Program-made: the position numbers and the translations under genes
The notes under the pieces: generated by a model
Told to the model about the DNA's origin: nothing
Databases searched by the model: none
The model's input: the letters and a program-made list of their open reading frames with translations, nothing else
Assembly (NCBI RefSeq): GCF_040938485.1
Contig: NW_027272500.1
Span: forward strand, 186,001-250,000
Direction of reading: 5' to 3'
DNA from: Diadema antillarum
Lineage: Eukaryota
Length of the DNA stretch: 64,000 nt
Part shown: positions 1 through 64,000 of the stretch, piece by piece
How the letters are laid out: each line of letters begins with the position of its first letter
Position numbering within the stretch: the stretch's first letter is position 1

Positions 1-2551
1 CTTCGTTTCGATGTTGACGTTATTTTCGTGCGACGTTTAATCTATAACAGAGGCAAAATTTTTCAAATTATGCAAAGTAATACAAGCAAACGTCCAAATT
101 GGTCTTTATTATTGAATGAGAATGCGACCTGTGGGAAACATTTATAAAAAAGTGAGACATAATTACAAAGCGCTGTGAGTTGTGGAGAAAAAAGAAAGAA
201 AGATGGGAAATACGCCAAAAAGGTCCACCTGGGCAAATTTGAATTACTTGGTGAATGTACCCCAAAATCCACTGGTAACCATTTCAGGACAGCATGTCAT
301 AAACATGTCGTAATGTGATTTCACTTTATTTGACAGAATAAGAAAGAAGATTGTTCAGTAATGACAACCATTTTTGTTGGTCGGCAGGGCTCATCGATTT
401 GCAGATGCATTGGATACTAGAAATAATGAAAGAAAAAGAAAGAAAATACAAAAAACCTTGATTGCCCTTCATTGACACACTGTGATCCTTTATTGGCCCT
501 TTATTAAATGCACAGCCCACGATATTTGGGCATTGACTTTCAAATTCCCAACATCTATGTTTTACTCCTTGTATACAAATGTTATGCGATGGATTGAAAT
601 TCATAAATTGAGGGCTAGATGTTTTTACTGAATCTTAGTCCATCCCAATAAAGATAAGAAATACGAGACACGGTATTTTAGAGCATAGCCTTTTTTGTTA
701 TCTCTCTTTTTTCAGAGTGAATCTAAAATGCCTAGAATACATCAATGTATTCTGACATAGCATCTATGATACATTATTTCACTGATGTGTAATATCATTA
801 TATGAATATGAAATAAAGATGACTTTTATAAAAGGTAAATCGGTTTATTATATATACTCTTATATTTATCATATGCATACTTGATAGGTTTCTATTACTT
901 GTTCCAGGTTCTGATATAGAAATTGATTGAATGCAAGAGTGAAAATGTTAAAAAAAGCTAAACACACACACACACACACACACATCATTATGACTGTCAT
1001 CTTCATCATGAATAAAAGATAACAAGTGAACAAAAAGTCTGAAATCTTATACAACTTTTCTTTAGCATGCAGGTCGGATTTTACCATAATTGCCAAACAC
1101 AGCTTTTCTCTTTACCCAAAGACATGCACACGCATCACATTACACATATTATAAAAGAGAGAGAGAGAGAAAGGAGACATCCTACAGGACTAACATTCGG
1201 TTTGGGAATTCAAGAATGACCTCAAAACACACGCCGTTGACGAGAAATCACAGAAAAAGATTTAAGATAAACACAGCTAACACTTAATTATTTGCATAAA
1301 TGACAGCTGCAAATTGAGGAAAGAGTGTAAAAATCTAAGACTGAAGATACATAGGGCACATCTCTTCTGGAAATTTCCCAAATTGTAATTTTCAGCATTT
1401 GGTTTCTGTTTTGTTTTTTGTCTCACGATTTCCAACACAACTACACCATATGACTGCAACTTGCGAGTAGACAGAAATATAAGTGTACAAACAAGATACA
1501 AAAATACAGATTTGCTTATCATTAGTAATGTGCAAGAAGTATGTCATGATACTGCAAACACACACAAACACACCTGCACACACACACAAACACACGTACA
1601 GCACACACACAAATATACACATACACGAACCATTACAAGGCGTTCGTGAATATATAAAAACACATTGATTAAATCAGACGAGAGATAAAATGTATCATTC
1701 TCAATCGTTATCGTAATTCCTCATAACTGGGTAACATACTTTGTAAATGCATACCTTACATCCGTGTCAAACAATTCGTTTCATTAGTTTAATACGAAAC
1801 AAGACTGGAGACATGCTGTGATTAACCAAAATAAAATCTTACTATGTACTAACCTGATTACAACTTGTTCACAAATCAACATTGCAGTGAAATTACAATT
1901 ATACCAATAAGTATTAAGTCAAGGACAGTGCTACCCCCCCTCCCCACACACATTTTGTTTCAGAAGATATTTGGTGTGACCCCCCCCCCCCCCTCCCCCC
2001 GTCATTTTTTTTTTATTCTTGAATATAACGTCTGGCTGTTTTGGTTTGGTTTTTGCTGCTTCTCAGTCGATGTTGGTACACCTTTATTCATTCTTTTGAG
2101 GGAAGTGTGAGCAAAATTTCCCACACCTTCTGAAATCGAATCGAAGTTCTTGTTCTCATAAAGTCGGTTCCTAAAACAAGCAAAAACAAAACAAAAACGT
2201 AGTGCCGCCCCTGTAAACACATTCGACATGGGTCTAAAATATCAGTATTATTAACAGACATTACTCTAAGAGGTCGAAAAAAATAACATTGATATAAGCA
2301 ATACGAAAAAAAGACATTTTGGTACATTTCTGCTTTTTATTCATTTATTGTCCCTTTGTTTTCGTTCAGAAGCATTGAGAAAATATGTAAAACGAGTTGG
2401 AAAACGTGAGTAATCCTACTGTTTCGTGAAGCAAGTGCCAAATTGATAATAAATAATGATGTTAACGGAGAGACTCTTATAAATCGATTATTCTATCTAA
2501 AACATAATCATGGTGCTGATATGTTCATGAAGCTACAAACACAAGGATATA

Positions 2552-3246
2552 TGTGCCCCTGCATCACAAAACATACACAAAGTCGTCAGACATGGATTTT
2601 TAGTTAAAGGGCAGATTCTGAAAGAGCAGACTCTAAGCTTTAAAACGATGTATAACTCAATTCAAATTGACTCTCCTAACCTACCTAAATGCTGGAAAGA
2701 AAGCACACACTCTGGAAAAGTGTGAACTGAGAAAAGAGGCTTTGAAGTACAGGGTCTATTCAAGCGCTTAATCTTTCACCAAGCCACGCTAGCTGTGCAA
2801 TGAAAAGGGCAAAACATAGGATGTCAACCACCAGAGGAACAACAATGAAAGGATTATCAGATTACGCTGAAATTCAGCATATTCTATCAACACATTCTGT
2901 CCATGATTAATGCCCACTTACAAAGCAGTAGCATTATCTTTTCATAAGTTATTAGACTTGAAAGTGAAGAGTGTACAAAGGATTTCAAGAAATGAAAAGG
3001 GGTCTGTAATACATACCTGATCATTCTATACTCTCCCCCCACAAAGGGTTATAGAAAAACTGTTGAAAACACACTTTCCCATTCGTGTTATGATCCCAAA
3101 CTAAAGAATAATGTAGAAGAAAGATACCTCTTTCAGAAAATATGAAAAACTCAAGATTGACATAGTCGACCCATTTCACCTGTTTTGAATCCCCACGATA
3201 ATTCAAGGGGTGCGACTTTTTGTTTGCTTTGTGGTGCACGGTCACA
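2552..3246. mobile_element. About 700-bp non-autonomous DNA transposon (TIR TGTGACCGTGCA.CACAAA, TA TSD)
   Basis: Inverted termini flanked by TA; the empty site in copy B (agatatatgctag near 18962) confirms the TA duplication. Confidence 0.85.
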
Positions 3247-3611
3247 TATGCTAGTTATGATAAAAACCTTATCGATTTCATCGTGAAACTTTCAAAGCAA
3301 GTGGTTATGTTACATATTTATGAAATCTACATTTGCAATATAGTAATCGAAACTTCCTGTCTTACATAATATGAATATCTGTGATTTTGAAATAAGCAGG
3401 ATTAGAATGACAGACAAAATCATGTAGCGTTCAATAAAAGAACATGAAGCAACCTTAAAAAGTATCTCACTATAAAAGAAATAAGAAATAAAAAAGAATG
3501 GTTACAATTCCTGTTTCGATTTAAGAAGCTTAGATTGAAGACCAAAGCTCAGCTTTCTTCAATGGACGCAGCAGAGTAAAAAAAAAAAAGAGTGCATGTA
3601 TTAGAAGGCGT

Positions 3612-3757
3612 TTAATTTTCAGAAGACAGTGGTCGCTCTTTCCTCTTGATTATCACTATCGCACAGGTCAACAACGACAGGAAGAACACAATGACGAGCA
3701 GGACGTACGTGGTCGACAGCCGCTGAAGAACTCCTCGACGGAGACCAGCAATCGGAT
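3612..3757 (-). CDS. Copy A terminal exon: transmembrane helix and short tail
   Basis: ttacag|AT CCG; PIAGLRRGVLQRLSTTYVLLVIVFFLSLLTCAIVIIKRKERPLSSEN*; homologous exons in B and C. Confidence 0.85.
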
Positions 3758-6700
3758 CTGTAAGGCAGGAACAAATATTAAGGGAGTGCAAAAGCATTAA
3801 AAAAAATGAGTATCTGAATATAAGAACGACCCAAGTCCAAGGAAGGCCATTTGGAGTAAACTTAAAAAAAAAAAACTTCATATGAGAGAAGCGATGAGAG
3901 AGGGCGCTATAATATGTGACCGTGCACCTCAAAACGAACATAAAGTCGCACACACTGGTTTTGCGTGAGGACTGAAAACAAGTGAAATGGGTCAACCTAG
4001 CCGAACTTGACTTTTTCATATTTTCTGAAAGAGCAGGTCTTCTTTTACATTATGCTAAAATTTGGTATCGTGAAACGGGCAGGAAAGTGTGTTTTTTAGC
4101 AGTTTATCTCGAACATTTTTGATAGAATAGTGTGATTAGGTGTGTCTTCAGAATCCCTTTTTCATTTCTGAAAAACCTTTTCCACACTCTTCACTTTCAA
4201 CTCTAATGACTTTTGAAAGGATAATGCTACTGCTTTGAAAGTTGACATTAATTATGGACAGAATGTGTTAATGAGGCATGCTTAATTTCAGTTTAATCTG
4301 ATAATCCCTTCATTGTTGTTACTCCAGTGGTTTACTTCCTGTTTTTTGTCCCATTCATCGCACAGCCAGCACGGCTTGGTAAAGATTAAGCGCTTGAATA
4401 CACACTGTACTTCAAAGCCTCTTTTCTCAGCTCACACTTTTTCTGAGATTGTGCTTTCTTTCCAATATTTAGATAGGTTAGGAGAGTCCATTTGATTTGA
4501 GTTATACATCATTTTAAAGCTTAAAGTCTGCTCTTTCAGAATATGGTCTTAACTAAAAAGTCATGTCTGGCGACTTTTTGTTTGTTTTGAGGTGCACTGT
4601 CACATATGAATGTAAGAACGACCCAAGTCCTGGACTTATGTCATTCTTACATTCATATAAGATTTGACTCATTCATTTCAGACACTTCCGGGGGTAATTA
4701 GGATTTATCATTTATACACAAGATGAGTACATGCATAAGCTACAATTTCCTACGTCAAACTGAATTTGGCCAAAAATTGGACTTGGGTCGTTCTTATATT
4801 CAGGTCTTCAATATTGTTACTGTTACGGTGAAATTTCACTCTGAGTCCAGACTGTAACACCAGAGAATTAACTAACATACCAGGGGAAGTATCGTCTTCA
4901 GGAAATAAATGGATGAAGTTTCGTTAAACATTTAATTTTCCACGATGATTAACATTCAATCTACTTGTTATGTAGGGGAAAACAAAAGTTTCAATCGTCT
5001 TTAAAAGCGCGAGCTCTCTCCAATTTGATAAATTATGTTTTGATTTCTACGGGTTTAAATTTGAAAACAGAAACCAAACCGAAGGCAGGTTAAGTAGGTA
5101 ATTATGCTCCTGTTAATAAGAACAGTCTGATTGTTTTTCCTTATATTATTGATGTCCACACTGCACTAGGCATTCCAGGGCGAGTATCTGACTGATTAGC
5201 AAAAATAATTTCTTGATGAATAGGATGTGGGCAGTTGATATGTCCATCTTGGATGTATATGAATGAACCCTACCGAACTTGCATGGAAAGCCGTAGGCCG
5301 AGCCATGAACAACAGAGAGGCTATTCCAGAAAATTGCAGGAAATGGCCGACATTGTTTGTTTGTTGTTTTTTTAGATGGAAGAATGGGATGCTACGAAGT
5401 CGATTTTCCCATTTAATTGCCATGGGTGGAGATAATAATTCTCCGTTGTGTCGCCGTTGTGCCGTTACTGTTTATTGGTCAATACGAAATAGAAAGGTTT
5501 TTGTTTGCTCTGAATGTTAAAACTTGATAGCTTGTCTACTAAAACAGTAAACAGTATCATAAAGTAGCTTAAAATTCGATCTTCTCCTCTGAAATGCATA
5601 TTAAAAAGAGCGGATCCTTTCTGGGGAACCTATCATCACAAAATTTCTGGCTCAATATTTTCCATTACTTAATTGTTTTAAGAGAAACAAACTTACATTG
5701 GACATGTAACGTTCTTAACTGTTCGCTGCTAAGAAGGCTGCACTGAAGGACTCCTCCATGATCAGCCACGGTTGGATCCAAAGTCAACTCGCTTCTAACG
5801 CTGTACGTAGCTACATTGACAGTTCCTTAAAAACAATACAAATGATCAAGAATGATAATAAACTGGTCATTATTTTTAGTACTTCAAAGTTGTTGTAACT
5901 TGATGACCATCGTAGACCACCGCATCCTGTAGACACAGATCGCAATCTCATTGGCCAAGATGTTCACTGGAAAAAAAAAATCTGTAAGAATTGTTGTCTA
6001 ACAGAATCACACCAGTTTTTCAATTATAAAGGAATGTAATCATTGATACTGGATATTGATTTTGTCGTATTTCCGAAGCAGGTTTTCTTGTATAATCCAA
6101 CCTAAAAAAGACAGAATATATACATTGAAAAAAAATTCAAAGTGATTAAAGACGCAATGACAATAAGAACAGATAATACTAAAGTAAACAATGGTAAATG
6201 ACATTACTTTCCTAATGAAATAGTGGGTTGTTTTTTTTTTTTTGGTAAAGTCGGAATAATCATTCTCCTCCACATCCCCACCCAGTAACTTTCCTTTTAT
6301 GTCAACATCCTTGTGCTTTGTAGATTCATTAACATATCAGCACCATGAGTATGTTTTTCAGGTAGAATGATTGCGTTGTAACACTTTCTCTATTTTACTC
6401 AATGCTGCACTTGCTCCAGATAAGTCTGGTTCAATGATAGGCATATGCATGATATACAATACATGTAAAACAACAACAACATAAAAATATCAAACAAACA
6501 AAGAAAAACATGCACAGCTTTAAACCCATCACCTAATATTCACCTACAACACTCCCTCGCAATTACTCTTTCAAATTTCTACAAATACAAGGAGGGATAT
6601 TCTTATCTCGTCACATCTTGACCCTTTCGCTGACACACATATTTTGAAAGAACCGAAATTTAAATGTGAATGTGGACTGAGAAAAAGCAGCAATGCTGGC

Positions 6701-8141
6701 AGACCGCATCATTGAATGTTTGAAGAATATCGGATAATAAAGTGGAAAATTAGACTATACTTATTGTTTATCATGGCAAGCGTTATAATATTGAAAGGTC
6801 ATCATATCACTTTTCTGTTATCCTTGCCTCCTATGCATTATTTCTCCTATCATTCAATTCATTTAAATGCCATGTATATGTTGTAAAATACTCAAGATAA
6901 TTCAAGTTGTTCTATACGCAATTATTGTAATTTTTATACGTTATCATTTGTAAAAAAAAGTATGATTCATAATACACGTTAATTTTACATTGGATGGAAT
7001 ATACTATGTAATATTATTGAATAGGAGGTTGGACTTTAATTGCATACATAATGAGACGTATAACGTATCATAAAAGCATGTAAAACATGAAACACCCCAG
7101 CAAAATCATTCACTATGAAGACTGACATGTAAATACTAGATAATTATTTCAATTCCTCAAAGAATAACGGAAAAGAAGCAATGAACACACTTTTAAAAGG
7201 CAAGGGCTCGTCTAGTCCTATTGGATATTTTTGGAGAAGCGAAAAAAGTTTTATCCTACCTACCAGGGGCGTCACAAGCTTTTTTCAAGGTGATGGTGGG
7301 GGGGGGGGGGTTGCGTTTTGAAAGTAAATGTAACCTGCGATATTTTTTTTTTAGTTGATTTATTGGTTCCTGTATCATCATGTACGCGCACATACACTGT
7401 ACATACATACTATTTATACATACATTGCTGGTAGCAACATATAAGCATAAGTTGCTTTGGAAGTATTTGTCTACATTACCTTTACAATGTACATATATTT
7501 TTGGATGTGAAATTGTGATATCTGGTGCACACTCAATAGAGCATTATTTTAAACATCATACTAAGAGACATTATATTTTGTATTTTGAATTGTCACAGGA
7601 AGTTTACACGTACTTTACGTATGGAATCGACAATTAGCCATGGCTTTAATAGTTAAACGCCCACAGCCACACACACACACACAGCAGCACGCACACGCAC
7701 GCACACACACACACACACAAACACACACACAAACACATACTGGAGAGAGATTTAGGGGAATTTGATTTTTGAACGAACAAATACAACGAACTCTCTAAAA
7801 AAAAAAATCGAGTGAAAATTTTCACTCTTAAAGGATTGAATACAAAAAAGAGTGAATTTAGAGTGAAATTGGAGTGAATTTCGAGTGAAAAATGTTCAAT
7901 TTCACTAATTTCGGATTGACGTCAGGGATCACTCCAAAATCTTCGAGTAGTAAATACTGGCGAATAGATATGACTCATCAGTGCTGCCGGAGCCCCGGAC
8001 TGCGAATTGTTTTTCTGAGACGACCTTTTTGTCCATGTTGCAAAATATCAAGGAAAATAAAAACAAAACCCGGAATGATTATTTTTAGCGTCCGGCGTTG
8101 AGGTCGCTCGCAGACTGAGGTTGTAATAAGTACACTCAGCC

Positions 8142-8213
<72 letters not shown>

Positions 8214-11200
8214 TATGCATATTATTCTGTCTGCCTACGAATTTAACTTCCGTGGACTTGTGGAATAAACTTACTGGTTCCCTCACACCTCACTCCAGCG
8301 TCTTCATAATGACCACAGTTATGGCATCCCCAGTAAGCCCGCCGACATTGCAGCAGAGAATGTTCCGTTCCAGCACAGTTGACTGGGTCAAGCCAGATTG
8401 GTCCCGTTCCCTCTCCAAAGTGGGCGTCAGTATAATAATCTGAGGCCGATGAGTAGCCGAGCTCTCTGCAGACGACGTGCGCGTTGTTAATATCCCAACA
8501 ATCATCACAAACCGTACCCCACTGCCCGTTGCACCTTATCTCAACTCGGCCCTCTCTTCCGCTTGATCCACCAACCAGCCTCACTGTGTTTTATAAGAAA
8601 AATATTGTAGGCCTATAGAATCGACGGAGCATACACATACACAAGTCAATGTAATGTATTGTATTAGTTATGATACATTGTACTATGATATCCCCCAGTT
8701 TGAAATTCAATTACATACAATCTGCATTGAAAAACGGTCGATACATACAAAATAATAAGGCATGTGTCTGTTCAGGTATGTGTATTACAGTGATTGTATG
8801 GTCATATTATTAAACATTCGATGAATAATTGCTGGTGAAATCTTCGGACGATTTGCTGGGTTAAGTTTCTGTTCATCGTTGCTATTATTTTTTTGATAAT
8901 AATAATAATAATGATAATAATAACATCAACAACAATAAATAATAATGATAATGATAATGATAATTTTAATCATTTCTTTTTAGCAAGAATAGAGGACGAA
9001 AAACTTTAATGTTGACGCTGATGCAAGATCAAACATTTCTGTTTCATTTTGCCCTGCATGTTAAGTGTGTGTTTTGGAACGTTGTCATGATATAAATCCG
9101 CGTGTACTCACCCGCATAGCCGGGACACGTTGTTGAGTTAGTGTTACAGTGGCAATAATGTAGTGTGGTCGCTATACTCTCGAACTTGGTCTGCTTTTGT
9201 CAGTAAGTGTTGCTGGTCATCCATTCCAGAAGAAATCATCTTCTCGTAGATTTTTGAATGACGATTTCCTAAGGAATGTTGATAAAGGGGAAAAGTTGAA
9301 ATTTATAACCAACAATAATTTACTAAGAAAGAAGCAACAATGGCTAGTAGCGCCATGTTATTAACATAAAATCATGTAGAAAAGTCTTCTGTCATTTCCG
9401 TCGGTCAGGAATTCAAACCTGTCCGTGAAAAAGAAGTTCTCTTCAGAAGACCTGTTCCAATACTCTTCTCCGAAATAATTCTCATCATTACAAATGACGC
9501 ACTCTTTCTTTTGCCAAGCCTGTCGTAGTAATGCGATACAAAAATTAAATGGAATTAGATGGAATTGGCAGAATAATAAACCGGAAGAGGCGATCAATAG
9601 GACAGTTCTTTTATAAGCTTCCATCGCTAAAACTATCAATATTTGTCAGTTTTATATTCAGCGTCATATCTGCACATAGACGTCATCACAGTGTATAATT
9701 GAGCAAAGACAATTATAACGCGGTCCTCCTAAACCAAGTCGTAGAGAGGACGTTATATCATGAGGCACTTCGCTCTTTCAGCGGGTTCTATCTCGGAGTT
9801 TATGGAGTGTAAAAAAAAAAGTTACTCTAAAACCCTAAACTACACGTCTGCTGCAACGCAGGTAAGATCAATAAGTATTCCAACTCTAGAACTCTATAGA
9901 AGAAGAAAATTCTAACCTTAAAGGGTATTAAAACGCATATTTCTGTGATTACTCGTTATTGCAGGTGAAAGTTCACTTCCGCTTTCAACCTCCAATGCTT
10001 TTCCCTTTGCCGTAAGTGCGACTTGAATCTTTGATCTATGCTCATTTCGACAATGTGAACATTCCTTTCACTTACAGTAACTTACAGATATGTTATACAA
10101 AAAGCATATAATTTGCAAGATTTGGCTATATTATTTTGTAGTATTTCCAATTCTTTAACGGTCACTTTTTGCAACCTCAAGATTACAAGTCTCGGCTTGT
10201 ACAAGAATGTTTTATCTAACCTTTATAAGAAATGGGCAGAAACTGAATACCTCACAACACCAATGACGGCTATTTGATTCAATGTTTGTGTAGTCTAACA
10301 AGTTAAGGTACCGCGTCATAAACTTTTTTACATTCAAGGCATCTCATCATAGGCTAGTTTGCATTTATATATTTCTTTTAATATTTTTGGGGTCAGTCTA
10401 TAAATCACACAATGTAGAGGGTCCGTTATGAAAGCCTCATAACCTGCCTAATGTCTCTCTTGGAAGTATTTCCACCATTCCTTAAAAGAAGCAGATTTAT
10501 CATGATTCTGAAATGAGAATTGTGAAATAGGCTGCAAGGTTATGATGAGTGATTCTTTAAGTCCAGGTTGCCTTATAAACCCATCGGGGAGAGCGTTTGT
10601 GAAGATTAGAAATTGGTCCGTTTTGTTTCCCTCTCCTGATGTCGGTGAAAGTTCATATCCGATCAACCTGCGCATTGAGTTCGTCAAAAAGTATGGATTT
10701 CCTCATTGTCATTGTGGGCGTGAATGGAGAGGTGATTTTTTTGATGTATTACAGTAATTATTTCTAATCTATAAGGTATAATATTATCATGAGAGTACGG
10801 TAAGGTTTCAAAAGTTATCCTCATACTTTTTCTTGTAGAAGGGGTTATTATGTTATGTTTTTCTCATGCTCGTGTCTCCCCTATAAATAACCGAGTATTA
10901 GAGTGTCCGCTGAGAGTCTGTAAAGTTTCTTCCCTTTTACTCTTCTCGGCTGTCATATATTGAAGCTGAATCTTACACTTAATTTGAGCTAAAATGTGTC
11001 AAATCTTCGTCTCCAGCTCATGTGTATGGGTAAGAAAAGTATCTGTCCTTTTCTAGAAATCATTGATAAGTGAAATACACGCACTATTTGTGGAATAAAT
11101 GTGCGGATAATAATCGAGGGTGTCGCACTAGGTGAAAGGTTACTTCCGTCTGGGTTAGGAGATTCATTTTCTGAGGCGTTCCCTATATGCGCCTTGAATT

Positions 11201-11415
11201 TTCATATTATAATTTACATTAAAATAAAAAAGTATATTTCTGTATATGTCGAAATGTCTATATAATACAGTTGAATAAAAAAGGCAGAAACCCCCCCAGA
11301 TTATTTGACATTCGTTTCTCTAATTTGTAGAATGCATCACGTGCCTCCGTCATCCTTTCGCACTGAATGATGGACTTCAGCATTATTCAGCAGTTGAGAT
11401 ATATAAATATATACT

Positions 11416-11453
<38 letters not shown>

Positions 11454-14400
11454 GCGTGTGCGAGTGTATGTGTGTGTGTGTCTGTAACTTTATCATGCTA
11501 TAACAAGGAACACATCAATCCAACTCTTACATTTACGTCTACTTAATTCTGATGTAACATTGCACCCAGATGTGATTACACAGAAGCAAGGAGCAGAAAT
11601 TTTCATCAAAACTGAGGCCTAAAAGTCTTGATTGTCAAGCTCGTTCGAAAAGTCTGCTTTCAGGAATTGCGCCATCAAATTTGTCAAGAGGGCATCTTAT
11701 TGTTCTTAAAATGACAAATTTCAAAGACCCTTGCCTCCAAAGTCATAATTTTATCTAGCGCATTCGGGTTGTACTTCATTTTCCACAAAGATTTCGTTGG
11801 TGGTGGTGAAGCCGACTGTCATGAAGCCGTCTGTAATTTGGCCGCCATTCAAAAACCATGTTGGTACAGCCGAGTCTGAGACATTATTTCCTGTGCAAAC
11901 CGCGGTGACTTCACGGCCATCTCGGAGATTCGAGGGTATCTCGAGGTTCAACGTCATTCCAGCTGCAAAGGAAATGTAGGAAGATTGACTGATAGATCCC
12001 AATAGAATCAATCTTGATAAAATCAAAAGAAATGTCTTCTACGCCTCAACAATGCATCCGTTATTCACAGTCTCAAATATTGCACAGGGTAACAACATGA
12101 TTAGTATTAGGCTTTCCCTTGTATCATGTATGGATATATGGATACATGGAATAGATTGATGGAATCAACAATGCAATTGACGTAATAATGTGATATACAT
12201 CAAAATGTTCAAACTAAATGAAACGGTAAGATAATTATGTTCATGAGTTTGAGGACCTTAATGCCCACTGTTGAATTTCCACTGAACGTTATGATTTCAA
12301 AGTTGCAGCAGATCTTTACGCTGTGCTGATTCAGACTTTTTAATGAAACACATATCGAAACGACGAAAAGTGCACAGTGATGAAGGTGAAGAAATAAACC
12401 AAGTCTTAAATGATTTTCTCTTACCAATGAGGTGAATGTTTATGAAAAGAAGCCCGACCTGCACCAATACTCTGTTGTCAATCATTGTGAGCATATTCCT
12501 GTAGATATTAAAATCCTGGTGGATAAAATGGGGGAAAAATCAATCAATTGATCGATCGATCAATCAATCAATCAATGGTATCACGAATGGACATGAGAGA
12601 GGCGATAAAAGACCTATAAAACCCAAAGTAGTTATTTTCGATTTACAAGGTTTTACGATTAGTTGAGTAATACGCTTGATATGATAGAATAAAAATTGAT
12701 ATTTCGAAGAGAAACACAATCTGCATTTTTTGATTGATTTCCTCACACTTACTCGCGAGTATCTTTCAAAAATATGAGGAGAAGTTGAAAAATAAGTTTT
12801 GAAATTCGCCAATCTCCAGAAATAAACTGTTCTGCCTCGTTTACCATGAAGCTAGTATCAAATCAGGGTCGGTACCATGCGTGCATTTAAAATGTCTGGC
12901 TTTTATTGAGTCACTAGTACGATACGTGCATATGAAAGAGGCATCTCACATGACAGAATCCACAAGATTAGTCCGCGTATTGTGATGTGTCATTCAGTTT
13001 CCTGCTTCCCAAGCAGCCACGATTTTGTCTTTTGTTTTTGATGACGCCTCGTTCTTACATTTTACCCAAGATGAATGTTAATTTCATGATCTCTTCATTT
13101 TACAATTGAATGGTGAAATCTTTTTGATTTAGATTTCAAGTCCTTGTCTGCATCACGATGCGATTATATGTCGAATTTTTACTATGAGGCATTACATGGA
13201 ACATTTTGAGTATTTCAATATATCATTGCTTTTGGCAAATTCGAACAATTCCTTTGCATTGAATGGAATGAAGTTTGTTTTCTGCATGTAGTTCGGAAAA
13301 AAAGTCATGCCATTTGTTTGTTTGTTTGTTTGTTTGTTTGTTTTCTGCGTAATCGGCGTTTCAAGTGTTTTGGTTGTTGTAACTGCAAATTGAAAAGTAT
13401 AGGGTTGAAAAACACCGATCAATGTTTCCACTAAAATGAGATGTGGGGACAGAAACGTGAAAATGTATCTATATCATATATATGTGACCGTGCATCACAA
13501 AATGAACAAAAAGTCGCACGCACTGATTTTGTGTGAGGACTAAAAATAGGTGAACAGGGTCAATTTGGTCAATTTTGACTTTTTTTATATTTTCCTGAAA
13601 GAGCAAGTCTTCTTCTACATTATGCTAAAATTTGGTATCATGAAATGGACAGGAAAGTGTGTCTTTGGGTAGTTTATCTCGAACTCTTTTTCTCTCGCCA
13701 TGTTTTTTGTTAGTCATATTAATATCACAGAAACATTCAAGTTATGCTGAGGCGAGAGGAAGGTGCATTCAAATATCTTTTGTTAAACATTTCAGTACTT
13801 TAGCAATGATTGACAGATGAGGTCATCTGAAGAATATTGGTTTGATTTTTTTTTTTTTGTGTGTGGGCGTTCCCAAGTAATCTGAAGAAAAATTGGGGAA
13901 AAAATCGTTAAGAATATGGAATGTTTCTTGATATTCATTTCACCGCTAAAGTGATGTTGAGGGTATCATAAATCAATTCAAATCAACACGCATTTGGATT
14001 TCAGGGCCCCTTTAAGGACATTTCAAATCGATGATATCCTTTGATAAGAATAGGGCCTATGTTTATCTATAAAGAAATGCTTTTTTTAACACGAGCCGTT
14101 TTATTTAGTTCAGTATGGCAGATGAAAGAAAAGTAATAGAGAAAATGACATAAACGAATTCGATTCAAATGTGGTTTAGTAGGGTAATGTCAAAGGGACA
14201 TTAATGCCTTCATTGTGAAAATGGACGAGATTTGTCATGGTGGGAAACCAGACACTGCCTGTCAGTCATAGATCATGTAGCTTCTTAAATCCTACACTAT
14301 TTCTTCCTGTCTATTGACATGATGCTTTATCGTTGTTCCGTCTCATGTATCACTGCTCTTGTTTTCACTGCTCGTCATATTACCGGTTTTTGTTGACTTT

Positions 14401-15475
14401 TGTCATCCTCAGATTCCTTGACGTGAATAATCTCACTGTACTTCCTCCATTAATTGTACTCGATACCAGATATGATAGCTATTATGTGCACGGATACAGG
14501 GATCAACTTTCACATGCAGACCCTTCAAATGCATGCACTCATATTAAATGCGTTCATGAATGTGAGTGCATGTAACCGTGCATATTAGTATTTTTCAGAT
14601 ATAAATTACAGACTTGATTCTTATGCTAATCGTGTAGAAAATAAGAAGAGAAAAATAAACTAATCTTAGTCGTATCAATCTCTCTCATCCGTTTATTTCC
14701 CCATGGCAAACCAGGAAAAATATTCTAAAATAATAATGTGTCGAAAATACACTTCAAGCAGCTGGTAAAGCACCCTAAGAACTCTTATATATTAAAAATC
14801 TATTCAAACATTTTCAATATTAATGGCTTGTTTAAAGGCAGTAATTTGGCATTTAACAGGGCACCTGCAATACATACAACAATAAATAGAGAGCTTGCTT
14901 CCAAAAGGCGCTAAATCCATAATTTTTCAATGGATTTAGCGCATTTTGGAAGCAAGCTCTTCAAATAAGTTTGGCACTTTCTTAAATGAAATCTATGAAA
15001 AGTTCAACACATTGCGCATTGGATTTACAAGCTACTGAAAGGAGTTTTTTTTTTTTCAAACTAAGGAGTTGTTTCTTTCAAACCCCTTTATTGCTATTGA
15101 TACATTTACTTGTTGATACATTTACTTGTACATTTACTTGTTGATACACTCAACAAGCTTTGCTTTTTAGTAGGTTCCATCGTATTTCTCTTTGCATCCT
15201 TTACTTTGATTGAAAATGACACATCGACCGTTATGTATTATTTTCGTATTCCTATTTCTTCATGTATATATCCAAGCTGGACATTCTGTATTATTATATT
15301 TTGTTATATACCAGATATTTTCCATCGAGAAATACGAAAATAAAATTGAAATTGAAAAAAATTGAAATGCATTTAATGATTGTGAAACAGAAACTAAAAT
15401 GATTCTTACAGGAAATGCTGATGGTTGGCGTCTTGTTCTGGCCCCACGTCTGGTGGATCCTTTTCATGCCATCTC
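3612..15475 (-). CDS. Copy A: SP-(Ig-a)-X-SRCR-(Ig-b)-TM type I membrane receptor with no stalk domains (about 303 aa if all exons are joined)
   Basis: Exons: 15410-15475 (5' exon), 12425-12498 (ATG 12485), 11775-11962, 9112-9190, 8275-8583, 5697-5825, 3612-3757. The joined CDS is 912 nt and open. All junctions are GT-AG; the Ig-a donor (GTACAA) is weak and inferred. Confidence 0.7.
3814..4803. mobile_element. TIR element (27-bp perfect TIR CTGAATATAAGAACGACCCAAGTCCAA) containing a nested MITE
   Basis: Perfect inverted repeats at 3814-3840 and 4777-4803, a third motif copy near 4613; no clear TSD. Confidence 0.65.
3915..4604. mobile_element. TGTGAC-TIR MITE, nested
   Basis: Both TIRs with TA flanks; near-identical inverted copy at 42404-43094. 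Confidence 0.85.
5150..5420 (+). pseudogene. Decayed Tc1/mariner transposase fragment
   Basis: MNPTELAWKAVGRAMNNREAIPENC resembles the Tc1 C-terminal 'SPDLNPIEHLWD.LGR.V' motif; upstream frames are broken. Confidence 0.5.
5697..5825 (-). CDS. Copy A Ig-b exon (C-terminal half of a C2/I-type Ig domain)
   Basis: tttttaag|...CAA T|gtaagt, 129 nt, phase 1/1; TVNVATYSVRSELTLDPTVADHGGVLQCSLLSSEQLRTLHVQ carries an Ig E/F-strand motif (SxLxLxPxxxDHGxxLxC). Confidence 0.85.
8142..8208. repeat. Microsatellite (A)n(TA)n, representative of many
   Basis: Others: (AC)n near 961, 16967, 39902; (AG)n near 17155, 39828; (TA)n near 11421, 28610, 39145, 39620; (TTTG)n near 13313; (ATCA)n 53951-54000. Confidence 0.95.
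8275..8583 (-). CDS. Copy A SRCR domain exon
   Basis: acacag|TG AGG...ACC A|gtaagt, 309 nt, phase 1/1; RLVGG..GRVE...WGTVCDD.W...VVCRELG...EDAGVRC signature. Confidence 0.95.
9112..9190 (-). CDS. Copy A exon X (short Cys-rich linker)
   Basis: Donor GCG G|gtgagt conserved in all 3 copies; frame kept across copies despite a 6-nt indel; TKFESIATTLHYCHCNTNSTTCPGYA; acceptor ambiguous (9190 or 9171). Confidence 0.65.
11775..11962 (-). CDS. Copy A Ig-a exon (N-terminal half of the Ig domain)
   Basis: ctttgcag|CT GGA; GMTLNLEIPSNLRDGREVTAVCTGNNVSDSAVPTWFLNGGQIT has the B-strand Cys and C-strand WxxNG; 3' end uncertain (reads through to TAA 11751-11753). Confidence 0.7.
12425..12498 (-). CDS. Copy A signal-peptide exon
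   Basis: tacag|G AAT ATG...ATT G|gtaa; MIDNRVLVQVGLLFINIHLI, phase-1 end; ACAATG start conserved in 3 copies. Confidence 0.8.
13483..13690. mobile_element. Truncated TGTGAC-TIR MITE (one end only)
   Basis: ta|tgtgaccgtgcatcacaaaatgaac..., matches the first about 200 nt of 3915-4604. Confidence 0.75.
14889..14961. mobile_element. About 75-bp palindromic mini-MITE
   Basis: GAGCTTGCTTCCAAAAGGCGCTAAATCCAT...ATGGATTTAGCGC.TTTTGGAAGCAAGCTC; second copy at a non-equivalent site (63786-63861). Confidence 0.7.
15410..15475 (-). other. Copy A 66-nt 5' (probably UTR) exon with an upstream ATG
   Basis: gcag|GAGATGGCATG...TTTCCT|gtaag; identical length and splice signals in B and C. Confidence 0.55.
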
Positions 15476-15667
15476 CTGCGATCCAATACTTACATGCAGA
15501 ATTTCTTTCATACTGAGAAACTGCTTTCAGTTAAAAACATTTTGAAAATTTCAGTCCAGTCTCGAAACTCGCGAACGTGATTTTTGGGCAAATTTCATGT
15601 ACATTTACTATTCAATAGAGCTAGTCTAACATAATCACGTCAATAGCAAACAACAAAATTATTTATA

Positions 15668-15803
15668 NNNNNNNNNNNNNNNNNNNNNNNNNNNNNNNNN
15701 NNNNNNNNNNNNNNNNNNNNNNNNNNNNNNNNNNNNNNNNNNNNNNNNNNNNNNNNNNNNNNNNNNNNNNNNNNNNNNNNNNNNNNNNNNNNNNNNNNNN
15801 NNN
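15668..15803. other. Assembly gap (136 N)
   Basis: Run of N; the equivalent site in copy C (about 63740-63940) is a (TA)n/(CA)n microsatellite patch. Confidence 0.99.
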
Positions 15804-16963
15804 TCTTTTTTAAGAAGTTTTGCCTTATTGACATATTCCTTATGGTTCTTTATCTCTTTATTTCTTCCTTTATATGTTATAACACCCTTTCATTGCTATT
15901 TTTGGGCAACCTATTCAATTGGGAACACGATATCTCATCAATTAAATTCATCTTTCTTAGTTTCAATGTTGACGCTATTTTCGTGCGATGTTTAATCGAT
16001 AACACAGGCAAAGATTTAGAAAATTATGCAAAGTAAGGCAAGCAAACGTCATTATTGGTTTTTATTACTGAATGAGAATGCGACCTGTGCGAAACATTTA
16101 TAAAAAGTGAGAAATAATTACAGAGCGTTGTGACTATTGGAGAAAAAAGTAAGACAATAAATACGCCTAAAAGGGTCACCTGGGCAAATTCAGATTACTT
16201 GGTGAATGTACCTAAAAATTAACTGGTAACCATTTTAGCAGAGCATGTCATAAACATGTCCTTATGTGATTTCACTTAATTAGACAGAATGAGAAAGAAG
16301 ATTGTTCAGTAGCGACAACCATTTTTGTTGGCTGGATGGGCTCATCGCTTCGCAGATGCAATGGATACTAGAAATAATGAAAAGAAAGAAAATACTAAAA
16401 AAGAACAGATGAAATAGTTTTCTTTGTTTTGGTGATTGCTTGATTGCCCCTCATCGACATACTGTGAATACTGGACCTTTATTCAAAGCACAGCCCACGG
16501 CATTTGGGCAATGACTTCCAAATTCCCAATATCTCTGTTTTGCTCCTAGTATACAAATGTTATGCGATGAATTAAAATTCACAAATTGAGGGCTACATGC
16601 TTTTAATGAATCTTAGTCCATCGCAGTAAATATAAGAAATATGAGAAACTGTATTTTAGAGCGTAGACTTTTTGGGTTTTTTTCAGAGTGAATCTGAAAT
16701 GTTTGGAATATTCTGATATAGCATTTATGATACATAATTTCACTGATGTGTATGATTATTACATGTATATGATGATGAAATAAAGATGACCGTAATGTTA
16801 ATATGTGTCATTGATTTTCTTATGCATAACTTTGGAAACTGGTTTATTATTTACACTCATGTTTATGATATGCGTACTTTGATAAGTTTCTATTACTTTT
16901 GTAGGTTTTGATATTGCTCTTGGAAATTGATCGAATGCAAAAGTGAAAATGTAAAAAAAAAGA

Positions 16964-17006
<43 letters not shown>

Positions 17007-17152
17007 AATGATAACAAGTGAACAAAAAGTCTGCAATCTTATCCAACTTTTCTTTGAAATGTAGGTCGGATTTTACCACAATTGCTGAACACAGCTTTCC
17101 CGTTTACGCACACACACACACACACGCATCACATTACACATATAAAATTATT

Positions 17153-17190
<38 letters not shown>

Positions 17191-18083
17191 TATCATACAG
17201 AACTAACATTCGGTTTGGAACAAGCAAGGAATGACCTCAAACACAACGCAGTTGACGAGAAATTGAACATAATTTAACATAAACACATTTAACACTAAAC
17301 CTATTTGTATAAATGACAGCGGTAAGTTGAGGAAGGAGTGTCATAATCTGGTACTGCAGACATAGCGTACATCTCTTTGGAAACTTCCCAAATTGTAATT
17401 TTCTTCCTTTTTTTTTCTACATGGTTTCCATCATAACCAAATCATATGACTGCAAACTGCGAATAGACAGAAATGTAAGTGTACAAAATACATTTGCCTC
17501 AACATTATTACAATCGTTTTTTCTTTTTCTTTTTTTTCCCTGCCTCGGTAATGTGTAATAAGTATGTCACGATACTATAAAACACACACACAAACACACA
17601 CACACACAAACACACAAAGTATGTACGAGACATTCTCGACTAGATGAAAACACATTAATGAAATCTGACGAGAGATAGAAGGCATCAGTCTCAATCTTTA
17701 TCGCTACTACTCTTTACTGGGTAACATACTTTCTCCAATATGTATAGGCTATATCAATGTTACAGGATTTGGTTAATCGGTAGCGAAACAAGACTGAAAT
17801 CATGTAGTGATTAGCCAAAAATAAAATCTTACTACTAAACTAACTATAACTTGTTCTCTTATCAACATTGCTGTGAATATACCAATAGGTATTAAGACAG
17901 GGCTGGTGAAATGGGGGGGGGGGGGGGGCAGCTCCCTCCGCACTTTTTTTTTTTTTTGCAGAACATAAATTGTGTGACGTTTTGCCCCCCCCCCCAAACT
18001 TTTTCGTGAAATATTGGGTTTGGTGTTTTGTTTTGTTTTGTTTTGTTTTTTTTTTGTTCCTTCGCCCCTTTTGCAGATCATAA

Positions 18084-18756
18084 TGTGACCGTGCATCACA
18101 AAACCAACAAAAAATTGCACTCTTGATTTTACGTGGGGACTCATAAAAAAGGTGAAACAGGTCGACCAAGTCTTTTTTAGTTTTCCATATTTTCTGAAAG
18201 AACTATTCTTCTTCGACTTTATTTGTGAGGTTAGAATCATAAAATCAATGGAAAAGTTGGTTTTCGACAGTTTTTATGACCCCTTTTTGATAGAGTTGTG
18301 AGATCAGGTACATCTTACAGGCACCTTTTCATTTCTTGAAAAATCTTTCGCACATTCTCCGCTTTCAACTCTGATGAACTTTTGAAAAGATAATGCTGCT
18401 GCTTTGAAAGTAAAGTTGGCGTTAATCATGGACAGAACGTGTTAGAAGAGCATGCTCAATCCCTCATCGTTGGTGCTACGGTGATGTACATTATGTTTTT
18501 TTTTATCCCACACATCACACACCTAGCAAGGTTTGGTAAAGATTAAGCGCTTGAATACACCCTGTACTTCAGAGCCTCTTTTCTTGATTCACACTTTTCC
18601 AAAAAGTGTGCTTTCTTTCCAATAATTAGATAGGTTAGGAAAGTCCATTTGAATTGAGTTATACATTAAAGCTTAGAGCCTGCTCTTTCAGAATCCACCC
18701 TCAACTAAGAATTAATGTCTGGCTATTTTTTGTTGGTTTTGTGGTGCAGTGTCACA
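18084..18756. mobile_element. TGTGAC-TIR MITE (older copy, TSD not intact)
   Basis: tgtgaccgtgcatcacaaaaccaac...gttggttttgtggtgcagtgtcaca; body homologous to the other copies. Confidence 0.8.
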
Positions 18757-19338
18757 GATGGTGTGACTTTTTGCACCACCCCCCTTTCCATTAAAATAGA
18801 TAAGGGTATGTCGTTTGTTTTTTTATGCTGCTTCTCACTCGATGTAGAAGAATTTGGGAGGGAAGTGGCAGCAAAACGTCGCAGCCAGTTCTGAAAACGA
18901 ATCGACATCCAAGTTCCAATAAGGTCGATAAATTGATAAGTTGATAGAAATACATACACATAGATATATGCTAGCTATGACAGAAAATTTATCGATTTAA
19001 ACCTAAAACTTTCACAGTAAGTCACAATTGCATATATCTATGAAAACAAGCTAATCGCACGAAACCTACATTGGCAATACAGTAATCGAAACTTCCTGTC
19101 TTACATTGTTATGTAAATCCGTGGTTTTGTAAAGAGCAGGATTAGAATAAAAGGAAATGTAGTGTTCAATTTATAAAAAAAAAAACACATGAGGAAACCT
19201 AAAAAGTATCTCATTATAAAAAGAGGAAAATAGATTAAATATAAGAAACGCAGATTGAAAATGAAAGTTCAGCTTTTCTCAGTGGACTCAGTCAAGTCAA
19301 TAAAAGACGACTGGAATGTATTACAAGGCGTTTAATTT

Positions 19339-19475
19339 TCAAGAGAGACTTATCTCTCTCCTCTTCACGATCACTGTCGCACAGGTCAACAACGACAGGA
19401 AGAACACGGCGACAAGCAGGGCGTACGTGGTCGACGGCTGCTGAAGAACTCCTCGACGAAGACCAGCAATTGGAC
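19339..19475 (-). CDS. Copy B TM/tail exon
   Basis: ttacag|GT CCA; PIAGLRRGVLQQPSTTYALLVAVFFLSLLTCATVIVKRREISLS*. Confidence 0.85.
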
Positions 19476-22400
19476 CTGTAAGACATGACCAGATATTAAG
19501 GGAGTAAAAACTTATTTCGACATAACAGAAAAAGAATCACAAAGATGTTATGGTGAAATTTCACTCCGAGTCCAGACAGTAAGACCCCAGATTTCTCGTC
19601 AACAACTGGTCGTATCATCTACAGGATGTAATAATGTTTGACACCGTCTTTGAGTGTTTCTTAGAAGTAAAATTTTAACTGATAAACAAACACAGAGATT
19701 CCTGGTTTCGAGTGACTTTTACTATTAGAACATGTCTTACAAAATCTAGGCAAATTGGTTTAATAGATTTAGAGTTATGAATACACGGTGACTCCTTGTT
19801 CGATGTAAAAATATATTTATCTCTTCGCTTATGGCTGATCATATTAATTTTGTTACTCATTAATTTTGTTACTCATTATTACTAGTATTTTGTAATTTAA
19901 GTTTTTCAATAATTACAGATACGTTCTGCTTATGCATTGTATATAGTTTTCTTTGTTTATTTGATGGTAACGAAAATAAATTTAATCTTTGAACGTCAAC
20001 TTGAACATTGAGTCATCATCAGAGTACCTCGCACTGACTTTAATACCTTTCTCGAAGCCAAAAGTTGGACAGTGTTCAACACTGGTGAAGGTCCAGCCAA
20101 TCCCGTTCGTCCCAGAGCACGTGACATTGATGCACCTGTTGCCAGGGCGTGGTCTGAAGAGAGCCGAGGCGCAGCTGGACGAGGAAAGCGTGGTGTTGTC
20201 GACTCCGATGGTGTAAGTGTGGAGGTGTGGGAACGGCTGGTCTTGAAGCCTGACGTGACACGTGATAACGAGAATGACCTGGCTTCCTTCGATCTCCTGG
20301 GTCTCGATGGAGAGGATGTTACTTGCGGGGGGTGCGTGACCTATGAGAGCAAAGAACAACATAATTGATTTGTCTTCATCCTAAAGCAAAGCAACATTAA
20401 TCACAACAAGCCTCTCTTCGACAAATTGTGTCAAAACATAACATCAATCATGTAATTTGAATCTAACTTTAAAGCAGATATCGATTCAAACATTTCATTC
20501 AATTTTCGCTCTTTCCTTTTCCTATAATCTCCACAAAAAACGGACTATGTTACAGAGCACAAAACATATAAAGCATATACATACATTAATACAAAGACTT
20601 TCAGACATTCAAGATATGCTGTTACCATTTCCTATAATATAACCAACACCCATACCAAGCCTACACCTGTTCTCAGTGGCAGTGTCACATTCTTTATAAT
20701 CAGAACCCACAAGAAACTTACCTGTTCTCAGTGGACAATAATTCCGCGTAGAAATCGTCTCCCCGAATTGATTGATACCGGTGCAAGATATATCGATACA
20801 TCGATTGGGTTGATCTTCCATGATCGTTGAAGAGGAGTTGGATCTTGACAAAATGTCTCCATCAGCGGTGATTTCGAACACACCGATCGGTGGAAACGGT
20901 TGATTGATCGGATCCACGTGACACGAGATATTGAGACTCGTTCCCCAGTTATCCTCGTCTTCTTCTACCTTGATAGAGATGATATCAAGTGCAGGTGGGT
21001 CTGAGGAATAGAGAAAGATGTGGTCGAAGATGAATTGATTTTATCAAAAAAGAAATTCACAATCAAAGTTTTACAAGTACACAATAGATTGTTTGTTAAT
21101 TAAATTTATATTTGTATATAATTATTCGAAGCTCAGCCCTAACTTCTGGTCAGTGTTGGTCTGTTCGGGCCAATAGAATGCTTAAATCTATGATTTGTTG
21201 GCTCCTGAAATATAATAATTTGTTCAAAATAAAAGCAAACGTAATGTGAATCTGAGTTGCCCGATTGAATAATTTAATCATGTTAATGTAGGTGTATAAT
21301 ATACATTTATATTTGCATATAATATGTATAAATACTAAAGTAATGAGTAAAATGTTTTAAGCAGAACAACGAATTCTTTGCATGACTTTCATTATAAATG
21401 GCATCCGTTTGCAATCACAAACATTATTTGCTTCTTTTTTTGCCCGATTTGTACTGACAAATGGGGAAAAGATCCCCATACCGAAAAGGAATAGAATTCG
21501 GTAAATCACAATGATTCCCCGACTCTAAATTACTACAAATCATTGAAAACATTTTCCAAAATACAGGTTAAAGCATAATTGTATGACAAGCAGACCATGG
21601 GAGAGAGACAATCTTTTTTTAATTTCCTAAGGCTCACCCCTCGGACAGTGTCTCGCCGTAGCGGAAGTAATTCCGACGCCATTAGTTGCGGAACACGTGA
21701 CATGAATACACCTGTTTGGGCGTGGTCTCAGGACGGTCGAGGTCCAGCTCGCGTTGGACAAGATGGTCCCATCAACTCCAATTGAATACAAATGGAGGTA
21801 CGGGAACGACTGGTCGCTCAAGTTCGCTCTGCACAGGATTAGCAGATTCATCTGACGGTCTTAGTCCAGAAACTCCAAAGTCTTGATCGACAAGATATCA
21901 GCAGCTGGAGGCTCGCCACTGGTTTCTATAAGTAGATAAATACATCCGTAACAATGATTGGGAGAATGGTTTTCCAGAGATCGTTAAAGGAATGACAGTT
22001 ACTACAGAAGTATGCTAGCGGTATTATTAATTTTCGCATTCGGAGCACAACAGTGACACTAATAAAAATTGTACAACTCATTATGGGAATGATACCCGTC
22101 ATCAAATAAAAGTTTCGAAGGGTATGGCATGTGGTTACCCTGCACGGTATTTTACGTACCTCGGAGACATCGGATTTCTTCAAAACTTGTAAAGATTTTG
22201 ATACTACATACTCTTAGAACGAAAATGGTTAACATCATTACCATCGTTATCACGTCTTCTTTTTTTTTTTTTGATAGTTTACGTGGACACACAGAGTTAA
22301 AGGGGATGGCTAGTAACTGATCAGTGGGAATCAGTGGGAATGCTGGAGGTTGATTGTTCCAATCCTTGTGGGATTCATTTAAGAGTACATTATGTATCTA

Positions 22401-25400
22401 TTGTTGTGTGAAAATTATTTGCTTCAGAATGGTCTCATATTCAAGTAATGTGCAGTTTTATGTTTCCAGGTTAGCGTGCTTGGTCAGTGACGGGGCATTA
22501 ATCTGCACATTACTTGAATATGAGACCGTTCTGAAGCAAATAATTTTCACATAAAGTATAGTAGATATATAATGTACTCTTAAATGAATCCCACAAGGAT
22601 TGGAACAATCATCCCTCAGCATTCCCACTGATTCCCATTGATCGGTTACTAGCCATCCCCTTTAAGTTATAATTTGTATGGCTCGAGAAATATATTTAGC
22701 GCATTATAATGTTTTAAAAAGAACAACGAAATGCTTGTTTGCATTGTTGTAAGTGTAAAAGGAACCCATTTTAAATGACAAACATTGTTTGCGTATTTGG
22801 CAAATTTGTATTGATAAATAGGGGAAAGATCACCGTACTGAAAAGGAATAAAGTTCAGTAAATCTATTCCCCTTAATCCCGACTCAACCAAACAGTTCCA
22901 GATTACTACAAATCATTGCAAACAGTGTTCAACAATACCAAAGAATGTCCCGCACGGGATTTAACAACTTGAAACATAATAAGGGGGAGGGGGAGGGGGA
23001 AGTGGAAGGTGGAGGGAAGATACATCTCTGGATTTCCTATCGCTCACCCCTCGGACAGTGCCTCGCCGAAGCGGAAGTAATTCCGATGCCATTAGTTGCG
23101 GAACATGTGACATCAATACATCTGTTTGGGCGTGGTCTCAGGACGGTCGAGGTCCAGCTTGCGTTGGACAGGATGGTCCCATCAACTCCAATTGAATACG
23201 AATGGAGGTACGGGTACGACTGGTCGCTCAGGTTCGCTCTGCACAGGATTAGTAGATTTATCTGACGGTCTTTGTCCAGAAACTCCGAAGTCTTGATCGA
23301 CAAGATATTAGCTGCTGGGGGCTCGCCACTGGTTTCTACGGGTAGATAAAGATATCCGTAACAATTATAAGGAGAATATTATTCCAGAGGTTGTTAAAGA
23401 AGTAACATTTACAACAGAAGTTTGCTGGTATTATTCTTGTTTGCATTATTACTACAGCAGTGACACTCATAAAGATTGTAAAACTCATAATGGGGATGAC
23501 ACCCGTCATTAAATGAAACGTTTCGAAGGGTGTGGCATGTGGTGACCCTGTACGGTATTTTACGTACCTCGGAGACATCGGATTTCTTCAAAACTTGTAA
23601 AGATTTTGTTATTGCATGCTTTTGAAAACTGTAAATTTATAACATCATTATCATCGCTTTCATGTCTTTTTTTTTTATTTTGACACTTTTCGTGGACTCT
23701 TAAAGTTACAGACTTTCAGTTACCGAAAAATCTATGTAGGACCACTCCAGTTTATCAAATGTAGTCTGCTAGAAGCATGAAACTCGTGGCCTCGGATTCA
23801 ATCATATGAAATGCTTTCCTCAATAAAATGTCTCTTCCTGAAACCAGTCTGATAAAAACTAATTATCTCAGTCATTTTTTTAAAGCTTTTGAGCAAGGAA
23901 TTGTGCTAAAAGTTTGTAGGTTTAATCAGTGTCCAAAGTAGAGGTTGGTCGCTGATTTTTCTTTTTTCAAAAGTACTCTTCGTAATGAGATGAATAATTG
24001 TTTTTCATTGATCCGAAGCCAACACCAAAAGAGAAGTTAAAACTTTTCAGCAGCACTTCTCCCACATCACCCAGTGCTGAGAATAAAGCGTATTCTTCTC
24101 GCCATTTTTGATCCAATTTGCTCTGGATCTAACCATGACACGGTGGTGGCAATATTGATATTCACATTAAAGATAATGACCACACCGATGATGTCAAGTT
24201 ATATCAAAATAACATAAAAACAATATTGGGCAATGCCACTTATTACCTATATTTCATTAAAAAAAGATGGCAATATCAGGAAAGCAAACTTCTATTACCC
24301 TCCAAACTCGCCATTCATCCTGAGTCATAAACTTTTTGTGTGTGTATTATTTTGGTTACCGTAATGATTACTTGTCTGTATGTACATTTTGTGACGCTTT
24401 CATGAAATCACCGTGATTTCATTTCTTTCTTTTTTATGAGATGTGGAAAATAAACTTGAAAGTTGAAAAGTGAAACAAATTATGTCCAATACTCTTCAAT
24501 CAATCTAGACACATATACCCAAACTGAAACAGACTTTGCGACAAATTGAATTTGACGAGGAAAAATTCATAAGGTAAAAGTAATAAATGTTTCTATTGCA
24601 CGTTTAAACACTGAGTCGTTTTTATGCAATATTTATTTCTCTCTCTTCAAGATGACGTCTTTCTCCCGGATCTCTTGATATCCTTTCATTCTGGATGTGA
24701 AAAAACTTTGTGCATATCGCACGAAGATCTATAATTGTACATATTCACTTACCACAGCTTCTGACACAATGAGTCCGTGTAGTGGTCGTCCTACCAATCT
24801 CGTTGATGCCAGTGCAGGAGATTTCTACGCATCCAATAGGGGGAGGGTCAAGGGTCACGGTGGGGGAGCTTGAAGATGCCCGGATGATGTCATCGATTGC
24901 AATCTCGTATGTCCTAATTGGTGGAAATGGCTGGTCACGTGGGTTGACGTGACACGTGACTTGGAGGCCATTAGTTTCTTGTCCATCTTCGTTGTCAACT
25001 ATCTTGATCGAGACGATATTGTCTGCTGGAGCGTCTGTCACGTGACCAGGGTTAAAAGCAGATTGATATCCAAATAAACCAAGATTAAAGTCCAGTTCAG
25101 GTTATGTTGCCTTTACATTTGCGTGACCTTGTATTACAAACTTCACACTGTCCCTCGGGACTGTGAACTTAATGAGTGTACCAACTTTTACATTGATGTG
25201 ACAATCCTTTCATACTAATTTTATGGAGTTTTAGATCATAATTGTGCATTTTTATACAACCTTGAAGAGACTATGCGTGCAATGCAAATGCATAGTGACT
25301 TGTGACGTTTCTTCAGATTAGTTGGATACGCCCCCCCCCAAAAAAAAAAATATATGTATATGTATAAATTTGTTTCCAGATCAAGCTTCTGCCAGTGACA

Positions 25401-28400
25401 TCTAAGTCTCGCATGTTTTCATGTTACTATAATAATTAACAAAATGTTGAAATATCCACGCCATGCTCGTCTATGGATTGGTGCATTCCAATATACATGT
25501 ATTTTTTTGTTAAATCAGGTTTACACTGCATATGACAGATACATCGTATTTCTATATTCTATTGGCCATTTGATTAGGATACTATGTATCAATACAAGTC
25601 AGCATGCATTTGCTTTATGCATTGCATAGTCCCTTAAAATTTAATGCAACTTTAATCTTTCTGGTATTCTGTATTTTCGGTATTCGTTGATCAGGAACAT
25701 TCTAAGCAGAGCATATCCCTTGCTGTACATGTTTATATCTACGATGTAGGTTATTACATATTATCATATATATTAGATGTATATTTATATTATAATGGGA
25801 TATCTTCGCAATTCCAGAGTTTTGATATTCCTAAGCACACTAATTCGGTATGCCTAGATATTCGACAAAAAGACAATGAAATAGAGTTCTTTTTTTCCAA
25901 ACATTTATGGCATTATTCCGAAGGTTCGCTAAATCCGAAAATTAAATAAGCGTCTTTATCTTATCGTCTATATCACTTCAGTCAATCTTCATTACAGCAT
26001 ATTTTTAACCCCAAGGTTCCACAATTAGGTTTTCTCAATTTACTTTGTTTTGATTATATGTAACCTTATTCTCTGTTACCAAAGAAAGTGAAATGTTTAT
26101 GTTCTTTTCGAAAATTTAAAAAAAGTTTGAATTGAATTGAAGAAGAAAAAATCTTGGCGGTTCGTAAATCCGAAGAAGAAAACAAAAGAAACAAAGAAAA
26201 GCAAACAAAAAGCCTTCTTCGAACCATCGATATTATGCACCTAATTCCCTTTTCGGATTAAAAAAACAACAACCAACAAACAAAATTTTCTCAATAATAA
26301 TCCTTACTTGATTCTTTTTTCGATTAACGAATCTTCGGAGTAACGGACCTTATTTTATTTTGAGGATAAGCGAACATCCAGATTAACAAACCTTTTGAAC
26401 AACAAACTGTAACTTGACGAATGTTACCCATCAAAGTCGCAGATATTGTGATAGGGTGAACAGTTTGATGTTTGATACCTACCGTGTGTTTAAATTTTGG
26501 GGATTTTCGAGGAGTTTCGAGGAATTTGGAATGGGAAATGTATGTGTTGTTTTTTTCGATTTTTGGTATTCTTGCATAATTGCAATGACAGATCTGGAGT
26601 TATTTTGAGATGTCTGCAATCTTGAGGCACATACGTATCATTTAAAATTCAATTAACACACCCGATAGATAGACCATTTCGTAGTTTCCGTGTGCGCATG
26701 AGCAGAAAAAATTCTTTTCATAACATTAGTCTGCTGGTGTTTAAATTCACTGAGATAAGAATACAAATGTAATGGTTATTCATGTAATCCTCGTAAATAG
26801 TGCTTGCCAGCACATCCGCCTGACATCAACAGAGTGTTTATTACAGCCTTGTATTTGCAATGATAACCGAAAAGTGAGTCAGTGTTTTAAATCAATGGAT
26901 GCTTTGTTTATTTATTGGCCTTTTTCGGTCAGTTCAGGTCATTTGAGTTCAATTTTGATTATTTCCTTTTTTTCACAATAAAATAATATACAAACATATA
27001 TATCACTGGTGCTTTCTTCAGTGGCCCCCCCAAAAAAGAGATAAATGTACATTTATTCCAAAAAAAAAATCATAAACTTACAGTAAGGATATAATGCAAT
27101 CGTTGCTAGAGCAAAGAATAGGAAATAGTTTTATGTATTCCGTGTGAAAAAAAAAAAAAACTGGAGGGACCCAATAAAAAGACAGAGCCTGTAGGAGTGT
27201 GCAATGGGCCCCTCTTAAATAAGATTTGATGCAAATATTGATTGAAAACAGTGGCATAGAAGATTTGAGAGTCCACTGAGAGACAGACGGACAAACAGTA
27301 CACACAAAACAACAGCACCAGGTCACCAGGTCAATGCTCGTTATTTCTTTGTTTGAAGATGCATTCCATAACTTGATACATTGAGATAGCATATGCAATG
27401 TGTTGCATTGATAGCGATTGAAGTGCCTATTCATCTGAGAAAAAAAAAAGATGAAAGGTAATTTCTAAAATGCGCAGAAAAGCTACACACACAATTCATG
27501 AGCAAGTGAAGGCGAAAAGTGAAGGCAAGAAATGACAGCCGGTCTCCCCCCCCCCCCTCCATTTTTGTATTACCATTCCAATAGGAGAGATATTCAGAGT
27601 TGTTCCAGTGATAAGCATATTGGAGTTCTTTATTTCGTTATTGTATTTAACTGCAAACAAGCACACGGCTTTGATTTGGTAAATTCTTTCCACATGCAAG
27701 CATAAAAAAGACAACTTGCTAAAAAGGGAAGCATACATACACAAGGATATTATTGGATATACATAATTATGCTATGCTTCTTACGTTGGACTTGTAACGT
27801 TCTGGACTGTTCACTGCTGAGAAGGTGGCACTGAAGGACGCCCCCATGGTCTGCTACCGTCGGAGTTAATGTCAGCTCGCTACGAACGTTGTACGTATCT
27901 ACTCTGGCGGTTCCTTTAACCAGAGAAAGGAACCAAGATGTCATTGATGGTTTGTTGTTTCAATAATTTAATTTGGTTGCAACTTGATCATGGCCACATA
28001 TTGATGTGAAAAATAAGGAAATAGATGAACGTAACATAAGGTAGCCTTGTTCAAGGCAGAGTCTGAGTCACGACACTTAAGTTCAAGCCCACTTCCAAAG
28101 CCGGGTCAATACGTGCATGTGTACCAGAACTTATTGAAAAGCAGAAACATCTGCAAACCGCTCACTAATTAGGCTATACCGTCGCCTCGCGGCACTACGT
28201 CTCATTGCATGAACCCAGTACTTTGTTGATGATAAGTGAAAGTTCCAAATAGCACGGTGAACATTTCATATCACTTCTTTTTCATTCATCCTGAGACCTG
28301 AAATTTCCTTTTGTTTGATGCTTTTTTAATGTCTCTGCTGTGTGTGTGTGTGTGGTTTTTTTTAATAGAGTCTTAGACAACGGAAGGTTCTGAATGATGC

Positions 28401-28607
28401 AGGGAAGCTGTAGATTATTATTGTTATTATCATTATTATCTTATTGTGTAACAGGTGCGAAATGTAGGGGATAATGATAGGAGGGACATAAGCGTTTTGA
28501 AGAGTTTTGAAGAAAATATAGACTGAAGACTATCTAATTAAGATACGATGGGATACACATTTCACTACATTTAATTTCATTACATTTAATGTATATATAA
28601 ATGTATA

Positions 28608-28658
<51 letters not shown>

Positions 28659-31600
28659 CTACATCAAATCCAATCAAATCAAATAGTTGGTTTTTTTTTG
28701 TAGGTGAAAAAGCAACAAAACGTTCACAAATAATCAATCCCCGAAGTGACAATGTTAAGTTCCCTCTGAAGGAGAAGGCAGTGAGGAAAACGGGCTTTGC
28801 CTCAGTAGAGCAGAACTCTGAGTGTATAGCTGCCATTGCAGGGACTGGAACCAGAAACCTACACGTTCTTTAATATCTACTCAAATAGAAACAGCTATAA
28901 AAAAATACACTCGAGAACATGCTGACAGAGTCTGAACGCCCAAAATAAATGTGTTTTTCTTTTCATTGCCATTGTCCGAAAGATATCTTGAAAACACACA
29001 CTCAGAACCTCTCCAACCCTCCATGACTCATAACGATTAAGAGATGATGATCGCTTTTCTTTAGTCACATTACATCTAACGCTATATACACACGTTTATA
29101 TGATATCGAGTACGGATTAATAGCTTCATAGCTTTACCACATAACAAATACCTTAAAGTTTTTGCATGACTATGTTGACCTCTTTACTTCATTAATAGGT
29201 CTTATCACGTATGTATTTACAAAATAATGTTAAAACATTACATGATATCAGAGTGATAAAACGGGGCAGTCTCCCTTCCTTCTCCTAGCTTGCTGTAAAA
29301 AATCACGAATATAAGGCAAAAAGGGAAAACGTCAAATAAGTATGTCTACGTTAAAACTAGCCATGAAATCATAGAGCCTACAATGAACTATGCATATTAG
29401 CGTAATCATTAAAGTAGATATTCGTGAATTAATGAATCAAACTTACGGTCTCCTTCACACCTCACTCCGGCGTCTTCACTGTGACCACAGTTATGACATT
29501 CCCAATAACAACGTGGGCATTGTAATAGGGAGTTTTCTGTTCCAGTACAACCAGTCCCGTCAAGAAATATTGGTCCAGATCCCTGCCCAAAGTGCGCGTT
29601 AGTATAACTAGCTGAGGCCGATGAGTAGCCGAGATCTCTGCACACCACGTGCGCGTCGTTGATACCCCAGGAATCGTCACAAACCGTGCCCCAACGCCCG
29701 TTACACCTTATCTCAACTCGGCCCTCCCTTTCACTTGATCCACCAACAAGTCTCACTGGAGGAACAGAGAGGGAAATACATATAGCAGACTAGTCATATT
29801 CACACAACACACAATACATCATAGAAACAACCACAAAAAAGATGAACACATACATATAGTTCAATGTGATATATTATGCTACCAGGCATCTCTCAGCTTG
29901 AAATTTACTTACAGAAAGTGTTTATTGGCAAACTAAATGATGATACACTACAAAAGTGAAACGTGTGCAAGTGGATGTTTTTGTATGATTTATTCATATC
30001 ATCAAACATTCAATTAAAACTTTCTCGGCAAATTTTATCCATAAGAAGGAAGGAGAATGAATAAATATAACCAATGTCTGTTTCTCTTTGCCGTGTACGT
30101 TTGGTGCGTGTTTTGGAACGTTGTCAAGATATCAAGGCGCATGTACTCACCCGCATAGCCGGGGCACGTAGTTATACGACTGCTACAGCGATATAGTGTG
30201 GCCGCTGTACTCTTGAATAATGTCTGCCTTTGTCAGTCAGTGCTGCTGGTCATCCATATCATAAGGCATTGTCTTTTTATCAAGTTTAAATGGCGATTTC
30301 TTTCAGAGTATGTATGGAGGGAGATGATAGGGATTCATCTTCACCATTGATTCACTGAAATAGTTGCAATAATTGTTAATAGCGTCATATTTATTAACAT
30401 GAACTCTAAGGAAACATGGACTGCCACTTCCGTCCTTCAGGAAATTAAACCTGCCCTGGAAAATCAGATACTGGTCAGCACATTTGTCATAATTCATTTC
30501 CTACTAACAAATTATCATAATTGCTTCTGTTAATCTCTTCATTTTGGGGACACATGTAAGACTTGCGTGAGACAAGGGATCAAACATGAAACACTTCCTG
30601 TTAATTGAAATGGCAGAAAATAAACCAGAAATGACGGTGTAATTGTATCAGTTGTTTTATGAACGTTCATTGCTTCCACCATTAAGATTCTCCAAGTCTA
30701 TATCCATAGTCACTTTTACACAGGGAAGACATCAAACTATAAAATTGAGCAAAAATAACTATAATGCGGTCGTTCTACTACAACGTAGTGGGGACGTTAT
30801 GCCATGACACATATCACTCTACCAGCACGTTCTATGGAGGAGGATGACAAAGTTATTCATGAACCCCAAACTACACACCTGATGGACTTATATCACCTCA
30901 GGTAAGATGAACAAGTATTCAGATACCAGACACCTCCTATAGATGAAGTAAAATTTACCTTTAAGGGGTGTTAAAAAGCTTGTTTCTGTGACTACTCGTT
31001 ATTGTAGGTGAAAGTTCACTTCCGTTTTCAGCTGTTAATGTTTTTCCAGTTTGCCGTAGTGTGACAGATATCTTTTTCACTGTGCTCATTTCAACGGCAT
31101 AAGCATTCATTAAGCTTGCAGTAGATTGCCTATATGTTACACAAGAAGTATCCCATCGATTACTATTTTTTTTCTTTTAATTTTCAGAACTTCAGACTCT
31201 GCACTGAATAATTTTAGCAACTTCATTAATACGAGTTTCGGCTTGTACAAGAATGTTTATTGTAACCTTTATAAGGAATGGGCAGAAACCGAATGATTCC
31301 CAACACCAATGACGGCCATTTTATTCAACATTTGGTCAGTCTTTTAATTTCAGGTACTACGTCCTCATGGTCTAAACTCCAGGCATTCTCAGCACTGGCT
31401 CGTAGGCATTTCTCTATTTCTTCGAAAATGTTTGCGGTCAGTCTATACACCGTAGAGGGTCCGTTATGAAAGTCTCATAACCTGCCTAATGTCTCACATG
31501 GAATTATTCACCGTCATGCCTTAAAAGAAGCGGATTTATCGTAATTGTATATTTGGGAATTACAAAAAATGCTGTATGGTTCTAAAGAGTGATTCTATAG

Positions 31601-34600
31601 GGCCTGTTGCCTTATAAGCCCGACGAAGACAGTTTTCTGGAAGACGAAAAATTGGACCGTTTTTGGTTCTTTCTCTTATTGTCGGTCAAAGTTCACATCC
31701 GATCAACCTCCGCTTTGGGAATGAATATGGATAAAGTCATCACCATATAAGTGGGCGTGAAAGGAAATTTGATTGGCAGTGTCAGTTAGGATAATTACTC
31801 ACTATACGCGCTGTATCTTGGAGAAGGAAAACAATGGTCCATGCATGCCAACTGATCAGCGACTTTCTTCTTTAGCTTTGTCAATGGTTTTTGTTTGCTG
31901 TTTTATTAATTCAATACATATTTTGCCTATGATAAATTGTGCTTTTCTCATTTCACATACAAAATTGCCACCTAGATAATGTCTAAACGTATGAAAGGGG
32001 CATAAAGGATGCTGCTGTTGATTCAAGATGTTCCCATGATCGTTTACAAAGCACTAAGTTCTATTAACATTTTTACGTTATGTTTATATGTATGTCTGTA
32101 TACAAAAAAGTTGAACATCTTCTTCATATACCTTTATTCTTTGTGAAGTTGAAAATTCTATTACAATAATCATTATTGTGTAAAGTTTCTGCAGAAAAAA
32201 AACGGTTTGTTTCAGGGATTTCAGAATAGATGAACTGCAGCTGATAGATGGAACATGCTCCAAATATTTGTTTCAAGGGTAAAGAAGGATTGTCATAATT
32301 TTATTTTTGATGGTATGGGAATGGTAAGATAGTTGTCAGTTTTAGTTGAAGATGAGCGAATTCGTCTTGTGGCTGGAGATATGTTGATAAGAGAGAGAGA
32401 GAGAGAGGGAGAGGAAAAAAAATAAGTAATGAGAGATATAGATTGGGGGAGGGGAAATAATTGTAAATACGTATGGATGGTATTATAAAGGTGTTTTTTT
32501 TTTCATACTATAGAGACGGAAATCCTTGTGAAGTGTATCCTCTGGTTTTATTTGATAGATGGCTACTTGAGTTTATGCCAGAGAAGGAGTATGATAGGCC
32601 TACATAAGTGATTTGACATAAGGAAAAGAATTATGTGACCGCCAAAACTGATGGGTGTTTTCTTAACCAGATTGTGATATCGGATACACGTGAGGCTGCC
32701 AAACCACGCCCACTCTCAGGCGTAACTGCCAGCTGAATTTTCTTTCATTGTTTGGAGCTGACAACATTTCTTTTGATGTTCATTATCCGAAAGAAGACGA
32801 AATGTCAGTCCATTTTTCTTATGTATTTTCATAAATAATTTATCATCTGTAGCAATAACATTCTTATTAAGGTGCAGTTTGATTTCATTCACCCTCCTAA
32901 TATGGTTTCTTGTAGATGGTGTTTCTTAACAATTTTTCTCATATTTTCATGTTCTCCCTAGACAATCCCTAGAGTGTCCGCTGAGACATGTAAAATTTGT
33001 TCCCTTTCACTCTTGTCAGCTCTAATGCATAGAGAACAAATCTAACACTCACTTTTTCCCAAAATCGATCAAATGTTCTTATTCAACATGTGTGTACGGG
33101 TAGATCAAGTATTTGTCCTTCTTTTTAAGTTATGTTAAGTGGAATAAATGTACTATATGTGTAACAAATGAGTGGATATCAATCGAGGGTGTCTCACTAG
33201 GTGAAAGGTAACTTCCGTCTGGGTTACGAGATTGAGGAACTAAACCGATTTCTATCTCCGTCTTCCATAATTTGTCATTTCCCTTTCAAAATTTCAGATT
33301 ATTTTCAAGGTCATAAGCACTTGCAAGTGGGAGATTAACAGTTCCTTGTCATTTTCTCAGTATTTCGACGAATGCTCACGCAACAACATCATTTTCTATC
33401 ACACAAACACACTTCCATAACTTCAAAAGCAATACATTGCCATACCAAAGAGACGATCGTGCTGTACAGCCATTACTCTAACTTGAAAGATCATTTCTTG
33501 TGGTGGTTCTTGTAGATGAGTTGATACACGCAGACTTTAGTGGATGCTGACAGTGGCACTTTCTTCACCTATGTTACAGTTGTAAATGTGTATTCTGTTT
33601 TCAGAATTTGAAAGGACACAATCTAATTAAGCTCTCGAAAAAGTCAAATGTGTTCTGCTTTGGCACAATGACAACAATTGCGCTCGATGTAGGGGGGAGC
33701 AGAAAATGGCACCAAAACTGCAGCATAAAAATGGTGTATTTCAACCTTCTCCGAAAATCTTGCAGGCAGAAAATTGTTCCACTGGGTTTGTTTGCATCAA
33801 TAGTTATAAATTTGTAAAGTGCTTTGGCGAAAGTATCATTCCCTCTAAAGTCACCAACCTATCTATCAACAGGTTGGTTGTACTATTTGTTGCTCAATGA
33901 CTTCGCTGGTGGTGGTGAAGCCGCTTGTGATTTGGACGCCATTCAAATACCAGGTCGGTGCAGCTGAACCTGGGACGTCATTTCCGGAGCACACTGCCGT
34001 GACTTCACGGCCAGCCCGGAGAGGAGACGGTACCTCGAGGTTCATTGTTAGTCCAGCTGCAAAAAGACACAAAAAATATCCAATTATTAAACTTCGATGG
34101 CATCAAATATGGCAAAATGAATAAAGATGTCTTCTTTGCCTGGTTGTGTAAATCCATTATTCAACTGATGGTGTAGTTGTAGTTGAAATGGGGCTTCAGG
34201 TTTCGAATGCTTTCGTATGATTATTGGAAACTTTCTTTTTATGAAGCATCAAAAAGCATATAATCTTAAGAAGAATTCAAAGTTAATTTGACGAAAATTG
34301 CTTTTGAAATGGCTGAGATATGAAACAAGAGGTCCTGATAAAGGTGCCATCTACTTTTTAATAGGACAATTTTGTTTTTATCAAATAAGCTTTGAATTTC
34401 TTTTTAGAATTGTATGCTCTTTATTGAAACATCAGTGATTTCTAATCATCTCTTTAATAAGAAGAGAGTTATTGCCCTCGAATAAGCAAATATAAATATA
34501 AAAGAGATTTTTGTCCATTGAAATAAGGTAAGATAAGGAAGTCGGGATGGAATTAGCAATATATTTGACGGCTAAAACAGTCAAATTCACCTTAAGTTAT

Positions 34601-37165
34601 ACGTATAATTATAAGCGTCATAATTATCCATTTGCAACACAACTTTCACTCACTGATTTACTGCTTCACACTCTTTAGTTGTCAACAGAGAAACAAACTG
34701 AAATGACGTATTGTGAAAATAAAAACCATTGTAGGAAACTATTATTCAGCTTACCACTGAGGTAAAGATTTATGAGAAGAAGCCAAGTATGCTGCAACAC
34801 TCGGCTGGCAATCATTGTGACGAGATTCCTGTATGATATAGTGCTGATGGAAAAAAGGGGGAAATCAATCAATTAACAATCAATCAATCCGTAACTGACA
34901 TCACCAATTATCATAAGCGAAGCGATATGAGGTAAATCATTAGCAAAATCATTATGTTCGATTGCCGTGGTTTTACGAGGAGTTGAAATGCAAAATAAGG
35001 ATGTCACTGATTCAAAAAGAAAAAAACGAAAGTTTGGTTAATAACATTTGTTTATTGATATCCTCACACCTACTCTCGAGTTAATTTCTCTTCAAAAATG
35101 GATAGAAGTCGAAACGGTGAAAAGTTGTAAGATTCGCCAATCTTCAGACATAAACTTCTCTACCTCCTTACCACGAAACTCGTATCAAATCTAGTTCGGT
35201 TTCATGCATTCAAAATGTCTTCTTTATATGAAGTCACGGGAAGGTACGTGTCAGAGCCTACTCGCATGGTGAAATTCACAAGATTCATCCGCGTAGCGTG
35301 ATTAGTCATTTAGTTTCCTGATTCACAAGCGAACACGATTTTTGTAATGGGATCTTGTTCTTATATTTCACTTTAAATGAATATCATTTGATGAGCTCTT
35401 CATCTTGCAGCTTCAGTGAAGGATATCAGATTTAGACTGCACATTCTTGTCTCTCTTACACTTATATTAGATGTGAACAATTTACTATAAAATATACAGT
35501 GAAGTTGGAATATATCGATACAGGGTCACTTTCGCCAACTTCGACAAATTCCCTTGTATCTTAGAAAATAAATCTAGCCTGTTTTCTGCAGTTTAGAGAA
35601 ACAGAAAAAAAAAATCAAGCAATTTTGCAAAAGTGGTGTAATCAGCGTGTGAAGTGTCTCGTGAATTTAAATTACAGGACGTTTCTTACCAGACTAATGG
35701 TATTTAGATTTGAAAAGCGCGTAACACAAATCAAAGCACTAATGTAAGTATATAGGAATGAAAGAACTAGAAACAATACATTCATATACGATTGCATTGT
35801 AAGTCCTTGCATTTGCCACTTAGTTATATAAGGGATTTTTAAAACAAAATTTTCACATCTCTGAGAAAATCACGATCTTCAAGCACATTCAAGGGTCACC
35901 TCAAATGAAAAAAGAAAATAAAGAGAACATATCATTGCCTTCTAAATAATTTGAATTTGATGAAACCCATTGTAATGTAATTTAACGATTAATGCTGCAA
36001 GTTATATACGCACTCAGACAGGTGTGCCCTAAATTTATAGAAGGTATTTAGTAAATTATTATTTAACAGCATCCATTTCATTCATTTACCGATGAAAGAT
36101 GAAATAAAAAGAGTATAGAGAAAGATTCGTAAGCGAATAACTTTTAGTTTAAATGTGAGTAGTAACATCTCAGGCATTTTAATGTATCCATTTTAAAAAG
36201 ACGAGTTTCCCATGCTGGGAAACAAAACACTGCCTTTCAGTCCTAGATCATGTAGCATCTTAAATCCTACACTATTTCTCCCTCTCTATTGACATGATAC
36301 TTTATCCTTCTATCATCTCATGTCTCAGTACTCTTGTTTTCACTGCCCGTCTATTATTACCGGTTTTTGTTGACTTTTGTCATTATTATATTCCTTGACG
36401 TTAATAATCACACCGTACTTCCTCCATTACATGCATACGGTGCCAGATACACAGGGAGGGACGTTAGATGTGTACACAGATACATGAATCAACTTTCATG
36501 TGTAGCAACTCGAATATGCAACCACCATTAAGTGCGTTTGTGAGTGTGTGTCTGTGCATCTTTGCATAGTCGTATGTTTTTCAGATGTAAAATACTGACT
36601 TGATTCTATGATGATGTAGATAAGGAGATATGGAGAAGAATAAACGTATTTTAGTCTTTCCAAAGTCTATTATTCGTTTGATTTCCCATGACCAACCAGG
36701 CAAACTATTCTATAAGAGATGACGAAAAAGCACTTGAAACAGCTGCTGAAGCACTCTAATAATTATTATTATTTCAACATGTATTCAAACAAAATCAATA
36801 TTTTTAAAAGAAATCACTATTTCTGTAATATTTCAAGACGGTATTTTAAATTTCAACATATAACATGACATTGATGCATGTCCAAACAATTTTAATTTCT
36901 ATTTTAAAAGATAAAAGTTATGAAAAGTTCAACACATGGCATAAGAAGACAGGGTGGGTGTCTGCACATTCAATTGTGGTTATAATCAACCGAAGTACAG
37001 TTGTTTTGTTTTTTTAAACGAATGGGTTGTTTCTTTCTAAACTCATGTATTACTAATACATTCAATGTCTGTAAAACAGAAGAAAAAACTGATGGTTACA
37101 GGAAATGCTGTCGGATGATGTATTGTTTCGGTATTCTGTCTGCTAGAACCCTCGCATGCCACCTC
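19339..37165 (-). CDS. Copy B: SP-(Ig-a)-X-SRCR-(Ig-b)-D1-D2-D2'-D3-D4-TM receptor; D2' has a nonsense codon (about 674 aa if D2' is skipped)
   Basis: Exons: 37100-37165, 34755-34828 (ATG 34815), 33884-34056, 30151-30223, 29447-29755, 27785-27913, 24753-25034, 23048-23335, 21638-21925, 20722-21000, 20047-20340, 19339-19475. TAA at 21861-21863 in D2'. Confidence 0.7.
20047..20340 (-). CDS. Copy B stalk domain D4 (Ig-like, 5 Cys)
   Basis: ctcatag|GT CAC...AAA G|gtatta, 294 nt; LVITCHV..DQPFP...RCINVTCSGTNGIG...HCP. Confidence 0.8.
20722..21000 (-). CDS. Copy B stalk domain D3 (Ig-like, 4 Cys)
   Basis: ttcctcag|AC CCA...ACA G|gtaagt, 279 nt; LNISCHVDPINQPFP...RCIDISCTGINQFG...YCP. Confidence 0.85.
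21638..21925 (-). pseudogene. Copy B duplicated stalk exon D2' with premature TAA
   Basis: Near copy of 23048-23335, 288 nt, splice sites intact; GAC TAA GAC where D2 has GAC AAA GAC (21861-21863). Confidence 0.8.
22301..22661. mobile_element. 361-bp MITE with about 95-bp TIRs and TTAA TSD (Kolobok-like)
   Basis: ttaa|AGGGGATGGCTAGTAAC...GTTACTAGCCATCCCCT|ttaa; RR..YY termini with TTAA fit Kolobok rather than piggyBac. Confidence 0.8.
23048..23335 (-). CDS. Copy B stalk domain D2 (Ig-like, 4 Cys)
   Basis: cgtag|AA ACC...AGG G|gtgagc, 288 nt; LLILCRANLSDQSYP...RCIDVTCSATNGIG...HCP. Confidence 0.85.
24753..25034 (-). CDS. Copy B stalk domain D1 (Ig-like, 5 Cys)
   Basis: gtgacag|AC GCT...TGT G|gtaagt, 282 nt; LQVTCHVNPRDQPFP...GCVEISCTGINEIG...HCVRSC. 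Confidence 0.85.
25910..26350. mobile_element. Degenerate repeat with TTCCGAA/TTCGGA inverted motifs
   Basis: attccgaaggttcg...aatccgaa on the left, ttcggatt...ttcggagtaacggacct on the right. Confidence 0.35.
27785..27913 (-). CDS. Copy B Ig-b exon
   Basis: 129 nt, phase 1/1; TARVDTYNVRSELTLTPTVADHGGVLQCHLLSSEQSRTLQVQ, donor gtaaga. Confidence 0.85.
29447..29755 (-). CDS. Copy B SRCR exon
   Basis: ttccag|TG AGA...GAC C|gtaagt, 309 nt, full SRCR signature. Confidence 0.95.
30151..30223 (-). CDS. Copy B exon X
   Basis: 73 nt; TLFKSTAATLYRCSSRITTCPGYA; donor gtgagt. Confidence 0.6.
33884..34056 (-). CDS. Copy B Ig-a exon
   Basis: ttttgcag|CT GGA; GLTMNLEVPSPLRAGREVTAVCSGNDVPGSAAPTWYLNGVQITSGFTTTSEVIEQQI; 3' end uncertain. 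Confidence 0.7.
34170..34470. mobile_element. Degenerate copy of the TTAA/AGGGAT MITE family
   Basis: Body similar to 46797-47181 (aagaattcaaagtt..tttga.gaaaatt, gaaatggctgagatat). Confidence 0.5.
34755..34828 (-). CDS. Copy B signal-peptide exon
   Basis: catacag|GAATC...AGT G|gtaagc; MIASRVLQHTWLLLINLYLS. Confidence 0.75.
37100..37165 (-). other. Copy B 66-nt 5' exon
   Basis: tatttctttgcag|GAGGTGGCATG...TTTCCT|gtaacc; the clear acceptor implies a further upstream exon that was not identified. Confidence 0.55.
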
Positions 37166-39139
37166 CTGCAAAGAAATACTTACAAAATTCCTCTCATACT
37201 GCTAAGCTGTTTTCGCCTAATTACATTTCGAAAATTGGAGTCCAGCCTTCATGCAGTAAGTGATCTCAAATAGGAATAACTTGCGTACATTAGGCCTATG
37301 TTCTTTTGTAGAAATCCAGTGTATAAACTATTCAAAAAAGTAAGGTAGTCTAATGTATATCACATTAAATACAAATGAATTGGTTACTTATTTCAAATAC
37401 AATATGAACTGGAGCAGTGTAAGTTCAGAGAATAAATACACGGGTGCCTAGAAGTTTGCCTGCCTTTCAATCACGATTTCAGGATAGGTGGTCATGCGTT
37501 ATTTTTCTTCATGGTTCTTTTTCGCTCCAATTCTTCTTACGTAAGTTTCAAGATCCTTTCATAACTCATTTGTTGGTCATCTTCTTCAACTGAGAACACC
37601 ATTATTCGTATCATGTCAAGTCACTTTCCTTTGTTTCCTTGTAAACTTTATTCTAATGCTACATTTTATCAAATAACAAAACAAAATTTAAGTGAATTAT
37701 GCAAAGTAATGTAAGCAAACGTGTAAGATAGTTTTGTCCTTGGATGAGAATGGGAACTGTTGGCAACAGAAAAAGGAGTCATGGAAGAGGTTTGTGAGGA
37801 GTGGAGAATGGAGAAAAAAAAAGTAAATACGCCAAAAAGAGCCAGCTAGGGAAATTTAAATGACTTGATAATTACACAAACAAAAACAAGATAATATATT
37901 TAACACATGTCATAAAATATGTCCTAAGCGTCATTTTACTTTAATAGACAAAATGAAAAAAGAGGATTTTTCTTAACTATTGTCAACCATTACTATTAGA
38001 ATGACGATTTTGCTCATCTACTGATATCAGCAGTAAGCAGAGAAAATTTGTCTTACTGAGGAATTCACTGTCTGCTCTGGTCTATGTGTACAGATTACCG
38101 TCACGTGAATCTTGTCTAGTTCTTTTAAACATGTACTATATTGCGATTAATTCTGAATTACAGATTAAGAATTTTATTTTGTAGAACAGGTTTTTTTTTT
38201 TTTTTTTTGGGGGGGGGGTTAAATATATAATTGGAGAAAAATTCGAGAAATTCTTTGACTGAGGTCAGAAATAAAAAGCATGCACACAACAATTTCCTTA
38301 GAAAAATGTGCATGTAATTATCTAATAAGTACTAATTGAGGAAGAGAAGGAATAATAATTAAGAATGCTGACGTGTGTTAGGTTTAATGTTATAACAGTG
38401 GAGTAGGTCTACAAGAGGAATGTTACATGGTAATCGTTAACTTCTGATTGGCTAGGCCAGCTTTGGTGAGATCAACAATCACAGCTCAGAAGAAGTTGAG
38501 GGCTAGAGGGCTTTCACAAATCTCACGCCATCGCAGTTTTCAATTCAATTTAATTCAATTTCAACTTAATTTAATTTTTTTTTCGAAAAGAACATAAACA
38601 TTTCACTTTCTTTTGTAACAGAGAATAAGATTGCATAATCAAAATAAAGTAAATTGAGAAAAATATAATCGTGGAACCTTGGAGTTACAAATACGCTGTC
38701 ATGAAAATTGACTGAAGTGATATAGACGATATAACAATACGTAAAACATCGAAAAATGGAGGACCCCACTAAAAAGACAAGGCATGTAGAATGTAGGCCC
38801 CTCAGGTACAGAATGTCAAATAGAAAAAGAAATAACTGATGCAAAAAGGGGGGGGGGGGAAGGCTGGAAAAAAGTCAGAAAAAAGCCTTGAAGACCACTA
38901 AGAAGACAGAGTTACAAACAGATACACATACACACGCGAATAAAAATTTGAACGGGACTGGGACGACGAAACTAATAAAGGAAGACTAAAAGACAAGACA
39001 GAATGAGACAAGACATAACATAACAGGAAGAAAATATAGACCTAGGCCTGAGAAAATTCAGATATGACAATATTAGTGTAAGCATTTTCTTTATCGGTTT
39101 GTGTCATCAAATAAGTTATACCTTATGTCTGTGTAAATG

Positions 39140-39183
<44 letters not shown>

Positions 39184-39618
39184 ATATAACTTTAATATGT
39201 TCCTAGTACTTTCCTACGTCTTGACTTGAATTGATTGAATGCAAAAGTGAAAATAATTTTAAAAAATCCAAGCACACACACGTCTTGTATCATGTATAGC
39301 TGAATAAGTGAGCAAAATTCTGAAAGCTTTTCCAACTTTTCTTTCATATGCAGGGCGGATTTTACCATTATCGCTGAACACAGCTTTCCCTTTAATACGT
39401 ACATGTTCATCAAATCATCACAACTAACACACATACGAGAAGAAAAAGAGATATCACACAGGAATCCCATTCGGTCTAACCAAGGCAGGAATGACCTTAA
39501 ATACAACACAACTGCCTAGAAATTCAGAAAATGACTTCATACAAGCAAAGGTAACACTTGCGTATATATAATGTCATATGAAATTAACTTTACGATAGAG
39601 TTTATGTTGAGACTGCAG

Positions 39619-39667
<49 letters not shown>

Positions 39668-39824
39668 TCATTATATAGTATTATATAACCATACGTCGAA
39701 ACCTCCAAAACTGCCATTGTCAACAAACTTTTCGGACGCAAAATGATTTTGATTGCGAATAGTAAAAATTTAAATTGTCACAAAGGTTGTCAAAAAAAAT
39801 ACAGAATTGCACTTAACATTATAA

Positions 39825-39864
<40 letters not shown>

Positions 39865-39899
39865 CCCGTGAGTCGGTAATATGTTTGTCATGGTATTGT

Positions 39900-39948
<49 letters not shown>

Positions 39949-40442
39949 AACCAATACAAGAAATTACTGGCATTATAAAAACACATTGATGAAATCAGAT
40001 GACAGATAAAAAGACATCATTTTTAATCTTTACTGGGTAATATCCTTTGCACAATCAAATAAAATAGATCCACGTTATAAGATTCGGTTTATCAGTTACC
40101 AAACATGACTGGAGTCATGCAGTATTTAAGCAAAATACATTCTTAGTATTAACCTAACTGTAGCTTGTTCACTAATCAATAATGCAATGAAATTGATATT
40201 AAAAATAGGTATTAGGTATGGCTTTCAAATATCAGTGTTATGAAATGTTATTGATTACAGAGGTCCGAAACAAAAATAAACAGCGGTTTGAGCAACATGA
40301 ATAGAGACATTTGGTAATAGAGCTGTCTTTTTTCATCACAATGTTATTTTTTTTTTAATTCAGAATCAAATAGTAAAATGACTTGAAAGAAATAAAAAAA
40401 ATCCTACTCGTTCTTATTCTTACCATGTGCCAAATACATTTA

Positions 40443-40900
40443 TCAAGAATGATACGAAAAAATGAATATCATGATAGTTTTAGAACAGTACTTGACAGCA
40501 CTTAAGTGATGAACAGGTAGGCCTAATTATGTAAAGAAAAAAAGATAACACAGAAGCTTTTTTCTCCCCAGCTTTATGAGTATCCCTGTTTTAAGTAAAA
40601 TGAGCGCTTTATCAGAGTTTATCATTATCATTGAATAAAATGTAAAGAGTTCAACCTGCAACTGTTAAACTGTTCAAGAATGATACGAAAAAATGAATAT
40701 CATGATAGTTTTAGAACAGTACTTGACAGCACTTAAGTGATGAACAGGTAGGCCTAATTATGTAAAGAAAAAAAGATAACACAGAAGCTTTTATCTCCCC
40801 AGCTTTATGAGTATCCCTGTTTTAAGTAAAATGAGCGCTTTATCAGAGTTTATCATTATCATTGAATAAAATGTAAAGAGTTCAACCTGCAACTGTTAAA
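40443..40900. repeat. 231-bp near-perfect tandem duplication
   Basis: 40443-40669 repeated at 40674-40900 with one mismatch seen. Confidence 0.9.
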
Positions 40901-41251
40901 GCAAGTCATAATGCTACATATTCATGAAAACAATCAAATCGCATGAAATCGATACATTTGCAATACAGATATCGATACGTCCAGTCTTAAATGAAATGAA
41001 TATCTGTGGTTTAATAATAAGCAGGAATGAAACAAGACGCAGATGTAGTGTTTAAGAAAGAGCATGAAGCAAAACGAAAAAAGTATCCTATCATAGACAA
41101 AAACAACAACAAAAAGAAAACAAAACAAAACAAATATGGTTATCCCTGTCATGATTAAGAAGGTCAGATTGAAGACGAAGGTTAAGCTTTATTCAGCAGA
41201 AGCAATTAAACAGAAAAAAAAGGTTTGAATGTAATACAGGGCGTTTAATTT

Positions 41252-41388
41252 TCAAAAGACAGTGGCCTCTCTTCTCTTGACTATTACTGTCGCACAGGTC
41301 AACAACGACAGGAAGAACACGGCGACGAGCAGGGCGTACATGGTCGACGATTGTTGGAGAAATCCTCGACGAAGACCAGCAATTGGAC
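41252..41388 (-). CDS. Copy C TM/tail exon
   Basis: ctacag|GT CCA; PIAGLRRGFLQQSSTMYALLVAVFFLSLLTCATVIVKRREATVF*. Confidence 0.85.
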
Positions 41389-44300
41389 CTGTAGTAATGC
41401 AGGACCAGATGTTAAGTGAGTGAAAATCACTTCGACAGAACGGAAAAAAGAACTATAAAGACGTTATGAGGAAATTTCATTCTGCGTCTAGACTGTAAGA
41501 CCCCTGATTTTCTCGTCCACTTACATACAACTGATCGTATCACCTACAGGATGCAATAATGTATGAGTTTGACACCGTCTTTCAGTGTTTCGTAGGAGTT
41601 AACTACAACTGACAAACAAACACACACACACACACACAGATTCCTGCTTTCGAGTGAATTATACTATTAGAACATGTCTTACAAAATCGAGTCAAATTGG
41701 TATATTTATTTAGAGTTTATGAAAACACTCCATGACTTCTTTACGTATTTCTATTACAAATGTGTTTATTTCTCTGTTTATTTGATGGTAATGAAAATAA
41801 TTTCAAACTTGGAACTTGAACTTTGAATCATCATCGGAGTACCTCGCGCTGACTTTAATACCTTTATCCGAGCCCAAAGTTGGACAGTGTTCAGCACTTG
41901 TGTAGGTCCAACCAATCCCGTTAGTCCCAGAGCACGTGACATTTATGCACCTGTTGCCTGGGCGTGGTCTGAAGAGAGCCGAGGCGCAGCTGGACGAGGA
42001 AAGCGTGGTGTTGTCGACTCCGATGGTGTAAGTGTGAAGGTGTGGGAACGGCTGGTCTTGAAGACTAATGTGACACGTGATGACGAGAATGACCTGGCTT
42101 CTTTCCCCATTGATCTCCTGAGTCTCAATGGAGAGGATGTTCCTCGCTGGGGGCGCTTGACCTATGAGAGAGGATACAATGTATGTGTCTTCATCCAAAA
42201 GCAGAACAAACTTATTCTCGACAAGTTCATTAAAAACAAAAAGTACATAGTATTATAACCATAAAATATTGTCACTTAGAATAATTTATGAAATAAACAA
42301 GCCATTTGTTTTCTCTTTAATTGTCTTATCTCCACCCATAACAAGCCTATAAAACTTGCCTAAACAAAACATAATAAAGAAATCAAAAAGCCGAAATAAT
42401 ATATGTGACCCTGCACCTCAAAACAAACAAAAAGTCGCCAGACATGAATTTTTAGTTAAGACCATATTCTGAAAGAGCAGACTTTAAGCTTTAAAATGAT
42501 GTATAACTCAAATCAAATGGACTCTCCTAACCTATCTAAATATTGGAAAGAAAGCAAAAACTCAGGAAAAGTGTGAACTGAGAAAAGAGGCTCTGAAGTA
42601 CAGTGTCTATTCAAGCGCTTAATCTTTACCAAACCGTGCTGGCTGTGCGATGAATGGGACAAAAAACAGGAAGTAAACCTCCAGAGTAACAACAATGAAG
42701 GGATTATCAGATTAAACTGAAATTAAGCATGCCTCATTAACACATTCTGTCCATAATTAATGCCAACTTTCAATGCAGTAGCCTTATCTTTTCAAAAGTT
42801 ATTAAAGTTGAAAGTGAAGAGTGTGGACAAGGTTTTTCAGAAATGAAAAAGGGACTCTAAAGACACACCTAATCACACTATTCTACCAAAAATGTTTGAA
42901 ATAAACTGCTAAAAAACCACACTTTCCTGCCCATTTTATGATACCAAATTTTAGCATAATGTAAAAGAAGACCCACTCTTTCAGAAAATACGAAAAAGTC
43001 AAGTTCGGCTAAGTTGACCCATTTCACTTATTTTCAGTCCTCACGCAAAATCAGTGTGTGCGACTTTATGTTCGTTTTGAGGTGCACAGTCACATATAAA
43101 AGCATTTAAACACATTTGAACATGAACTCTCAATCAAATAAGAAATATCATCTATTATCCTTTCTATTATTATCAGAAGCTATAAGGAATCTACCTGGTC
43201 TCAGTGGGCAGTAGTTCCACGTAGAAACCGTCTCCCCGAATTGATTGATACCGGTACACGATATATCGATACACCGGTTGGGTTGACCTTCCATGATCGT
43301 TGAAGATGCGTTTGACCTTGACAAAATGTCTCCATCAGCGGTGATTTCGAAGACACCGATCGGTGGAAACGGTTGATCGATCGGATCCACGTGACATGAG
43401 ATACTGAGATTCGTTCCCCACTCATCCTTGTCTTCTTCTACCTTGATAGAAATGATGTTAGGCGCAGGTGGGTCTGAGAAATGGAAAGAGATGTACATGG
43501 GGTGTAGTACAAAAAGTTGACAAAAGTTGAGGAGGCCTTATAGCATAATGTATTGCTTTAAACATAGACATGAATCCGGCTTTATGGACACAATGTGTTG
43601 GAAGTGTGCACTAAATAATGCCAGCGCTAAAGCAGGCAATTGGAAAGGACTTAATAAAGTTAAACAAGACACAATTACTTTATGAAGGAGACATGTAGCA
43701 TCTCCTTAATTAAGTAATAATGACCATGTAAAGTTTCTCTAGGGCTGGATCCAATGCACACGTCAAACGAGTCTTACTTCGGGTAAAGCGCTAAAGCAGA
43801 ACAATGAAATTCTGTATTATATTTTGTTGTGAAAGGAAGCCTTCTTCAATTACAAACATTGTTTGGTTGTTTGTAATACATTAACATTAATGAAAGGGGA
43901 AAAGTCCATATTCCTGGACAGAAATTAAACTTAATGAATGGCAGATCTCTGATATTTTCAGCTTTTCCCACGAATCCCTAAAGTCCCGAATTACTCCATA
44001 CCATTGCAAATGATTTCCAAAATTTACAAGAACATGTCCCGTAAAGGATTTCTACAGAAGAAATAACTCTATTAATCAATGCCGTGGAGACGATGGGAGA
44101 GAGGTACTTTTTGATTTCCTATTGCTCACCCCTCGGACAGTGCTTTGCCAACGTGGAAGTAATTCCGACGCCATTAGTAGCGGAACACGTGACATTAATA
44201 CACCTGTTTGGGCGTGGTCTCAAGACGGCCGAGGTCCAGCTCGCGTTGGACAGGATGGTCCCATCAACTCCAATTGAATACGAATGGAGGTACGGGTACG

Positions 44301-47300
44301 GCTGGTCGGTCAGGTTCGCTCTGCACAGGATTAGTAGATTCATCTGACGGCCTTTGTCTAGGAACTCCGAAGTCTTGATCGACAAGATATCAGATGCGGG
44401 GAGTTCGCCACTGGTTTCTAGTGAAAATGAAAGACGTGCAGTTACAATGTTATAACTAATTACGCTCCATAGGTAGTCAGAAGAGTGACACTAGTAATAA
44501 AAACGAAATTATCCAACTAGTTTATGCTGGTTTTGTTGGAAATCCTTGTAATGGCAGTGGAATAGTGACATTGATAATAGTTCCAAATCTCCCTGTAGTG
44601 GTTATGACCGTCATCAAATTACAAGTGTTCCAAAGCCAAAGCTTACTTCATGTAGTGACCCTATCAAGTATTACAAAATCTCGGATGGCTTTGGAGTGTG
44701 ATAGATACTTGGTGCCTAATATCATAGCAGGATTCAAAATTGCAAATGTGTTCTTACCGCAGCTTTTGGTACAGTACGTCTGTGTGCTGGTCGTCCTACC
44801 GATCTCATTATCACCGGTGCAGGAGATTTCTACGCATCCACTAGGAAGAGGGTCAAGGGTCACCGAAGGGGAGTTTGAAGATGACTGAATGACGTCATTG
44901 ATTGCAATGTCGTATGTACTGATTGATGGAAATGGTTAATCACATAGGTTGACGTGACACGTGATGTTAAGGTCATTGGTTTCGTGTTCATCCTGGAGAT
45001 GGCGGATCTGGATGAGGATGATATTATCCCCGGGGGCATCTGTCACGTTAACAAAGGCAGACAGCTAGTCTGGTCACTGCTGATTGAAGTCTACCTCAGG
45101 TTATACTATCTAATTTTATACACTGTTGGTCATAAACATTGAATGAATCATTTTAGACTTAATTCAAACGTTTCTGTTAGTATTTGCTATGGTCTACACA
45201 AACGGAAACGGTAGATGAGTAATTATGTATCCTGTCCCAATTATACAGGGAATGTCCTAACATTGTGGAAATGTGTCTTACGTAATAATGTCGTTTGTTC
45301 GAGACTATAAAATCCTTTACATGGAGAATTCCGTCTCCTCCAGGCAGGTTTTTGAGCTCTTTGAATCGTTTGCAATAAAAATCGGTAGAGATGATCCCTG
45401 GGCTATTCCTTGCCTAATGTATAATACTACGCGAGAGAGCTGCAGCACTGCGGCAGGAGGGCTTCAAAAAATATAATATTTAGAATATCGTCGGAACATC
45501 AAAGAGTACAATTTGTGAGATCCTGAAACGTCAAAGTGATGCATGGAAAGTGCGTGTGTATTTTACTCCTGTCTGTGTTTTGCAGGATTAGTAAAGTTTT
45601 TTATTTGATCTGAATTCTTAAACATGATGGCTTGTCTTTTTACAACCATTAAACAATATCATAAAGTAGCCTAACAATCTTGAATAACCCTCGAATTACA
45701 TCATTCAAAAAAGCTTATCTCAATCATGCGGAATTTGCCCAATATTTTCCAACCCCAAAATTATTGTTTTAAAGAAAATATACTTACGTTGGACTTGCAA
45801 TGTTCTGGTCTGTTCGCTGCTGAGAACCTTGCACTGAAGGACGCCCTCATGGTCAGCTACCGTCGGAGTTAATGCCAGCTCGCTGCGAACGTTGTACGTT
45901 TTTACTTTGACGGTTCCTTAAAGAGAGAGAGAGAGAGGGAGGGAGAGGAAGCAAAATGATATTAAACGGGTCATTATTTTGATAATTCAATATTAATCTT
46001 AACTTGTTTGACCGTAAGGAAGGACCATGAACCATTAACATCCTCTAGTTATAGATCGCAATCTGATTCGTCAAGATATTCTCTTGAAAATGAAATCTTT
46101 AAGAACTTTTGTCAAAAAGAATCATATTAGCGAACTTAAGAAGAATCGCATTTCCAGAGCAGCTATTATAGTGCTGTCTAATCCATAAAACTTGTAACAA
46201 ATATAGATGTAGTAGGGGAAATGATAAATAATGTTCATATTTGAATGTGGCATTTTTTATAGTGTGAAGGATATATTCCTCCACCACCCCACCCAGTGAC
46301 TATTACTGTTGTTGTTTTGGGGATTTAATCCTTTTCGGTGATACAATGCGTGTCATCAGTAGACATTCTAGTGTCATCCAAGACCGAGTCCGAGTCAAAA
46401 CACTTTGAATCCACGTCTGTTTCAAATCATATGTCCTCTAAATATGAAATCATCGTAATAAAAACATCCCAAGCTTTAAAACCATCACTTATTGAGATAC
46501 AGTACATGTATTTGGCTATCTGAACTACCTCTTTATATAGGAAATAGTTTTCCCCCAAATTTCTACGAATACATGGACGGATTTATCTTGTCACTCTTTC
46601 GTCTGTCCTATGACACACATTTCTAGTTATTTCAAAGGAAACCAAAACCCAAATATGAATGCGGATTAAGAAAAAACAGCAATATTTAAGTAGGACGTGA
46701 TTATTAATGAAGTTTTTAAGAACAGTAAACAATTGATTCAAAATGTATAATATACTGTTGATTATGGATATCGTTATAAACTTTTGCACGTGTTAAAGGG
46801 ATAGTACAGTTTTGGTTGAGATGAGAAATAGGCTTTCGAATTTTTGCAAGATACTAAGAAAACACTTATGATATAGCACAGAGCATACCATTTTAAGAGG
46901 AATTCAAAGTTTTTATTTTGATGAAAATCGGGTTTGGAATAACTGAAACATCCAAAAACAAAGTAAAACAAAGCGATGGTTATAAAGTGTGGGTCCCACA
47001 CTTTATTAGAATCGTTCTTTTTTGGATATCTCAGCCATTTCAAAACCAATTTTTATCAAATAAACGTTGAATTCCTCATAAAATTGCATGCTCTTTCATA
47101 TTTCATATGAGATTTCTCATTATCTCACATAAAAATGTTAGAAACCTGAAATTAGGTCTCAACCAGAACTGTACGATCCCTTTAAGGGTCATCATATCAC
47201 TTTTTTATTATCCTTGCAAAGTATACATTTTTTTTCTTTTCATTCAATTCATTTGTAGGCCCTACATAAATTTTGTAATATACTTTGTGATTCAAGCTGT

Positions 47301-50300
47301 TATATGAAGAGCTCAGTTGCAAAAGGTACTACTTCCATTTTCCATCAAAATCCACTTTTTGGTCTTGATGTACTCATTTTAAGGACCTCTTTACACCTAT
47401 AATAACGAAAAGCTGAATTTCCAACCAGAAAGTGTTAAAAAATTACATTCAAAAATCAGTTCGGTTGCAAAAGGTACTACATCCATTTTAGTTCGGTTGC
47501 AAAAGGTACTACATCCACTCCAATGACATCATCGGGAAATTGACCAATCAGAGTGCAGCATTGGCTTGACCCTCTCCCATTGTGTACTGACTTAATCTGT
47601 AAACAAAAGAGGTTGGCTTCTGGCTTTCTGGCTTTCCGTTAAAATCACCACGCAAATCTGACCAATATCTTGAAAAACTCACTACATTTTTATCAAGCAA
47701 TGTAGGAAAATGAAGGAGAACTCATTGACAAAACAAACCATCCCAGGAGAAGGATCGTGAATTAAAAGCAGTCGACAAGAGCAAAGGGAAAACTGGAGAA
47801 ATTACGAGACTCTCATGTAGTCCCACATACTGCATCTACTGTTAGTTACCGGTACCGTGCGTTACTGCTAGCAGTGTGTTGAGTTTGAGCCATTAATTGT
47901 CCCCAGAGTAAAGTACAGACACTTTGTAGGTATGGTCTATTTCTTACATAAATAGCTTAACAGCTAATAAGTGTTTGACAACTAGTCTGAAAGCAAAGTT
48001 ACTTTGTTAGATGTATACAGCGGCATGAAATTCTGACATCCTACCAACAGTGCTTTACCTGTGGGTATGCTGTGATATTCTATACGTGCATGATGTCAAG
48101 TACCAGGCCTCAGGGCTTGAAAGTACATTGTGATATACAGCTTTGAACACTAGATTTATATTCATTCTTGTAAATGACACCTTTTGCTTATACAATGTCA
48201 CAAAGGTAATACCAAATGTGCGTTTAATATAGGTGGTCATATTACTCATCGACGGTCTTGATAAGCTATTAGATTATCAAATTTATCTTACCTGATAAAG
48301 AAAATACAACAATGAAATTCATGTAATGAATTTAATTACACCGTTGAGAAAATACAGCACATTCAGATGCTGCTTTTCCACCTTTCCCTTAGAAGTTACA
48401 TTGCAAAAAAAAAAAACGAAGAAAAGATAATAAATACAGTATTCTTGAGACACGTGAAGGGACAATTCACAGAGAGAAAAATAGCCAAAAATTTAATTCA
48501 AAGAGGAAAAAGATAAGAAATCTTGAGGTAAAGCTCGTGAGAGAAAAACAAAAGGAAATGGAAGAGAGAAATCACCTGGTGAGATATTGTGACCCCTCCC
48601 CGTCTATAACTGGTCACGCATAATGGATCCCCCCCCCCCATGCTTATGACCAATGACAGTCATTCATTCAAAACATTAGTCAGCAAGGGAGAAGTAGGGC
48701 ATTAGCGATGCACATTGGTTTGTTATTCTTGATGCTAAATAGGGCAGGGCATTGTCAATTACCTAGGCCCCCTTGACCTCGTATCCCATCCCCATCAACA
48801 CCATTGCTGATAAATAAATCCGCGAAACACGTCATAACATCACACCAGATATATCTCAGGCATGTGAAATTTCGGTTTCAAAAGGTACTACATCCACTTT
48901 CGGTTGCAAAAGAAACTACATCCACAAAAATATAAAAATGTTTAATTCATAAAAAATAAATGAATGGACCTGGATTTTCTCAGAGAGTGGTTTTAGTGTT
49001 GTATCACCTAGCAGTATAATAGGGGGAAATAGCATGCCAGTCTGAGCTTGCTAAATATGATAATTAAAAAATCTCGTTTTTCTCAGAACTTGAAATTATG
49101 GATGTAGTACCTTTTGAAACCGAACTCTTCATATGTGCATCCTTTGCAAAATTTTGATGAGATTATGGTTTGTAAAGTGAATGCATTGGGCATGTACTAC
49201 AATTAAACCTGAGGTTGGATTTTGATTGAATATGACATTGATGATATTATGCTTTATAGAAAAAAAAAAAAACATTTACAACATGCAAACACCGTCAGGA
49301 AAGTCATTTACTATGAAGAATGACATGTAATATAGATATTTGAATCCCCTAAAAAGGAAAACAAAGGCACTTTCAATAGGCAAAACCCCCGACCAGTCCT
49401 CAAGAACATAGTTGAGAAAAATACGTTTTGATCCTATGTACCTTGACAAGAGTAGCATGGGGTGCTTTTCTGTCTGCCTACGAATCGATAAGTTCCGTAG
49501 ATTAGTGGAATAAACTTACTGTCTCCCTCACACCTCACTCCAGCGTCTTCATTATGTTCACAATTTTCACATCCCCAGTACGCACGGCGACATTGCAGCA
49601 GAGATTGTTCCGTTCCATCACATCTGATTGGGTCAAGCCAGATAGGTCCAGATCCCTCCCCGAAATGGGCTTCAGTATAATGAGCAGAGGCTGATGGGTA
49701 GCCGAGCTCTCTGCACACCACGTGCGCTTCGTTGATACTCCAACAATCGTCACAAACCGTGCCCCACTGCCCGTTACACCTTATCTCAACTCGGCCCTCC
49801 CTTTCGCTTGATTCACCTACAAGCCTCACTGCAATTTTTGAGAAAAGAATATATCGATTCGTCTTACCACGACCAAAAAGTAAAATACAAACAACCAACC
49901 AATCAACCAACCAACCAACCAAACAAACAAGTAAAAAAAAAAAAAAAAACACGCATTCGGAAGTCAATATGATGTATTATTCTACTACTTATCGGCAGGG
50001 TTGAAATTCTTTTACACAATGTCTGTATTCAAAAATTAGAGATGCAGTCAATACGCACAAAAGAATAACGCATGTGTGATCTGATATGTGTATTCTTGTG
50101 CTTGTATGATCGAATAATTAACCACTATCAACCTACAAGCAATGCTTCTATGTAGATTCCTCATATTTCATGTTCAATTGTCTTAAATGCTGTATTTGTC
50201 AATTCATCCATGTATTTTCTTTTGTTATGTTTATGGTTTATTTGTTGAAATGTGGAATATGGAGCAATAAAAAAATGAAAACAAACTAGATGGATGCTTG

Positions 50301-52824
50301 CTGGTGAAGTCTTCCGAAAAATTGCTCAGTTTAATTCATTTAGTCATTTCACAAGAGAGGAAGACAACAAAATGTAAAGATCTAAGAAATCTAATGTGGA
50401 CGCAATGTGTGACATCAAAACTTTCATTTTTTCAAACAAATCATTTTTTTTTTCTTTTACCCGGATGTTAACTGTGTGTTTTGGAACGTTGTCAACATGA
50501 TTATCAAGCTGCATGTACTCACCCGCAAAGCCGGGACACGTACTTGAGCCAGTGTTACAGTCGCAATTATATAGTGTGGCCGCTGTACTCTTGGACTTGG
50601 TCTGTCTTTGTCAGTCAGTATTGCCTTGCATCCATATCGCAAGGCACCATCTTCTTGTCGAGTTTTTAATGATGATTTCCTGAAGAATGTGGATAAAAGG
50701 AATAAGTTGGGACTTATCCTTATCACTGATTCACTAAGACAGAAGCACCAATGATTAATACCAGACATATAATTAACATGAAATCGGTGGAAAAAAGGAC
50801 TGCCATTTCCGTCCATCAGGAATTCAAACCTGTCTGGAAATATCAGCTGCTTGTCAGCAAACCTGTCATAATACTTTTCCTAGAGCCAGTCATTATCACC
50901 AATACTGATACTCTTTTTATTTTGAAACGCTTATTTAGAACGGAGTGAGACAAAGGATCAAACATGAAACATCTCCTACATCGAAGTGGCAGAAAATAAA
51001 CATGAAAACACAATTTATTAATGTCAGTTGTTTTATGAACTTACATCGCTAACACAGTCAACGTCTGCAAGTTTCATATTCAGTGTGATTTATATACAAG
51101 GAAGACATCAAACTGTATAATTGAGCAAAAACAATCATAATGCGGTCCTTTTACCTCTGTTGTAGTGGGGACTTTATGCCATGACACACATCACTCTACC
51201 AGCACGTTCTATGTCGGAGGATGACAAAGTTACTCGTGAACCCCAAACTACACACCTGATGGACTTATATCACCTCAGGTAAGATGAACAAGTATTCAAA
51301 CACTAGACGCCTATTGTAAATGGACACAATTCTTACCCTGCAGGGTGTTAAAACGCCTGTTTCTGTGATTAGTCGTGATTGTAGGTGAAAGTTCACTTCC
51401 GTTTTCAACTCCAATGCTTTTCCCTTTTGCGGTCCCTGTGACAAATATCTTTAACGCTATATTCATTTCGACAATGGAAACATCAATTACGCTTGAAATC
51501 GGTTACCTATATTCTACACACTTGGTATGGCATCGATGCCATTGCTGACTTGAGTCTTTCAAGTGACCCGGATTCAGCAGGGATTTTTTGTGACCTCAAA
51601 AATACGAGTCTGGACTAGTACAAGAATGTTAATTGTAATCTTTATAAGCAATAGGCAGAAAATGCATGTCTCCCAACATTAACGACAACCTTTTGATTTA
51701 GCTTTTTGTTAGTTTTACAAGTAAAGTTACGACTTCCTAGACTAGTCTACACTCCAGAAAGTTCCGGCATAGGTTTCTGTGCATTTCTTGATCTCTTTGA
51801 ATATTTTTCCGGTCAGTCTATAACCGTAGAGGGTCCGTTATAAAAACCTCATAACCTGCCTATGTCGCTCTTGAAAATATTTAACACCATGCCTTAAAAG
51901 CAGCAGATTTATTATGTTTTTGAATATGACAATGGAAAAATAGGCTGTAAAGTTAAGTACAGTGATTCTTTAGGGACAGGTTGCCGTATGAGCCCACTGA
52001 AGAAAATATTTCTGAAGATTAAGAATCAGATCGTTTTGTTTCGCTCTCTTGATATCGGTCAAAGTTCATATCCGATCAACCTGCGCATTGAGTTCATCTG
52101 AGAACATGGGTAACTTCGTCATCACTGTAGGCGTGAACTGGAAGATGAGTTTTCTAACATATTTCACTAATCATTCCTAATCTGTAAGTAATATCATTAT
52201 TATGAGGGTACAGCAGGGTTTCATTCATGTTCCTGTATGTTTTCTTCCGAAATTGTGTTTATAAGTAGTTTTTCTTTTATTTTCATATTCTCCCTACATC
52301 TACACACAAATTAGAGTGTCCGTTGAGAGTCTGTAAACTTTCTTCCCTTTCTCTCTTCTCGGCTCTATTGTATGGAAGACGAAAATTACACTCATTCTCT
52401 CCTAAAATTTGTCAAATCTTTGCCTTCTACAGCTGTGTGTGGGTAGAAGATGTATTTCTTTGTCTTTTAGAATCATGTTGCGTGTAATGAATGCATTGCC
52501 TTCGGAATAGATGTGAGCGTACCCATCGAGGGTATCGCACTAGGTGAAAGGTGACTTCCGTCGGAGTTAGCAGATTCACTTTTTTTTTTAAGCGTCCTCT
52601 CTCTTTGCCCTCGATGTAGATATTGAAATTTAATTGAAAAAAAAATTCTGTTGAAATTAGAGTGAGACTAAATCTCTAGAATACGATAGTAAATAAAGGG
52701 CAGAAAAAAAAACATCAGTTTAATTGTTATTTGTCTCTATATTTCGTAGAATGCATCACATCTCTCCCTCATCTAAGCGCATTGTCTATAACGCCATGTC
52801 ATTATTCATTAATGGACATATATA

Positions 52825-52866
<42 letters not shown>

Positions 52867-53950
52867 GTGTGTGTGTGTGTGTGTGTATGTTTGATTTTTT
52901 TTTTTCGTGCTATAACACGGAACAAATCCAATCCAGCTCTTGCATCACGTCTACTTAATTCTGATATACCCCTGTGCCAAGATGTGACCACACGGAAGCA
53001 AGGAGCAGAAATTCGCAACGAAAATTAAGCCTAAAAGTCTTGATTTTCACGCTCTTTCGAAAATTCTGTTCGAATAAACTACGACATCAACTTGGTCCAG
53101 ACAGCGTCTTAGAGTTCTAAAAATAACAGATTTCAAAGATCCTCGCCTAAAAAGTCATCATTCTATCTAGTGCCGCATGTAGGTTGTACTGTATTTTCCA
53201 CAAAGACGTCGCTAGTGGTGGTGAAGCCGTCTGAGATATTGACGCCATTCAAAGACCATGTCGGTACAGCCGAGCCTGAGACATCATTTCCAGTGCAAAT
53301 CGCGGTGACTTCACGGCCAGCCCGTAGAGGCGAGGGTACCTCGAGGTTCAACGTCATTCCAGCTGAAAAGGAAATGTAGGAAGATCGACTGTTAGATCTC
53401 AATAAAGTCGAACATAACAAAATGGGAAGAAATGTCTTTTATGGGAGAAATGTCTTCTGTGTTTGCTTGAACAATATATCCATCATTCACAATCACATAT
53501 ATTACACAGGAAAAAGATGATATAGCGTTTTTCCTGATATGATATAACGGATAAATGAAATTGATATTTTAGATGAATAATGCAATTGATGCGATGGTAT
53601 GATATACATCAAAATGATCAAACTAAATGAAACAGTAAGATAATTATTTTCATGAGTTTGAGGACTTTCATTCCCACTTTTGAATTTCCACTGAAAGTTT
53701 CAGCAGGTCTTTTTTTCAGGTCTTTTCATCCTGTTGATTCAGACTTTTAGGATGTACACAGAAATACGTATCAAAATGAACACAAGCGTAAAATGTTGAT
53801 GAAAAAAAAAATAAACGAAGTCTTAAAGGATTGCTTACCACCGAGGTGAATGTATATGAAAAGAAGCCCGAACAGCACCAATACTCGGTTGTCAATCATT
53901 GTGAGAAGATTCCTGTATGATTTGAAAATATTAAAATAAATACATAGATA

Positions 53951-54001
<51 letters not shown>

Positions 54002-57000
54002 CAATCGATTGATTAAGCAATTATATCACGAATGAACATAAGTGAGGCGAGACCTATCAAACCCAAAGTCATTATTTTTTATTTACATAGTTTTACAAGT
54101 AGTTGATTAATACGCTTGAATATGATAACATGAATATCAATATTTCGAAGAGAAACAAAATCTGCATTGGTTGATTGCTTTCCTCACACCTACTCTCAAG
54201 TATCTCTATGACAAATGTGAGAAGTTGTAAAATTCGCCAATCTCCAAATATAAACTTCTCTGTCTCGTTTACCACGAAGCTAGTATCAAATCAGGTTCGG
54301 TACCATGCGTGCAATTAATATGTCTGGCTTTTATTGAGTCACTGGACGATAAGTGCATATGAAAGAGGCATCTCACATCGTCGGCGTTTTCACGAACCGA
54401 CGCTATTTCGTTTTTGAGCGAAAATGCAGTTCTGAGAAAATCGCGTTTAAAGATCTCACAAGTTTAGACAACGTTATCAATGACTTTTCCTGTCTTGTGT
54501 GTGAAAATTTTGACAGGGTGATGAGAGTGGAAGTTGTTCTTCATATCCATAGTGTAATTTTAGTGTGAATTTAAAAAATCTACGAGATTTCTGTCTTCAA
54601 ACTCACTGCGTCGGTTCGTAAATCCATCGTTTCTTGCGCGCACCATAGGCTATGTACTTAAGCGCGGGTCTCACGAACCGACGTAAGTTGTATTACGCCG
54701 GTTCGTGAGACCCGCGCTGTAGGGCCTGTACAATAGGTAACGTGCAATACGCTTGTATTTACGAACCGTCGCTATTTCATTTTCGTATGTGTTTACATAC
54801 AAATACTATTGGGGCTATACCTGCTTATCAACAATAACCTTATTAATTGAAATTAATTGTCATGTAATGATTGTTGTGATGATACCAATACATTTAGTGA
54901 TAATTAAGATGATAATACAAGCCAGTTTCTCTTAATTGTTCTAAAAAGAGTGTTATTGTTTTCATCTTCATTTAGTACACGCATGTATTGTTATTATAGC
55001 TGTGGTTGATCGTTCCAAAGATTTCTTTGCCCCCCCTTTTTGTGGATATATTATTTAACACTTTTGCACGTGGACATCTATCATTTGGTAATACATGTAC
55101 TCGGTATACTGTGTTTCATATTTTTTTACTTTTTACTGTTTTTTTAAAACTTTTTTAACTTACTTTTTTATTTTTTCACATTATTTTTAATTCAAATTTA
55201 GTTCACTTCTTTCATAATAATTATGAATATTTGTTCTAAGATGAAGGATACCGCTAAATCTTGGGAAAAAGACGTGCCAGTCAGTAATAATTACTTGTAT
55301 TTACTCATCTTTCATGCTCATGTATGCACTCTGTTATTTCTTTCTCTGAAATAATCTATTAATTTCTTTATTTCTTATTATTCCACATATTTGTGACATT
55401 TACTTTGTCACAATTTTTATCAATGTCATAATTGTCATTTGGCTCGCATGCGAATTCACTCATAATTCCTCATTTTCCATCTTTCTCTTTCCTGCTCAAC
55501 AGATTCTATGATAGCTGCACCTGATCATATAAAAACATAAAACTCATCCTGCATGCACTCTTCGAAACTGATAAACTCCTAAAAATACATAAATATCAAC
55601 ACTATCAGAATTTCAAGCTTCATTTCAAATACTTAATAATGGTCATGTTTAATTATGCCTTTTGCAGCAATATATTGAAGAGGTACATTATGTAATCGAA
55701 GAAACATAGGTACTCAATAAAATATCAAATTTGAATTATTCAGAGATGAGTAATGACAATGGGAAGGATAACAATTGTGGAAGAGCTCCATAAATCAATA
55801 CATATCTAATGGCAAATGGAGATGGAATCAAGATTCAAGAATATGTGTAATTCAAGTTCATTATTATGTCAGTTCTTGTGTGTTCACAAAAAGAGGAACA
55901 CAGTTCGAACATGCACACCAAATCTTACATCGTACATTTACATCTATAGAGTGCGGACGGAACATATACAAGAGAAAGAATAACATTCTCAAATCAATAT
56001 ATCAAGCATAACTATGTATATGAACACAAAAAGATGTTGCTGCGTATGCATGAAGCTTGAGAGTGCTGCAACACCCATATGCTCAGATAAAAACTTGATG
56101 TATATCATACAAAAGAGAAGAGGTACTGCATGTACATGTAGTTACACTATTCACAGGACAGTAGAGAAAAAGCACGAGAGAGAGCACGAGAGAAATGGGT
56201 GTCTAAAATAGGTCGATGTAAGGAGTGCCAAGCCAATTAAGTCTCTAATAGAAGTCATACATATATAAGGAAACAAATTAATCACAACATAAATGATCGT
56301 GCTCATGTTAACCGATAATTAGCATCTAAAAATGTGTGTAGAAAGCCCATAATATCAGCCTTTCGCCCCGTAGGCTTGTTACATATGAGAAAAGAGAAAT
56401 TTTGGCCGACCCCCCCTCCCTGTGAATCCTTGATCCACCAGTACTACATGTATAAACACATTCTGAGAATGTGTTTTAGTACATGTACTAGCAAATTCAC
56501 CAGAGGGGTGGGGGAAATTCGGCCAAAATTGTGTGTGGCTAAAATAATCAAAAAGAAAGGTCATCAGCAAAACTACGGGGTGGATGCAGACGAATTTTCA
56601 TGTGATGACTAAAAAAAATGCAGCTAAAGGAAAAAAAAAGACGGCGGAGAGGGGCCAAGGCTAATTTGACTCCCCTCCCCCCCCCCCCACCAAAAAACAA
56701 ACAAACAAACAATCACCACTGTTTTACAGCACCTTTAAAGGACTCTTAATTTTTTGTTTGTTAAAAACAAACGTCTCGAAGTTAAGAATTCCATATTGTA
56801 GGCAAAATGTAGACCGATACAGTGTATAAAGTGTACATCCCAAGCTATTAAAGAAAAAAAAAACAGATTATGAATATCATTTAAAGTAAGAATTTCAGTG
56901 TGTTTAATCATCTTTAGTTGAATTGCAAATGACATGTACATATTTAATAAGAGCAGTAAACTTCGAAGCGCCCCCAAGCCCTTCTATACTTAATTATTCA

Positions 57001-60000
57001 TGTGTAAAGGTAGCGCCAGGGCACTTCGGTGGTCTAGTGGTTATGACGCTGGTCTAGTAATCCAGAGGTCGTGGGTTCGAATCCTGCTTGGGCTGCCTGT
57101 GATTTTTTTTTCACAGCAGCCTACAAACTGCACACTGCAGTTGCGTGCGTTACTACGGATGGAGACAAATGAATAATCTATTATTTTAATATACAATGTT
57201 TGACATCCTTATTGCAATCACTTTCTTTAATCATAAATTTAGAGACATAATGAATTATTATTAAAAGAAATCATATTTCTGTATTTTGTTGTGAGTTTGC
57301 ATGGGAACATACACGTATCATAATTTACAATTTTAGTTAAATAAAGAACATCTTATAACAGAACTGTCTAGTGATGGTTGAATAATTATGTCAATTTGTT
57401 ATAAGTCCTATCAGTTACATGGAGTGCATGTTCCCATGTTTATAAGAATCATACGTGACACATTCAAAGTGGGTTGAAGACAACAAAATAATAAATAAAA
57501 GAAAAAAGGAGAATAGAACTTAATCTGATTACAGCATCATCTAAATATTGCCAATGTGCACTTAGAAATCTATCAAGATTTATCACAAGGTTATGATTAC
57601 CACACAAAACCTTCAAGATTTATTATCATGAAATACATACCAATGAACACTTAAAAAAATCTAACATTCCATATCCACATGAAGCTTTCCTTGATATAAA
57701 TGTCTCTCTGTAGTGTTATTAAAGTGTAGCAAAATTGTAATTACGACATCACAGAATGGAATGCATTGTTTTCACCTTCAATCTTAGGATCTCCTTTCAT
57801 GTTTCCACTTTACAATCACATTTCACTATAGATATACCGTCCTTATGTTGTCGCCCTTCATCCCAATTTCTCCCTTCTATCCTATCTGTAGATTGTCTTC
57901 TTTCCTAAGCCATTGTATTCACATTCCTTGATGATCAGCACGATGCTGTACTTTTTTCTTCTTCTCTGAAACAGTCCAGCTCTTCGCTACTGCATGGCAT
58001 CAGTCATCTGAAAGAAAAGACAGAAATTAAGAACTTTCGATTAAAATCAAACATCATGATACAAGATACAACTGTCATTTCGAGAAAAAGAAATCAGCCA
58101 ACTAAACTGTAGTTGAAATTATTTTGCTCTATTTATATTAAACATAAAACAAAACGGTATACAGGATCAAAGAATGTCAAAAAAATACTGCTGTTCGTCT
58201 TTGATGCATATTCAAATTGTCTCGCCTTTTACATATTTTAATGATGCAAGATCTTATGTCTAGCACTTAGTAAGTCTCATGTAGAATTTAAATTATTATT
58301 CACATGAATAAATCTACATGTCCTTGTAAACAAGGCATTGCTTTGAAAAAGCTGAATATTACTAACTGCATTTGGGAAACAGTCTACGACAATCAAACTT
58401 GTTTATTATCAGAGACTTTAACATCTTAATTAGACCTAGACTCTACATTACCATTGTATTCACATCCGTTGGTGATGTACACGACCCTGTACTTTTCCTT
58501 TTCTTTTCTGAGACAGTCCAGTTCTTCGCTACTACATGGCACCAGTCATCTGAAAGAAAAGAAAGAAATTAAGAACTTTTGATTAAAATCAAACATCATG
58601 GTACAAGATACAACTTTAATTTTGAGAAGAAAAAAAAATCAGCCAACAAAACTGAAGTTGAAATTATTTTGCTCTATTTATATTAAACATAAAACAAAAT
58701 GGTAGGCCTATGCAGGATCAAAGAATGTCAAAAAATGCTGCTGTTCGTATTTGATGCATATTCAAATTGTCTCGTCATTTACACATTTTACTGATGCCAG
58801 ATATTATGTTTAGCACTTAGTAAGTCTCATGTAGAAATTGAATTATCATTCACATGAATATAAATCTACATGTATTTGTAAACAAGGCATTGCATTGAAA
58901 TAGCTGAATATAACTACATGTACCTGCATTTGGGAAACAGTCTATGACAATCAAACCTGTTTCTTATCAGAGACTGTAACATCTTAATTAGACCTAGACT
59001 CTACATTATCATTCAGCTTTTAAAGGTATTAACCATTCACCTATAAAACACTGGCATTGTCATGTGCATAATATTTCTTTGATACTGCACATATTTTCAT
59101 GAAGTCTGTGCAAGAATGCAAATAAAACACGTCTGCTGTTTGGTATTTATGAAAAAAAAAAATATCACTAACCCGGAAGTCCTTGGCCTTAGGAATAACA
59201 CGTGGCGAGTTAGTAGGAATTGACGTTAAAATAGAATAAGAATAGATCTACTAAATAGGCCTTTGCCTCATGAATGTCTGGTCTAATTATAGACTAAGTG
59301 AAGTCTAGACCTTTCACTTTTAAGTTACCAGTGGCACACAGAATTTATATTATAGATCTAGACTACATCTAGATCTAGACATCTAATACTATTAGATCTT
59401 GGCAACTTTTGTCTTTGTGACACGAAGTTAACACGTCACGGATGATATTGCGGCGATATCCAACAGGATGACAGTACCACTATTACTGAATCAGTAAGTT
59501 GACATAGATAACTAACATCAACTTGTTAACGTACGTTAGAGATGGCACCATTATACAATAACCGGTGACACTGACACTGACAGATCTAACGACTACGTTT
59601 AGACTAACCTTAAAGAGTTAGACTCGCCATCTCAGTAAGTCGGCCAAAGACAAAGTCAATACAGGGCTAAGTCAGTGTTACTGTTATGTTAGGCCTAACA
59701 AACGTTAACGGTTGCTCGGTTAGGTTAGGTTTACCAGGACTCAAGAGTCCTGGTTAAATCAGTCGAGGGACATTTCTTAGAAGTCCTTCGATTCCAAGAA
59801 TAAAAAGGGTGAAAGAACAAAGGGAAAAAAGGAAAGAAGAAAGGACAACAGATTATGTATGGCTGCTGTGGAAATCGACAGCGCTACTGTATCACTATCA
59901 ATCACGCGTAAATATGTAAACGCCATTTGGTTGGGCCGCATTCACAAGTTTTAGGGAAAAAAAGCCCCACCGCTTTGCTTCAAAGGTACTCCACTCGAAC

Positions 60001-63000
60001 TAACGTTAGACATAATGTCACATATCTACACACAGTACGGTACTAGGGCTGAATTCACAAGTATACTAACACTGCACTGTACAGGAAAGCCACCTAACCT
60101 GTTAACTACTCGTAGTGTTTAGGTAGTATCACTAGACCACATACTGTCATAGATGACATCTACACCAACGCTGCACACTGGCACTGGTCCGACGGTCCCT
60201 GACCAGGAAAAATCACTGTTGGACACTGACCAGTAACTTTTTCAGGAATGGACCAGTAAAAATTGGGGGAAAAAATGGGTGGACTCTACCTACTATTACC
60301 ACTAGTCTAGATGTAGATCTACAGCTAGACTATAGACTCTGTGTTAATTTGACTTGGTCTTAGACTTCAGCTGATCTTAGTTTTAGTAACTGGTATTACA
60401 AGTAAAGTCTTAACTTAGACTTAATAGTTAAACTTGAAAGTTAAAGTCTAACATGTCTAACTTTATTCTTTACTCTTCCTTTGAGTTTTACTTTTAGACT
60501 TTTTACTTTTTGTTTCGTTTAGTAGGCCTACTTAGTCAATCTCATGATTTCATTTTCAACTCAAGTCAAGGCATAGCCATGAGTGTCTTCGAGACTTTGA
60601 CATCTTGCATGTCTTGCACACAGACGTTACGACTACAGTACTCAGTAGTCTCAGAAGTAACGACATAAGTTGAAAAGAAACTATAAATAATATGATTTGG
60701 GATCTAATTTGAAATTGGATGGCGTTTACAGACTAGGCTTCATAAGCATCACGCGATTGAATACATGGGACTACACTCTACCGCAATTAATGGTTATGGT
60801 AGTCCAACTGAAACTGTTATTTTGAGCATGATTTTAATAGGATTATAGCTTACCATTCACTTTACTCGTGGACAGTGGGCTGGCTTAGGTCGTCATTCAT
60901 CTTTCAGAAGGTTTGGTTCTCACTCTGAGATCTGGATTAGGGCCAAAACCTAATTCTAGGCCAGTAAGTTGAACAAAGCTCAAAATAATGCAACTGCGAC
61001 GGTTCGTAAAACCCGCATTGCTCTTCACCCTAGCAATTCGGGTTTCACGAACCGGCGTACCTTTCCTGCGTCGGTTCGTGAAACCCCTTTTTCTCAATTT
61101 CTCGATATTTCGAGTACCGTCGTTTTTTTCTTTCTTTGATAAAATTAAGACTAATTAATTTTGTGATCTAAAATTTGGGGATTTGGTAGAGTTTTGAAAG
61201 CACTTTCATTTGGTACCAATATCTCGATTTTGAAAATTTTGACCAAAATCGAAATAGCGTCGGTTCGTGAAAACACCGACGACATGATCAAATCCGCAAG
61301 ATTAGTCCGCGTATTGTGATGTGTCATTCAGTTTCCTGCTTCCCAAGCTGCCATGATTGTTGTTGTTTGTTGCTTTTTTTTTTGATGGTGCCTGGTTCTT
61401 TTATTTTACCCCAGATGAATTTTCATTTCATTATCTCTTCATTTTACACTTTATGAAATCTTTCAGATTTAGATTTCAAATCTGTGTCTGTATCACACTC
61501 AGATCATATGTCGACAATATACTTTCAGGTATTATATAGAACACTTTAAATGTATCTATAAATCACTGTTTTCAGCAAATTGAAAAAAAAAGCCAAAACT
61601 TAAATGAAATGAATATAGTTTGTCTTCTGAAGTTCGGAGAGATTAAAAAAAAAATCAGGGTATTCTACTCTTTTGGTAAAATCGGCGTTTCCAGTGTTTT
61701 ACTTGTTTTAACTGCATTTTTTTTCTAACAAGCTATTGAAATTTACTTAAGGCTTAAAGGGATCGCATAATTTTGGTTGAGACCTAACTTCAGGTTTCTA
61801 ACATTTTTTTTTTTTTTTTGTGGTGAGATAGTGAGAAACAACTTATGAAATATGAAATAGTCTGTAATCCCAAGAGTGAGTCAAAGTTTATTTGATGAAA
61901 ATTGGTTTTGGAATGACTGAGATATCGAAAACAGAGCAATACCCTCGTGGGACCCACCTTTCTTTAGGATCACTTTGTTTTTCTTCGTTTTTGGATGTCT
62001 CAGCAATTCCAAAGCAGATTTTCATCCTATTAACTTTGACTTCCTCTGAGAATGGTGTGCTCTGCATGTATCAGAAGTTAATAGCCCAATCCTCATCACC
62101 ACCAATACTATACCATACCTTAAAACCATGTAACACCGATCAGTGTTCTACCCTAATATAATATATAAGAATGAAAAAACAAGAAAATGAAGGAAACTCA
62201 CCTTTTTGTTTCTTACAAATACTGTACTTTCAGGGACTTTTGTTAAAACAGTATGTTCAAAACTGTAAAAAGTTACGGTTATCAAGCACAATTGAGATTT
62301 ACTACAAAATGTCTTGATCTGAACCAAACAAAAACATATTATAGGTTTGTAAATATGAATTGGATGGAATTCAATGCAATACAATTGATATATGGGACAT
62401 ATTATTATTCGTACTCAAAAAGGGAGTCCAAGTTTTAATTGTACTAGGTTTTGTCTTGATATTAAAAAAAAAAATTATCATGAGCCGTATTTTTCAATTC
62501 GGTATGGAAGATGGAAGAAAAATAATGGAGAAAGAGACAAGAACAATGATCAACGAATATCGTTAAAATTTGGTGAGTAATATCAAAGAAATATTAATGC
62601 CCCAATTTTGAAAATGGACGCGTTATGTCATGACGGGAAATGAAACATTGCATGTCAGTCCTATGTAGATCACGTAGTATCTGAAATCCTACACTAGCTC
62701 TCCCTGTCTGTTGACATGATGCTTTCTCGTCGTACCATATCATGTCGCACTGATATTGTTTTAACTGATTGTCATATTACCGGTTTTTGTTGACTTTTGT
62801 CATCCTCAGGTTCCGTGACGTGAATAATCTCACTGTACTTCCTCCATTAAAATGTACACGATACCAGATATGATAGCCACTATGCGCAATAAATGTGTAC
62901 GCGGATACAGGGATCAACTTTCACATGCAGACCCTTGAAATGCATGCATTCATATCAATGCGTTCATGAATGTGAGTGCATGTATCTGTGCATATTAGTA

Positions 63001-63539
63001 TATCTATTCAGATGTAAAGTACGGTCTTGATTCTCATGATGATCGTGTAGAAAATTTAAAGGAGAGAAATAAACTTATCTTAGTTGAATCTATCTCTCTC
63101 TTGGTTTACTTCCCCATGGCAAACCAGGAAAAAATATTCTAAAATATGTGACGAAAATGCACTTAAAGCAGCTGTTAAGCACCCTAAGAACTCTTCGATA
63201 TTAAAACATGTATTCAAACATTTCAAATAATCCTGGCTTGTTTAAAGGCAGTTATTTGAAATTTAACAGGGCACATGTAATACACACAACATGAAAAAAG
63301 TTTGACAATTTCTCACATCAAATCTAGGAAAAGTTCAACACATTGCACATTGGATTTACAAGCTACTGAAGGCAGGCTTTTTTTTTTAACTAGAAGGAGT
63401 TGTTTCTTTCCAACTCCTTCATTACTATTGATACATTCAACGTTTGTGAAACAGAAACTAAAATGATTCTTACAGGAAATGGTGATGGTTGGCGTCTTGT
63501 TCTGGGCCCAAGTCTGGTGGATCTTTTGCATGCCACCTC
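41252..63539 (-). CDS. Copy C: SP-(Ig-a)-X-SRCR-(Ig-b)-D1-D2-D3-D4-TM receptor; D1 has a nonsense codon (about 584 aa if D1 is skipped, otherwise truncated or a pseudogene)
   Basis: Exons: 63474-63539, 53839-53912 (ATG 53899), 53190-53362, 50523-50601, 49520-49828, 45788-45916, 44758-45039, 44130-44417, 43195-43473, 41862-42161, 41252-41388. TAA at 44936-44938 in D1. Confidence 0.65.
41862..42161 (-). CDS. Copy C stalk domain D4
   Basis: 300 nt (in-frame 6-nt insertion relative to B), phase 1/1, donor gtatta. Confidence 0.8.
42404..43094. mobile_element. TGTGAC-TIR MITE, TA TSD
   Basis: Both TIRs with TA flanks; absent from the equivalent D3-D4 intron of copy B. Confidence 0.85.
43195..43473 (-). 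CDS. Copy C stalk domain D3
   Basis: tttctcag|AC CCA...CCA G|gtagat, 279 nt, open. Confidence 0.85.
44130..44417 (-). CDS. Copy C stalk domain D2
   Basis: ttcactag|AA ACC...AGG G|gtgagc, 288 nt, open. Confidence 0.85.
44758..45039 (-). pseudogene. Copy C stalk exon D1 with premature TAA
   Basis: 282 nt, splice sites intact; TGT GAT TAA CCA where B has CGT GAC CAG CCA (44936-44938). Confidence 0.8.
45788..45916 (-). CDS. Copy C Ig-b exon
   Basis: 129 nt; TVKVKTYNVRSELALTPTVADHEGVLQCKVLSSEQTRTLQVQ, donor gtaagt. Confidence 0.85.
46797..47181. mobile_element. 385-bp MITE, TTAA TSD (Kolobok-like)
   Basis: ttaa|AGGGATAGTACAGTTTTGGTTGAGA...TCTCAACCAGAACTGTACGATCCCT|ttaa. Confidence 0.85.
47305..49131. 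mobile_element. 1.8-kb non-autonomous DNA transposon (TGAAGAG termini, TA TSD)
   Basis: About 35-bp TIRs (TGAAGAGCTCAGTTGCAAAAGGTACTAC / GTAGTACCTTTTGAAACCGAACTCTTCA); subterminal TTCGGTTGCAAAAGGTACTACATCCA repeats near 47460, 47492, 48872, 48900; no long ORF. Confidence 0.8.
49520..49828 (-). CDS. Copy C SRCR exon
   Basis: ttgcag|TG AGG...GAC A|gtaagt, 309 nt, full SRCR signature. Confidence 0.95.
50523..50601 (-). CDS. Copy C exon X
   Basis: 79 nt; TKSKSTAATLYNCDCNTGSSTCPGFA; donor gtgagt. Confidence 0.65.
53190..53362 (-). CDS. Copy C Ig-a exon
   Basis: cttttcag|CT GGA; GMTLNLEVPSPLRAGREVTAICTGNDVSGSAVPTWSLNGVNISDGFTTTSDVFVENT; reads through to TAG 53163-53165. Confidence 0.7.
53839..53912 (-). 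CDS. Copy C signal-peptide exon
   Basis: catacag|GAATC...GGT G|gtaagc; MIDNRVLVLFGLLFIYIHLG. Confidence 0.8.
57020..57115 (+). tRNA. tRNA-Thr(AGT)-like sequence, probably a SINE head or tRNA pseudogene
   Basis: A box TGGTCTAGTGG, anticodon arm CTGGT-CTAGTAA-TCCAG, B box GGTTCGAATCC, T-run at about 57103-57111; acceptor and T stems imperfect. Confidence 0.5.
57911..59010. repeat. About 540-bp tandem duplication inside the 6.9-kb element
   Basis: 57911-58450 aligns with 58451-59010 (period 542 at the exon-like acceptor). Confidence 0.85.
59150..60720. promoter_or_regulatory. Promoter-like segment carried by the 6.9-kb element
   Basis: ETS CCGGAAGT (59173), YY1-like CGCCATTT (59921), local CpG enrichment, dense TCTAGA/AGATCT/GTTAAC/AGGCCT palindromes, candidate splice donors on both strands. 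Confidence 0.4.
61758..62119. mobile_element. Inverted copy of the TTAA/AGGGAT MITE
   Basis: ttaa|AGGGATCGCATAATTTTGGTTGAGACC; body is the reverse complement of 46797-47181; right TIR degraded. Confidence 0.7.
63474..63539 (-). other. Copy C 66-nt 5' exon
   Basis: gcag|GAGGTGGCATG...TTTCCT|gtaaga. Confidence 0.55.
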
Positions 63540-63747
63540 CTGCGATCCAATACTCATGTGCATCAAAATTACAGAATTCTTTCATACTGAGAAGCTGTTT
63601 TTAATTAAAAACATTTTGGAAATCGGAGTCCAGTCTCGAAACTCGCGAACATAAGTTTTGGGAAAATTTCCTGTACATTTACTATTCGATAAAACTAGTC
63701 TAACACAATCACGTCAATAGCAACCAACAATATTATTCATATCATTT

Positions 63748-63785
<38 letters not shown>

Positions 63786-63789
<4 letters not shown>

Positions 63790-63861
63790 GAACTTGCTAC
63801 CAAAAGGCGCTAAATCCATTGAAAATGATGGATTTAGCGCCTTTTGGAAGCAAGCTCTTCA
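63786..63861. mobile_element. About 75-bp palindromic mini-MITE in a (TA)n tract
   Basis: TGAAGAACTTGC...GCAAGCTCTTCA hairpin. Confidence 0.75.
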
Positions 63862-63862
63862 C

Positions 63863-63907
<45 letters not shown>

Positions 63908-64000
63908 CATTTATACATATATATATATATATATATATCTGAGTTGCCTGCCTCTTTTTCAAGAAGTTTTGCCTAATTGAAATATTCCTTATGATTCTTT

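What the first reader, a model, noticed from the sequence alone, without database searches (positions are those of the whole stretch)
1..64000. Tandem array of diversifying SRCR/Ig chimeric surface receptors
Seen: three head-to-tail paralogs with the architecture SP, split Ig, SRCR, variable Ig-like stalk, TM, tiny tail, with further copies implied at both window ends. Established: SRCR genes are massively expanded in echinoderms, and clustered Ig-type receptors that vary in domain number are typical of immune and allorecognition loci. Inference: this is a lineage-specific immune or self/non-self receptor family. I do not recognise the architecture as a named family.
Basis: partly seen in the sequence, partly recalled or inferred. 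Interest (0 to 1): 0.85.

Follow-up and report, generated by a model that had tools for sequence, protein, structure and literature searches.

The report
Diadema SRCR-in-Ig surface receptor array
Three neighbouring genes of the sea urchin Diadema antillarum encode membrane proteins in which a scavenger-receptor (SRCR) domain sits between the two halves of an antibody-like domain, above a stalk of 0 to 4 repeats; the family was found only in Diadema and its function is untested.

Summary
The window (Diadema antillarum) carries three head-to-tail paralogs on the minus strand, about 21 kb apart. All three have open spliced reading frames: A 303 aa, B 674 aa, C 584 aa.

B and C each hold one extra stalk exon with an in-frame stop.

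The N gap is intergenic, and its flanks are collinear with the B/C spacer.

The stalk unit is an orphan sequence family with a confident Ig/FN3-like predicted fold. In 1.84 billion representative proteins it matched strongly only Diadema antillarum and D. setosum proteins.

The two Ig halves match consecutive parts of immunoglobulin constant domains, which supports an SRCR nested in one Ig domain. The structure prediction of this head failed.

"Diversifying" is supported for stalk-domain number only: dN/dS is 0.2-0.4 for every exon type. Immune or allorecognition function is plausible but untested; I found no expression or polymorphism data.

I rate it a new variant of SRCR/IgSF receptors, undescribed in the searched literature and mostly truncated in public gene models. 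The scan had noted the nested SRCR and the weak Ig-exon donor before, on this same window.

The parts
3612..12485 (-). Gene A, CDS span, 303 aa. Exons: leader 12425-12485, Ig N-half 11775-11962, mini exon 9112-9190, SRCR 8275-8583, Ig C-half 5697-5825, TM/tail 3612-3757. No stalk exons.
   Evidence: Spliced model is open, with all junctions GT-AG and phases consistent. SRCR Pfam E 6e-33. No stalk-like tblastn hit between 3757 and 5697.
19339..34815 (-). Gene B, CDS span, 674 aa. Exons: leader 34755-34815, Ig N-half 33884-34056, mini 30151-30223, SRCR 29447-29755, Ig C-half 27785-27913, stalk S1 24753-25034, S2 23048-23335, S3 20722-21000, S4 20047-20340, TM/tail 19339-19475.
   Evidence: Open spliced model. 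The public model P0002 (100% identical, Diadema antillarum) covers SRCR to TM but omits the Ig N-half, the mini exon and S4, and starts at an ATG inside an intron at 33473.
21638..21925 (-). Stalk pseudo-exon S2' of gene B. It arose by a 1.41-kb tandem duplication of S2 (93% identical), keeps its splice sites, and has one in-frame TAA.
41252..53899 (-). Gene C, CDS span, 584 aa. Exons: leader 53839-53899, Ig N-half 53190-53362, mini 50523-50601, SRCR 49520-49828, Ig C-half 45788-45916, stalk S2 44130-44417, S3 43195-43473, S4 41862-42161, TM/tail 41252-41388.
   Evidence: Open spliced model. SRCR Pfam E 2e-32.
44758..45039 (-). Stalk pseudo-exon S1 of gene C. It is 282 nt, homologous to B's S1, keeps its splice sites, and has one in-frame TAA with no frameshift.
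15668..15803 (.). Assembly gap in the A/B intergenic spacer. It is not part of any exon.
   Evidence: Flanks are collinear with the B/C spacer at matching spacing.

Best explanation
These are three functional members of a multigene family of type I membrane glycoproteins found so far only in Diadema. Each protein has three parts.

1. A composite head. An Ig-like domain is encoded as two half-exons, and a short Cys-rich linker plus a single SRCR domain are spliced in between strands D and E.
2. A stalk of 0 to 4 tandem 7-strand Ig/FN3-like modules in these three genes (0 to 6 across the family). Each module has four invariant cysteines.
3. A conserved juxtamembrane and TM segment, with a cytoplasmic tail of only 8-11 residues and no recognisable signalling motif.

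Shown: the gene structure, the domain content, the tandem and exon-level duplication and loss, and purifying selection.

Inferred:
- The head (SRCR plus Ig) binds ligand and the stalk sets its height above the membrane.
- Signalling or uptake needs an associated partner recruited through the conserved TM region.
- The most likely role is recognition of microbial or other non-self surfaces by immune cells, as for other expanded echinoid SRCR genes.

The family grows and varies by tandem gene duplication, by duplication, loss or skipping of symmetrical phase-1 stalk exons, and by exchange between paralogs. Evident positive selection on sequence plays no visible part.
For: - Gene models: all three are open, with consistent phases.
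- Conserved layout: the exon order IgN, SRCR, IgC, S(0-6), TM recurs in all 14 genes examined in the window and loci L001-L006 of two species; the mini exon was found downstream of 13 of the 14 IgN exons. The phase-0 donor GTACAA occurs in 12 of 14, and the other two still have GT at that position.
- Independent support for the splice pattern: RefSeq model P0032 uses exactly this donor and mini exon. Models P0148 and P0146, from a subfamily about 40% identical, also read IgN-SRCR-IgC.
- SRCR: Pfam E about 1e-32.
- Ig halves: the Ig N-half profile hits 437 PDB chains, nearly all immunoglobulin light chains. The best E is 4.7e-5, aligned to C-lambda residues 123-169, strands A-D. The Ig C-half profile hits C-kappa residues 172-197, strands E-F, at E 0.12.
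- SRCR-less relative: locus L007 has the IgN and IgC exons 2.2 kb apart with no SRCR exon.
- Stalk: AlphaFold pLDDT 89 with 7 strands. VIA-align Z is 10.4 to gp130 FN3 domains and about 9 to Fc-gamma-receptor domain 2.
- Selection: dN/dS is 0.22-0.37 in all exon types, and exons are more conserved than introns.
- Exchange between paralogs: A and C are closest in the 5' exons, B and C in the 3' exons, and dS is lower for the stalk and TM exons.
- Language-model neighbours are chordate SRCR+Ig proteins, score 0.91-0.92.
Against: - There is no evidence of transcription, of the expressing cell type, of a ligand or of polymorphism.
- Most RefSeq models omit the Ig N-half, and some omit SRCR and the Ig C-half, so the 5' exons may be weakly or alternatively used.
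- The Ig N-half donor (GTACAA) is weak.
- AlphaFold failed on the head (pLDDT 44), so the nested fold is not demonstrated.
- No Pfam Ig model hits any non-SRCR part.
- The Ig C-half match to PDB is only marginal (E 0.12).
- Nothing ties the family to immunity beyond analogy.
Confidence: 0.6

Rival explanations
1. Gamete-recognition or sperm-peptide receptor family. On this reading the proteins work like the sea-urchin speract receptor, an SRCR transmembrane protein with a very short tail that acts through an associated guanylyl cyclase. Genus restriction would then reflect fast-evolving reproductive proteins.
For: The layout is an SRCR ectodomain, a single TM and an 8-11-residue tail. Restriction to one genus fits reproductive proteins as well as immune ones. 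The speract-receptor architecture is from my own knowledge, not checked here.
Against: The speract receptor has four SRCR repeats and no Ig-like modules, whereas these proteins have one SRCR. Dozens of paralogs in several arrays, with variable stalk length, is unusual for a peptide receptor. No dN/dS above 1 is seen. No expression data exist either way.
Confidence: 0.12
2. Non-immune adhesion or developmental IgSF-type surface proteins, acting in cell-cell or cell-matrix contact, with the SRCR serving as a protein-interaction module.
For: The stalk's best structural matches are adhesion and cytokine-receptor FN3/C2 modules. Purifying selection is uniform across domains. The tail has no signalling motif.
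Against: Core adhesion molecules are usually conserved across echinoids, while this family was found only in Diadema. Gene-to-gene differences in stalk exon number, together with the pseudo-exons, point to rapid birth-and-death evolution.
Confidence: 0.15
3. Allorecognition (self/non-self) locus comparable to Hydractinia Alr or Botryllus FuHC and fester.
For: The genes are clustered IgSF-like genes with atypical Ig-like domains that sequence models miss and with variable domain number. Hydractinia Alr genes show the same features (my own knowledge).
Against: Diadema is solitary. No polymorphism data are available. dN/dS among paralogs is low. Paralogs predate the split of D. antillarum and D. 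setosum without obvious allelic-lineage behaviour.
Confidence: 0.05
4. Decaying, unexpressed or artefactual array: pseudogenes, or uncollapsed haplotypes misjoined in tandem.
For: Two stalk exons carry stops. Early D. antillarum assemblies were inflated by retained haplotypes (PMC13511894). Public gene models are truncated.
Against: Reading frames of 6, 10 and 9 exons are open, with dN/dS well below 1. The copies differ by dS 0.17-0.9 and in exon number, far beyond allelic divergence. The chromosome-level D. setosum assembly has the same head-to-tail arrays.
Confidence: 0.05

Closest known systems
Echinoid SRCR multigene family (S. purpuratus SpSRCR and DMBT1-like genes; survey in PMC10855680)
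   Same: The SRCR domain is encoded by a single phase 1-1 exon. The genes lie in tandem clusters: 70% of S. purpuratus SRCR genes are clustered. Exon gain and loss occurs among sibling paralogs.
   Different: Described urchin SRCR genes mostly carry many SRCR repeats, or SRCR with EGF, Sushi, F5/8C, WSC or CUB domains. These proteins have one SRCR, embedded between two Ig half-exons and followed by an orphan Ig/FN3-like stalk. The non-SRCR parts have no homolog outside Diadema.
Chordate SRCR+Ig proteins (ESM Atlas clusters with PF00530 plus PF00047/PF13895, 400-650 aa)
   Same: They are the nearest clusters by language-model features, at score 0.90-0.92 with 194-197 of 256 shared features. They combine SRCR and Ig-type domains in proteins of similar size.
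   Different: Their Ig domains are recognised by Pfam, while those here are not. I saw no evidence that their SRCR is nested inside an Ig domain. No sequence homology was detected beyond the SRCR.
Sea-urchin speract receptor (sperm SRCR membrane protein)
   Same: SRCR ectodomain, single TM and a very short cytoplasmic tail, implying signalling through a partner (my own knowledge).
   Different: It has four SRCR repeats, no Ig-like modules, and is not known as a large tandem family. This comparison was not tested here.
Hydractinia Alr family (IgSF genes with Ig-like domains detectable mainly by structure prediction)
   Same: Clustered genes for type I membrane proteins with tandem Ig-like domains that profile libraries miss but AlphaFold folds confidently, and with variable domain number (my own knowledge; compare).
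   Different: Alr proteins have no SRCR, the cnidarian is colonial, and an allorecognition role has been demonstrated there. No homology was detected.

Membership tests
SRCR superfamily (Pfam PF00530) | Match to the SRCR profile above Pfam's gathering score | tested here: met
   110-114 bits against a cutoff of 26.1, covering profile positions 1-100 in A and B and 2-100 in C.
SRCR superfamily, group A versus group B | Group B: 8 Cys including the C1-C4 pair, encoded by a single exon. Group A: 6 Cys, usually two exons (my own knowledge). | tested here: inconclusive
   The domain is a single exon, as in group B. It lacks the C1 and C4 positions (LGYS instead of LGCG, and no Cys before GRVE). It has 9 Cys, including non-canonical ones at positions 17 and 28 or 82.
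Immunoglobulin superfamily (head domain, IgN + IgC) | Sequence-profile match to Ig domains | tested here: inconclusive
   No Pfam Ig family matched, at E up to 1 for the exon ORFs or at E up to 0.01 for whole family proteins. Against PDB, the IgN profile matched Ig light chains at E 4.7e-5, with 437 hits. The IgC profile matched only at E 0.12.
Immunoglobulin superfamily (head domain, IgN + IgC) | B-strand Cys, C-strand Trp, and the E-F 'L..D.G...C' motif at Ig-like spacing | tested here: met
   IgN has VTAVC followed by 13 residues and then W. IgC has LTLTPTVADHGGVLQC. With the insert removed the Cys-Cys distance is about 63 residues (sequence).
Immunoglobulin superfamily (head domain, IgN + IgC) | The two halves fold into one beta sandwich | tested here: inconclusive
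   The AlphaFold model of P0032 residues 20-252 reached only pLDDT 44 and pTM 0.34.
Ig-like / FN3-like fold (stalk module) | Seven-strand s-type beta sandwich | tested here: met
   pLDDT 89 with 7 strands. Z 10.4 to gp130 FN3 and about 9 to the Fc-gamma-receptor C2 domain. Foldseek TM 0.5-0.7 to FN3 and to CD2/SLAM-family domain 2.
Ig or FN3 Pfam families (stalk module) | Sequence-profile match | tested here: not met
   No Pfam hit and no PDB sequence hit below E 0.29. Only bacterial Ig-like repeat proteins and one Ig_3 repeat protein matched the profile, at E 3e-10 to 3e-4.
Allorecognition loci (Alr, FuHC type) | Extreme allelic polymorphism that predicts fusion or rejection | not testable with these tools
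   Only one haplotype per species was available. Paralog dN/dS is 0.22-0.37.
Echinoid immune-response gene families | Expression in coelomocytes and induction on challenge | not testable with these tools
   No transcript-derived member turned up: every cluster member I listed and every family hit came from NCBI genome annotation or UniRef.

The most novel reading that the evidence does not exclude
A complete SRCR domain, with a small disulfide-bonded linker, is inserted into the D-E hairpin of an Ig domain whose halves resemble C1-type constant domains. This would create a single composite recognition head, a domain-in-domain architecture that I found no description of for either superfamily. 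It would have arisen by shuffling a phase 1-1 SRCR exon into the intron of a two-exon Ig domain, and an SRCR-less relative (L007) still keeps that intron. The head is carried on a genus-specific, previously unrecognised Ig/FN3-like stalk domain family.
Probability: 0.5. Interest if true: 0.75.

Novelty: new variant of a known kind. Interest (0 to 1): 0.6.

Why it matters
Diadema antillarum is a keystone reef grazer that has twice been almost wiped out by disease, and its immune gene repertoire is essentially uncharacterised.

This family has dozens of genes in several tandem arrays. It is specific to the genus as far as public data show. It is annotated only as 'uncharacterized protein', and most models lack the 5' exons. 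Corrected models give a concrete candidate receptor set for expression, association and population studies.

Structurally, an SRCR nested in an Ig domain would be a rare natural case of domain insertion into the Ig fold. It would also be a clean example of exon shuffling into a split-domain intron. The stalk unit adds one more Ig-like family that sequence libraries miss.

Tried and rejected
1. I first read the Ig N-half exon as ending at a phase-1 site after the conserved VQPxC (T|GT or T|GC donors). I rejected this once the mini exon, with a phase-0 acceptor and a phase-1 donor, was found in all copies and RefSeq model P0032 proved to use the GTACAA donor.

2. AlphaFold on the head module (alignment A3, 19 rows but only 4 rows deep in IgN) gave pLDDT 44 and is unusable. 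Adding exon fragments to deepen the alignment made MAFFT misalign SRCR onto IgN (alignments A2 and A4), so those alignments were discarded.

3. A local HMM of concatenated IgN+IgC against the multi-Ig protein P0025 and 2000 shuffles scored no better than the shuffles and was uninformative.

4. Pfam on all non-SRCR exons gave nothing.

5. The stalk profile against PDB sequences gave nothing.

6. Four literature searches for this architecture or family found no description.

7. I considered and rejected uncollapsed-haplotype misassembly as the source of the three copies. Divergence and exon content differ too much, and D. setosum has the same arrays.

8. I could not extend the locus beyond the window. 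The genome collection open to scanning holds only bacteria and archaea, and no other annotated protein from this 360-kb contig surfaced.
Full report
**Organism and layout.** The window is from the sea urchin Diadema antillarum. RefSeq protein P0002 ('uncharacterized protein [Diadema antillarum]', on a 360-kb contig) is 100% identical to exons of the middle gene. GC content is 31-41%. All coding evidence is on the minus strand.

Direct-repeat analysis finds three-copy families for the SRCR, Ig and TM exons and for an upstream segment, at 20-22 kb spacing. The three long SRCR ORFs score E 6e-33, 9e-32 and 2e-32 against Pfam PF00530.

**The gap.** N 15668-15803 lies between gene A's upstream region and gene B's downstream region. 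The left flank 15366-15562 matches 37055-37248 of the paralogous B/C spacer, and the right flank 15836-16323 matches 37505-37991. Order and strand are the same, and the distance between matches is 274 nt versus 257 nt. The flanks are therefore collinear, no exon or reading frame crosses the gap, and nothing below depends on it. I did not try to fill it.

**Gene models.** Alignment of the three copies around each conserved ORF gave the splice sites.
- The leader exon (MIDNRVLVQVGLLFINIHLI in A) ends in a phase-1 GTAAG donor.
- The SRCR, Ig C-half, stalk and TM exons all have phase-1 acceptors. All but the terminal TM exon also have phase-1 donors.
- The Ig N-half exon has no usable phase-1 donor, only a conserved phase-0 GTACAA.

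The last point was resolved by RefSeq paralog P0032, a full-length model from another contig. Its residues 79-103 map to a small exon that is present in all three window genes: 9112-9190, 30151-30223 and 50523-50601. In A this exon encodes TKFESIATTLHYCHCNTNSTTCPGYA. It has a phase-0 acceptor and a strong phase-1 donor, G|GTGAGT.

In its own locus (L001), P0032 uses exactly the GTACAA donor. Across 14 Ig N-half exons in the window and six loci of two species, the donor is GTACAA in 12 and GTGCAA or GTAGAG in the other two. The mini exon lies 2.65-3.7 kb downstream in 13 of the 14.

With these junctions the three genes splice into open frames:

| Gene | Length | Coding exons | Stalk exons |
|---|---|---|---|
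| A | 303 aa | 6 | 0 |
| B | 674 aa | 10 | 4 |
| C | 584 aa | 9 | 3 |

B has an additional S2 copy (21638-21925), made by a 1.41-kb tandem duplication, with one TAA. C's S1 (44758-45039) also has one TAA. Both pseudo-exons keep their splice sites and are 1-1 symmetrical, so they must be skipped to give a full-length protein.

The public model of gene B starts at an ATG inside an intron (33473) and omits the Ig N-half, the mini exon and S4. Several D. setosum models likewise start downstream of exons that are present in the DNA.

**What the parts are.** The SRCR is a single-exon domain with 9 Cys. It lacks the group-B C1 and C4 positions.

The stalk unit is 91-96 aa with four invariant Cys and a VTCSGTNGIG-type F strand. 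It has no Pfam match and no PDB sequence match. It nevertheless folds with pLDDT 89 into a seven-strand sandwich. The best structural matches are FN3 domains of gp130 (Z 10.4) and C2-type domains of Fc-gamma receptors, CD2, 2B4 and CD48 (Z about 9, TM up to 0.71). 'Ig-like stalk' is thus right at the fold level; the choice between C2 and FN3 stays open.

The two short head exons carry complementary Ig hallmarks. The N-half has the B-strand Cys and, 13 residues later, the C-strand Trp. The C-half has LTLTPTVADHGGVLQC.
- A profile of 12 N-halves hits 437 PDB chains, almost all immunoglobulin light chains. The best E is 4.7e-5, and the longest alignment is to C-lambda residues 123-169, strands A to D.
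- A profile of 16 C-halves hits rabbit C-kappa residues 172-197, strands E-F, plus Siglec, NCR3LG1 and VCAM Ig domains, but only at E 0.12 or worse.

The two halves therefore match consecutive segments of one domain type, and the mini exon and SRCR lie between strands D and E.

Two further observations fit this reading. A subfamily about 40% identical is annotated by RefSeq as IgN-SRCR-IgC in both species (P0148 and P0146). A third subfamily (P0009 locus, L007) has the IgN and IgC exons 2.2 kb apart with no SRCR exon anywhere in 27 kb. In L007, joining the two halves in frame requires the homologous phase-0 donor, and the RefSeq model does not include the C-half exon.

The direct test failed. 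AlphaFold on the head reached only pLDDT 44.

**Family and distribution.** A profile of the stalk domain against 1.84e9 representative proteins gave 20 hits below 1e-10 (the weakest 4e-27). Every one I looked up is an 'uncharacterized protein' of D. antillarum or D. setosum. The five remaining hits (E 3e-10 to 3e-4) include bacterial Ig-like repeat proteins and one Ig_3 repeat protein. A word-based search with the long Ig C-half also returned only Diadema proteins. Other echinoid proteomes are in these databases, since their DMBT1-like SRCR proteins appear.

In D. setosum, family genes sit in head-to-tail arrays at 42.5 Mb and at 44.73-44.91 Mb of chromosome OZ188188.1, with 4 or 6 stalk exons per gene in the loci read. 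A second D. antillarum locus (L001) is also tandem, and its gene has 3 stalk exons.

In a tree of the SRCR-IgC region, the window genes fall in a well-supported clade with D. setosum members, unresolved inside. The paralogs are thus about as old as the species split and lack clean one-to-one orthology.

Language-model neighbours of P0032 are chordate SRCR+Ig proteins. The domain combination is therefore not unique, although the nesting may be.

**Selection.** Exons are 75-90% identical between copies, against 42-75% for introns. Within the window, pairwise dN/dS runs from 0.12 to 0.88, highest for the Ig N-half of A versus C on small counts. Pooled over 6-13 paralogs per exon type, dN/dS is 0.22-0.37 for every exon, with almost no pair above 1.

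Relationships are mosaic. A and C are closest from the leader to SRCR, while B and C are closest from the Ig C-half onward. dS is about half as large in the S2-TM exons as in the head exons, which suggests exchange between paralogs.

So 'diversifying' holds for stalk-domain number and not for sequence at this resolution.

**Function.** Nothing here tests function. The architecture is a type I membrane protein with an N-terminal recognition head, a stalk of variable length, a TM and juxtamembrane segment conserved even in distant subfamilies, and a tail too short to signal alone.

I favour a non-self or microbial recognition receptor that works with a partner, by analogy with other expanded echinoid SRCR genes. 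The rivals are a gamete or peptide receptor like the speract receptor, a non-immune adhesion role, allorecognition, and a decaying array. These are weighed in the Rival explanations section.

I found no paper on this family or on an SRCR inserted in an Ig domain.

**Verdict.** This is a real, intact tandem array of an undescribed receptor family known so far only from Diadema. It has an unusual and probably nested head and an orphan Ig-like stalk domain. I rate it a new variant of known SRCR/IgSF receptors, of moderate to high interest. The immune role and the nested fold are still to be shown.

Noticed in passing
window 57023-57097 (+): A tRNA-Thr(AGT) gene (Rfam 42.7 bits; also called by ARAGORN). 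It sits inside a roughly 6.9-kb insertion (about 54378-61282) that gene C's upstream region has relative to gene A's.
   Followed up: partly
window 40443-40900: Two copies, 99% identical, of a 231-nt tandem unit downstream of gene C.
   Followed up: no
window 2531-3017 (+), 4107-4672 (-), 13435-13741, 18307-18822 (-), 42353-43106 (+): An interspersed repeat, probably a transposable element, present in both orientations. Copies lie in gene A's IgC-TM intron, where the stalk exons are missing, in gene C's S3-S4 intron, and downstream of genes A and B. It could have mediated the loss of A's stalk exons.
   Followed up: no
window 33473 (minus strand) and the whole of gene B: RefSeq model P0002 for gene B begins at an intronic ATG (MAVQHDRLF) and omits the Ig N-half, the mini exon and stalk S4. 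Several D. setosum models (P0001, P0037, P0039, P0028) also start downstream of head exons that exist in the DNA.
   Followed up: partly
window 12486-12510, 34816-34840, 53900-53925 (minus strand, just upstream of each ATG): A conserved 'ATACAG|GAAT' lies about 17 nt before each start codon and looks like a splice acceptor. This suggests a non-coding first exon further upstream, perhaps in the conserved block 14269-14453 / 36244-36428 / 62666-62850.
   Followed up: no
L007:10213-10428 and L007:12665-12781 (D. setosum OZ188197.1): A stalk-rich subfamily (P0009, P0004, P0003) has IgN and IgC exons adjacent, with no SRCR exon in the locus. The ORF just upstream of its IgC exon is Cys-rich (YYCCDYCTDRCYHYK), reminiscent of the mini exon.
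   Followed up: partly
window 22155-22669: An inverted repeat (22155-22397 versus 22565-22669, 85% at the protein-translation level) in the intron between stalk exon S2 and its duplicated pseudo-exon.
   Followed up: no

What the first reader, a model, noticed from the sequence alone, without database searches (positions are those of the whole stretch)
3757..45039. Stalk length varies 0, 5 and 4 domains by whole-exon gain and loss
Seen: A joins Ig-b directly to TM (in frame, CAA T|AT), B has D1-D2-D2'-D3-D4, and C has D1-D4. Every stalk exon is phase 1/1 (279-300 nt). Inference: a modular cassette tunes how far the SRCR head projects from the cell, similar to domain-number variation in CEACAM, KIR and Siglec clusters.
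Basis: partly seen in the sequence, partly recalled or inferred. Interest (0 to 1): 0.7.

Follow-up and report, generated by a model that had tools for sequence, protein, structure and literature searches.

The report
Sea urchin receptor stalk-length variation
Three neighbouring surface-receptor genes of the sea urchin Diadema antillarum differ in how many one-exon stalk domains they carry (0, 5, 4), a real but ordinary result of exon duplication and deletion, and one stalk exon in each of the two stalked genes is broken by a stop codon.

Summary
The exon map is right. Genes A, B and C lie on the minus strand. They belong to a Diadema-only tandem family: signal peptide, Ig-a, SRCR, Ig-b, 0-6 four-cysteine Ig/FN3-like stalk domains, TM and a short tail. 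Every stalk exon is phase 1/1 and 279-300 nt.

A splices Ig-b (ends 5697) to TM (starts 3757). This is not a mis-assembly:
- Contig C1612 carries two more stalkless units.
- Two orthologous D. setosum loci have the same roughly 1-kb intron and the same B-A-C gene order.
- RefSeq models show the predicted QVQ-Y-PI junction.
- A-type exons evolve under purifying selection.
- In the tree, stalk loss is derived and happened once, before the two species split.

RefSeq skips D2' (and intact D4) in B and ends C at its TAA. The coded stalks here are therefore at most 4 and 3 domains, or the proteins are truncated.

The N gap (15668-15803) lies in the spacer between units and crosses no reading frame.

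"Tuning the reach of the head" is untested, and I found no RNA data. Another agent noted the same stalk-domain family elsewhere in this genome (s1-224577).

The parts
3612..3757 (-). Gene A, last exon: TM helix, short basic tail (KRKERPLSSEN) and stop TAA at 3612-3614. Phase-1 acceptor cag|AT at 3757.
   Evidence: 96% aa identity to the D. setosum orthologue.
3758..5696 (-). Gene A, Ig-b to TM intron with no stalk exon. About 3799-4822 is a very high-copy transposon-like insert that the paralogues U2 and U5 and the D. setosum orthologue lack.
5697..5825 (-). Gene A, Ig-b exon (129 nt, phase 1/1; donor CAA T|gt).
8275..8583 (-). Gene A, SRCR exon (309 nt, phase 1/1).
   Evidence: Pfam PF00530, E 6.7e-33. 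Boundaries. The 315 nt compared (8276-8590) are identical in the D. setosum orthologue.
11754..11962 (-). Gene A, Ig-a exon. The acceptor is at 11962. The donor is uncertain, and the open frame runs to 11754.
12425..12494 (-). Gene A, first coding exon: ATG at 12494, hydrophobic signal-like peptide, phase-1 donor.
   Evidence: 95% identity to residues 1-20 of D. setosum XP_072181435.1.
15668..15803 (.). Run of N in the spacer between units A and B. Not in any exon.
19339..19475 (-). Gene B, TM exon with stop TGA at 19339-19341.
20047..20340 (-). Gene B, stalk exon D4 (294 nt, intact). RefSeq model XP_071480511.1 leaves it out.
20722..21000 (-). Gene B, stalk exon D3 (279 nt).
21638..21925 (-). 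Gene B, stalk exon D2' (288 nt). It is a tandem duplicate of D2, has intact splice sites and carries an in-frame TAA at 21861-21863.
23048..23335 (-). Gene B, stalk exon D2 (288 nt).
24753..25034 (-). Gene B, stalk exon D1 (282 nt).
27785..27913 (-). Gene B, Ig-b exon (129 nt; donor CAA C|gt).
29447..29755 (-). Gene B, SRCR exon (309 nt).
   Evidence: Pfam PF00530, E 1.2e-31..
33869..34063 (-). Gene B, Ig-a exon (limits taken from the match).
41252..41388 (-). Gene C, TM exon with stop TGA at 41252-41254.
41862..42161 (-). Gene C, stalk exon D4 (300 nt).
43195..43473 (-). Gene C, stalk exon D3 (279 nt).
44130..44417 (-). Gene C, stalk exon D2 (288 nt).
44758..45039 (-). Gene C, stalk exon D1 (282 nt) with intact splice sites and an in-frame TAA at 44936-44938. 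RefSeq XP_071480512.1 ends there.
45788..45916 (-). Gene C, Ig-b exon (129 nt).
49520..49828 (-). Gene C, SRCR exon (309 nt).
   Evidence: Pfam PF00530, E 2.3e-32..
53166..53369 (-). Gene C, Ig-a exon (limits taken from the match).

Best explanation
The window is part of Diadema antillarum contig C1612 (186001-250000). It holds three adjacent paralogues (A, B, C; minus strand) of a tandem family found so far only in Diadema. The encoded proteins are type I membrane proteins. They consist of a signal peptide, an Ig-a exon, a single-exon SRCR domain, an Ig-b exon, 0-6 four-cysteine Ig/FN3-like beta-sandwich domains, one TM helix and a 7-13-residue basic tail.

Shown:
- Each stalk domain is one symmetric phase-1 exon of 279-300 nt. 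Ig-b and TM share that phase, so any number of stalk exons can be added, deleted or skipped without changing the reading frame.
- D2' in B is a tandem duplicate of D2. Other units carry three D2 exons or an extra D2x-D1x pair.
- The A type lost the whole cassette in one deletion that fused the first and last stalk introns. This happened before D. antillarum and D. setosum split. The stalkless gene has since been kept, duplicated and held under purifying selection.
- On this haplotype B_D2' and C_D1 each carry a private single-base nonsense codon.

Inferred:
- The changes arose by unequal recombination between the similar introns of the array.
- The proteins are surface recognition or adhesion receptors, probably of coelomocytes. 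Stalk number sets the distance of the SRCR/Ig head from the membrane by roughly 4 nm per domain (general knowledge of Ig-fold dimensions).
- Full-length B and C proteins can only be made if the broken exon is skipped.
For: Identity of the locus:
- RefSeq proteins XP_071480511.1 (gene B) and XP_071480512.1 (gene C) match the window's exons and lie on a 360,002-bp contig.

Gene structure:
- SRCR matches PF00530 with E 1e-31 to 1e-33.
- The AF2 model of the stalk domain has pLDDT 85 and seven strands. Its best structural matches are gp130 FN3 (Z 10.6) and FCRLA Ig-C2 (Z 9.5).

Distribution of the stalk domain:
- The stalk profile finds only 25 proteins among 1.84 billion representatives. Of the 20 with E <= 1e-10, 18 were looked up. 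Sixteen carry Diadema names and two are unnamed ENA sequences.
- The first look found about 1,800 candidate exons in the genome.

Census of the contig:
- 14 complete units carry 0, 4, 5 or 6 stalk exons.
- 54 of 57 stalk exons are intact.

The A type is real and old:
- Contig C1612 carries three stalkless units, and a fourth A-type intron match lies on C554.
- The intron is chimeric and holds no stalk remnant: 2.3 bits or less, against 298 bits in the control.
- D. setosum loci L031 and L033 have Ig-b and TM about 1 kb apart with no stalk exon, in the same B-A-C order. L033 is collinear with A at 88-92%.
- The A-type clade has support 0.94 and is nested among stalked units, with stalked outgroups.
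- dN/dS for A is 0.41 against its orthologue and 0.28-0.47 against its paralogues.
- Single-copy parts of A are present without change in a second individual from another study.

Stops and gap:
- The two stop codons are documented. The nearest copies, at 96-99% identity, are open.
- The gap lies in the spacer between units.
Against: - No RNA evidence was obtained. None of the listed sequencing runs is on record as RNA, and all the runs I laid on the window were contigs. Expression and splicing of A, B and C in this animal are therefore unverified.
- No contig bridges the repeat at 3800-4900, so the continuity of A's own intron rests on the long-read assembly and on the collinear orthologue.
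- The functional role of stalk length is inferred only. The tail has no recognisable signalling motif and the TM helix has no charged residue.
- RefSeq models skip intact exons: D4 in B, and five stalk exons in D. setosum XP_072178827.1. Splicing may therefore matter as much as exon content.
- The 1.75-Gb assembly retains both haplotypes (PMC13511894). Some near-identical units, such as U0 compared with B, could be allelic copies or assembly duplicates rather than paralogues.
- The trees are FastTree trees built from about 150 and about 95 residues.
Confidence: 0.8

Rival explanations
1. Stalk length is set mainly by alternative splicing of the phase-1 cassette exons. Exon content in the genome only limits the choices. 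Stalkless or short isoforms can be made from stalked genes.
For: The RefSeq model of B joins D3 to TM and skips the intact D4 exon. D. setosum XP_072178827.1 joins Ig-b directly to a B/C-type TM (QVQ-R-PIAG), although its locus L032 holds five stalk exons that an overlapping 363-aa model uses. All the exons share phase 1.
Against: These are automatic gene models whose read support is unknown. A-type genes have no stalk exon in the genome of either species. Units also differ in real exon content, with 0, 4, 5 or 6 stalk exons. Splicing therefore cannot be the whole story.
Confidence: 0.4
2. B and/or C on this haplotype are dying genes. The nonsense codons mark loss of function, so '5 and 4 domains' does not describe working receptors.
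For: Both genes carry an in-frame TAA in a stalk exon that has intact splice sites. RefSeq ends C at its TAA and predicts a 262-aa product without a TM. The assembly has QV 44.5, so base-call error is unlikely (PMC13511894).
Against: Every other exon of B and C is open and has good splice sites. Each stop is a single private change, and the nearest copies at 96-99% identity are open. D2' evolved under purifying selection after its duplication (omega 0.27). Skipping either exon keeps the reading frame.
Confidence: 0.35
3. Unit A's missing stalk is an assembly artefact, or a private transposon-mediated deletion in a pseudogene.
For: A very high-copy repeat fills 3800-4900, and no short-read contig bridges it. 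An N run lies 3 kb upstream of the gene.
Against: The same stalkless structure, without the transposon, occurs in U2 and U5 on the same contig and at two D. setosum loci. One of those loci is collinear with A. A's exons are open, with omega 0.41. The N run is outside the gene.
Confidence: 0.03

Closest known systems
Tandem SRCR gene clusters of sea urchins (Strongylocentrotus purpuratus SRCR superfamily; PMC10855680)
   Same: Large echinoid-specific tandem arrays. One exon encodes each SRCR domain. Sibling paralogues differ by loss or gain of whole exons.
   Different: Here each gene has a single SRCR domain. The variable module is a Diadema-only four-cysteine Ig/FN3-like domain that no Pfam model recognises. 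Diadema was not covered in that paper.
KIR, LILR, CEACAM, Siglec and FcR-like clusters of vertebrates
   Same: Tandem paralogues of type I receptors in which one phase-1 exon encodes one Ig-like domain. Domain number varies by exon duplication, deletion, pseudo-exons and exon skipping. This comparison rests on general knowledge.
   Different: There is no detectable sequence homology, so this is an analogy only. The head is an SRCR domain flanked by Ig-a and Ig-b exons, not a V-set or C2 Ig domain. The tail has no ITIM, and the TM helix has no charged residue for adaptor pairing.
WC1/CD163 family and DMBT1 (SRCR copy-number variation; PMC2906472, PMC9038570)
   Same: SRCR-bearing immune receptors whose ectodomain length varies between paralogues or alleles by whole-exon units.
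   Different: In those families the SRCR domains themselves are the repeated unit. Here the SRCR domain is single and the stalk domains vary.
Galectin-3-binding protein (the RefSeq name given to A- and C-type models)
   Same: An N-terminal SRCR domain.
   Different: No BTB/BACK region. Instead there are Ig-like exons, a stalk and a TM. The name reflects SRCR similarity only.

Membership tests
SRCR superfamily | SRCR domain recognised by the curated profile PF00530, above its gathering score | tested here: met
   A scores 113 bits, B 109 bits and C 112 bits, against a cut-off of 26.1.
SRCR superfamily | SRCR domain encoded by one exon, as in sea urchin SRCR genes (PMC10855680) | tested here: met
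   The exon is 309 nt and phase 1/1 in A, B and C.
Diadema four-cysteine stalk-domain family (unnamed; also noted as s1-224577) | A domain of about 93-99 residues with four invariant cysteines and a DQPFP-like motif, encoded by one phase-1 exon | tested here: met
   Alignment A1 has invariant C26, C67, C72 and C88. 57 such exons lie on the contig. All named database hits are from Diadema.
Immunoglobulin superfamily (stalk domains) | Sequence match to Pfam Ig, I-set, C2-set or fn3 models | tested here: not met
   None of the nine stalk exons matches an Ig or fn3 family at E <= 1.
Immunoglobulin superfamily (stalk domains) | Seven-strand beta-sandwich fold | tested here: met
   The AF2 model has pLDDT 85. 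VIA-align gives Z 10.6 to gp130 FN3, 9.5 to FCRLA Ig-C2 and 9.2 to CD22 d6-d7. Foldseek gives only weak matches, with E >= 1.4e-3.
KIR/LILR/CEACAM/Siglec-type receptor clusters | Homologous Ig domains, plus ITIM/ITAM signalling or a charged TM residue | tested here: not met
   There is no sequence similarity. The tails are KRKERPLSSEN, KRREISLS and KRREATVF, and the TM helix has no charged residue. The resemblance is architectural only.
Galectin-3-binding protein | SRCR followed by a BTB/BACK region | tested here: not met
   Pfam finds only SRCR in the family's proteins. The window's exons after SRCR are Ig-b, stalk and TM.
Symmetric cassette-exon architecture | All variable exons and both flanking exons share one intron phase | tested here: met
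   Phase 1 holds for the Ig-b donor, every stalk exon and the TM acceptor in A, B and C, and in 54 of 57 stalk exons on the contig.

The most novel reading that the evidence does not exclude
The conserved B-A-C trio (long, zero and medium stalk, with related heads) may work as a functional set, kept in that order in two Diadema species since before they split. One possibility is a membrane-proximal stalkless receptor or decoy paired with long-reach receptors. The private nonsense codons in cassette exons could then be polymorphic switches that change stalk length by forcing exon skipping.
Probability: 0.1. Interest if true: 0.6.

Novelty: new member of a known kind. Interest (0 to 1): 0.38.

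Why it matters
Diadema antillarum is a keystone reef grazer that has twice been struck by mass die-offs, and its immune repertoire is almost undescribed. This locus belongs to a large receptor family restricted to Diadema, with roughly 1,800 candidate stalk exons in the uncollapsed assembly. Public annotation calls its members "uncharacterized" or, misleadingly, "galectin-3-binding protein-like".

An exact exon map has practical uses. It includes the conserved stalkless type and the two broken exons. With it, paralogue-specific expression, allele surveys and binding tests become possible. As evolutionary biology the pattern is a textbook case, not a surprise.

Tried and rejected
- Pfam on all stalk, Ig-a and TM exons gave no family for the stalk domain.
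- Foldseek against the PDB gave only weak FN3/Ig rows. VIA-align was needed to place the fold.
- Sequencing runs: no listed holder is on record as RNA, and all four runs I laid on the window were short Logan contigs. They cannot show splice junctions or bridge the high-copy repeat at 3800-4900. They only show that single-copy parts of A exist unchanged in a second sample.
- The look-up of encoding contigs for the B model found no record.
I used the 'stops_inside' column of the genome search instead.
- Two scripts got no answer and were rerun in simpler form.
- I considered a claim that A's SRCR exon is unusually conserved between species (0 of 315 nt differ) and dropped it. The flanking unique intron is itself 95-100% identical.
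- I considered whether C554 is a simple allelic haplotig of C1612. It is not collinear, so I left the question open.
Searches used single exons by reference or stored database proteins. Exon translations were concatenated only inside local scripts, for the tree and for dN/dS.


Full report
**What the window is.** The window has 36% GC and one N run, at 15668-15803. Six-frame ORFs and self-comparison show three tandem units on the minus strand. I call them A (about 1-15667), B (15836-37248) and C (37505 to about 63741). Each unit has an Ig-a exon, a single SRCR exon (PF00530, E 1e-31 to 1e-33), an Ig-b exon and a last exon. The last exon encodes a TM helix, a 7-13-residue basic tail and the stop codon.

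The stalk profile and a partial protein query recovered RefSeq proteins that match the window's exons. XP_071480511.1 is gene B and XP_071480512.1 is gene C. Both lie on a 360,002-bp contig of Diadema antillarum. The window is C1612:186001-250000 of a 1.75-Gb, 2,963-contig assembly. The published description says this assembly retains both haplotypes, has QV 44.5, and was annotated by NCBI using 12 RNA-seq runs (PMC13511894; bioRxiv 10.64898/2026.05.24.727502).

**The gap, tested first.** The N run lies between units. It is about 3.2 kb upstream of A's ATG (12494) and about 3.5 kb downstream of B's stop. Its left and right flanks occur in the same order and orientation at more than seven other inter-unit junctions of the contig. 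At the junctions without an insertion, 50-220 bp separate the anchors. No exon or reading frame crosses the gap. I did not fill it.

**The observation.**
- B has D1 (282 nt), D2 (288), D2' (288), D3 (279) and D4 (294).
- C has D1 (282), D2 (288), D3 (279) and D4 (300).
- All have AG/GT splice sites and are phase 1/1. Ig-b (129 nt) and the TM acceptor are also phase 1.
- In A the Ig-b donor (CAA T|gt, exon end 5697) faces the TM acceptor (cag|AT, 3757), giving a Tyr codon.

A profile search with all filters off finds no stalk remnant in A's 1939-nt intron. The best score is 2.3 bits, against 298 bits for the equivalent interval of C.

B_D2' carries an in-frame TAA at 21861-21863, and C_D1 carries one at 44936-44938. 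At those codons 18 other D2-type exons on the contig read AAA or another sense codon, and 11 other D1-type exons read CAA or CAG. The closest copies elsewhere are open: U0 at 99% identity, C554:298024 at 97% and C554:95626 at 96%. Among the 150 best D1-like matches in the genome, only C_D1 has a stop. Both are therefore private single-base nonsense changes. RefSeq deals with them by skipping D2' (and also the intact D4) in B, and by ending C at the TAA. The C product is 262 aa and has no TM.

**Is A real?** I surveyed the whole contig by tblastn and checked splice sites. It holds 14 complete units plus one cut off by the contig end, all on the minus strand. Their stalk exon counts are 4, 0, 6, 4, 0, 6, 6, 4, 0 (A), 5 (B), 4 (C), 6, 4 and 4. 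Of 57 stalk exons, 54 are intact. The exceptions are the two stops and a 1-bp frameshift in U8_D3.

Two further stalkless units, U2 and U5, share A's intron at 88% identity. A fourth match to that intron lies on C554. In U2 and U5 the intron is about 1 kb. A's extra roughly 1 kb (about 3799-4822) is a very high-copy element.

The A-type intron is chimeric. About 210 bp next to Ig-b match the Ig-b>D1 intron of stalked units. At least 420 bp next to TM match their D4>TM intron. This is the signature of one deletion that removed the whole cassette.

In D. setosum two loci show the same structure. L031 is on chromosome OZ188188.1 and L033 is on an unplaced contig. In both, Ig-b and TM lie about 1 kb apart with no stalk exon, flanked by a B-type gene upstream and a C-type gene downstream, as in D. 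antillarum. L033 is collinear with A at 88-92% and lacks the transposon.

A tree of SRCR plus Ig-b places all A-type genes of both species in one clade (support 0.94). That clade is sister to the C type (0.94) and nested among stalked units, with stalked outgroups. Each of its two sublineages contains genes from both species. The loss is therefore derived, happened once, and is older than the species split.

A's exons are constrained. dN/dS is 0.41 against the orthologue and 0.28-0.47 against the paralogues, similar to stalked units.

Short-read contigs from a second individual in another study contain A's single-copy segments without change. No contig bridges the repeat.

**Gain of exons.** Stalk exons form four old clades, with D1 nearest D3 and D2 nearest D4. 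On top of these:
- D2' arose by a roughly 1.4-kb tandem duplication shared by B and U0.
- U12 has three D2 exons.
- U3, U6 and U7 carry an extra D2x-D1x pair.
- One D. setosum gene has five stalk exons and lacks D4.

Stalk exons evolve under purifying selection, with omega 0.14-0.46.

**What the stalk domain is.** It has no Pfam match and four invariant cysteines. The AF2 model is a confident seven-strand beta sandwich (pLDDT 85). Its best structural matches are receptor FN3 and Ig-C2 domains with Z 9-10.6.

The profile finds 25 proteins among 1.84 billion representatives. Of the 20 with E <= 1e-10, 18 were looked up. Sixteen carry Diadema names and two are unnamed ENA sequences. The first look found about 1,800 candidate exons in the genome. 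I reached it independently and agree.

**Mechanism and its limits.** The following are shown:
- A symmetric phase-1 cassette.
- Real differences in exon content between paralogues.
- One ancient complete loss that has been maintained by selection.
- Recent duplications.
- Two recent nonsense hits.

The following are inferred:
- Unequal recombination as the cause.
- A surface-receptor role.
- The idea that stalk number sets the reach of the head.

Automatic models that skip intact exons raise the possibility that alternative splicing also sets stalk length. Examples are D4 in B and five stalk exons in D. setosum XP_072178827.1. I had no RNA data to test this. No listed run is on record as RNA, and every run I laid on the window was contigs.

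**Comparison and verdict.** Tandem sea urchin SRCR genes that differ by whole exons are already published (PMC10855680). Domain-number variation in KIR, CEACAM and Siglec-type clusters is textbook knowledge. This case is a new, uncharacterised and lineage-restricted member of that known kind. It is a solid annotation with one important correction (the two stops), not a new principle.

Noticed in passing
window 3799-4822 (core 3912-4640); also 3001-3400 and 7800-8100: Very high-copy repeats, with summed contig depth of 1e5-1e6 and hundreds of 95-98% copies genome-wide. The element in A's Ig-b>TM intron is absent from paralogues U2 and U5 and from the D. setosum orthologue, so it is a recent insertion.
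   Followed up: partly
C1612 whole contig; D. setosum loci L031 and L033: The units form a higher-order repeat. In the direction of transcription the order is B-type, A-type, C-type, repeated several times. The same B-A-C order is found at two D. setosum loci.
   Followed up: partly
C1612:1-9387 (unit U0) compared with window 20528-29858 (unit B): U0 is 96.6% identical to B over 9.4 kb, with D1 and D2 exons 100% identical. Its SRCR and Ig-a exons are much more diverged (86% and 79% aa). This mosaic could come from gene conversion or recombination between units, or from a haplotype artefact at the contig end.
   Followed up: partly
window 20047-20340 (B_D4); D. setosum locus L032 13455-24661: RefSeq models skip intact stalk exons. 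The B model joins D3 to TM. D. setosum XP_072178827.1 joins Ig-b to TM across five genomic stalk exons that an overlapping model uses. This points to possible alternative splicing or to annotation noise.
   Followed up: partly
C1612:172478-172755 (U8_D3) and C1612:27816-28153 (U1 SRCR): Two other damaged exons on the contig. U8_D3 has a 1-bp frameshift, and the U1 SRCR exon is split into two frames.
   Followed up: no
window 11754-11962, 33869-34063, 53166-53369 (Ig-a exons): Ig-a shows dN/dS of about 1 between A-type paralogues and between A and C, while SRCR, Ig-b and TM give 0.2-0.4. Some models splice the signal exon straight to SRCR and omit Ig-a. In C, a small linker exon (about 50520-50605) sits between Ig-a and SRCR.
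   Followed up: partly
window 8200-9200 compared with L033: A's SRCR exon is identical to its D. setosum orthologue over the 315 nt compared. The surrounding unique intron is also 95-100% identical, so local divergence between the species is low here and the exon is not exceptional.
   Followed up: yes
window 40443-40900 and 57910-59013: Two local tandem duplications. One is 227 bp x2 at 99.6% identity, just downstream of C's stop codon. The other is about 550 bp x2 at 88%, in the spacer upstream of C.
   Followed up: no
stalk exon tree (all units of C1612): D1 groups with D3 and D2 with D4. This suggests the four-domain stalk arose by duplication of a two-exon unit. The extra D2x-D1x pair in U3, U6 and U7 fits the same two-exon mode.
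   Followed up: partly

What the first reader, a model, noticed from the sequence alone, without database searches (positions are those of the whole stretch)
5697..11962. SRCR module nested between the two halves of a single Ig domain
Seen in all 3 copies: Ig-a has the B-strand Cys and WxLNG but no second Ig Cys; Ig-b has SxLxLxPxxxDHGxxLQC but no first Cys or Trp; exons X and SRCR lie between them. I found no second Ig-a or Ig-b in the intervening introns. Inference: the protein has an SRCR domain grafted into the C'/D region of a C2/I-type Ig fold, so that the Ig scaffold displays the recognition module. Such domain-in-domain insertion is unusual for Ig receptors.
Basis: partly seen in the sequence, partly recalled or inferred. 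Interest (0 to 1): 0.85.

Follow-up and report, generated by a model that had tools for sequence, protein, structure and literature searches.

The report
SRCR exon inside split Ig domain
In the sea urchin Diadema antillarum, three tandem surface-receptor genes place a complete scavenger-receptor (SRCR) exon between the two exons of one immunoglobulin domain; this layout is kept across a large Diadema-only gene family, so the SRCR is probably displayed from a loop of the Ig fold, but no transcript or structure confirms it yet.

Summary
The window is Diadema antillarum DNA. It holds three tandem paralogues of about 22 kb on the minus strand. Each has the exon order signal peptide, Ig-a, X, SRCR, Ig-b, then 0-5 Ig-like exons and a transmembrane exon.

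- **Same order elsewhere.** Nine further loci from two Diadema species show the same exon order.
- **Ig-a is coding.** It is under purifying selection (median dN/dS 0.33).
- **The halves fit together.** Each Ig half alone barely matches Pfam. A RefSeq paralogue model that joins them directly gives one significant C2-set_2 match, and its AlphaFold2 model resembles Ig domains.
- **No hidden half.** I found no other Ig half in the introns.
- **Frame.** The splice phases make Ig-a|X|SRCR|Ig-b one open frame, and three RefSeq models join the exons this way.

Not shown:
- No RNA run was listed.
- Other RefSeq models skip SRCR, or skip Ig-a and X.
- The Ig-a donor (GTACAA) is weak.
- AlphaFold2 of the nested form is confident only for the SRCR.

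The nested protein is the best reading (about 0.55), and alternative splicing is the main rival. The scan noted the same layout before on another piece of this genome (s1-215024).

The parts
12425..12494 (-). Copy 1 signal-peptide exon (ATG at 12494 or 12485; ends in phase 1, donor GTAAGA)
   Evidence: It resembles the N-termini of XP_071478253.1 and XP_071500351.1.
11775..11962 (-). Copy 1 Ig-a exon: strands A to C'/D of an Ig domain, with the B-strand Cys and W-F-L-N-G. Strong acceptor, phase 1 in and phase 0 out, weak donor GTACAA.
   Evidence: Purifying selection.
11131..11148 (-). Copy 1, first of three copies of a conserved 18-nt intronic element (CGGAAGTAACCTTTCACC here). Role unknown.
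10644..10661 (-). Copy 1, second copy of the 18-nt intronic element
9964..9981 (-). Copy 1, third copy of the 18-nt intronic element (exact CGGAAGTGAACTTTCACC)
9112..9190 (-). Copy 1 exon X: 26 aa, rich in Ser/Thr and Cys, acting as a linker. Phase 0 in and phase 1 out, strong donor G|GTGAGT. It adapts the frame between Ig-a and SRCR.
8275..8583 (-). Copy 1 SRCR exon: one complete SRCR domain, phase 1 in and phase 1 out
   Evidence: The corresponding SRCR of copy 3 was the one modelled and matched to solved SRCR structures.
5697..5825 (-). Copy 1 Ig-b exon: strands E, F and G of the Ig domain with the F-strand Cys. Phase 1 in and phase 1 out, donor GTAAGT.
3612..3757 (-). Copy 1 last coding exon: stalk, transmembrane helix and 11-aa tail, ending at a stop codon. 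Joining the six exons gives one 306-aa open frame.
   Evidence: It matches the C-terminus of XP_072181432.1 of D. setosum.
34755..34815 (-). Copy 2 signal-peptide exon
33884..34056 (-). Copy 2 Ig-a exon
30151..30223 (-). Copy 2 exon X (24 aa; an in-frame 6-nt deletion relative to copies 1 and 3)
29447..29755 (-). Copy 2 SRCR exon
27785..27913 (-). Copy 2 Ig-b exon
19342..25101 (-). Copy 2 downstream part (approximate limits, taken from open frames). Four single-exon Ig-like domains lie in frames 24748-25101, 23040-23378, 20612-21040 and 19985-20380. A duplicated one at 21630-21983 carries an in-frame stop. The transmembrane exon lies in frame 19342-19536.
   Evidence: The Ig-like nature rests on a protein-language-model lead only.
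53839..53899 (-). Copy 3 signal-peptide exon
53190..53362 (-). Copy 3 Ig-a exon
   Evidence: It is part of XP_071480512.1.
50523..50601 (-). Copy 3 exon X
49520..49828 (-). Copy 3 SRCR exon
45788..45916 (-). Copy 3 Ig-b exon
41255..45064 (-). Copy 3 downstream part (approximate limits): four Ig-like exons and the transmembrane exon. The first Ig-like exon has an in-frame TAA at 44936-44938, where the RefSeq model XP_071480512.1 ends.

Best explanation
Each unit is a gene for a type I membrane protein of a Diadema-specific IgSF/SRCR receptor family.

The membrane-distal Ig domain is encoded by two exons. Ig-a encodes strands A to C'/D. Ig-b encodes strands E to G. Two further exons lie in the intron between them: a short Cys/Ser/Thr-rich linker (X) and one complete SRCR domain.

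Spliced in genomic order, the mRNA encodes signal peptide, Ig(N), X, SRCR, Ig(C), then 0 to 5 Ig-like domains, a transmembrane helix and a short tail. In the protein the two Ig halves would pack into one beta-sandwich closed by the B-F disulfide. The SRCR, tethered by X, would project from the loop between strands D and E. In V-type Ig domains that loop lies at the same end as the BC and FG loops (my own knowledge). The SRCR would then be the ligand-binding head and the Ig its pedestal.

Shown here:
- the exon order, splice phases and open frame;
- conservation of the order across the family;
- purifying selection on Ig-a, SRCR and Ig-b;
- the complementarity of the two Ig halves.

Inferred:
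- that all four exons are included in the mRNA;
- that the halves co-fold;
- that the SRCR binds ligands.
For: - **Exon structure.** Boundaries and phases come from three-way alignments. Copy 1 assembles into a 921-nt, 306-aa single open frame with GT-AG at every junction.
- **Only route for Ig-a.** Ig-a ends in phase 0. In copies 1 and 3 and in both L006 genes it has no phase-1 GT donor. Copy 2 has one only at the last codon before the stop. Ig-a can therefore stay in frame only through X.
- **Ig-a is translated.** Median pairwise dN/dS is 0.33 over 11 paralogues, and all 40 usable pairs are below 1.
- **Selection on the other exons.** SRCR dN/dS is 0.19-0.25. Ig-b is 0.18-0.59.
- **Conserved order.** Signal peptide, Ig-a, SRCR and Ig-b lie in the same order in loci L001-L009 from two species and three subfamilies. 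X was found in seven of these nine loci but not in L004 or L005.
- **Complementary halves.** The halves alone score E 0.02-0.12. Joined in XP_071479287.1, residues 1-123 score C2-set_2 at E 2.1e-7, 31.3 bits, as one stretch covering residues 14-110 and profile positions 14-80 of 89. The AlphaFold2 model of that stretch has seven strands. Every one of the top 50 Foldseek matches listed is an Ig-domain chain, with probability 0.97-1.0 and TM-score 0.41-0.54.
- **No other half-Ig** was found in the introns.
- **RefSeq models joining all four exons:** XP_071480512.1 (this window's copy 3), XP_072181432.1 (D. setosum) and XP_071478253.1, which includes the signal peptide.
- **The insert is an autonomous SRCR fold.** Z is 15.9 against SCARA1, with MARCO, DMBT1 and M2BP close behind.
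Against: - No transcript evidence. No RNA run was listed, and no transcript-derived protein of Diadema appeared in three protein searches.
- The Ig-a donor GTACAA is weak.
- RefSeq models are inconsistent. XP_071479287.1 and XP_071497861.1 join Ig-a directly to Ig-b, although an intact SRCR exon lies between them. XP_071500351.1 joins the signal peptide directly to SRCR, although intact Ig-a and X exons lie between them. Many other models start at the SRCR.
- AlphaFold2 of the nested form gives block-mean pLDDT of 22-48 for the Ig halves and pTM 0.46.
- X shows no protein-level constraint (dN/dS about 1). In the D. setosum orthologue its 5' half is read in another frame after a 4-nt deletion.
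- Copy 3 has a premature stop downstream.
Confidence: 0.55

Rival explanations
1. The exons are alternatively spliced cassettes. Since signal peptide, (Ig-a+X), SRCR and Ig-b all meet in phase 1, the gene could make a plain-Ig isoform (signal peptide, Ig-a, X, Ig-b) and/or an SRCR isoform without Ig-a (signal peptide, SRCR, Ig-b). The fully nested form would then be rare or absent.
For: - All the skipping products named are in frame.
- The Ig-a donor is weak while every other splice site is strong.
- RefSeq holds SRCR-skipping models (XP_071479287.1, XP_071497861.1) and an Ig-a/X-skipping model (XP_071500351.1), each from a locus where the skipped exons are intact.
- A strongly conserved 18-nt element sits in the intron after Ig-a in every gene and could regulate splicing.
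Against: - These models are predictions that disagree with each other, and several are plainly forced.
- An SRCR isoform without Ig-a would leave Ig-b as an orphan half-sandwich with an unpaired Cys. Yet SRCR and Ig-b are both under purifying selection and always adjacent.
- A plain-Ig-only gene would not keep the SRCR exon constrained.
- This rival does not exclude the nested form; it only makes it one of several products.
Confidence: 0.3
2. Ig-a and X together form a small self-contained domain, with the Ig-a Cys paired to a Cys in X. Ig-b would be an independent stalk segment after the SRCR, so nothing is nested.
For: - A weak C1-set alignment runs over Ig-a plus X in XP_071480512.1 (residues 14-75, profile positions 13-75 of 86, E 0.06).
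- X follows Ig-a wherever X was found and keeps two Cys.
Against: - That match is not significant, and no single stretch passes the threshold.
- X shrinks to 9-19 aa in other subfamilies.
- X has dN/dS about 1 and a frame change in D. setosum.
- Ig-a joined to Ig-b gives a far stronger single-domain match and an Ig-like model.
Confidence: 0.05
3. Ig-a is a decaying relic of an Ig domain that was destroyed when an SRCR exon landed in its intron. Only signal peptide, SRCR and Ig-b would still be expressed.
For: - The Ig-a donor is weak.
- One locus (L002) has a 1-nt deletion in Ig-a.
- Most RefSeq models omit Ig-a.
Against: - Ig-a keeps its open frame, its Cys, its Trp and the W-Y-L-N-G-V-Q-I-T motif in distant subfamilies whose introns no longer align.
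- dN/dS is below 1 in 40 of 40 pairs.
- The near-identical locus L007 lacks the deletion.
- The Ig-a acceptor is strong and conserved.
Confidence: 0.05

Closest known systems
Integrin beta subunit: the beta-I domain is inserted in the hybrid (Ig-like sandwich) domain, which is itself inserted in the PSI domain (my own knowledge, not tested here)
   Same: It is a eukaryotic cell-surface receptor in which a complete ligand-binding domain is nested in a loop of an Ig-like beta-sandwich. The sandwich is built from two sequence segments that lie far apart.
   Different: The inserted domain is a vWA-type fold, not SRCR. Its structure is solved. The family is ancient and pan-metazoan. There is no sequence relationship to the Diadema proteins.
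Gram-positive adhesins such as Cpa, where a thioester domain is inserted into an Ig-like isopeptide domain (stated in PMC6194298)
   Same: A binding module is inserted into an Ig-like stalk domain and projected away from the cell surface.
   Different: These are bacterial, sortase-anchored proteins with unrelated folds, and they have no introns.
Antibodies with whole modules in a V-domain loop: LAIR1-insert antibodies and the bovine ultralong CDR H3 knob (my own knowledge; a bovine ultralong antibody, 8p2t, appeared among the Foldseek hits only as a generic Ig match)
   Same: An Ig domain serves as the scaffold for an extra disulfide-rich or Ig module displayed from a loop.
   Different: Those inserts arise somatically or from special D segments in V domains of vertebrates. 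Here the insert is a germline exon in a C2-type domain.
Sea urchin SRCR multigene families (PMC10855680 reports 357 SRCR genes in Strongylocentrotus purpuratus, mostly in tandem clusters) and the vertebrate SRCR proteins M2BP/LGALS3BP, DMBT1, SCARA1 and MARCO
   Same: The SRCR domain here is canonical. It matches Pfam fully, is 43-53% identical to solved SRCR domains with Z about 15-16, is encoded by one phase 1-1 exon, and sits in tandemly duplicated genes.
   Different: RefSeq's names for these genes (galectin-3-binding protein B-like, DMBT1-like) rest on the SRCR alone. They have no BTB/BACK, CUB or ZP domains. They have one SRCR, Ig-like domains and a transmembrane helix, and the SRCR lies inside an Ig domain.

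Membership tests
SRCR domain (Pfam PF00530) | Full-length profile match above the gathering score | tested here: met
   E 4.4e-33, 114 bits against a cut-off of 26.1, profile positions 1-100 of 100 for window:8276-8581:-.
SRCR domain (Pfam PF00530) | SRCR fold | tested here: met
   In the AlphaFold2 model, residues about 78-188 have pLDDT of 70-84 over most of the domain. They align to SCARA1, MARCO, DMBT1, M2BP and CD163 SRCR structures with Z 13-16 and rmsd 1.7-2.4 over about 103-109 residues.
SRCR domain (Pfam PF00530) | One domain per exon, phase 1-1, as in DMBT1 and CD163 (my own knowledge of those genes) | tested here: met
   The exon is 309 nt with phase 1 at both ends in all three copies.
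Immunoglobulin superfamily, C2-type domain (Pfam PF08205 C2-set_2) | B-strand Cys followed by the C-strand Trp | tested here: met
   Ig-a has V-T-A-V-C, then T-W-x-L-N-G 14 residues later, in all copies and paralogues.
Immunoglobulin superfamily, C2-type domain (Pfam PF08205 C2-set_2) | E-F region motif ending in the F-strand Cys | tested here: met
   Ig-b has S-E-L-T-L-x-P-T-x-A-D-H-G-G-V-L-Q-C in all copies.
Immunoglobulin superfamily, C2-type domain (Pfam PF08205 C2-set_2) | Profile match above the gathering score over one domain | tested here: inconclusive
   Met for the paralogue model that joins the halves (XP_071479287.1 residues 1-123: 31.3 bits against a cut-off of 21, one stretch). 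Not met for the window's own interrupted domain (17.7 bits for Ig-b in XP_071480512.1; halves alone 13-15 bits).
Immunoglobulin superfamily, C2-type domain (Pfam PF08205 C2-set_2) | Ig beta-sandwich fold formed by both halves | tested here: inconclusive
   The joined paralogue model has pLDDT 60, and all top 50 Foldseek hits listed are Ig-domain chains (TM-score 0.41-0.54). In the nested form the Ig halves have pLDDT of only 22-48.
Nested (inserted) domain architecture | The insert is a complete autonomous domain | tested here: met
   The SRCR is complete by profile and by fold.
Nested (inserted) domain architecture | Both parent segments and the insert lie in one polypeptide | not testable with these tools
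   The open frame and three RefSeq predictions support it. No RNA run could be listed, and other predictions skip exons.
Nested (inserted) domain architecture | The parent segments co-fold around the insert | tested here: inconclusive
   The AlphaFold2 model places strands at the expected positions in both halves, but with low confidence.
Nested (inserted) domain architecture | The arrangement is conserved among homologues | tested here: met
   Twelve loci in two species and three subfamilies keep the order signal peptide, Ig-a, SRCR, Ig-b, with X found in ten of them.
Galectin-3-binding protein (LGALS3BP/M2BP), the name RefSeq gives copy 3 | An SRCR followed by BTB/BACK-type domains, in a secreted protein (my own knowledge) | tested here: not met
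   Pfam finds only SRCR and weak Ig matches. The family has a transmembrane exon.
DMBT1-like, the name RefSeq gives the D. setosum orthologue of copy 1 | Tandem SRCR arrays with CUB and ZP domains (my own knowledge) | tested here: not met
   One SRCR, no CUB or ZP.

The most novel reading that the evidence does not exclude
A Diadema-specific expanded receptor family uses a germline domain-in-domain design. An SRCR head is displayed from the D-E loop of a C2-type Ig pedestal. Regulated splicing switches one gene between a plain-Ig receptor and an SRCR-bearing receptor. The weak Ig-a donor and the ultra-conserved 18-nt intronic element would control that switch.
Probability: 0.2. Interest if true: 0.8.

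Novelty: new variant of a known kind. Interest (0 to 1): 0.6.

Why it matters
Domain insertions are known, but I know of no described SRCR domain nested in an Ig domain. My literature check was limited: two text searches returned none.

If the nested protein is real, it is a clean natural example of exon shuffling into an intron that lies inside a domain. It would yield a folded domain-in-domain receptor that then expanded into dozens of genes in one sea urchin lineage.

This bears on two questions:
- how invertebrate innate-immune receptor repertoires diversify;
- how tolerant the Ig fold is to large loop insertions, which matters for protein engineering.

It also flags a practical problem. 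The RefSeq models of this family are inconsistent and misnamed. Diadema antillarum has suffered mass mortalities, so its immune gene catalogue is of applied interest.

Tried and rejected
1. **Exhaustive protein search with the SRCR exon.** Ranking by summed score filled the list with multi-SRCR proteins.
3. **AlphaFold2 of the nested form.** Only the SRCR was confident, and a second look with VIA-align returned only SRCR chains. Model coordinates are not exposed, so the Cys-Cys distance could not be measured.
4. **First alignment for the joined Ig.** MAFFT dragged the Ig-a fragments onto the Ig-b columns. I discarded it and rebuilt it with full-length anchor rows.
5. **Early candidates for exon X.** I first looked at the conserved blocks at 11113-11150 and about 9976. 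They lack consistent splice sites and the right phase, and turned out to be copies of an 18-nt intronic element. A microexon reading of that element was considered and dropped because the acceptor is not conserved.
6. **Exon X in subfamilies L004 and L005.** It was not found through its donor motif. How Ig-a stays in frame there is unresolved.
7. **The 1-nt deletion in Ig-a of L002.** It first looked like evidence that Ig-a is dispensable, but the near-identical locus L007 is intact.
8. **Cysteine parity of the ectodomain.** It does not discriminate between the isoforms.
9. **Typed spliced proteins.** The tests used database models instead.

Full report
**What is in the window.** The window is AT-rich animal DNA (GC about 0.36). 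A self-comparison shows three tandem units of about 22 kb whose introns still align at about 70-75% identity. The SRCR exon of the third unit is 100% identical to RefSeq protein XP_071480512.1 of the sea urchin Diadema antillarum. That protein lies on a 360-kb contig of assembly GCA_040938485.1, which NCBI's pipeline annotated (bioRxiv 10.64898/2026.05.24.727502). All genes discussed here lie on the minus strand.

**Checking the observation.** Motif scans and three-way alignments give exact exon limits:
- Ig-a: 11962-11775, 34056-33884, 53362-53190.
- X: 9190-9112, 30223-30151, 50601-50523.
- SRCR: 8583-8275, 29755-29447, 49828-49520.
- Ig-b: 5825-5697, 27913-27785, 45916-45788.

The finding's coordinates are the outer limits of copy 1. 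Ig-a has a single Cys followed by T-W-x-L-N-G. Ig-b has S-E-L-x-L-x-P-T-V-A-D-H-G-G-V-L-Q-C and no Trp.

Pfam matches Ig-a only to the N-terminal part of an Ig profile (Ig_2 positions 8-51 of 79, E 0.12). It matches Ig-b only to the C-terminal part (C2-set_2 positions 55-82 of 89, E 0.02). It matches the SRCR exon to the whole SRCR profile (E 4e-33).

I scanned all 45 minus-strand open frames of at least 36 aa between Ig-b and Ig-a of copy 1 against Pfam. One Ig-family match appeared, C2-set_2, which I attribute to the Ig-b control because the summary table does not name the member. tblastn with family proteins found no extra Ig-a or Ig-b. The test for a hidden, unrelated half-Ig is weak, because half-domains score poorly; the Ig-a control itself gave no Ig-family match in that scan.

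**The whole gene.** Upstream of each Ig-a lies a 61-70-nt exon encoding a hydrophobic N-terminus (M-I-D-N-R-V-L-V-Q-V-G-L-L-F-I-N-I-H-L-I). It ends in phase 1 at a strong donor.

The splice phases are:
- Ig-a starts in phase 1 at a strong acceptor and ends in phase 0 at an invariant but weak donor, GTACAA.
- X runs from phase 0 to phase 1, with a strong GTGAGT donor.
- SRCR and Ig-b are both phase 1 to phase 1.

In copy 1 the next coding exon (3757-3612) encodes a stalk, a transmembrane helix and an 11-residue tail. Joining the six exons gives one 921-nt open frame of 306 codons with GT-AG at every junction. Copies 2 and 3 carry four or five further single-exon domains of about 100 aa between Ig-b and the transmembrane exon. 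A protein-language-model search places these among Ig domains (score 0.88-0.90, a lead only), but Pfam does not recognise them.

**Relatives.** The protein searches returned 43 relatives, all from D. antillarum and D. setosum. That search depends on shared 5-residue words, so distant relatives elsewhere are not excluded.

I fetched nine loci. Every gene keeps signal peptide, Ig-a, SRCR and Ig-b in the same order. This includes subfamilies L004 and L005, whose proteins are only about 46-50% identical to the query paralogue XP_071479287.1 and whose introns no longer align. X was found in seven of the nine loci, not in L004 or L005. The D. setosum locus L006 holds the orthologue of copy 1, with the same short architecture (XP_072181432.1).

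**Is Ig-a really coding?** Across 11 paralogues the median pairwise dN/dS of Ig-a is 0.33. All 40 pairs with usable dS are below 1, including pairs at saturated dS. The motif W-Y-L-N-G-V-Q-I-T is nearly invariant. SRCR has dN/dS 0.19-0.25 and Ig-b 0.18-0.59.

X shows no constraint (about 0.5 to above 1). In D. setosum a 4-nt deletion forces its 5' half into another frame. Only its 3' end (T-C-P-G-Y/F-A in most loci) and its donor are conserved across subfamilies. X therefore behaves as a flexible linker that also adapts the reading frame.

A 1-nt deletion in Ig-a of locus L002 is absent from the near-identical locus L007. It is an allele or an assembly error, not a family trait. The idea that Ig-a is a dead relic is therefore rejected.

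**Are the two halves one Ig domain?** RefSeq model XP_071479287.1 (locus L001) joins Ig-a directly to Ig-b, skipping an intact SRCR exon that lies between them.
- Its residues 1-123 match C2-set_2 at E 2.1e-7 and 31.3 bits (cut-off 21). The match is a single stretch from residue 14 to 110, covering profile positions 14-80 of 89.
- The near-identical XP_071497861.1, which carries a signal peptide, behaves the same way.
- Each half alone reaches only 13-15 bits.
- The AlphaFold2 model of this stretch has mean pLDDT 60, with strands at 2-6, 17-25, 32-36, 46-53, 87-95, 105-110 and 118-122.
- It has a low-confidence stretch at 58-82, which contains the Ig-a/Ig-b junction where the insert would sit.
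- All of the top 50 Foldseek matches listed are Ig-domain chains (MHC class II, beta-2-microglobulin, antibody light chains, T-cell receptor chains). They have probability 0.97-1.0 and TM-score 0.41-0.54 over about 124-143 alignment columns.

It was run on a paralogue whose Ig-a is 72-82% identical to the window's.

**Is the SRCR really nested in the protein?** The arguments for:
- Ig-a is translated and ends in phase 0. Copies 1 and 3 and both genes of L006 have no phase-1 GT donor in Ig-a. Copy 2 has one only at the last codon before the stop. Ig-a can therefore continue only into X.
- X ends in phase 1 and can join either SRCR or Ig-b.
- SRCR is under purifying selection, so it is translated in some product.
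- An SRCR product without Ig-a would carry Ig-b as an orphan half-sandwich with an unpaired Cys.
- The product that uses every constrained exon sensibly is therefore Ig-a, X, SRCR, Ig-b.
- Three RefSeq models have exactly this order: XP_071480512.1 (copy 3), XP_072181432.1, and XP_071478253.1, which includes the signal peptide.

The arguments against:
- No RNA run could be listed, and no transcript-derived Diadema protein appeared in any search.
- RefSeq's models disagree with one another. Some skip X and SRCR. One joins the signal peptide straight to SRCR over intact Ig-a and X exons (XP_071500351.1, locus L009). Some are plainly forced.
- The AlphaFold2 model of the nested form (XP_071480512.1 residues 1-229, 37-row alignment) is confident only for the SRCR (pLDDT 70-84, Z 15.9 to solved SRCR domains). 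The Ig halves have block-mean pLDDT of 22-48.
- In that model strands are placed where an Ig domain needs them (2-6, 17-22, 33-36, 39-41; then 198-201, 211-216, 221-226). I could not inspect the coordinates, so co-folding remains unproven.

**Mechanism proposed.** An ancestral IgSF receptor had its distal Ig domain split by an intron. A phase 1-1 SRCR exon entered that intron. SRCR exons are very abundant in sea urchins: PMC10855680 reports 357 SRCR genes in S. purpuratus, mostly in tandem clusters. The linker exon X either came with it or was recruited.

The result is a type I membrane protein in which the SRCR hangs from the D-E loop of the Ig sandwich. The 24-26-residue X is long enough to bridge whatever distance separates the SRCR termini; that is my inference. 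The SRCR would bind ligand and the Ig and Ig-like domains would form the stalk. I give this 0.55.

The main rival, at 0.3, is that the exons act as alternative cassettes and the nested form is minor or absent. The two readings can coexist.

**Comparison with known systems.** Nested domains inside Ig-like sandwiches are known. One case is the integrin beta-I domain in the hybrid domain (my own knowledge). Another is the thioester domain inserted into an Ig-like isopeptide domain in Cpa (PMC6194298). A third is whole modules in antibody V-domain loops (my own knowledge).

The SRCR itself is canonical. RefSeq's names for these genes (galectin-3-binding protein B-like, DMBT1-like) reflect only the SRCR. 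The defining BTB/BACK, CUB and ZP domains are absent. I found no description of an SRCR nested in an Ig domain, but only two limited text searches were run.

**Earlier notes of this scan.** A note on this window (s1-208913) pointed to the weak Ig-a donor and to the conserved read-through ending V-Q-P-x-C followed by a stop. I confirmed both. The read-through is not conserved in subfamilies L001, L004 and L005, so a short secreted Ig-a product is unlikely to be the point of this exon. Another note (s1-215024) reports the same layout on a different piece of this genome, with a similar verdict. It agrees with this report but is not independent evidence.

**Verdict.** The two-halves-of-one-Ig reading is well supported. 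The nested protein is the most economical reading but lacks transcript and structural proof. I rate it a new variant of a known kind, with interest 0.6.

Noticed in passing
window 11131-11148, 10644-10661, 9964-9981 (copy 1); 33217, 31701, 31024 (copy 2); 52560, 52074, 51401 (copy 3) (each the first, highest base on the minus strand); also loci L001-L006: An 18-nt element, CGGAAGTGAACTTTCACC, lies on the gene strand in the intron after Ig-a of every family gene examined, in one to three copies. It is 18/18 identical in subfamily L005 and 17/18 in L004, where the flanking intron no longer aligns, so it is better conserved than the exons. It starts with an ETS-like core (CGGAAGTG; my own knowledge) and contains the palindrome GTGAA-CT-TTCAC. 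It could be an intronic enhancer or a splicing regulator. It is not a convincing microexon.
   Followed up: partly
window 44936-44938 (minus strand): Copy 3 has an in-frame TAA in its first Ig-like exon (D-Q-P-F-P has become D-stop-P-F-P). The RefSeq model XP_071480512.1 ends there at 262 aa without a transmembrane segment. Copy 3 may be a pseudogene or encode a truncated secreted form.
   Followed up: partly
window 21348-22302 and 22705-23711: There is an internal tandem duplication in copy 2 (78% identity) that duplicates one Ig-like exon. The copy at 21630-21983 carries an in-frame stop (F-L-D-stop-D-R-Q).
   Followed up: partly
window 2547-3249 and 3906-4607 (inverted, 81%); similar copies at 42399-43103, 18083-18760, 13461-13690: A repeat of about 700 nt is present several times in both orientations and is probably a transposable element. 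In copy 1 an inverted pair of it lies on either side of the transmembrane exon, and copy 1 lacks the Ig-like exons that copies 2 and 3 carry.
   Followed up: no
L006:12767-12844 (D. setosum) against window 9112-9190: The D. setosum orthologue of copy 1 has a 4-nt deletion inside exon X. Its RefSeq model keeps the frame by using an acceptor 4 nt further upstream, so the first half of X is read in a different frame in the two species.
   Followed up: partly
L002:4158-4310 against L007:4136-4315: A 1-nt deletion (GGC to GC) breaks the Ig-a frame in L002 but not in the near-identical locus L007. This is probably a haplotype difference or an assembly error.
   Followed up: yes
window 54378-61282: Copy 3 has about 7 kb of extra sequence upstream of its signal-peptide exon compared with copies 1 and 2. 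It includes a tandem repeat at 57910-58455 / 58451-59013 (88% identity).
   Followed up: no
window 40443-40669 and 40674-40900: A 227-nt direct tandem duplication at 99.6% identity lies downstream of the copy 3 transmembrane exon.
   Followed up: no
window 15668-15803: This is a run of 136 N between unit 1 and unit 2. I left it as it is.
   Followed up: no
L001:10150-10192, L008:6655-6694, L002 and L007: In the L001-type subfamily the Ig-a exon reads on for 13 more conserved residues (I-S-R-S-D-D-W-C-T-F-S-D-Y) to a phase-1 donor. In that subfamily Ig-a could therefore join SRCR or Ig-b directly. The window's subfamily lacks this option.
   Followed up: partly
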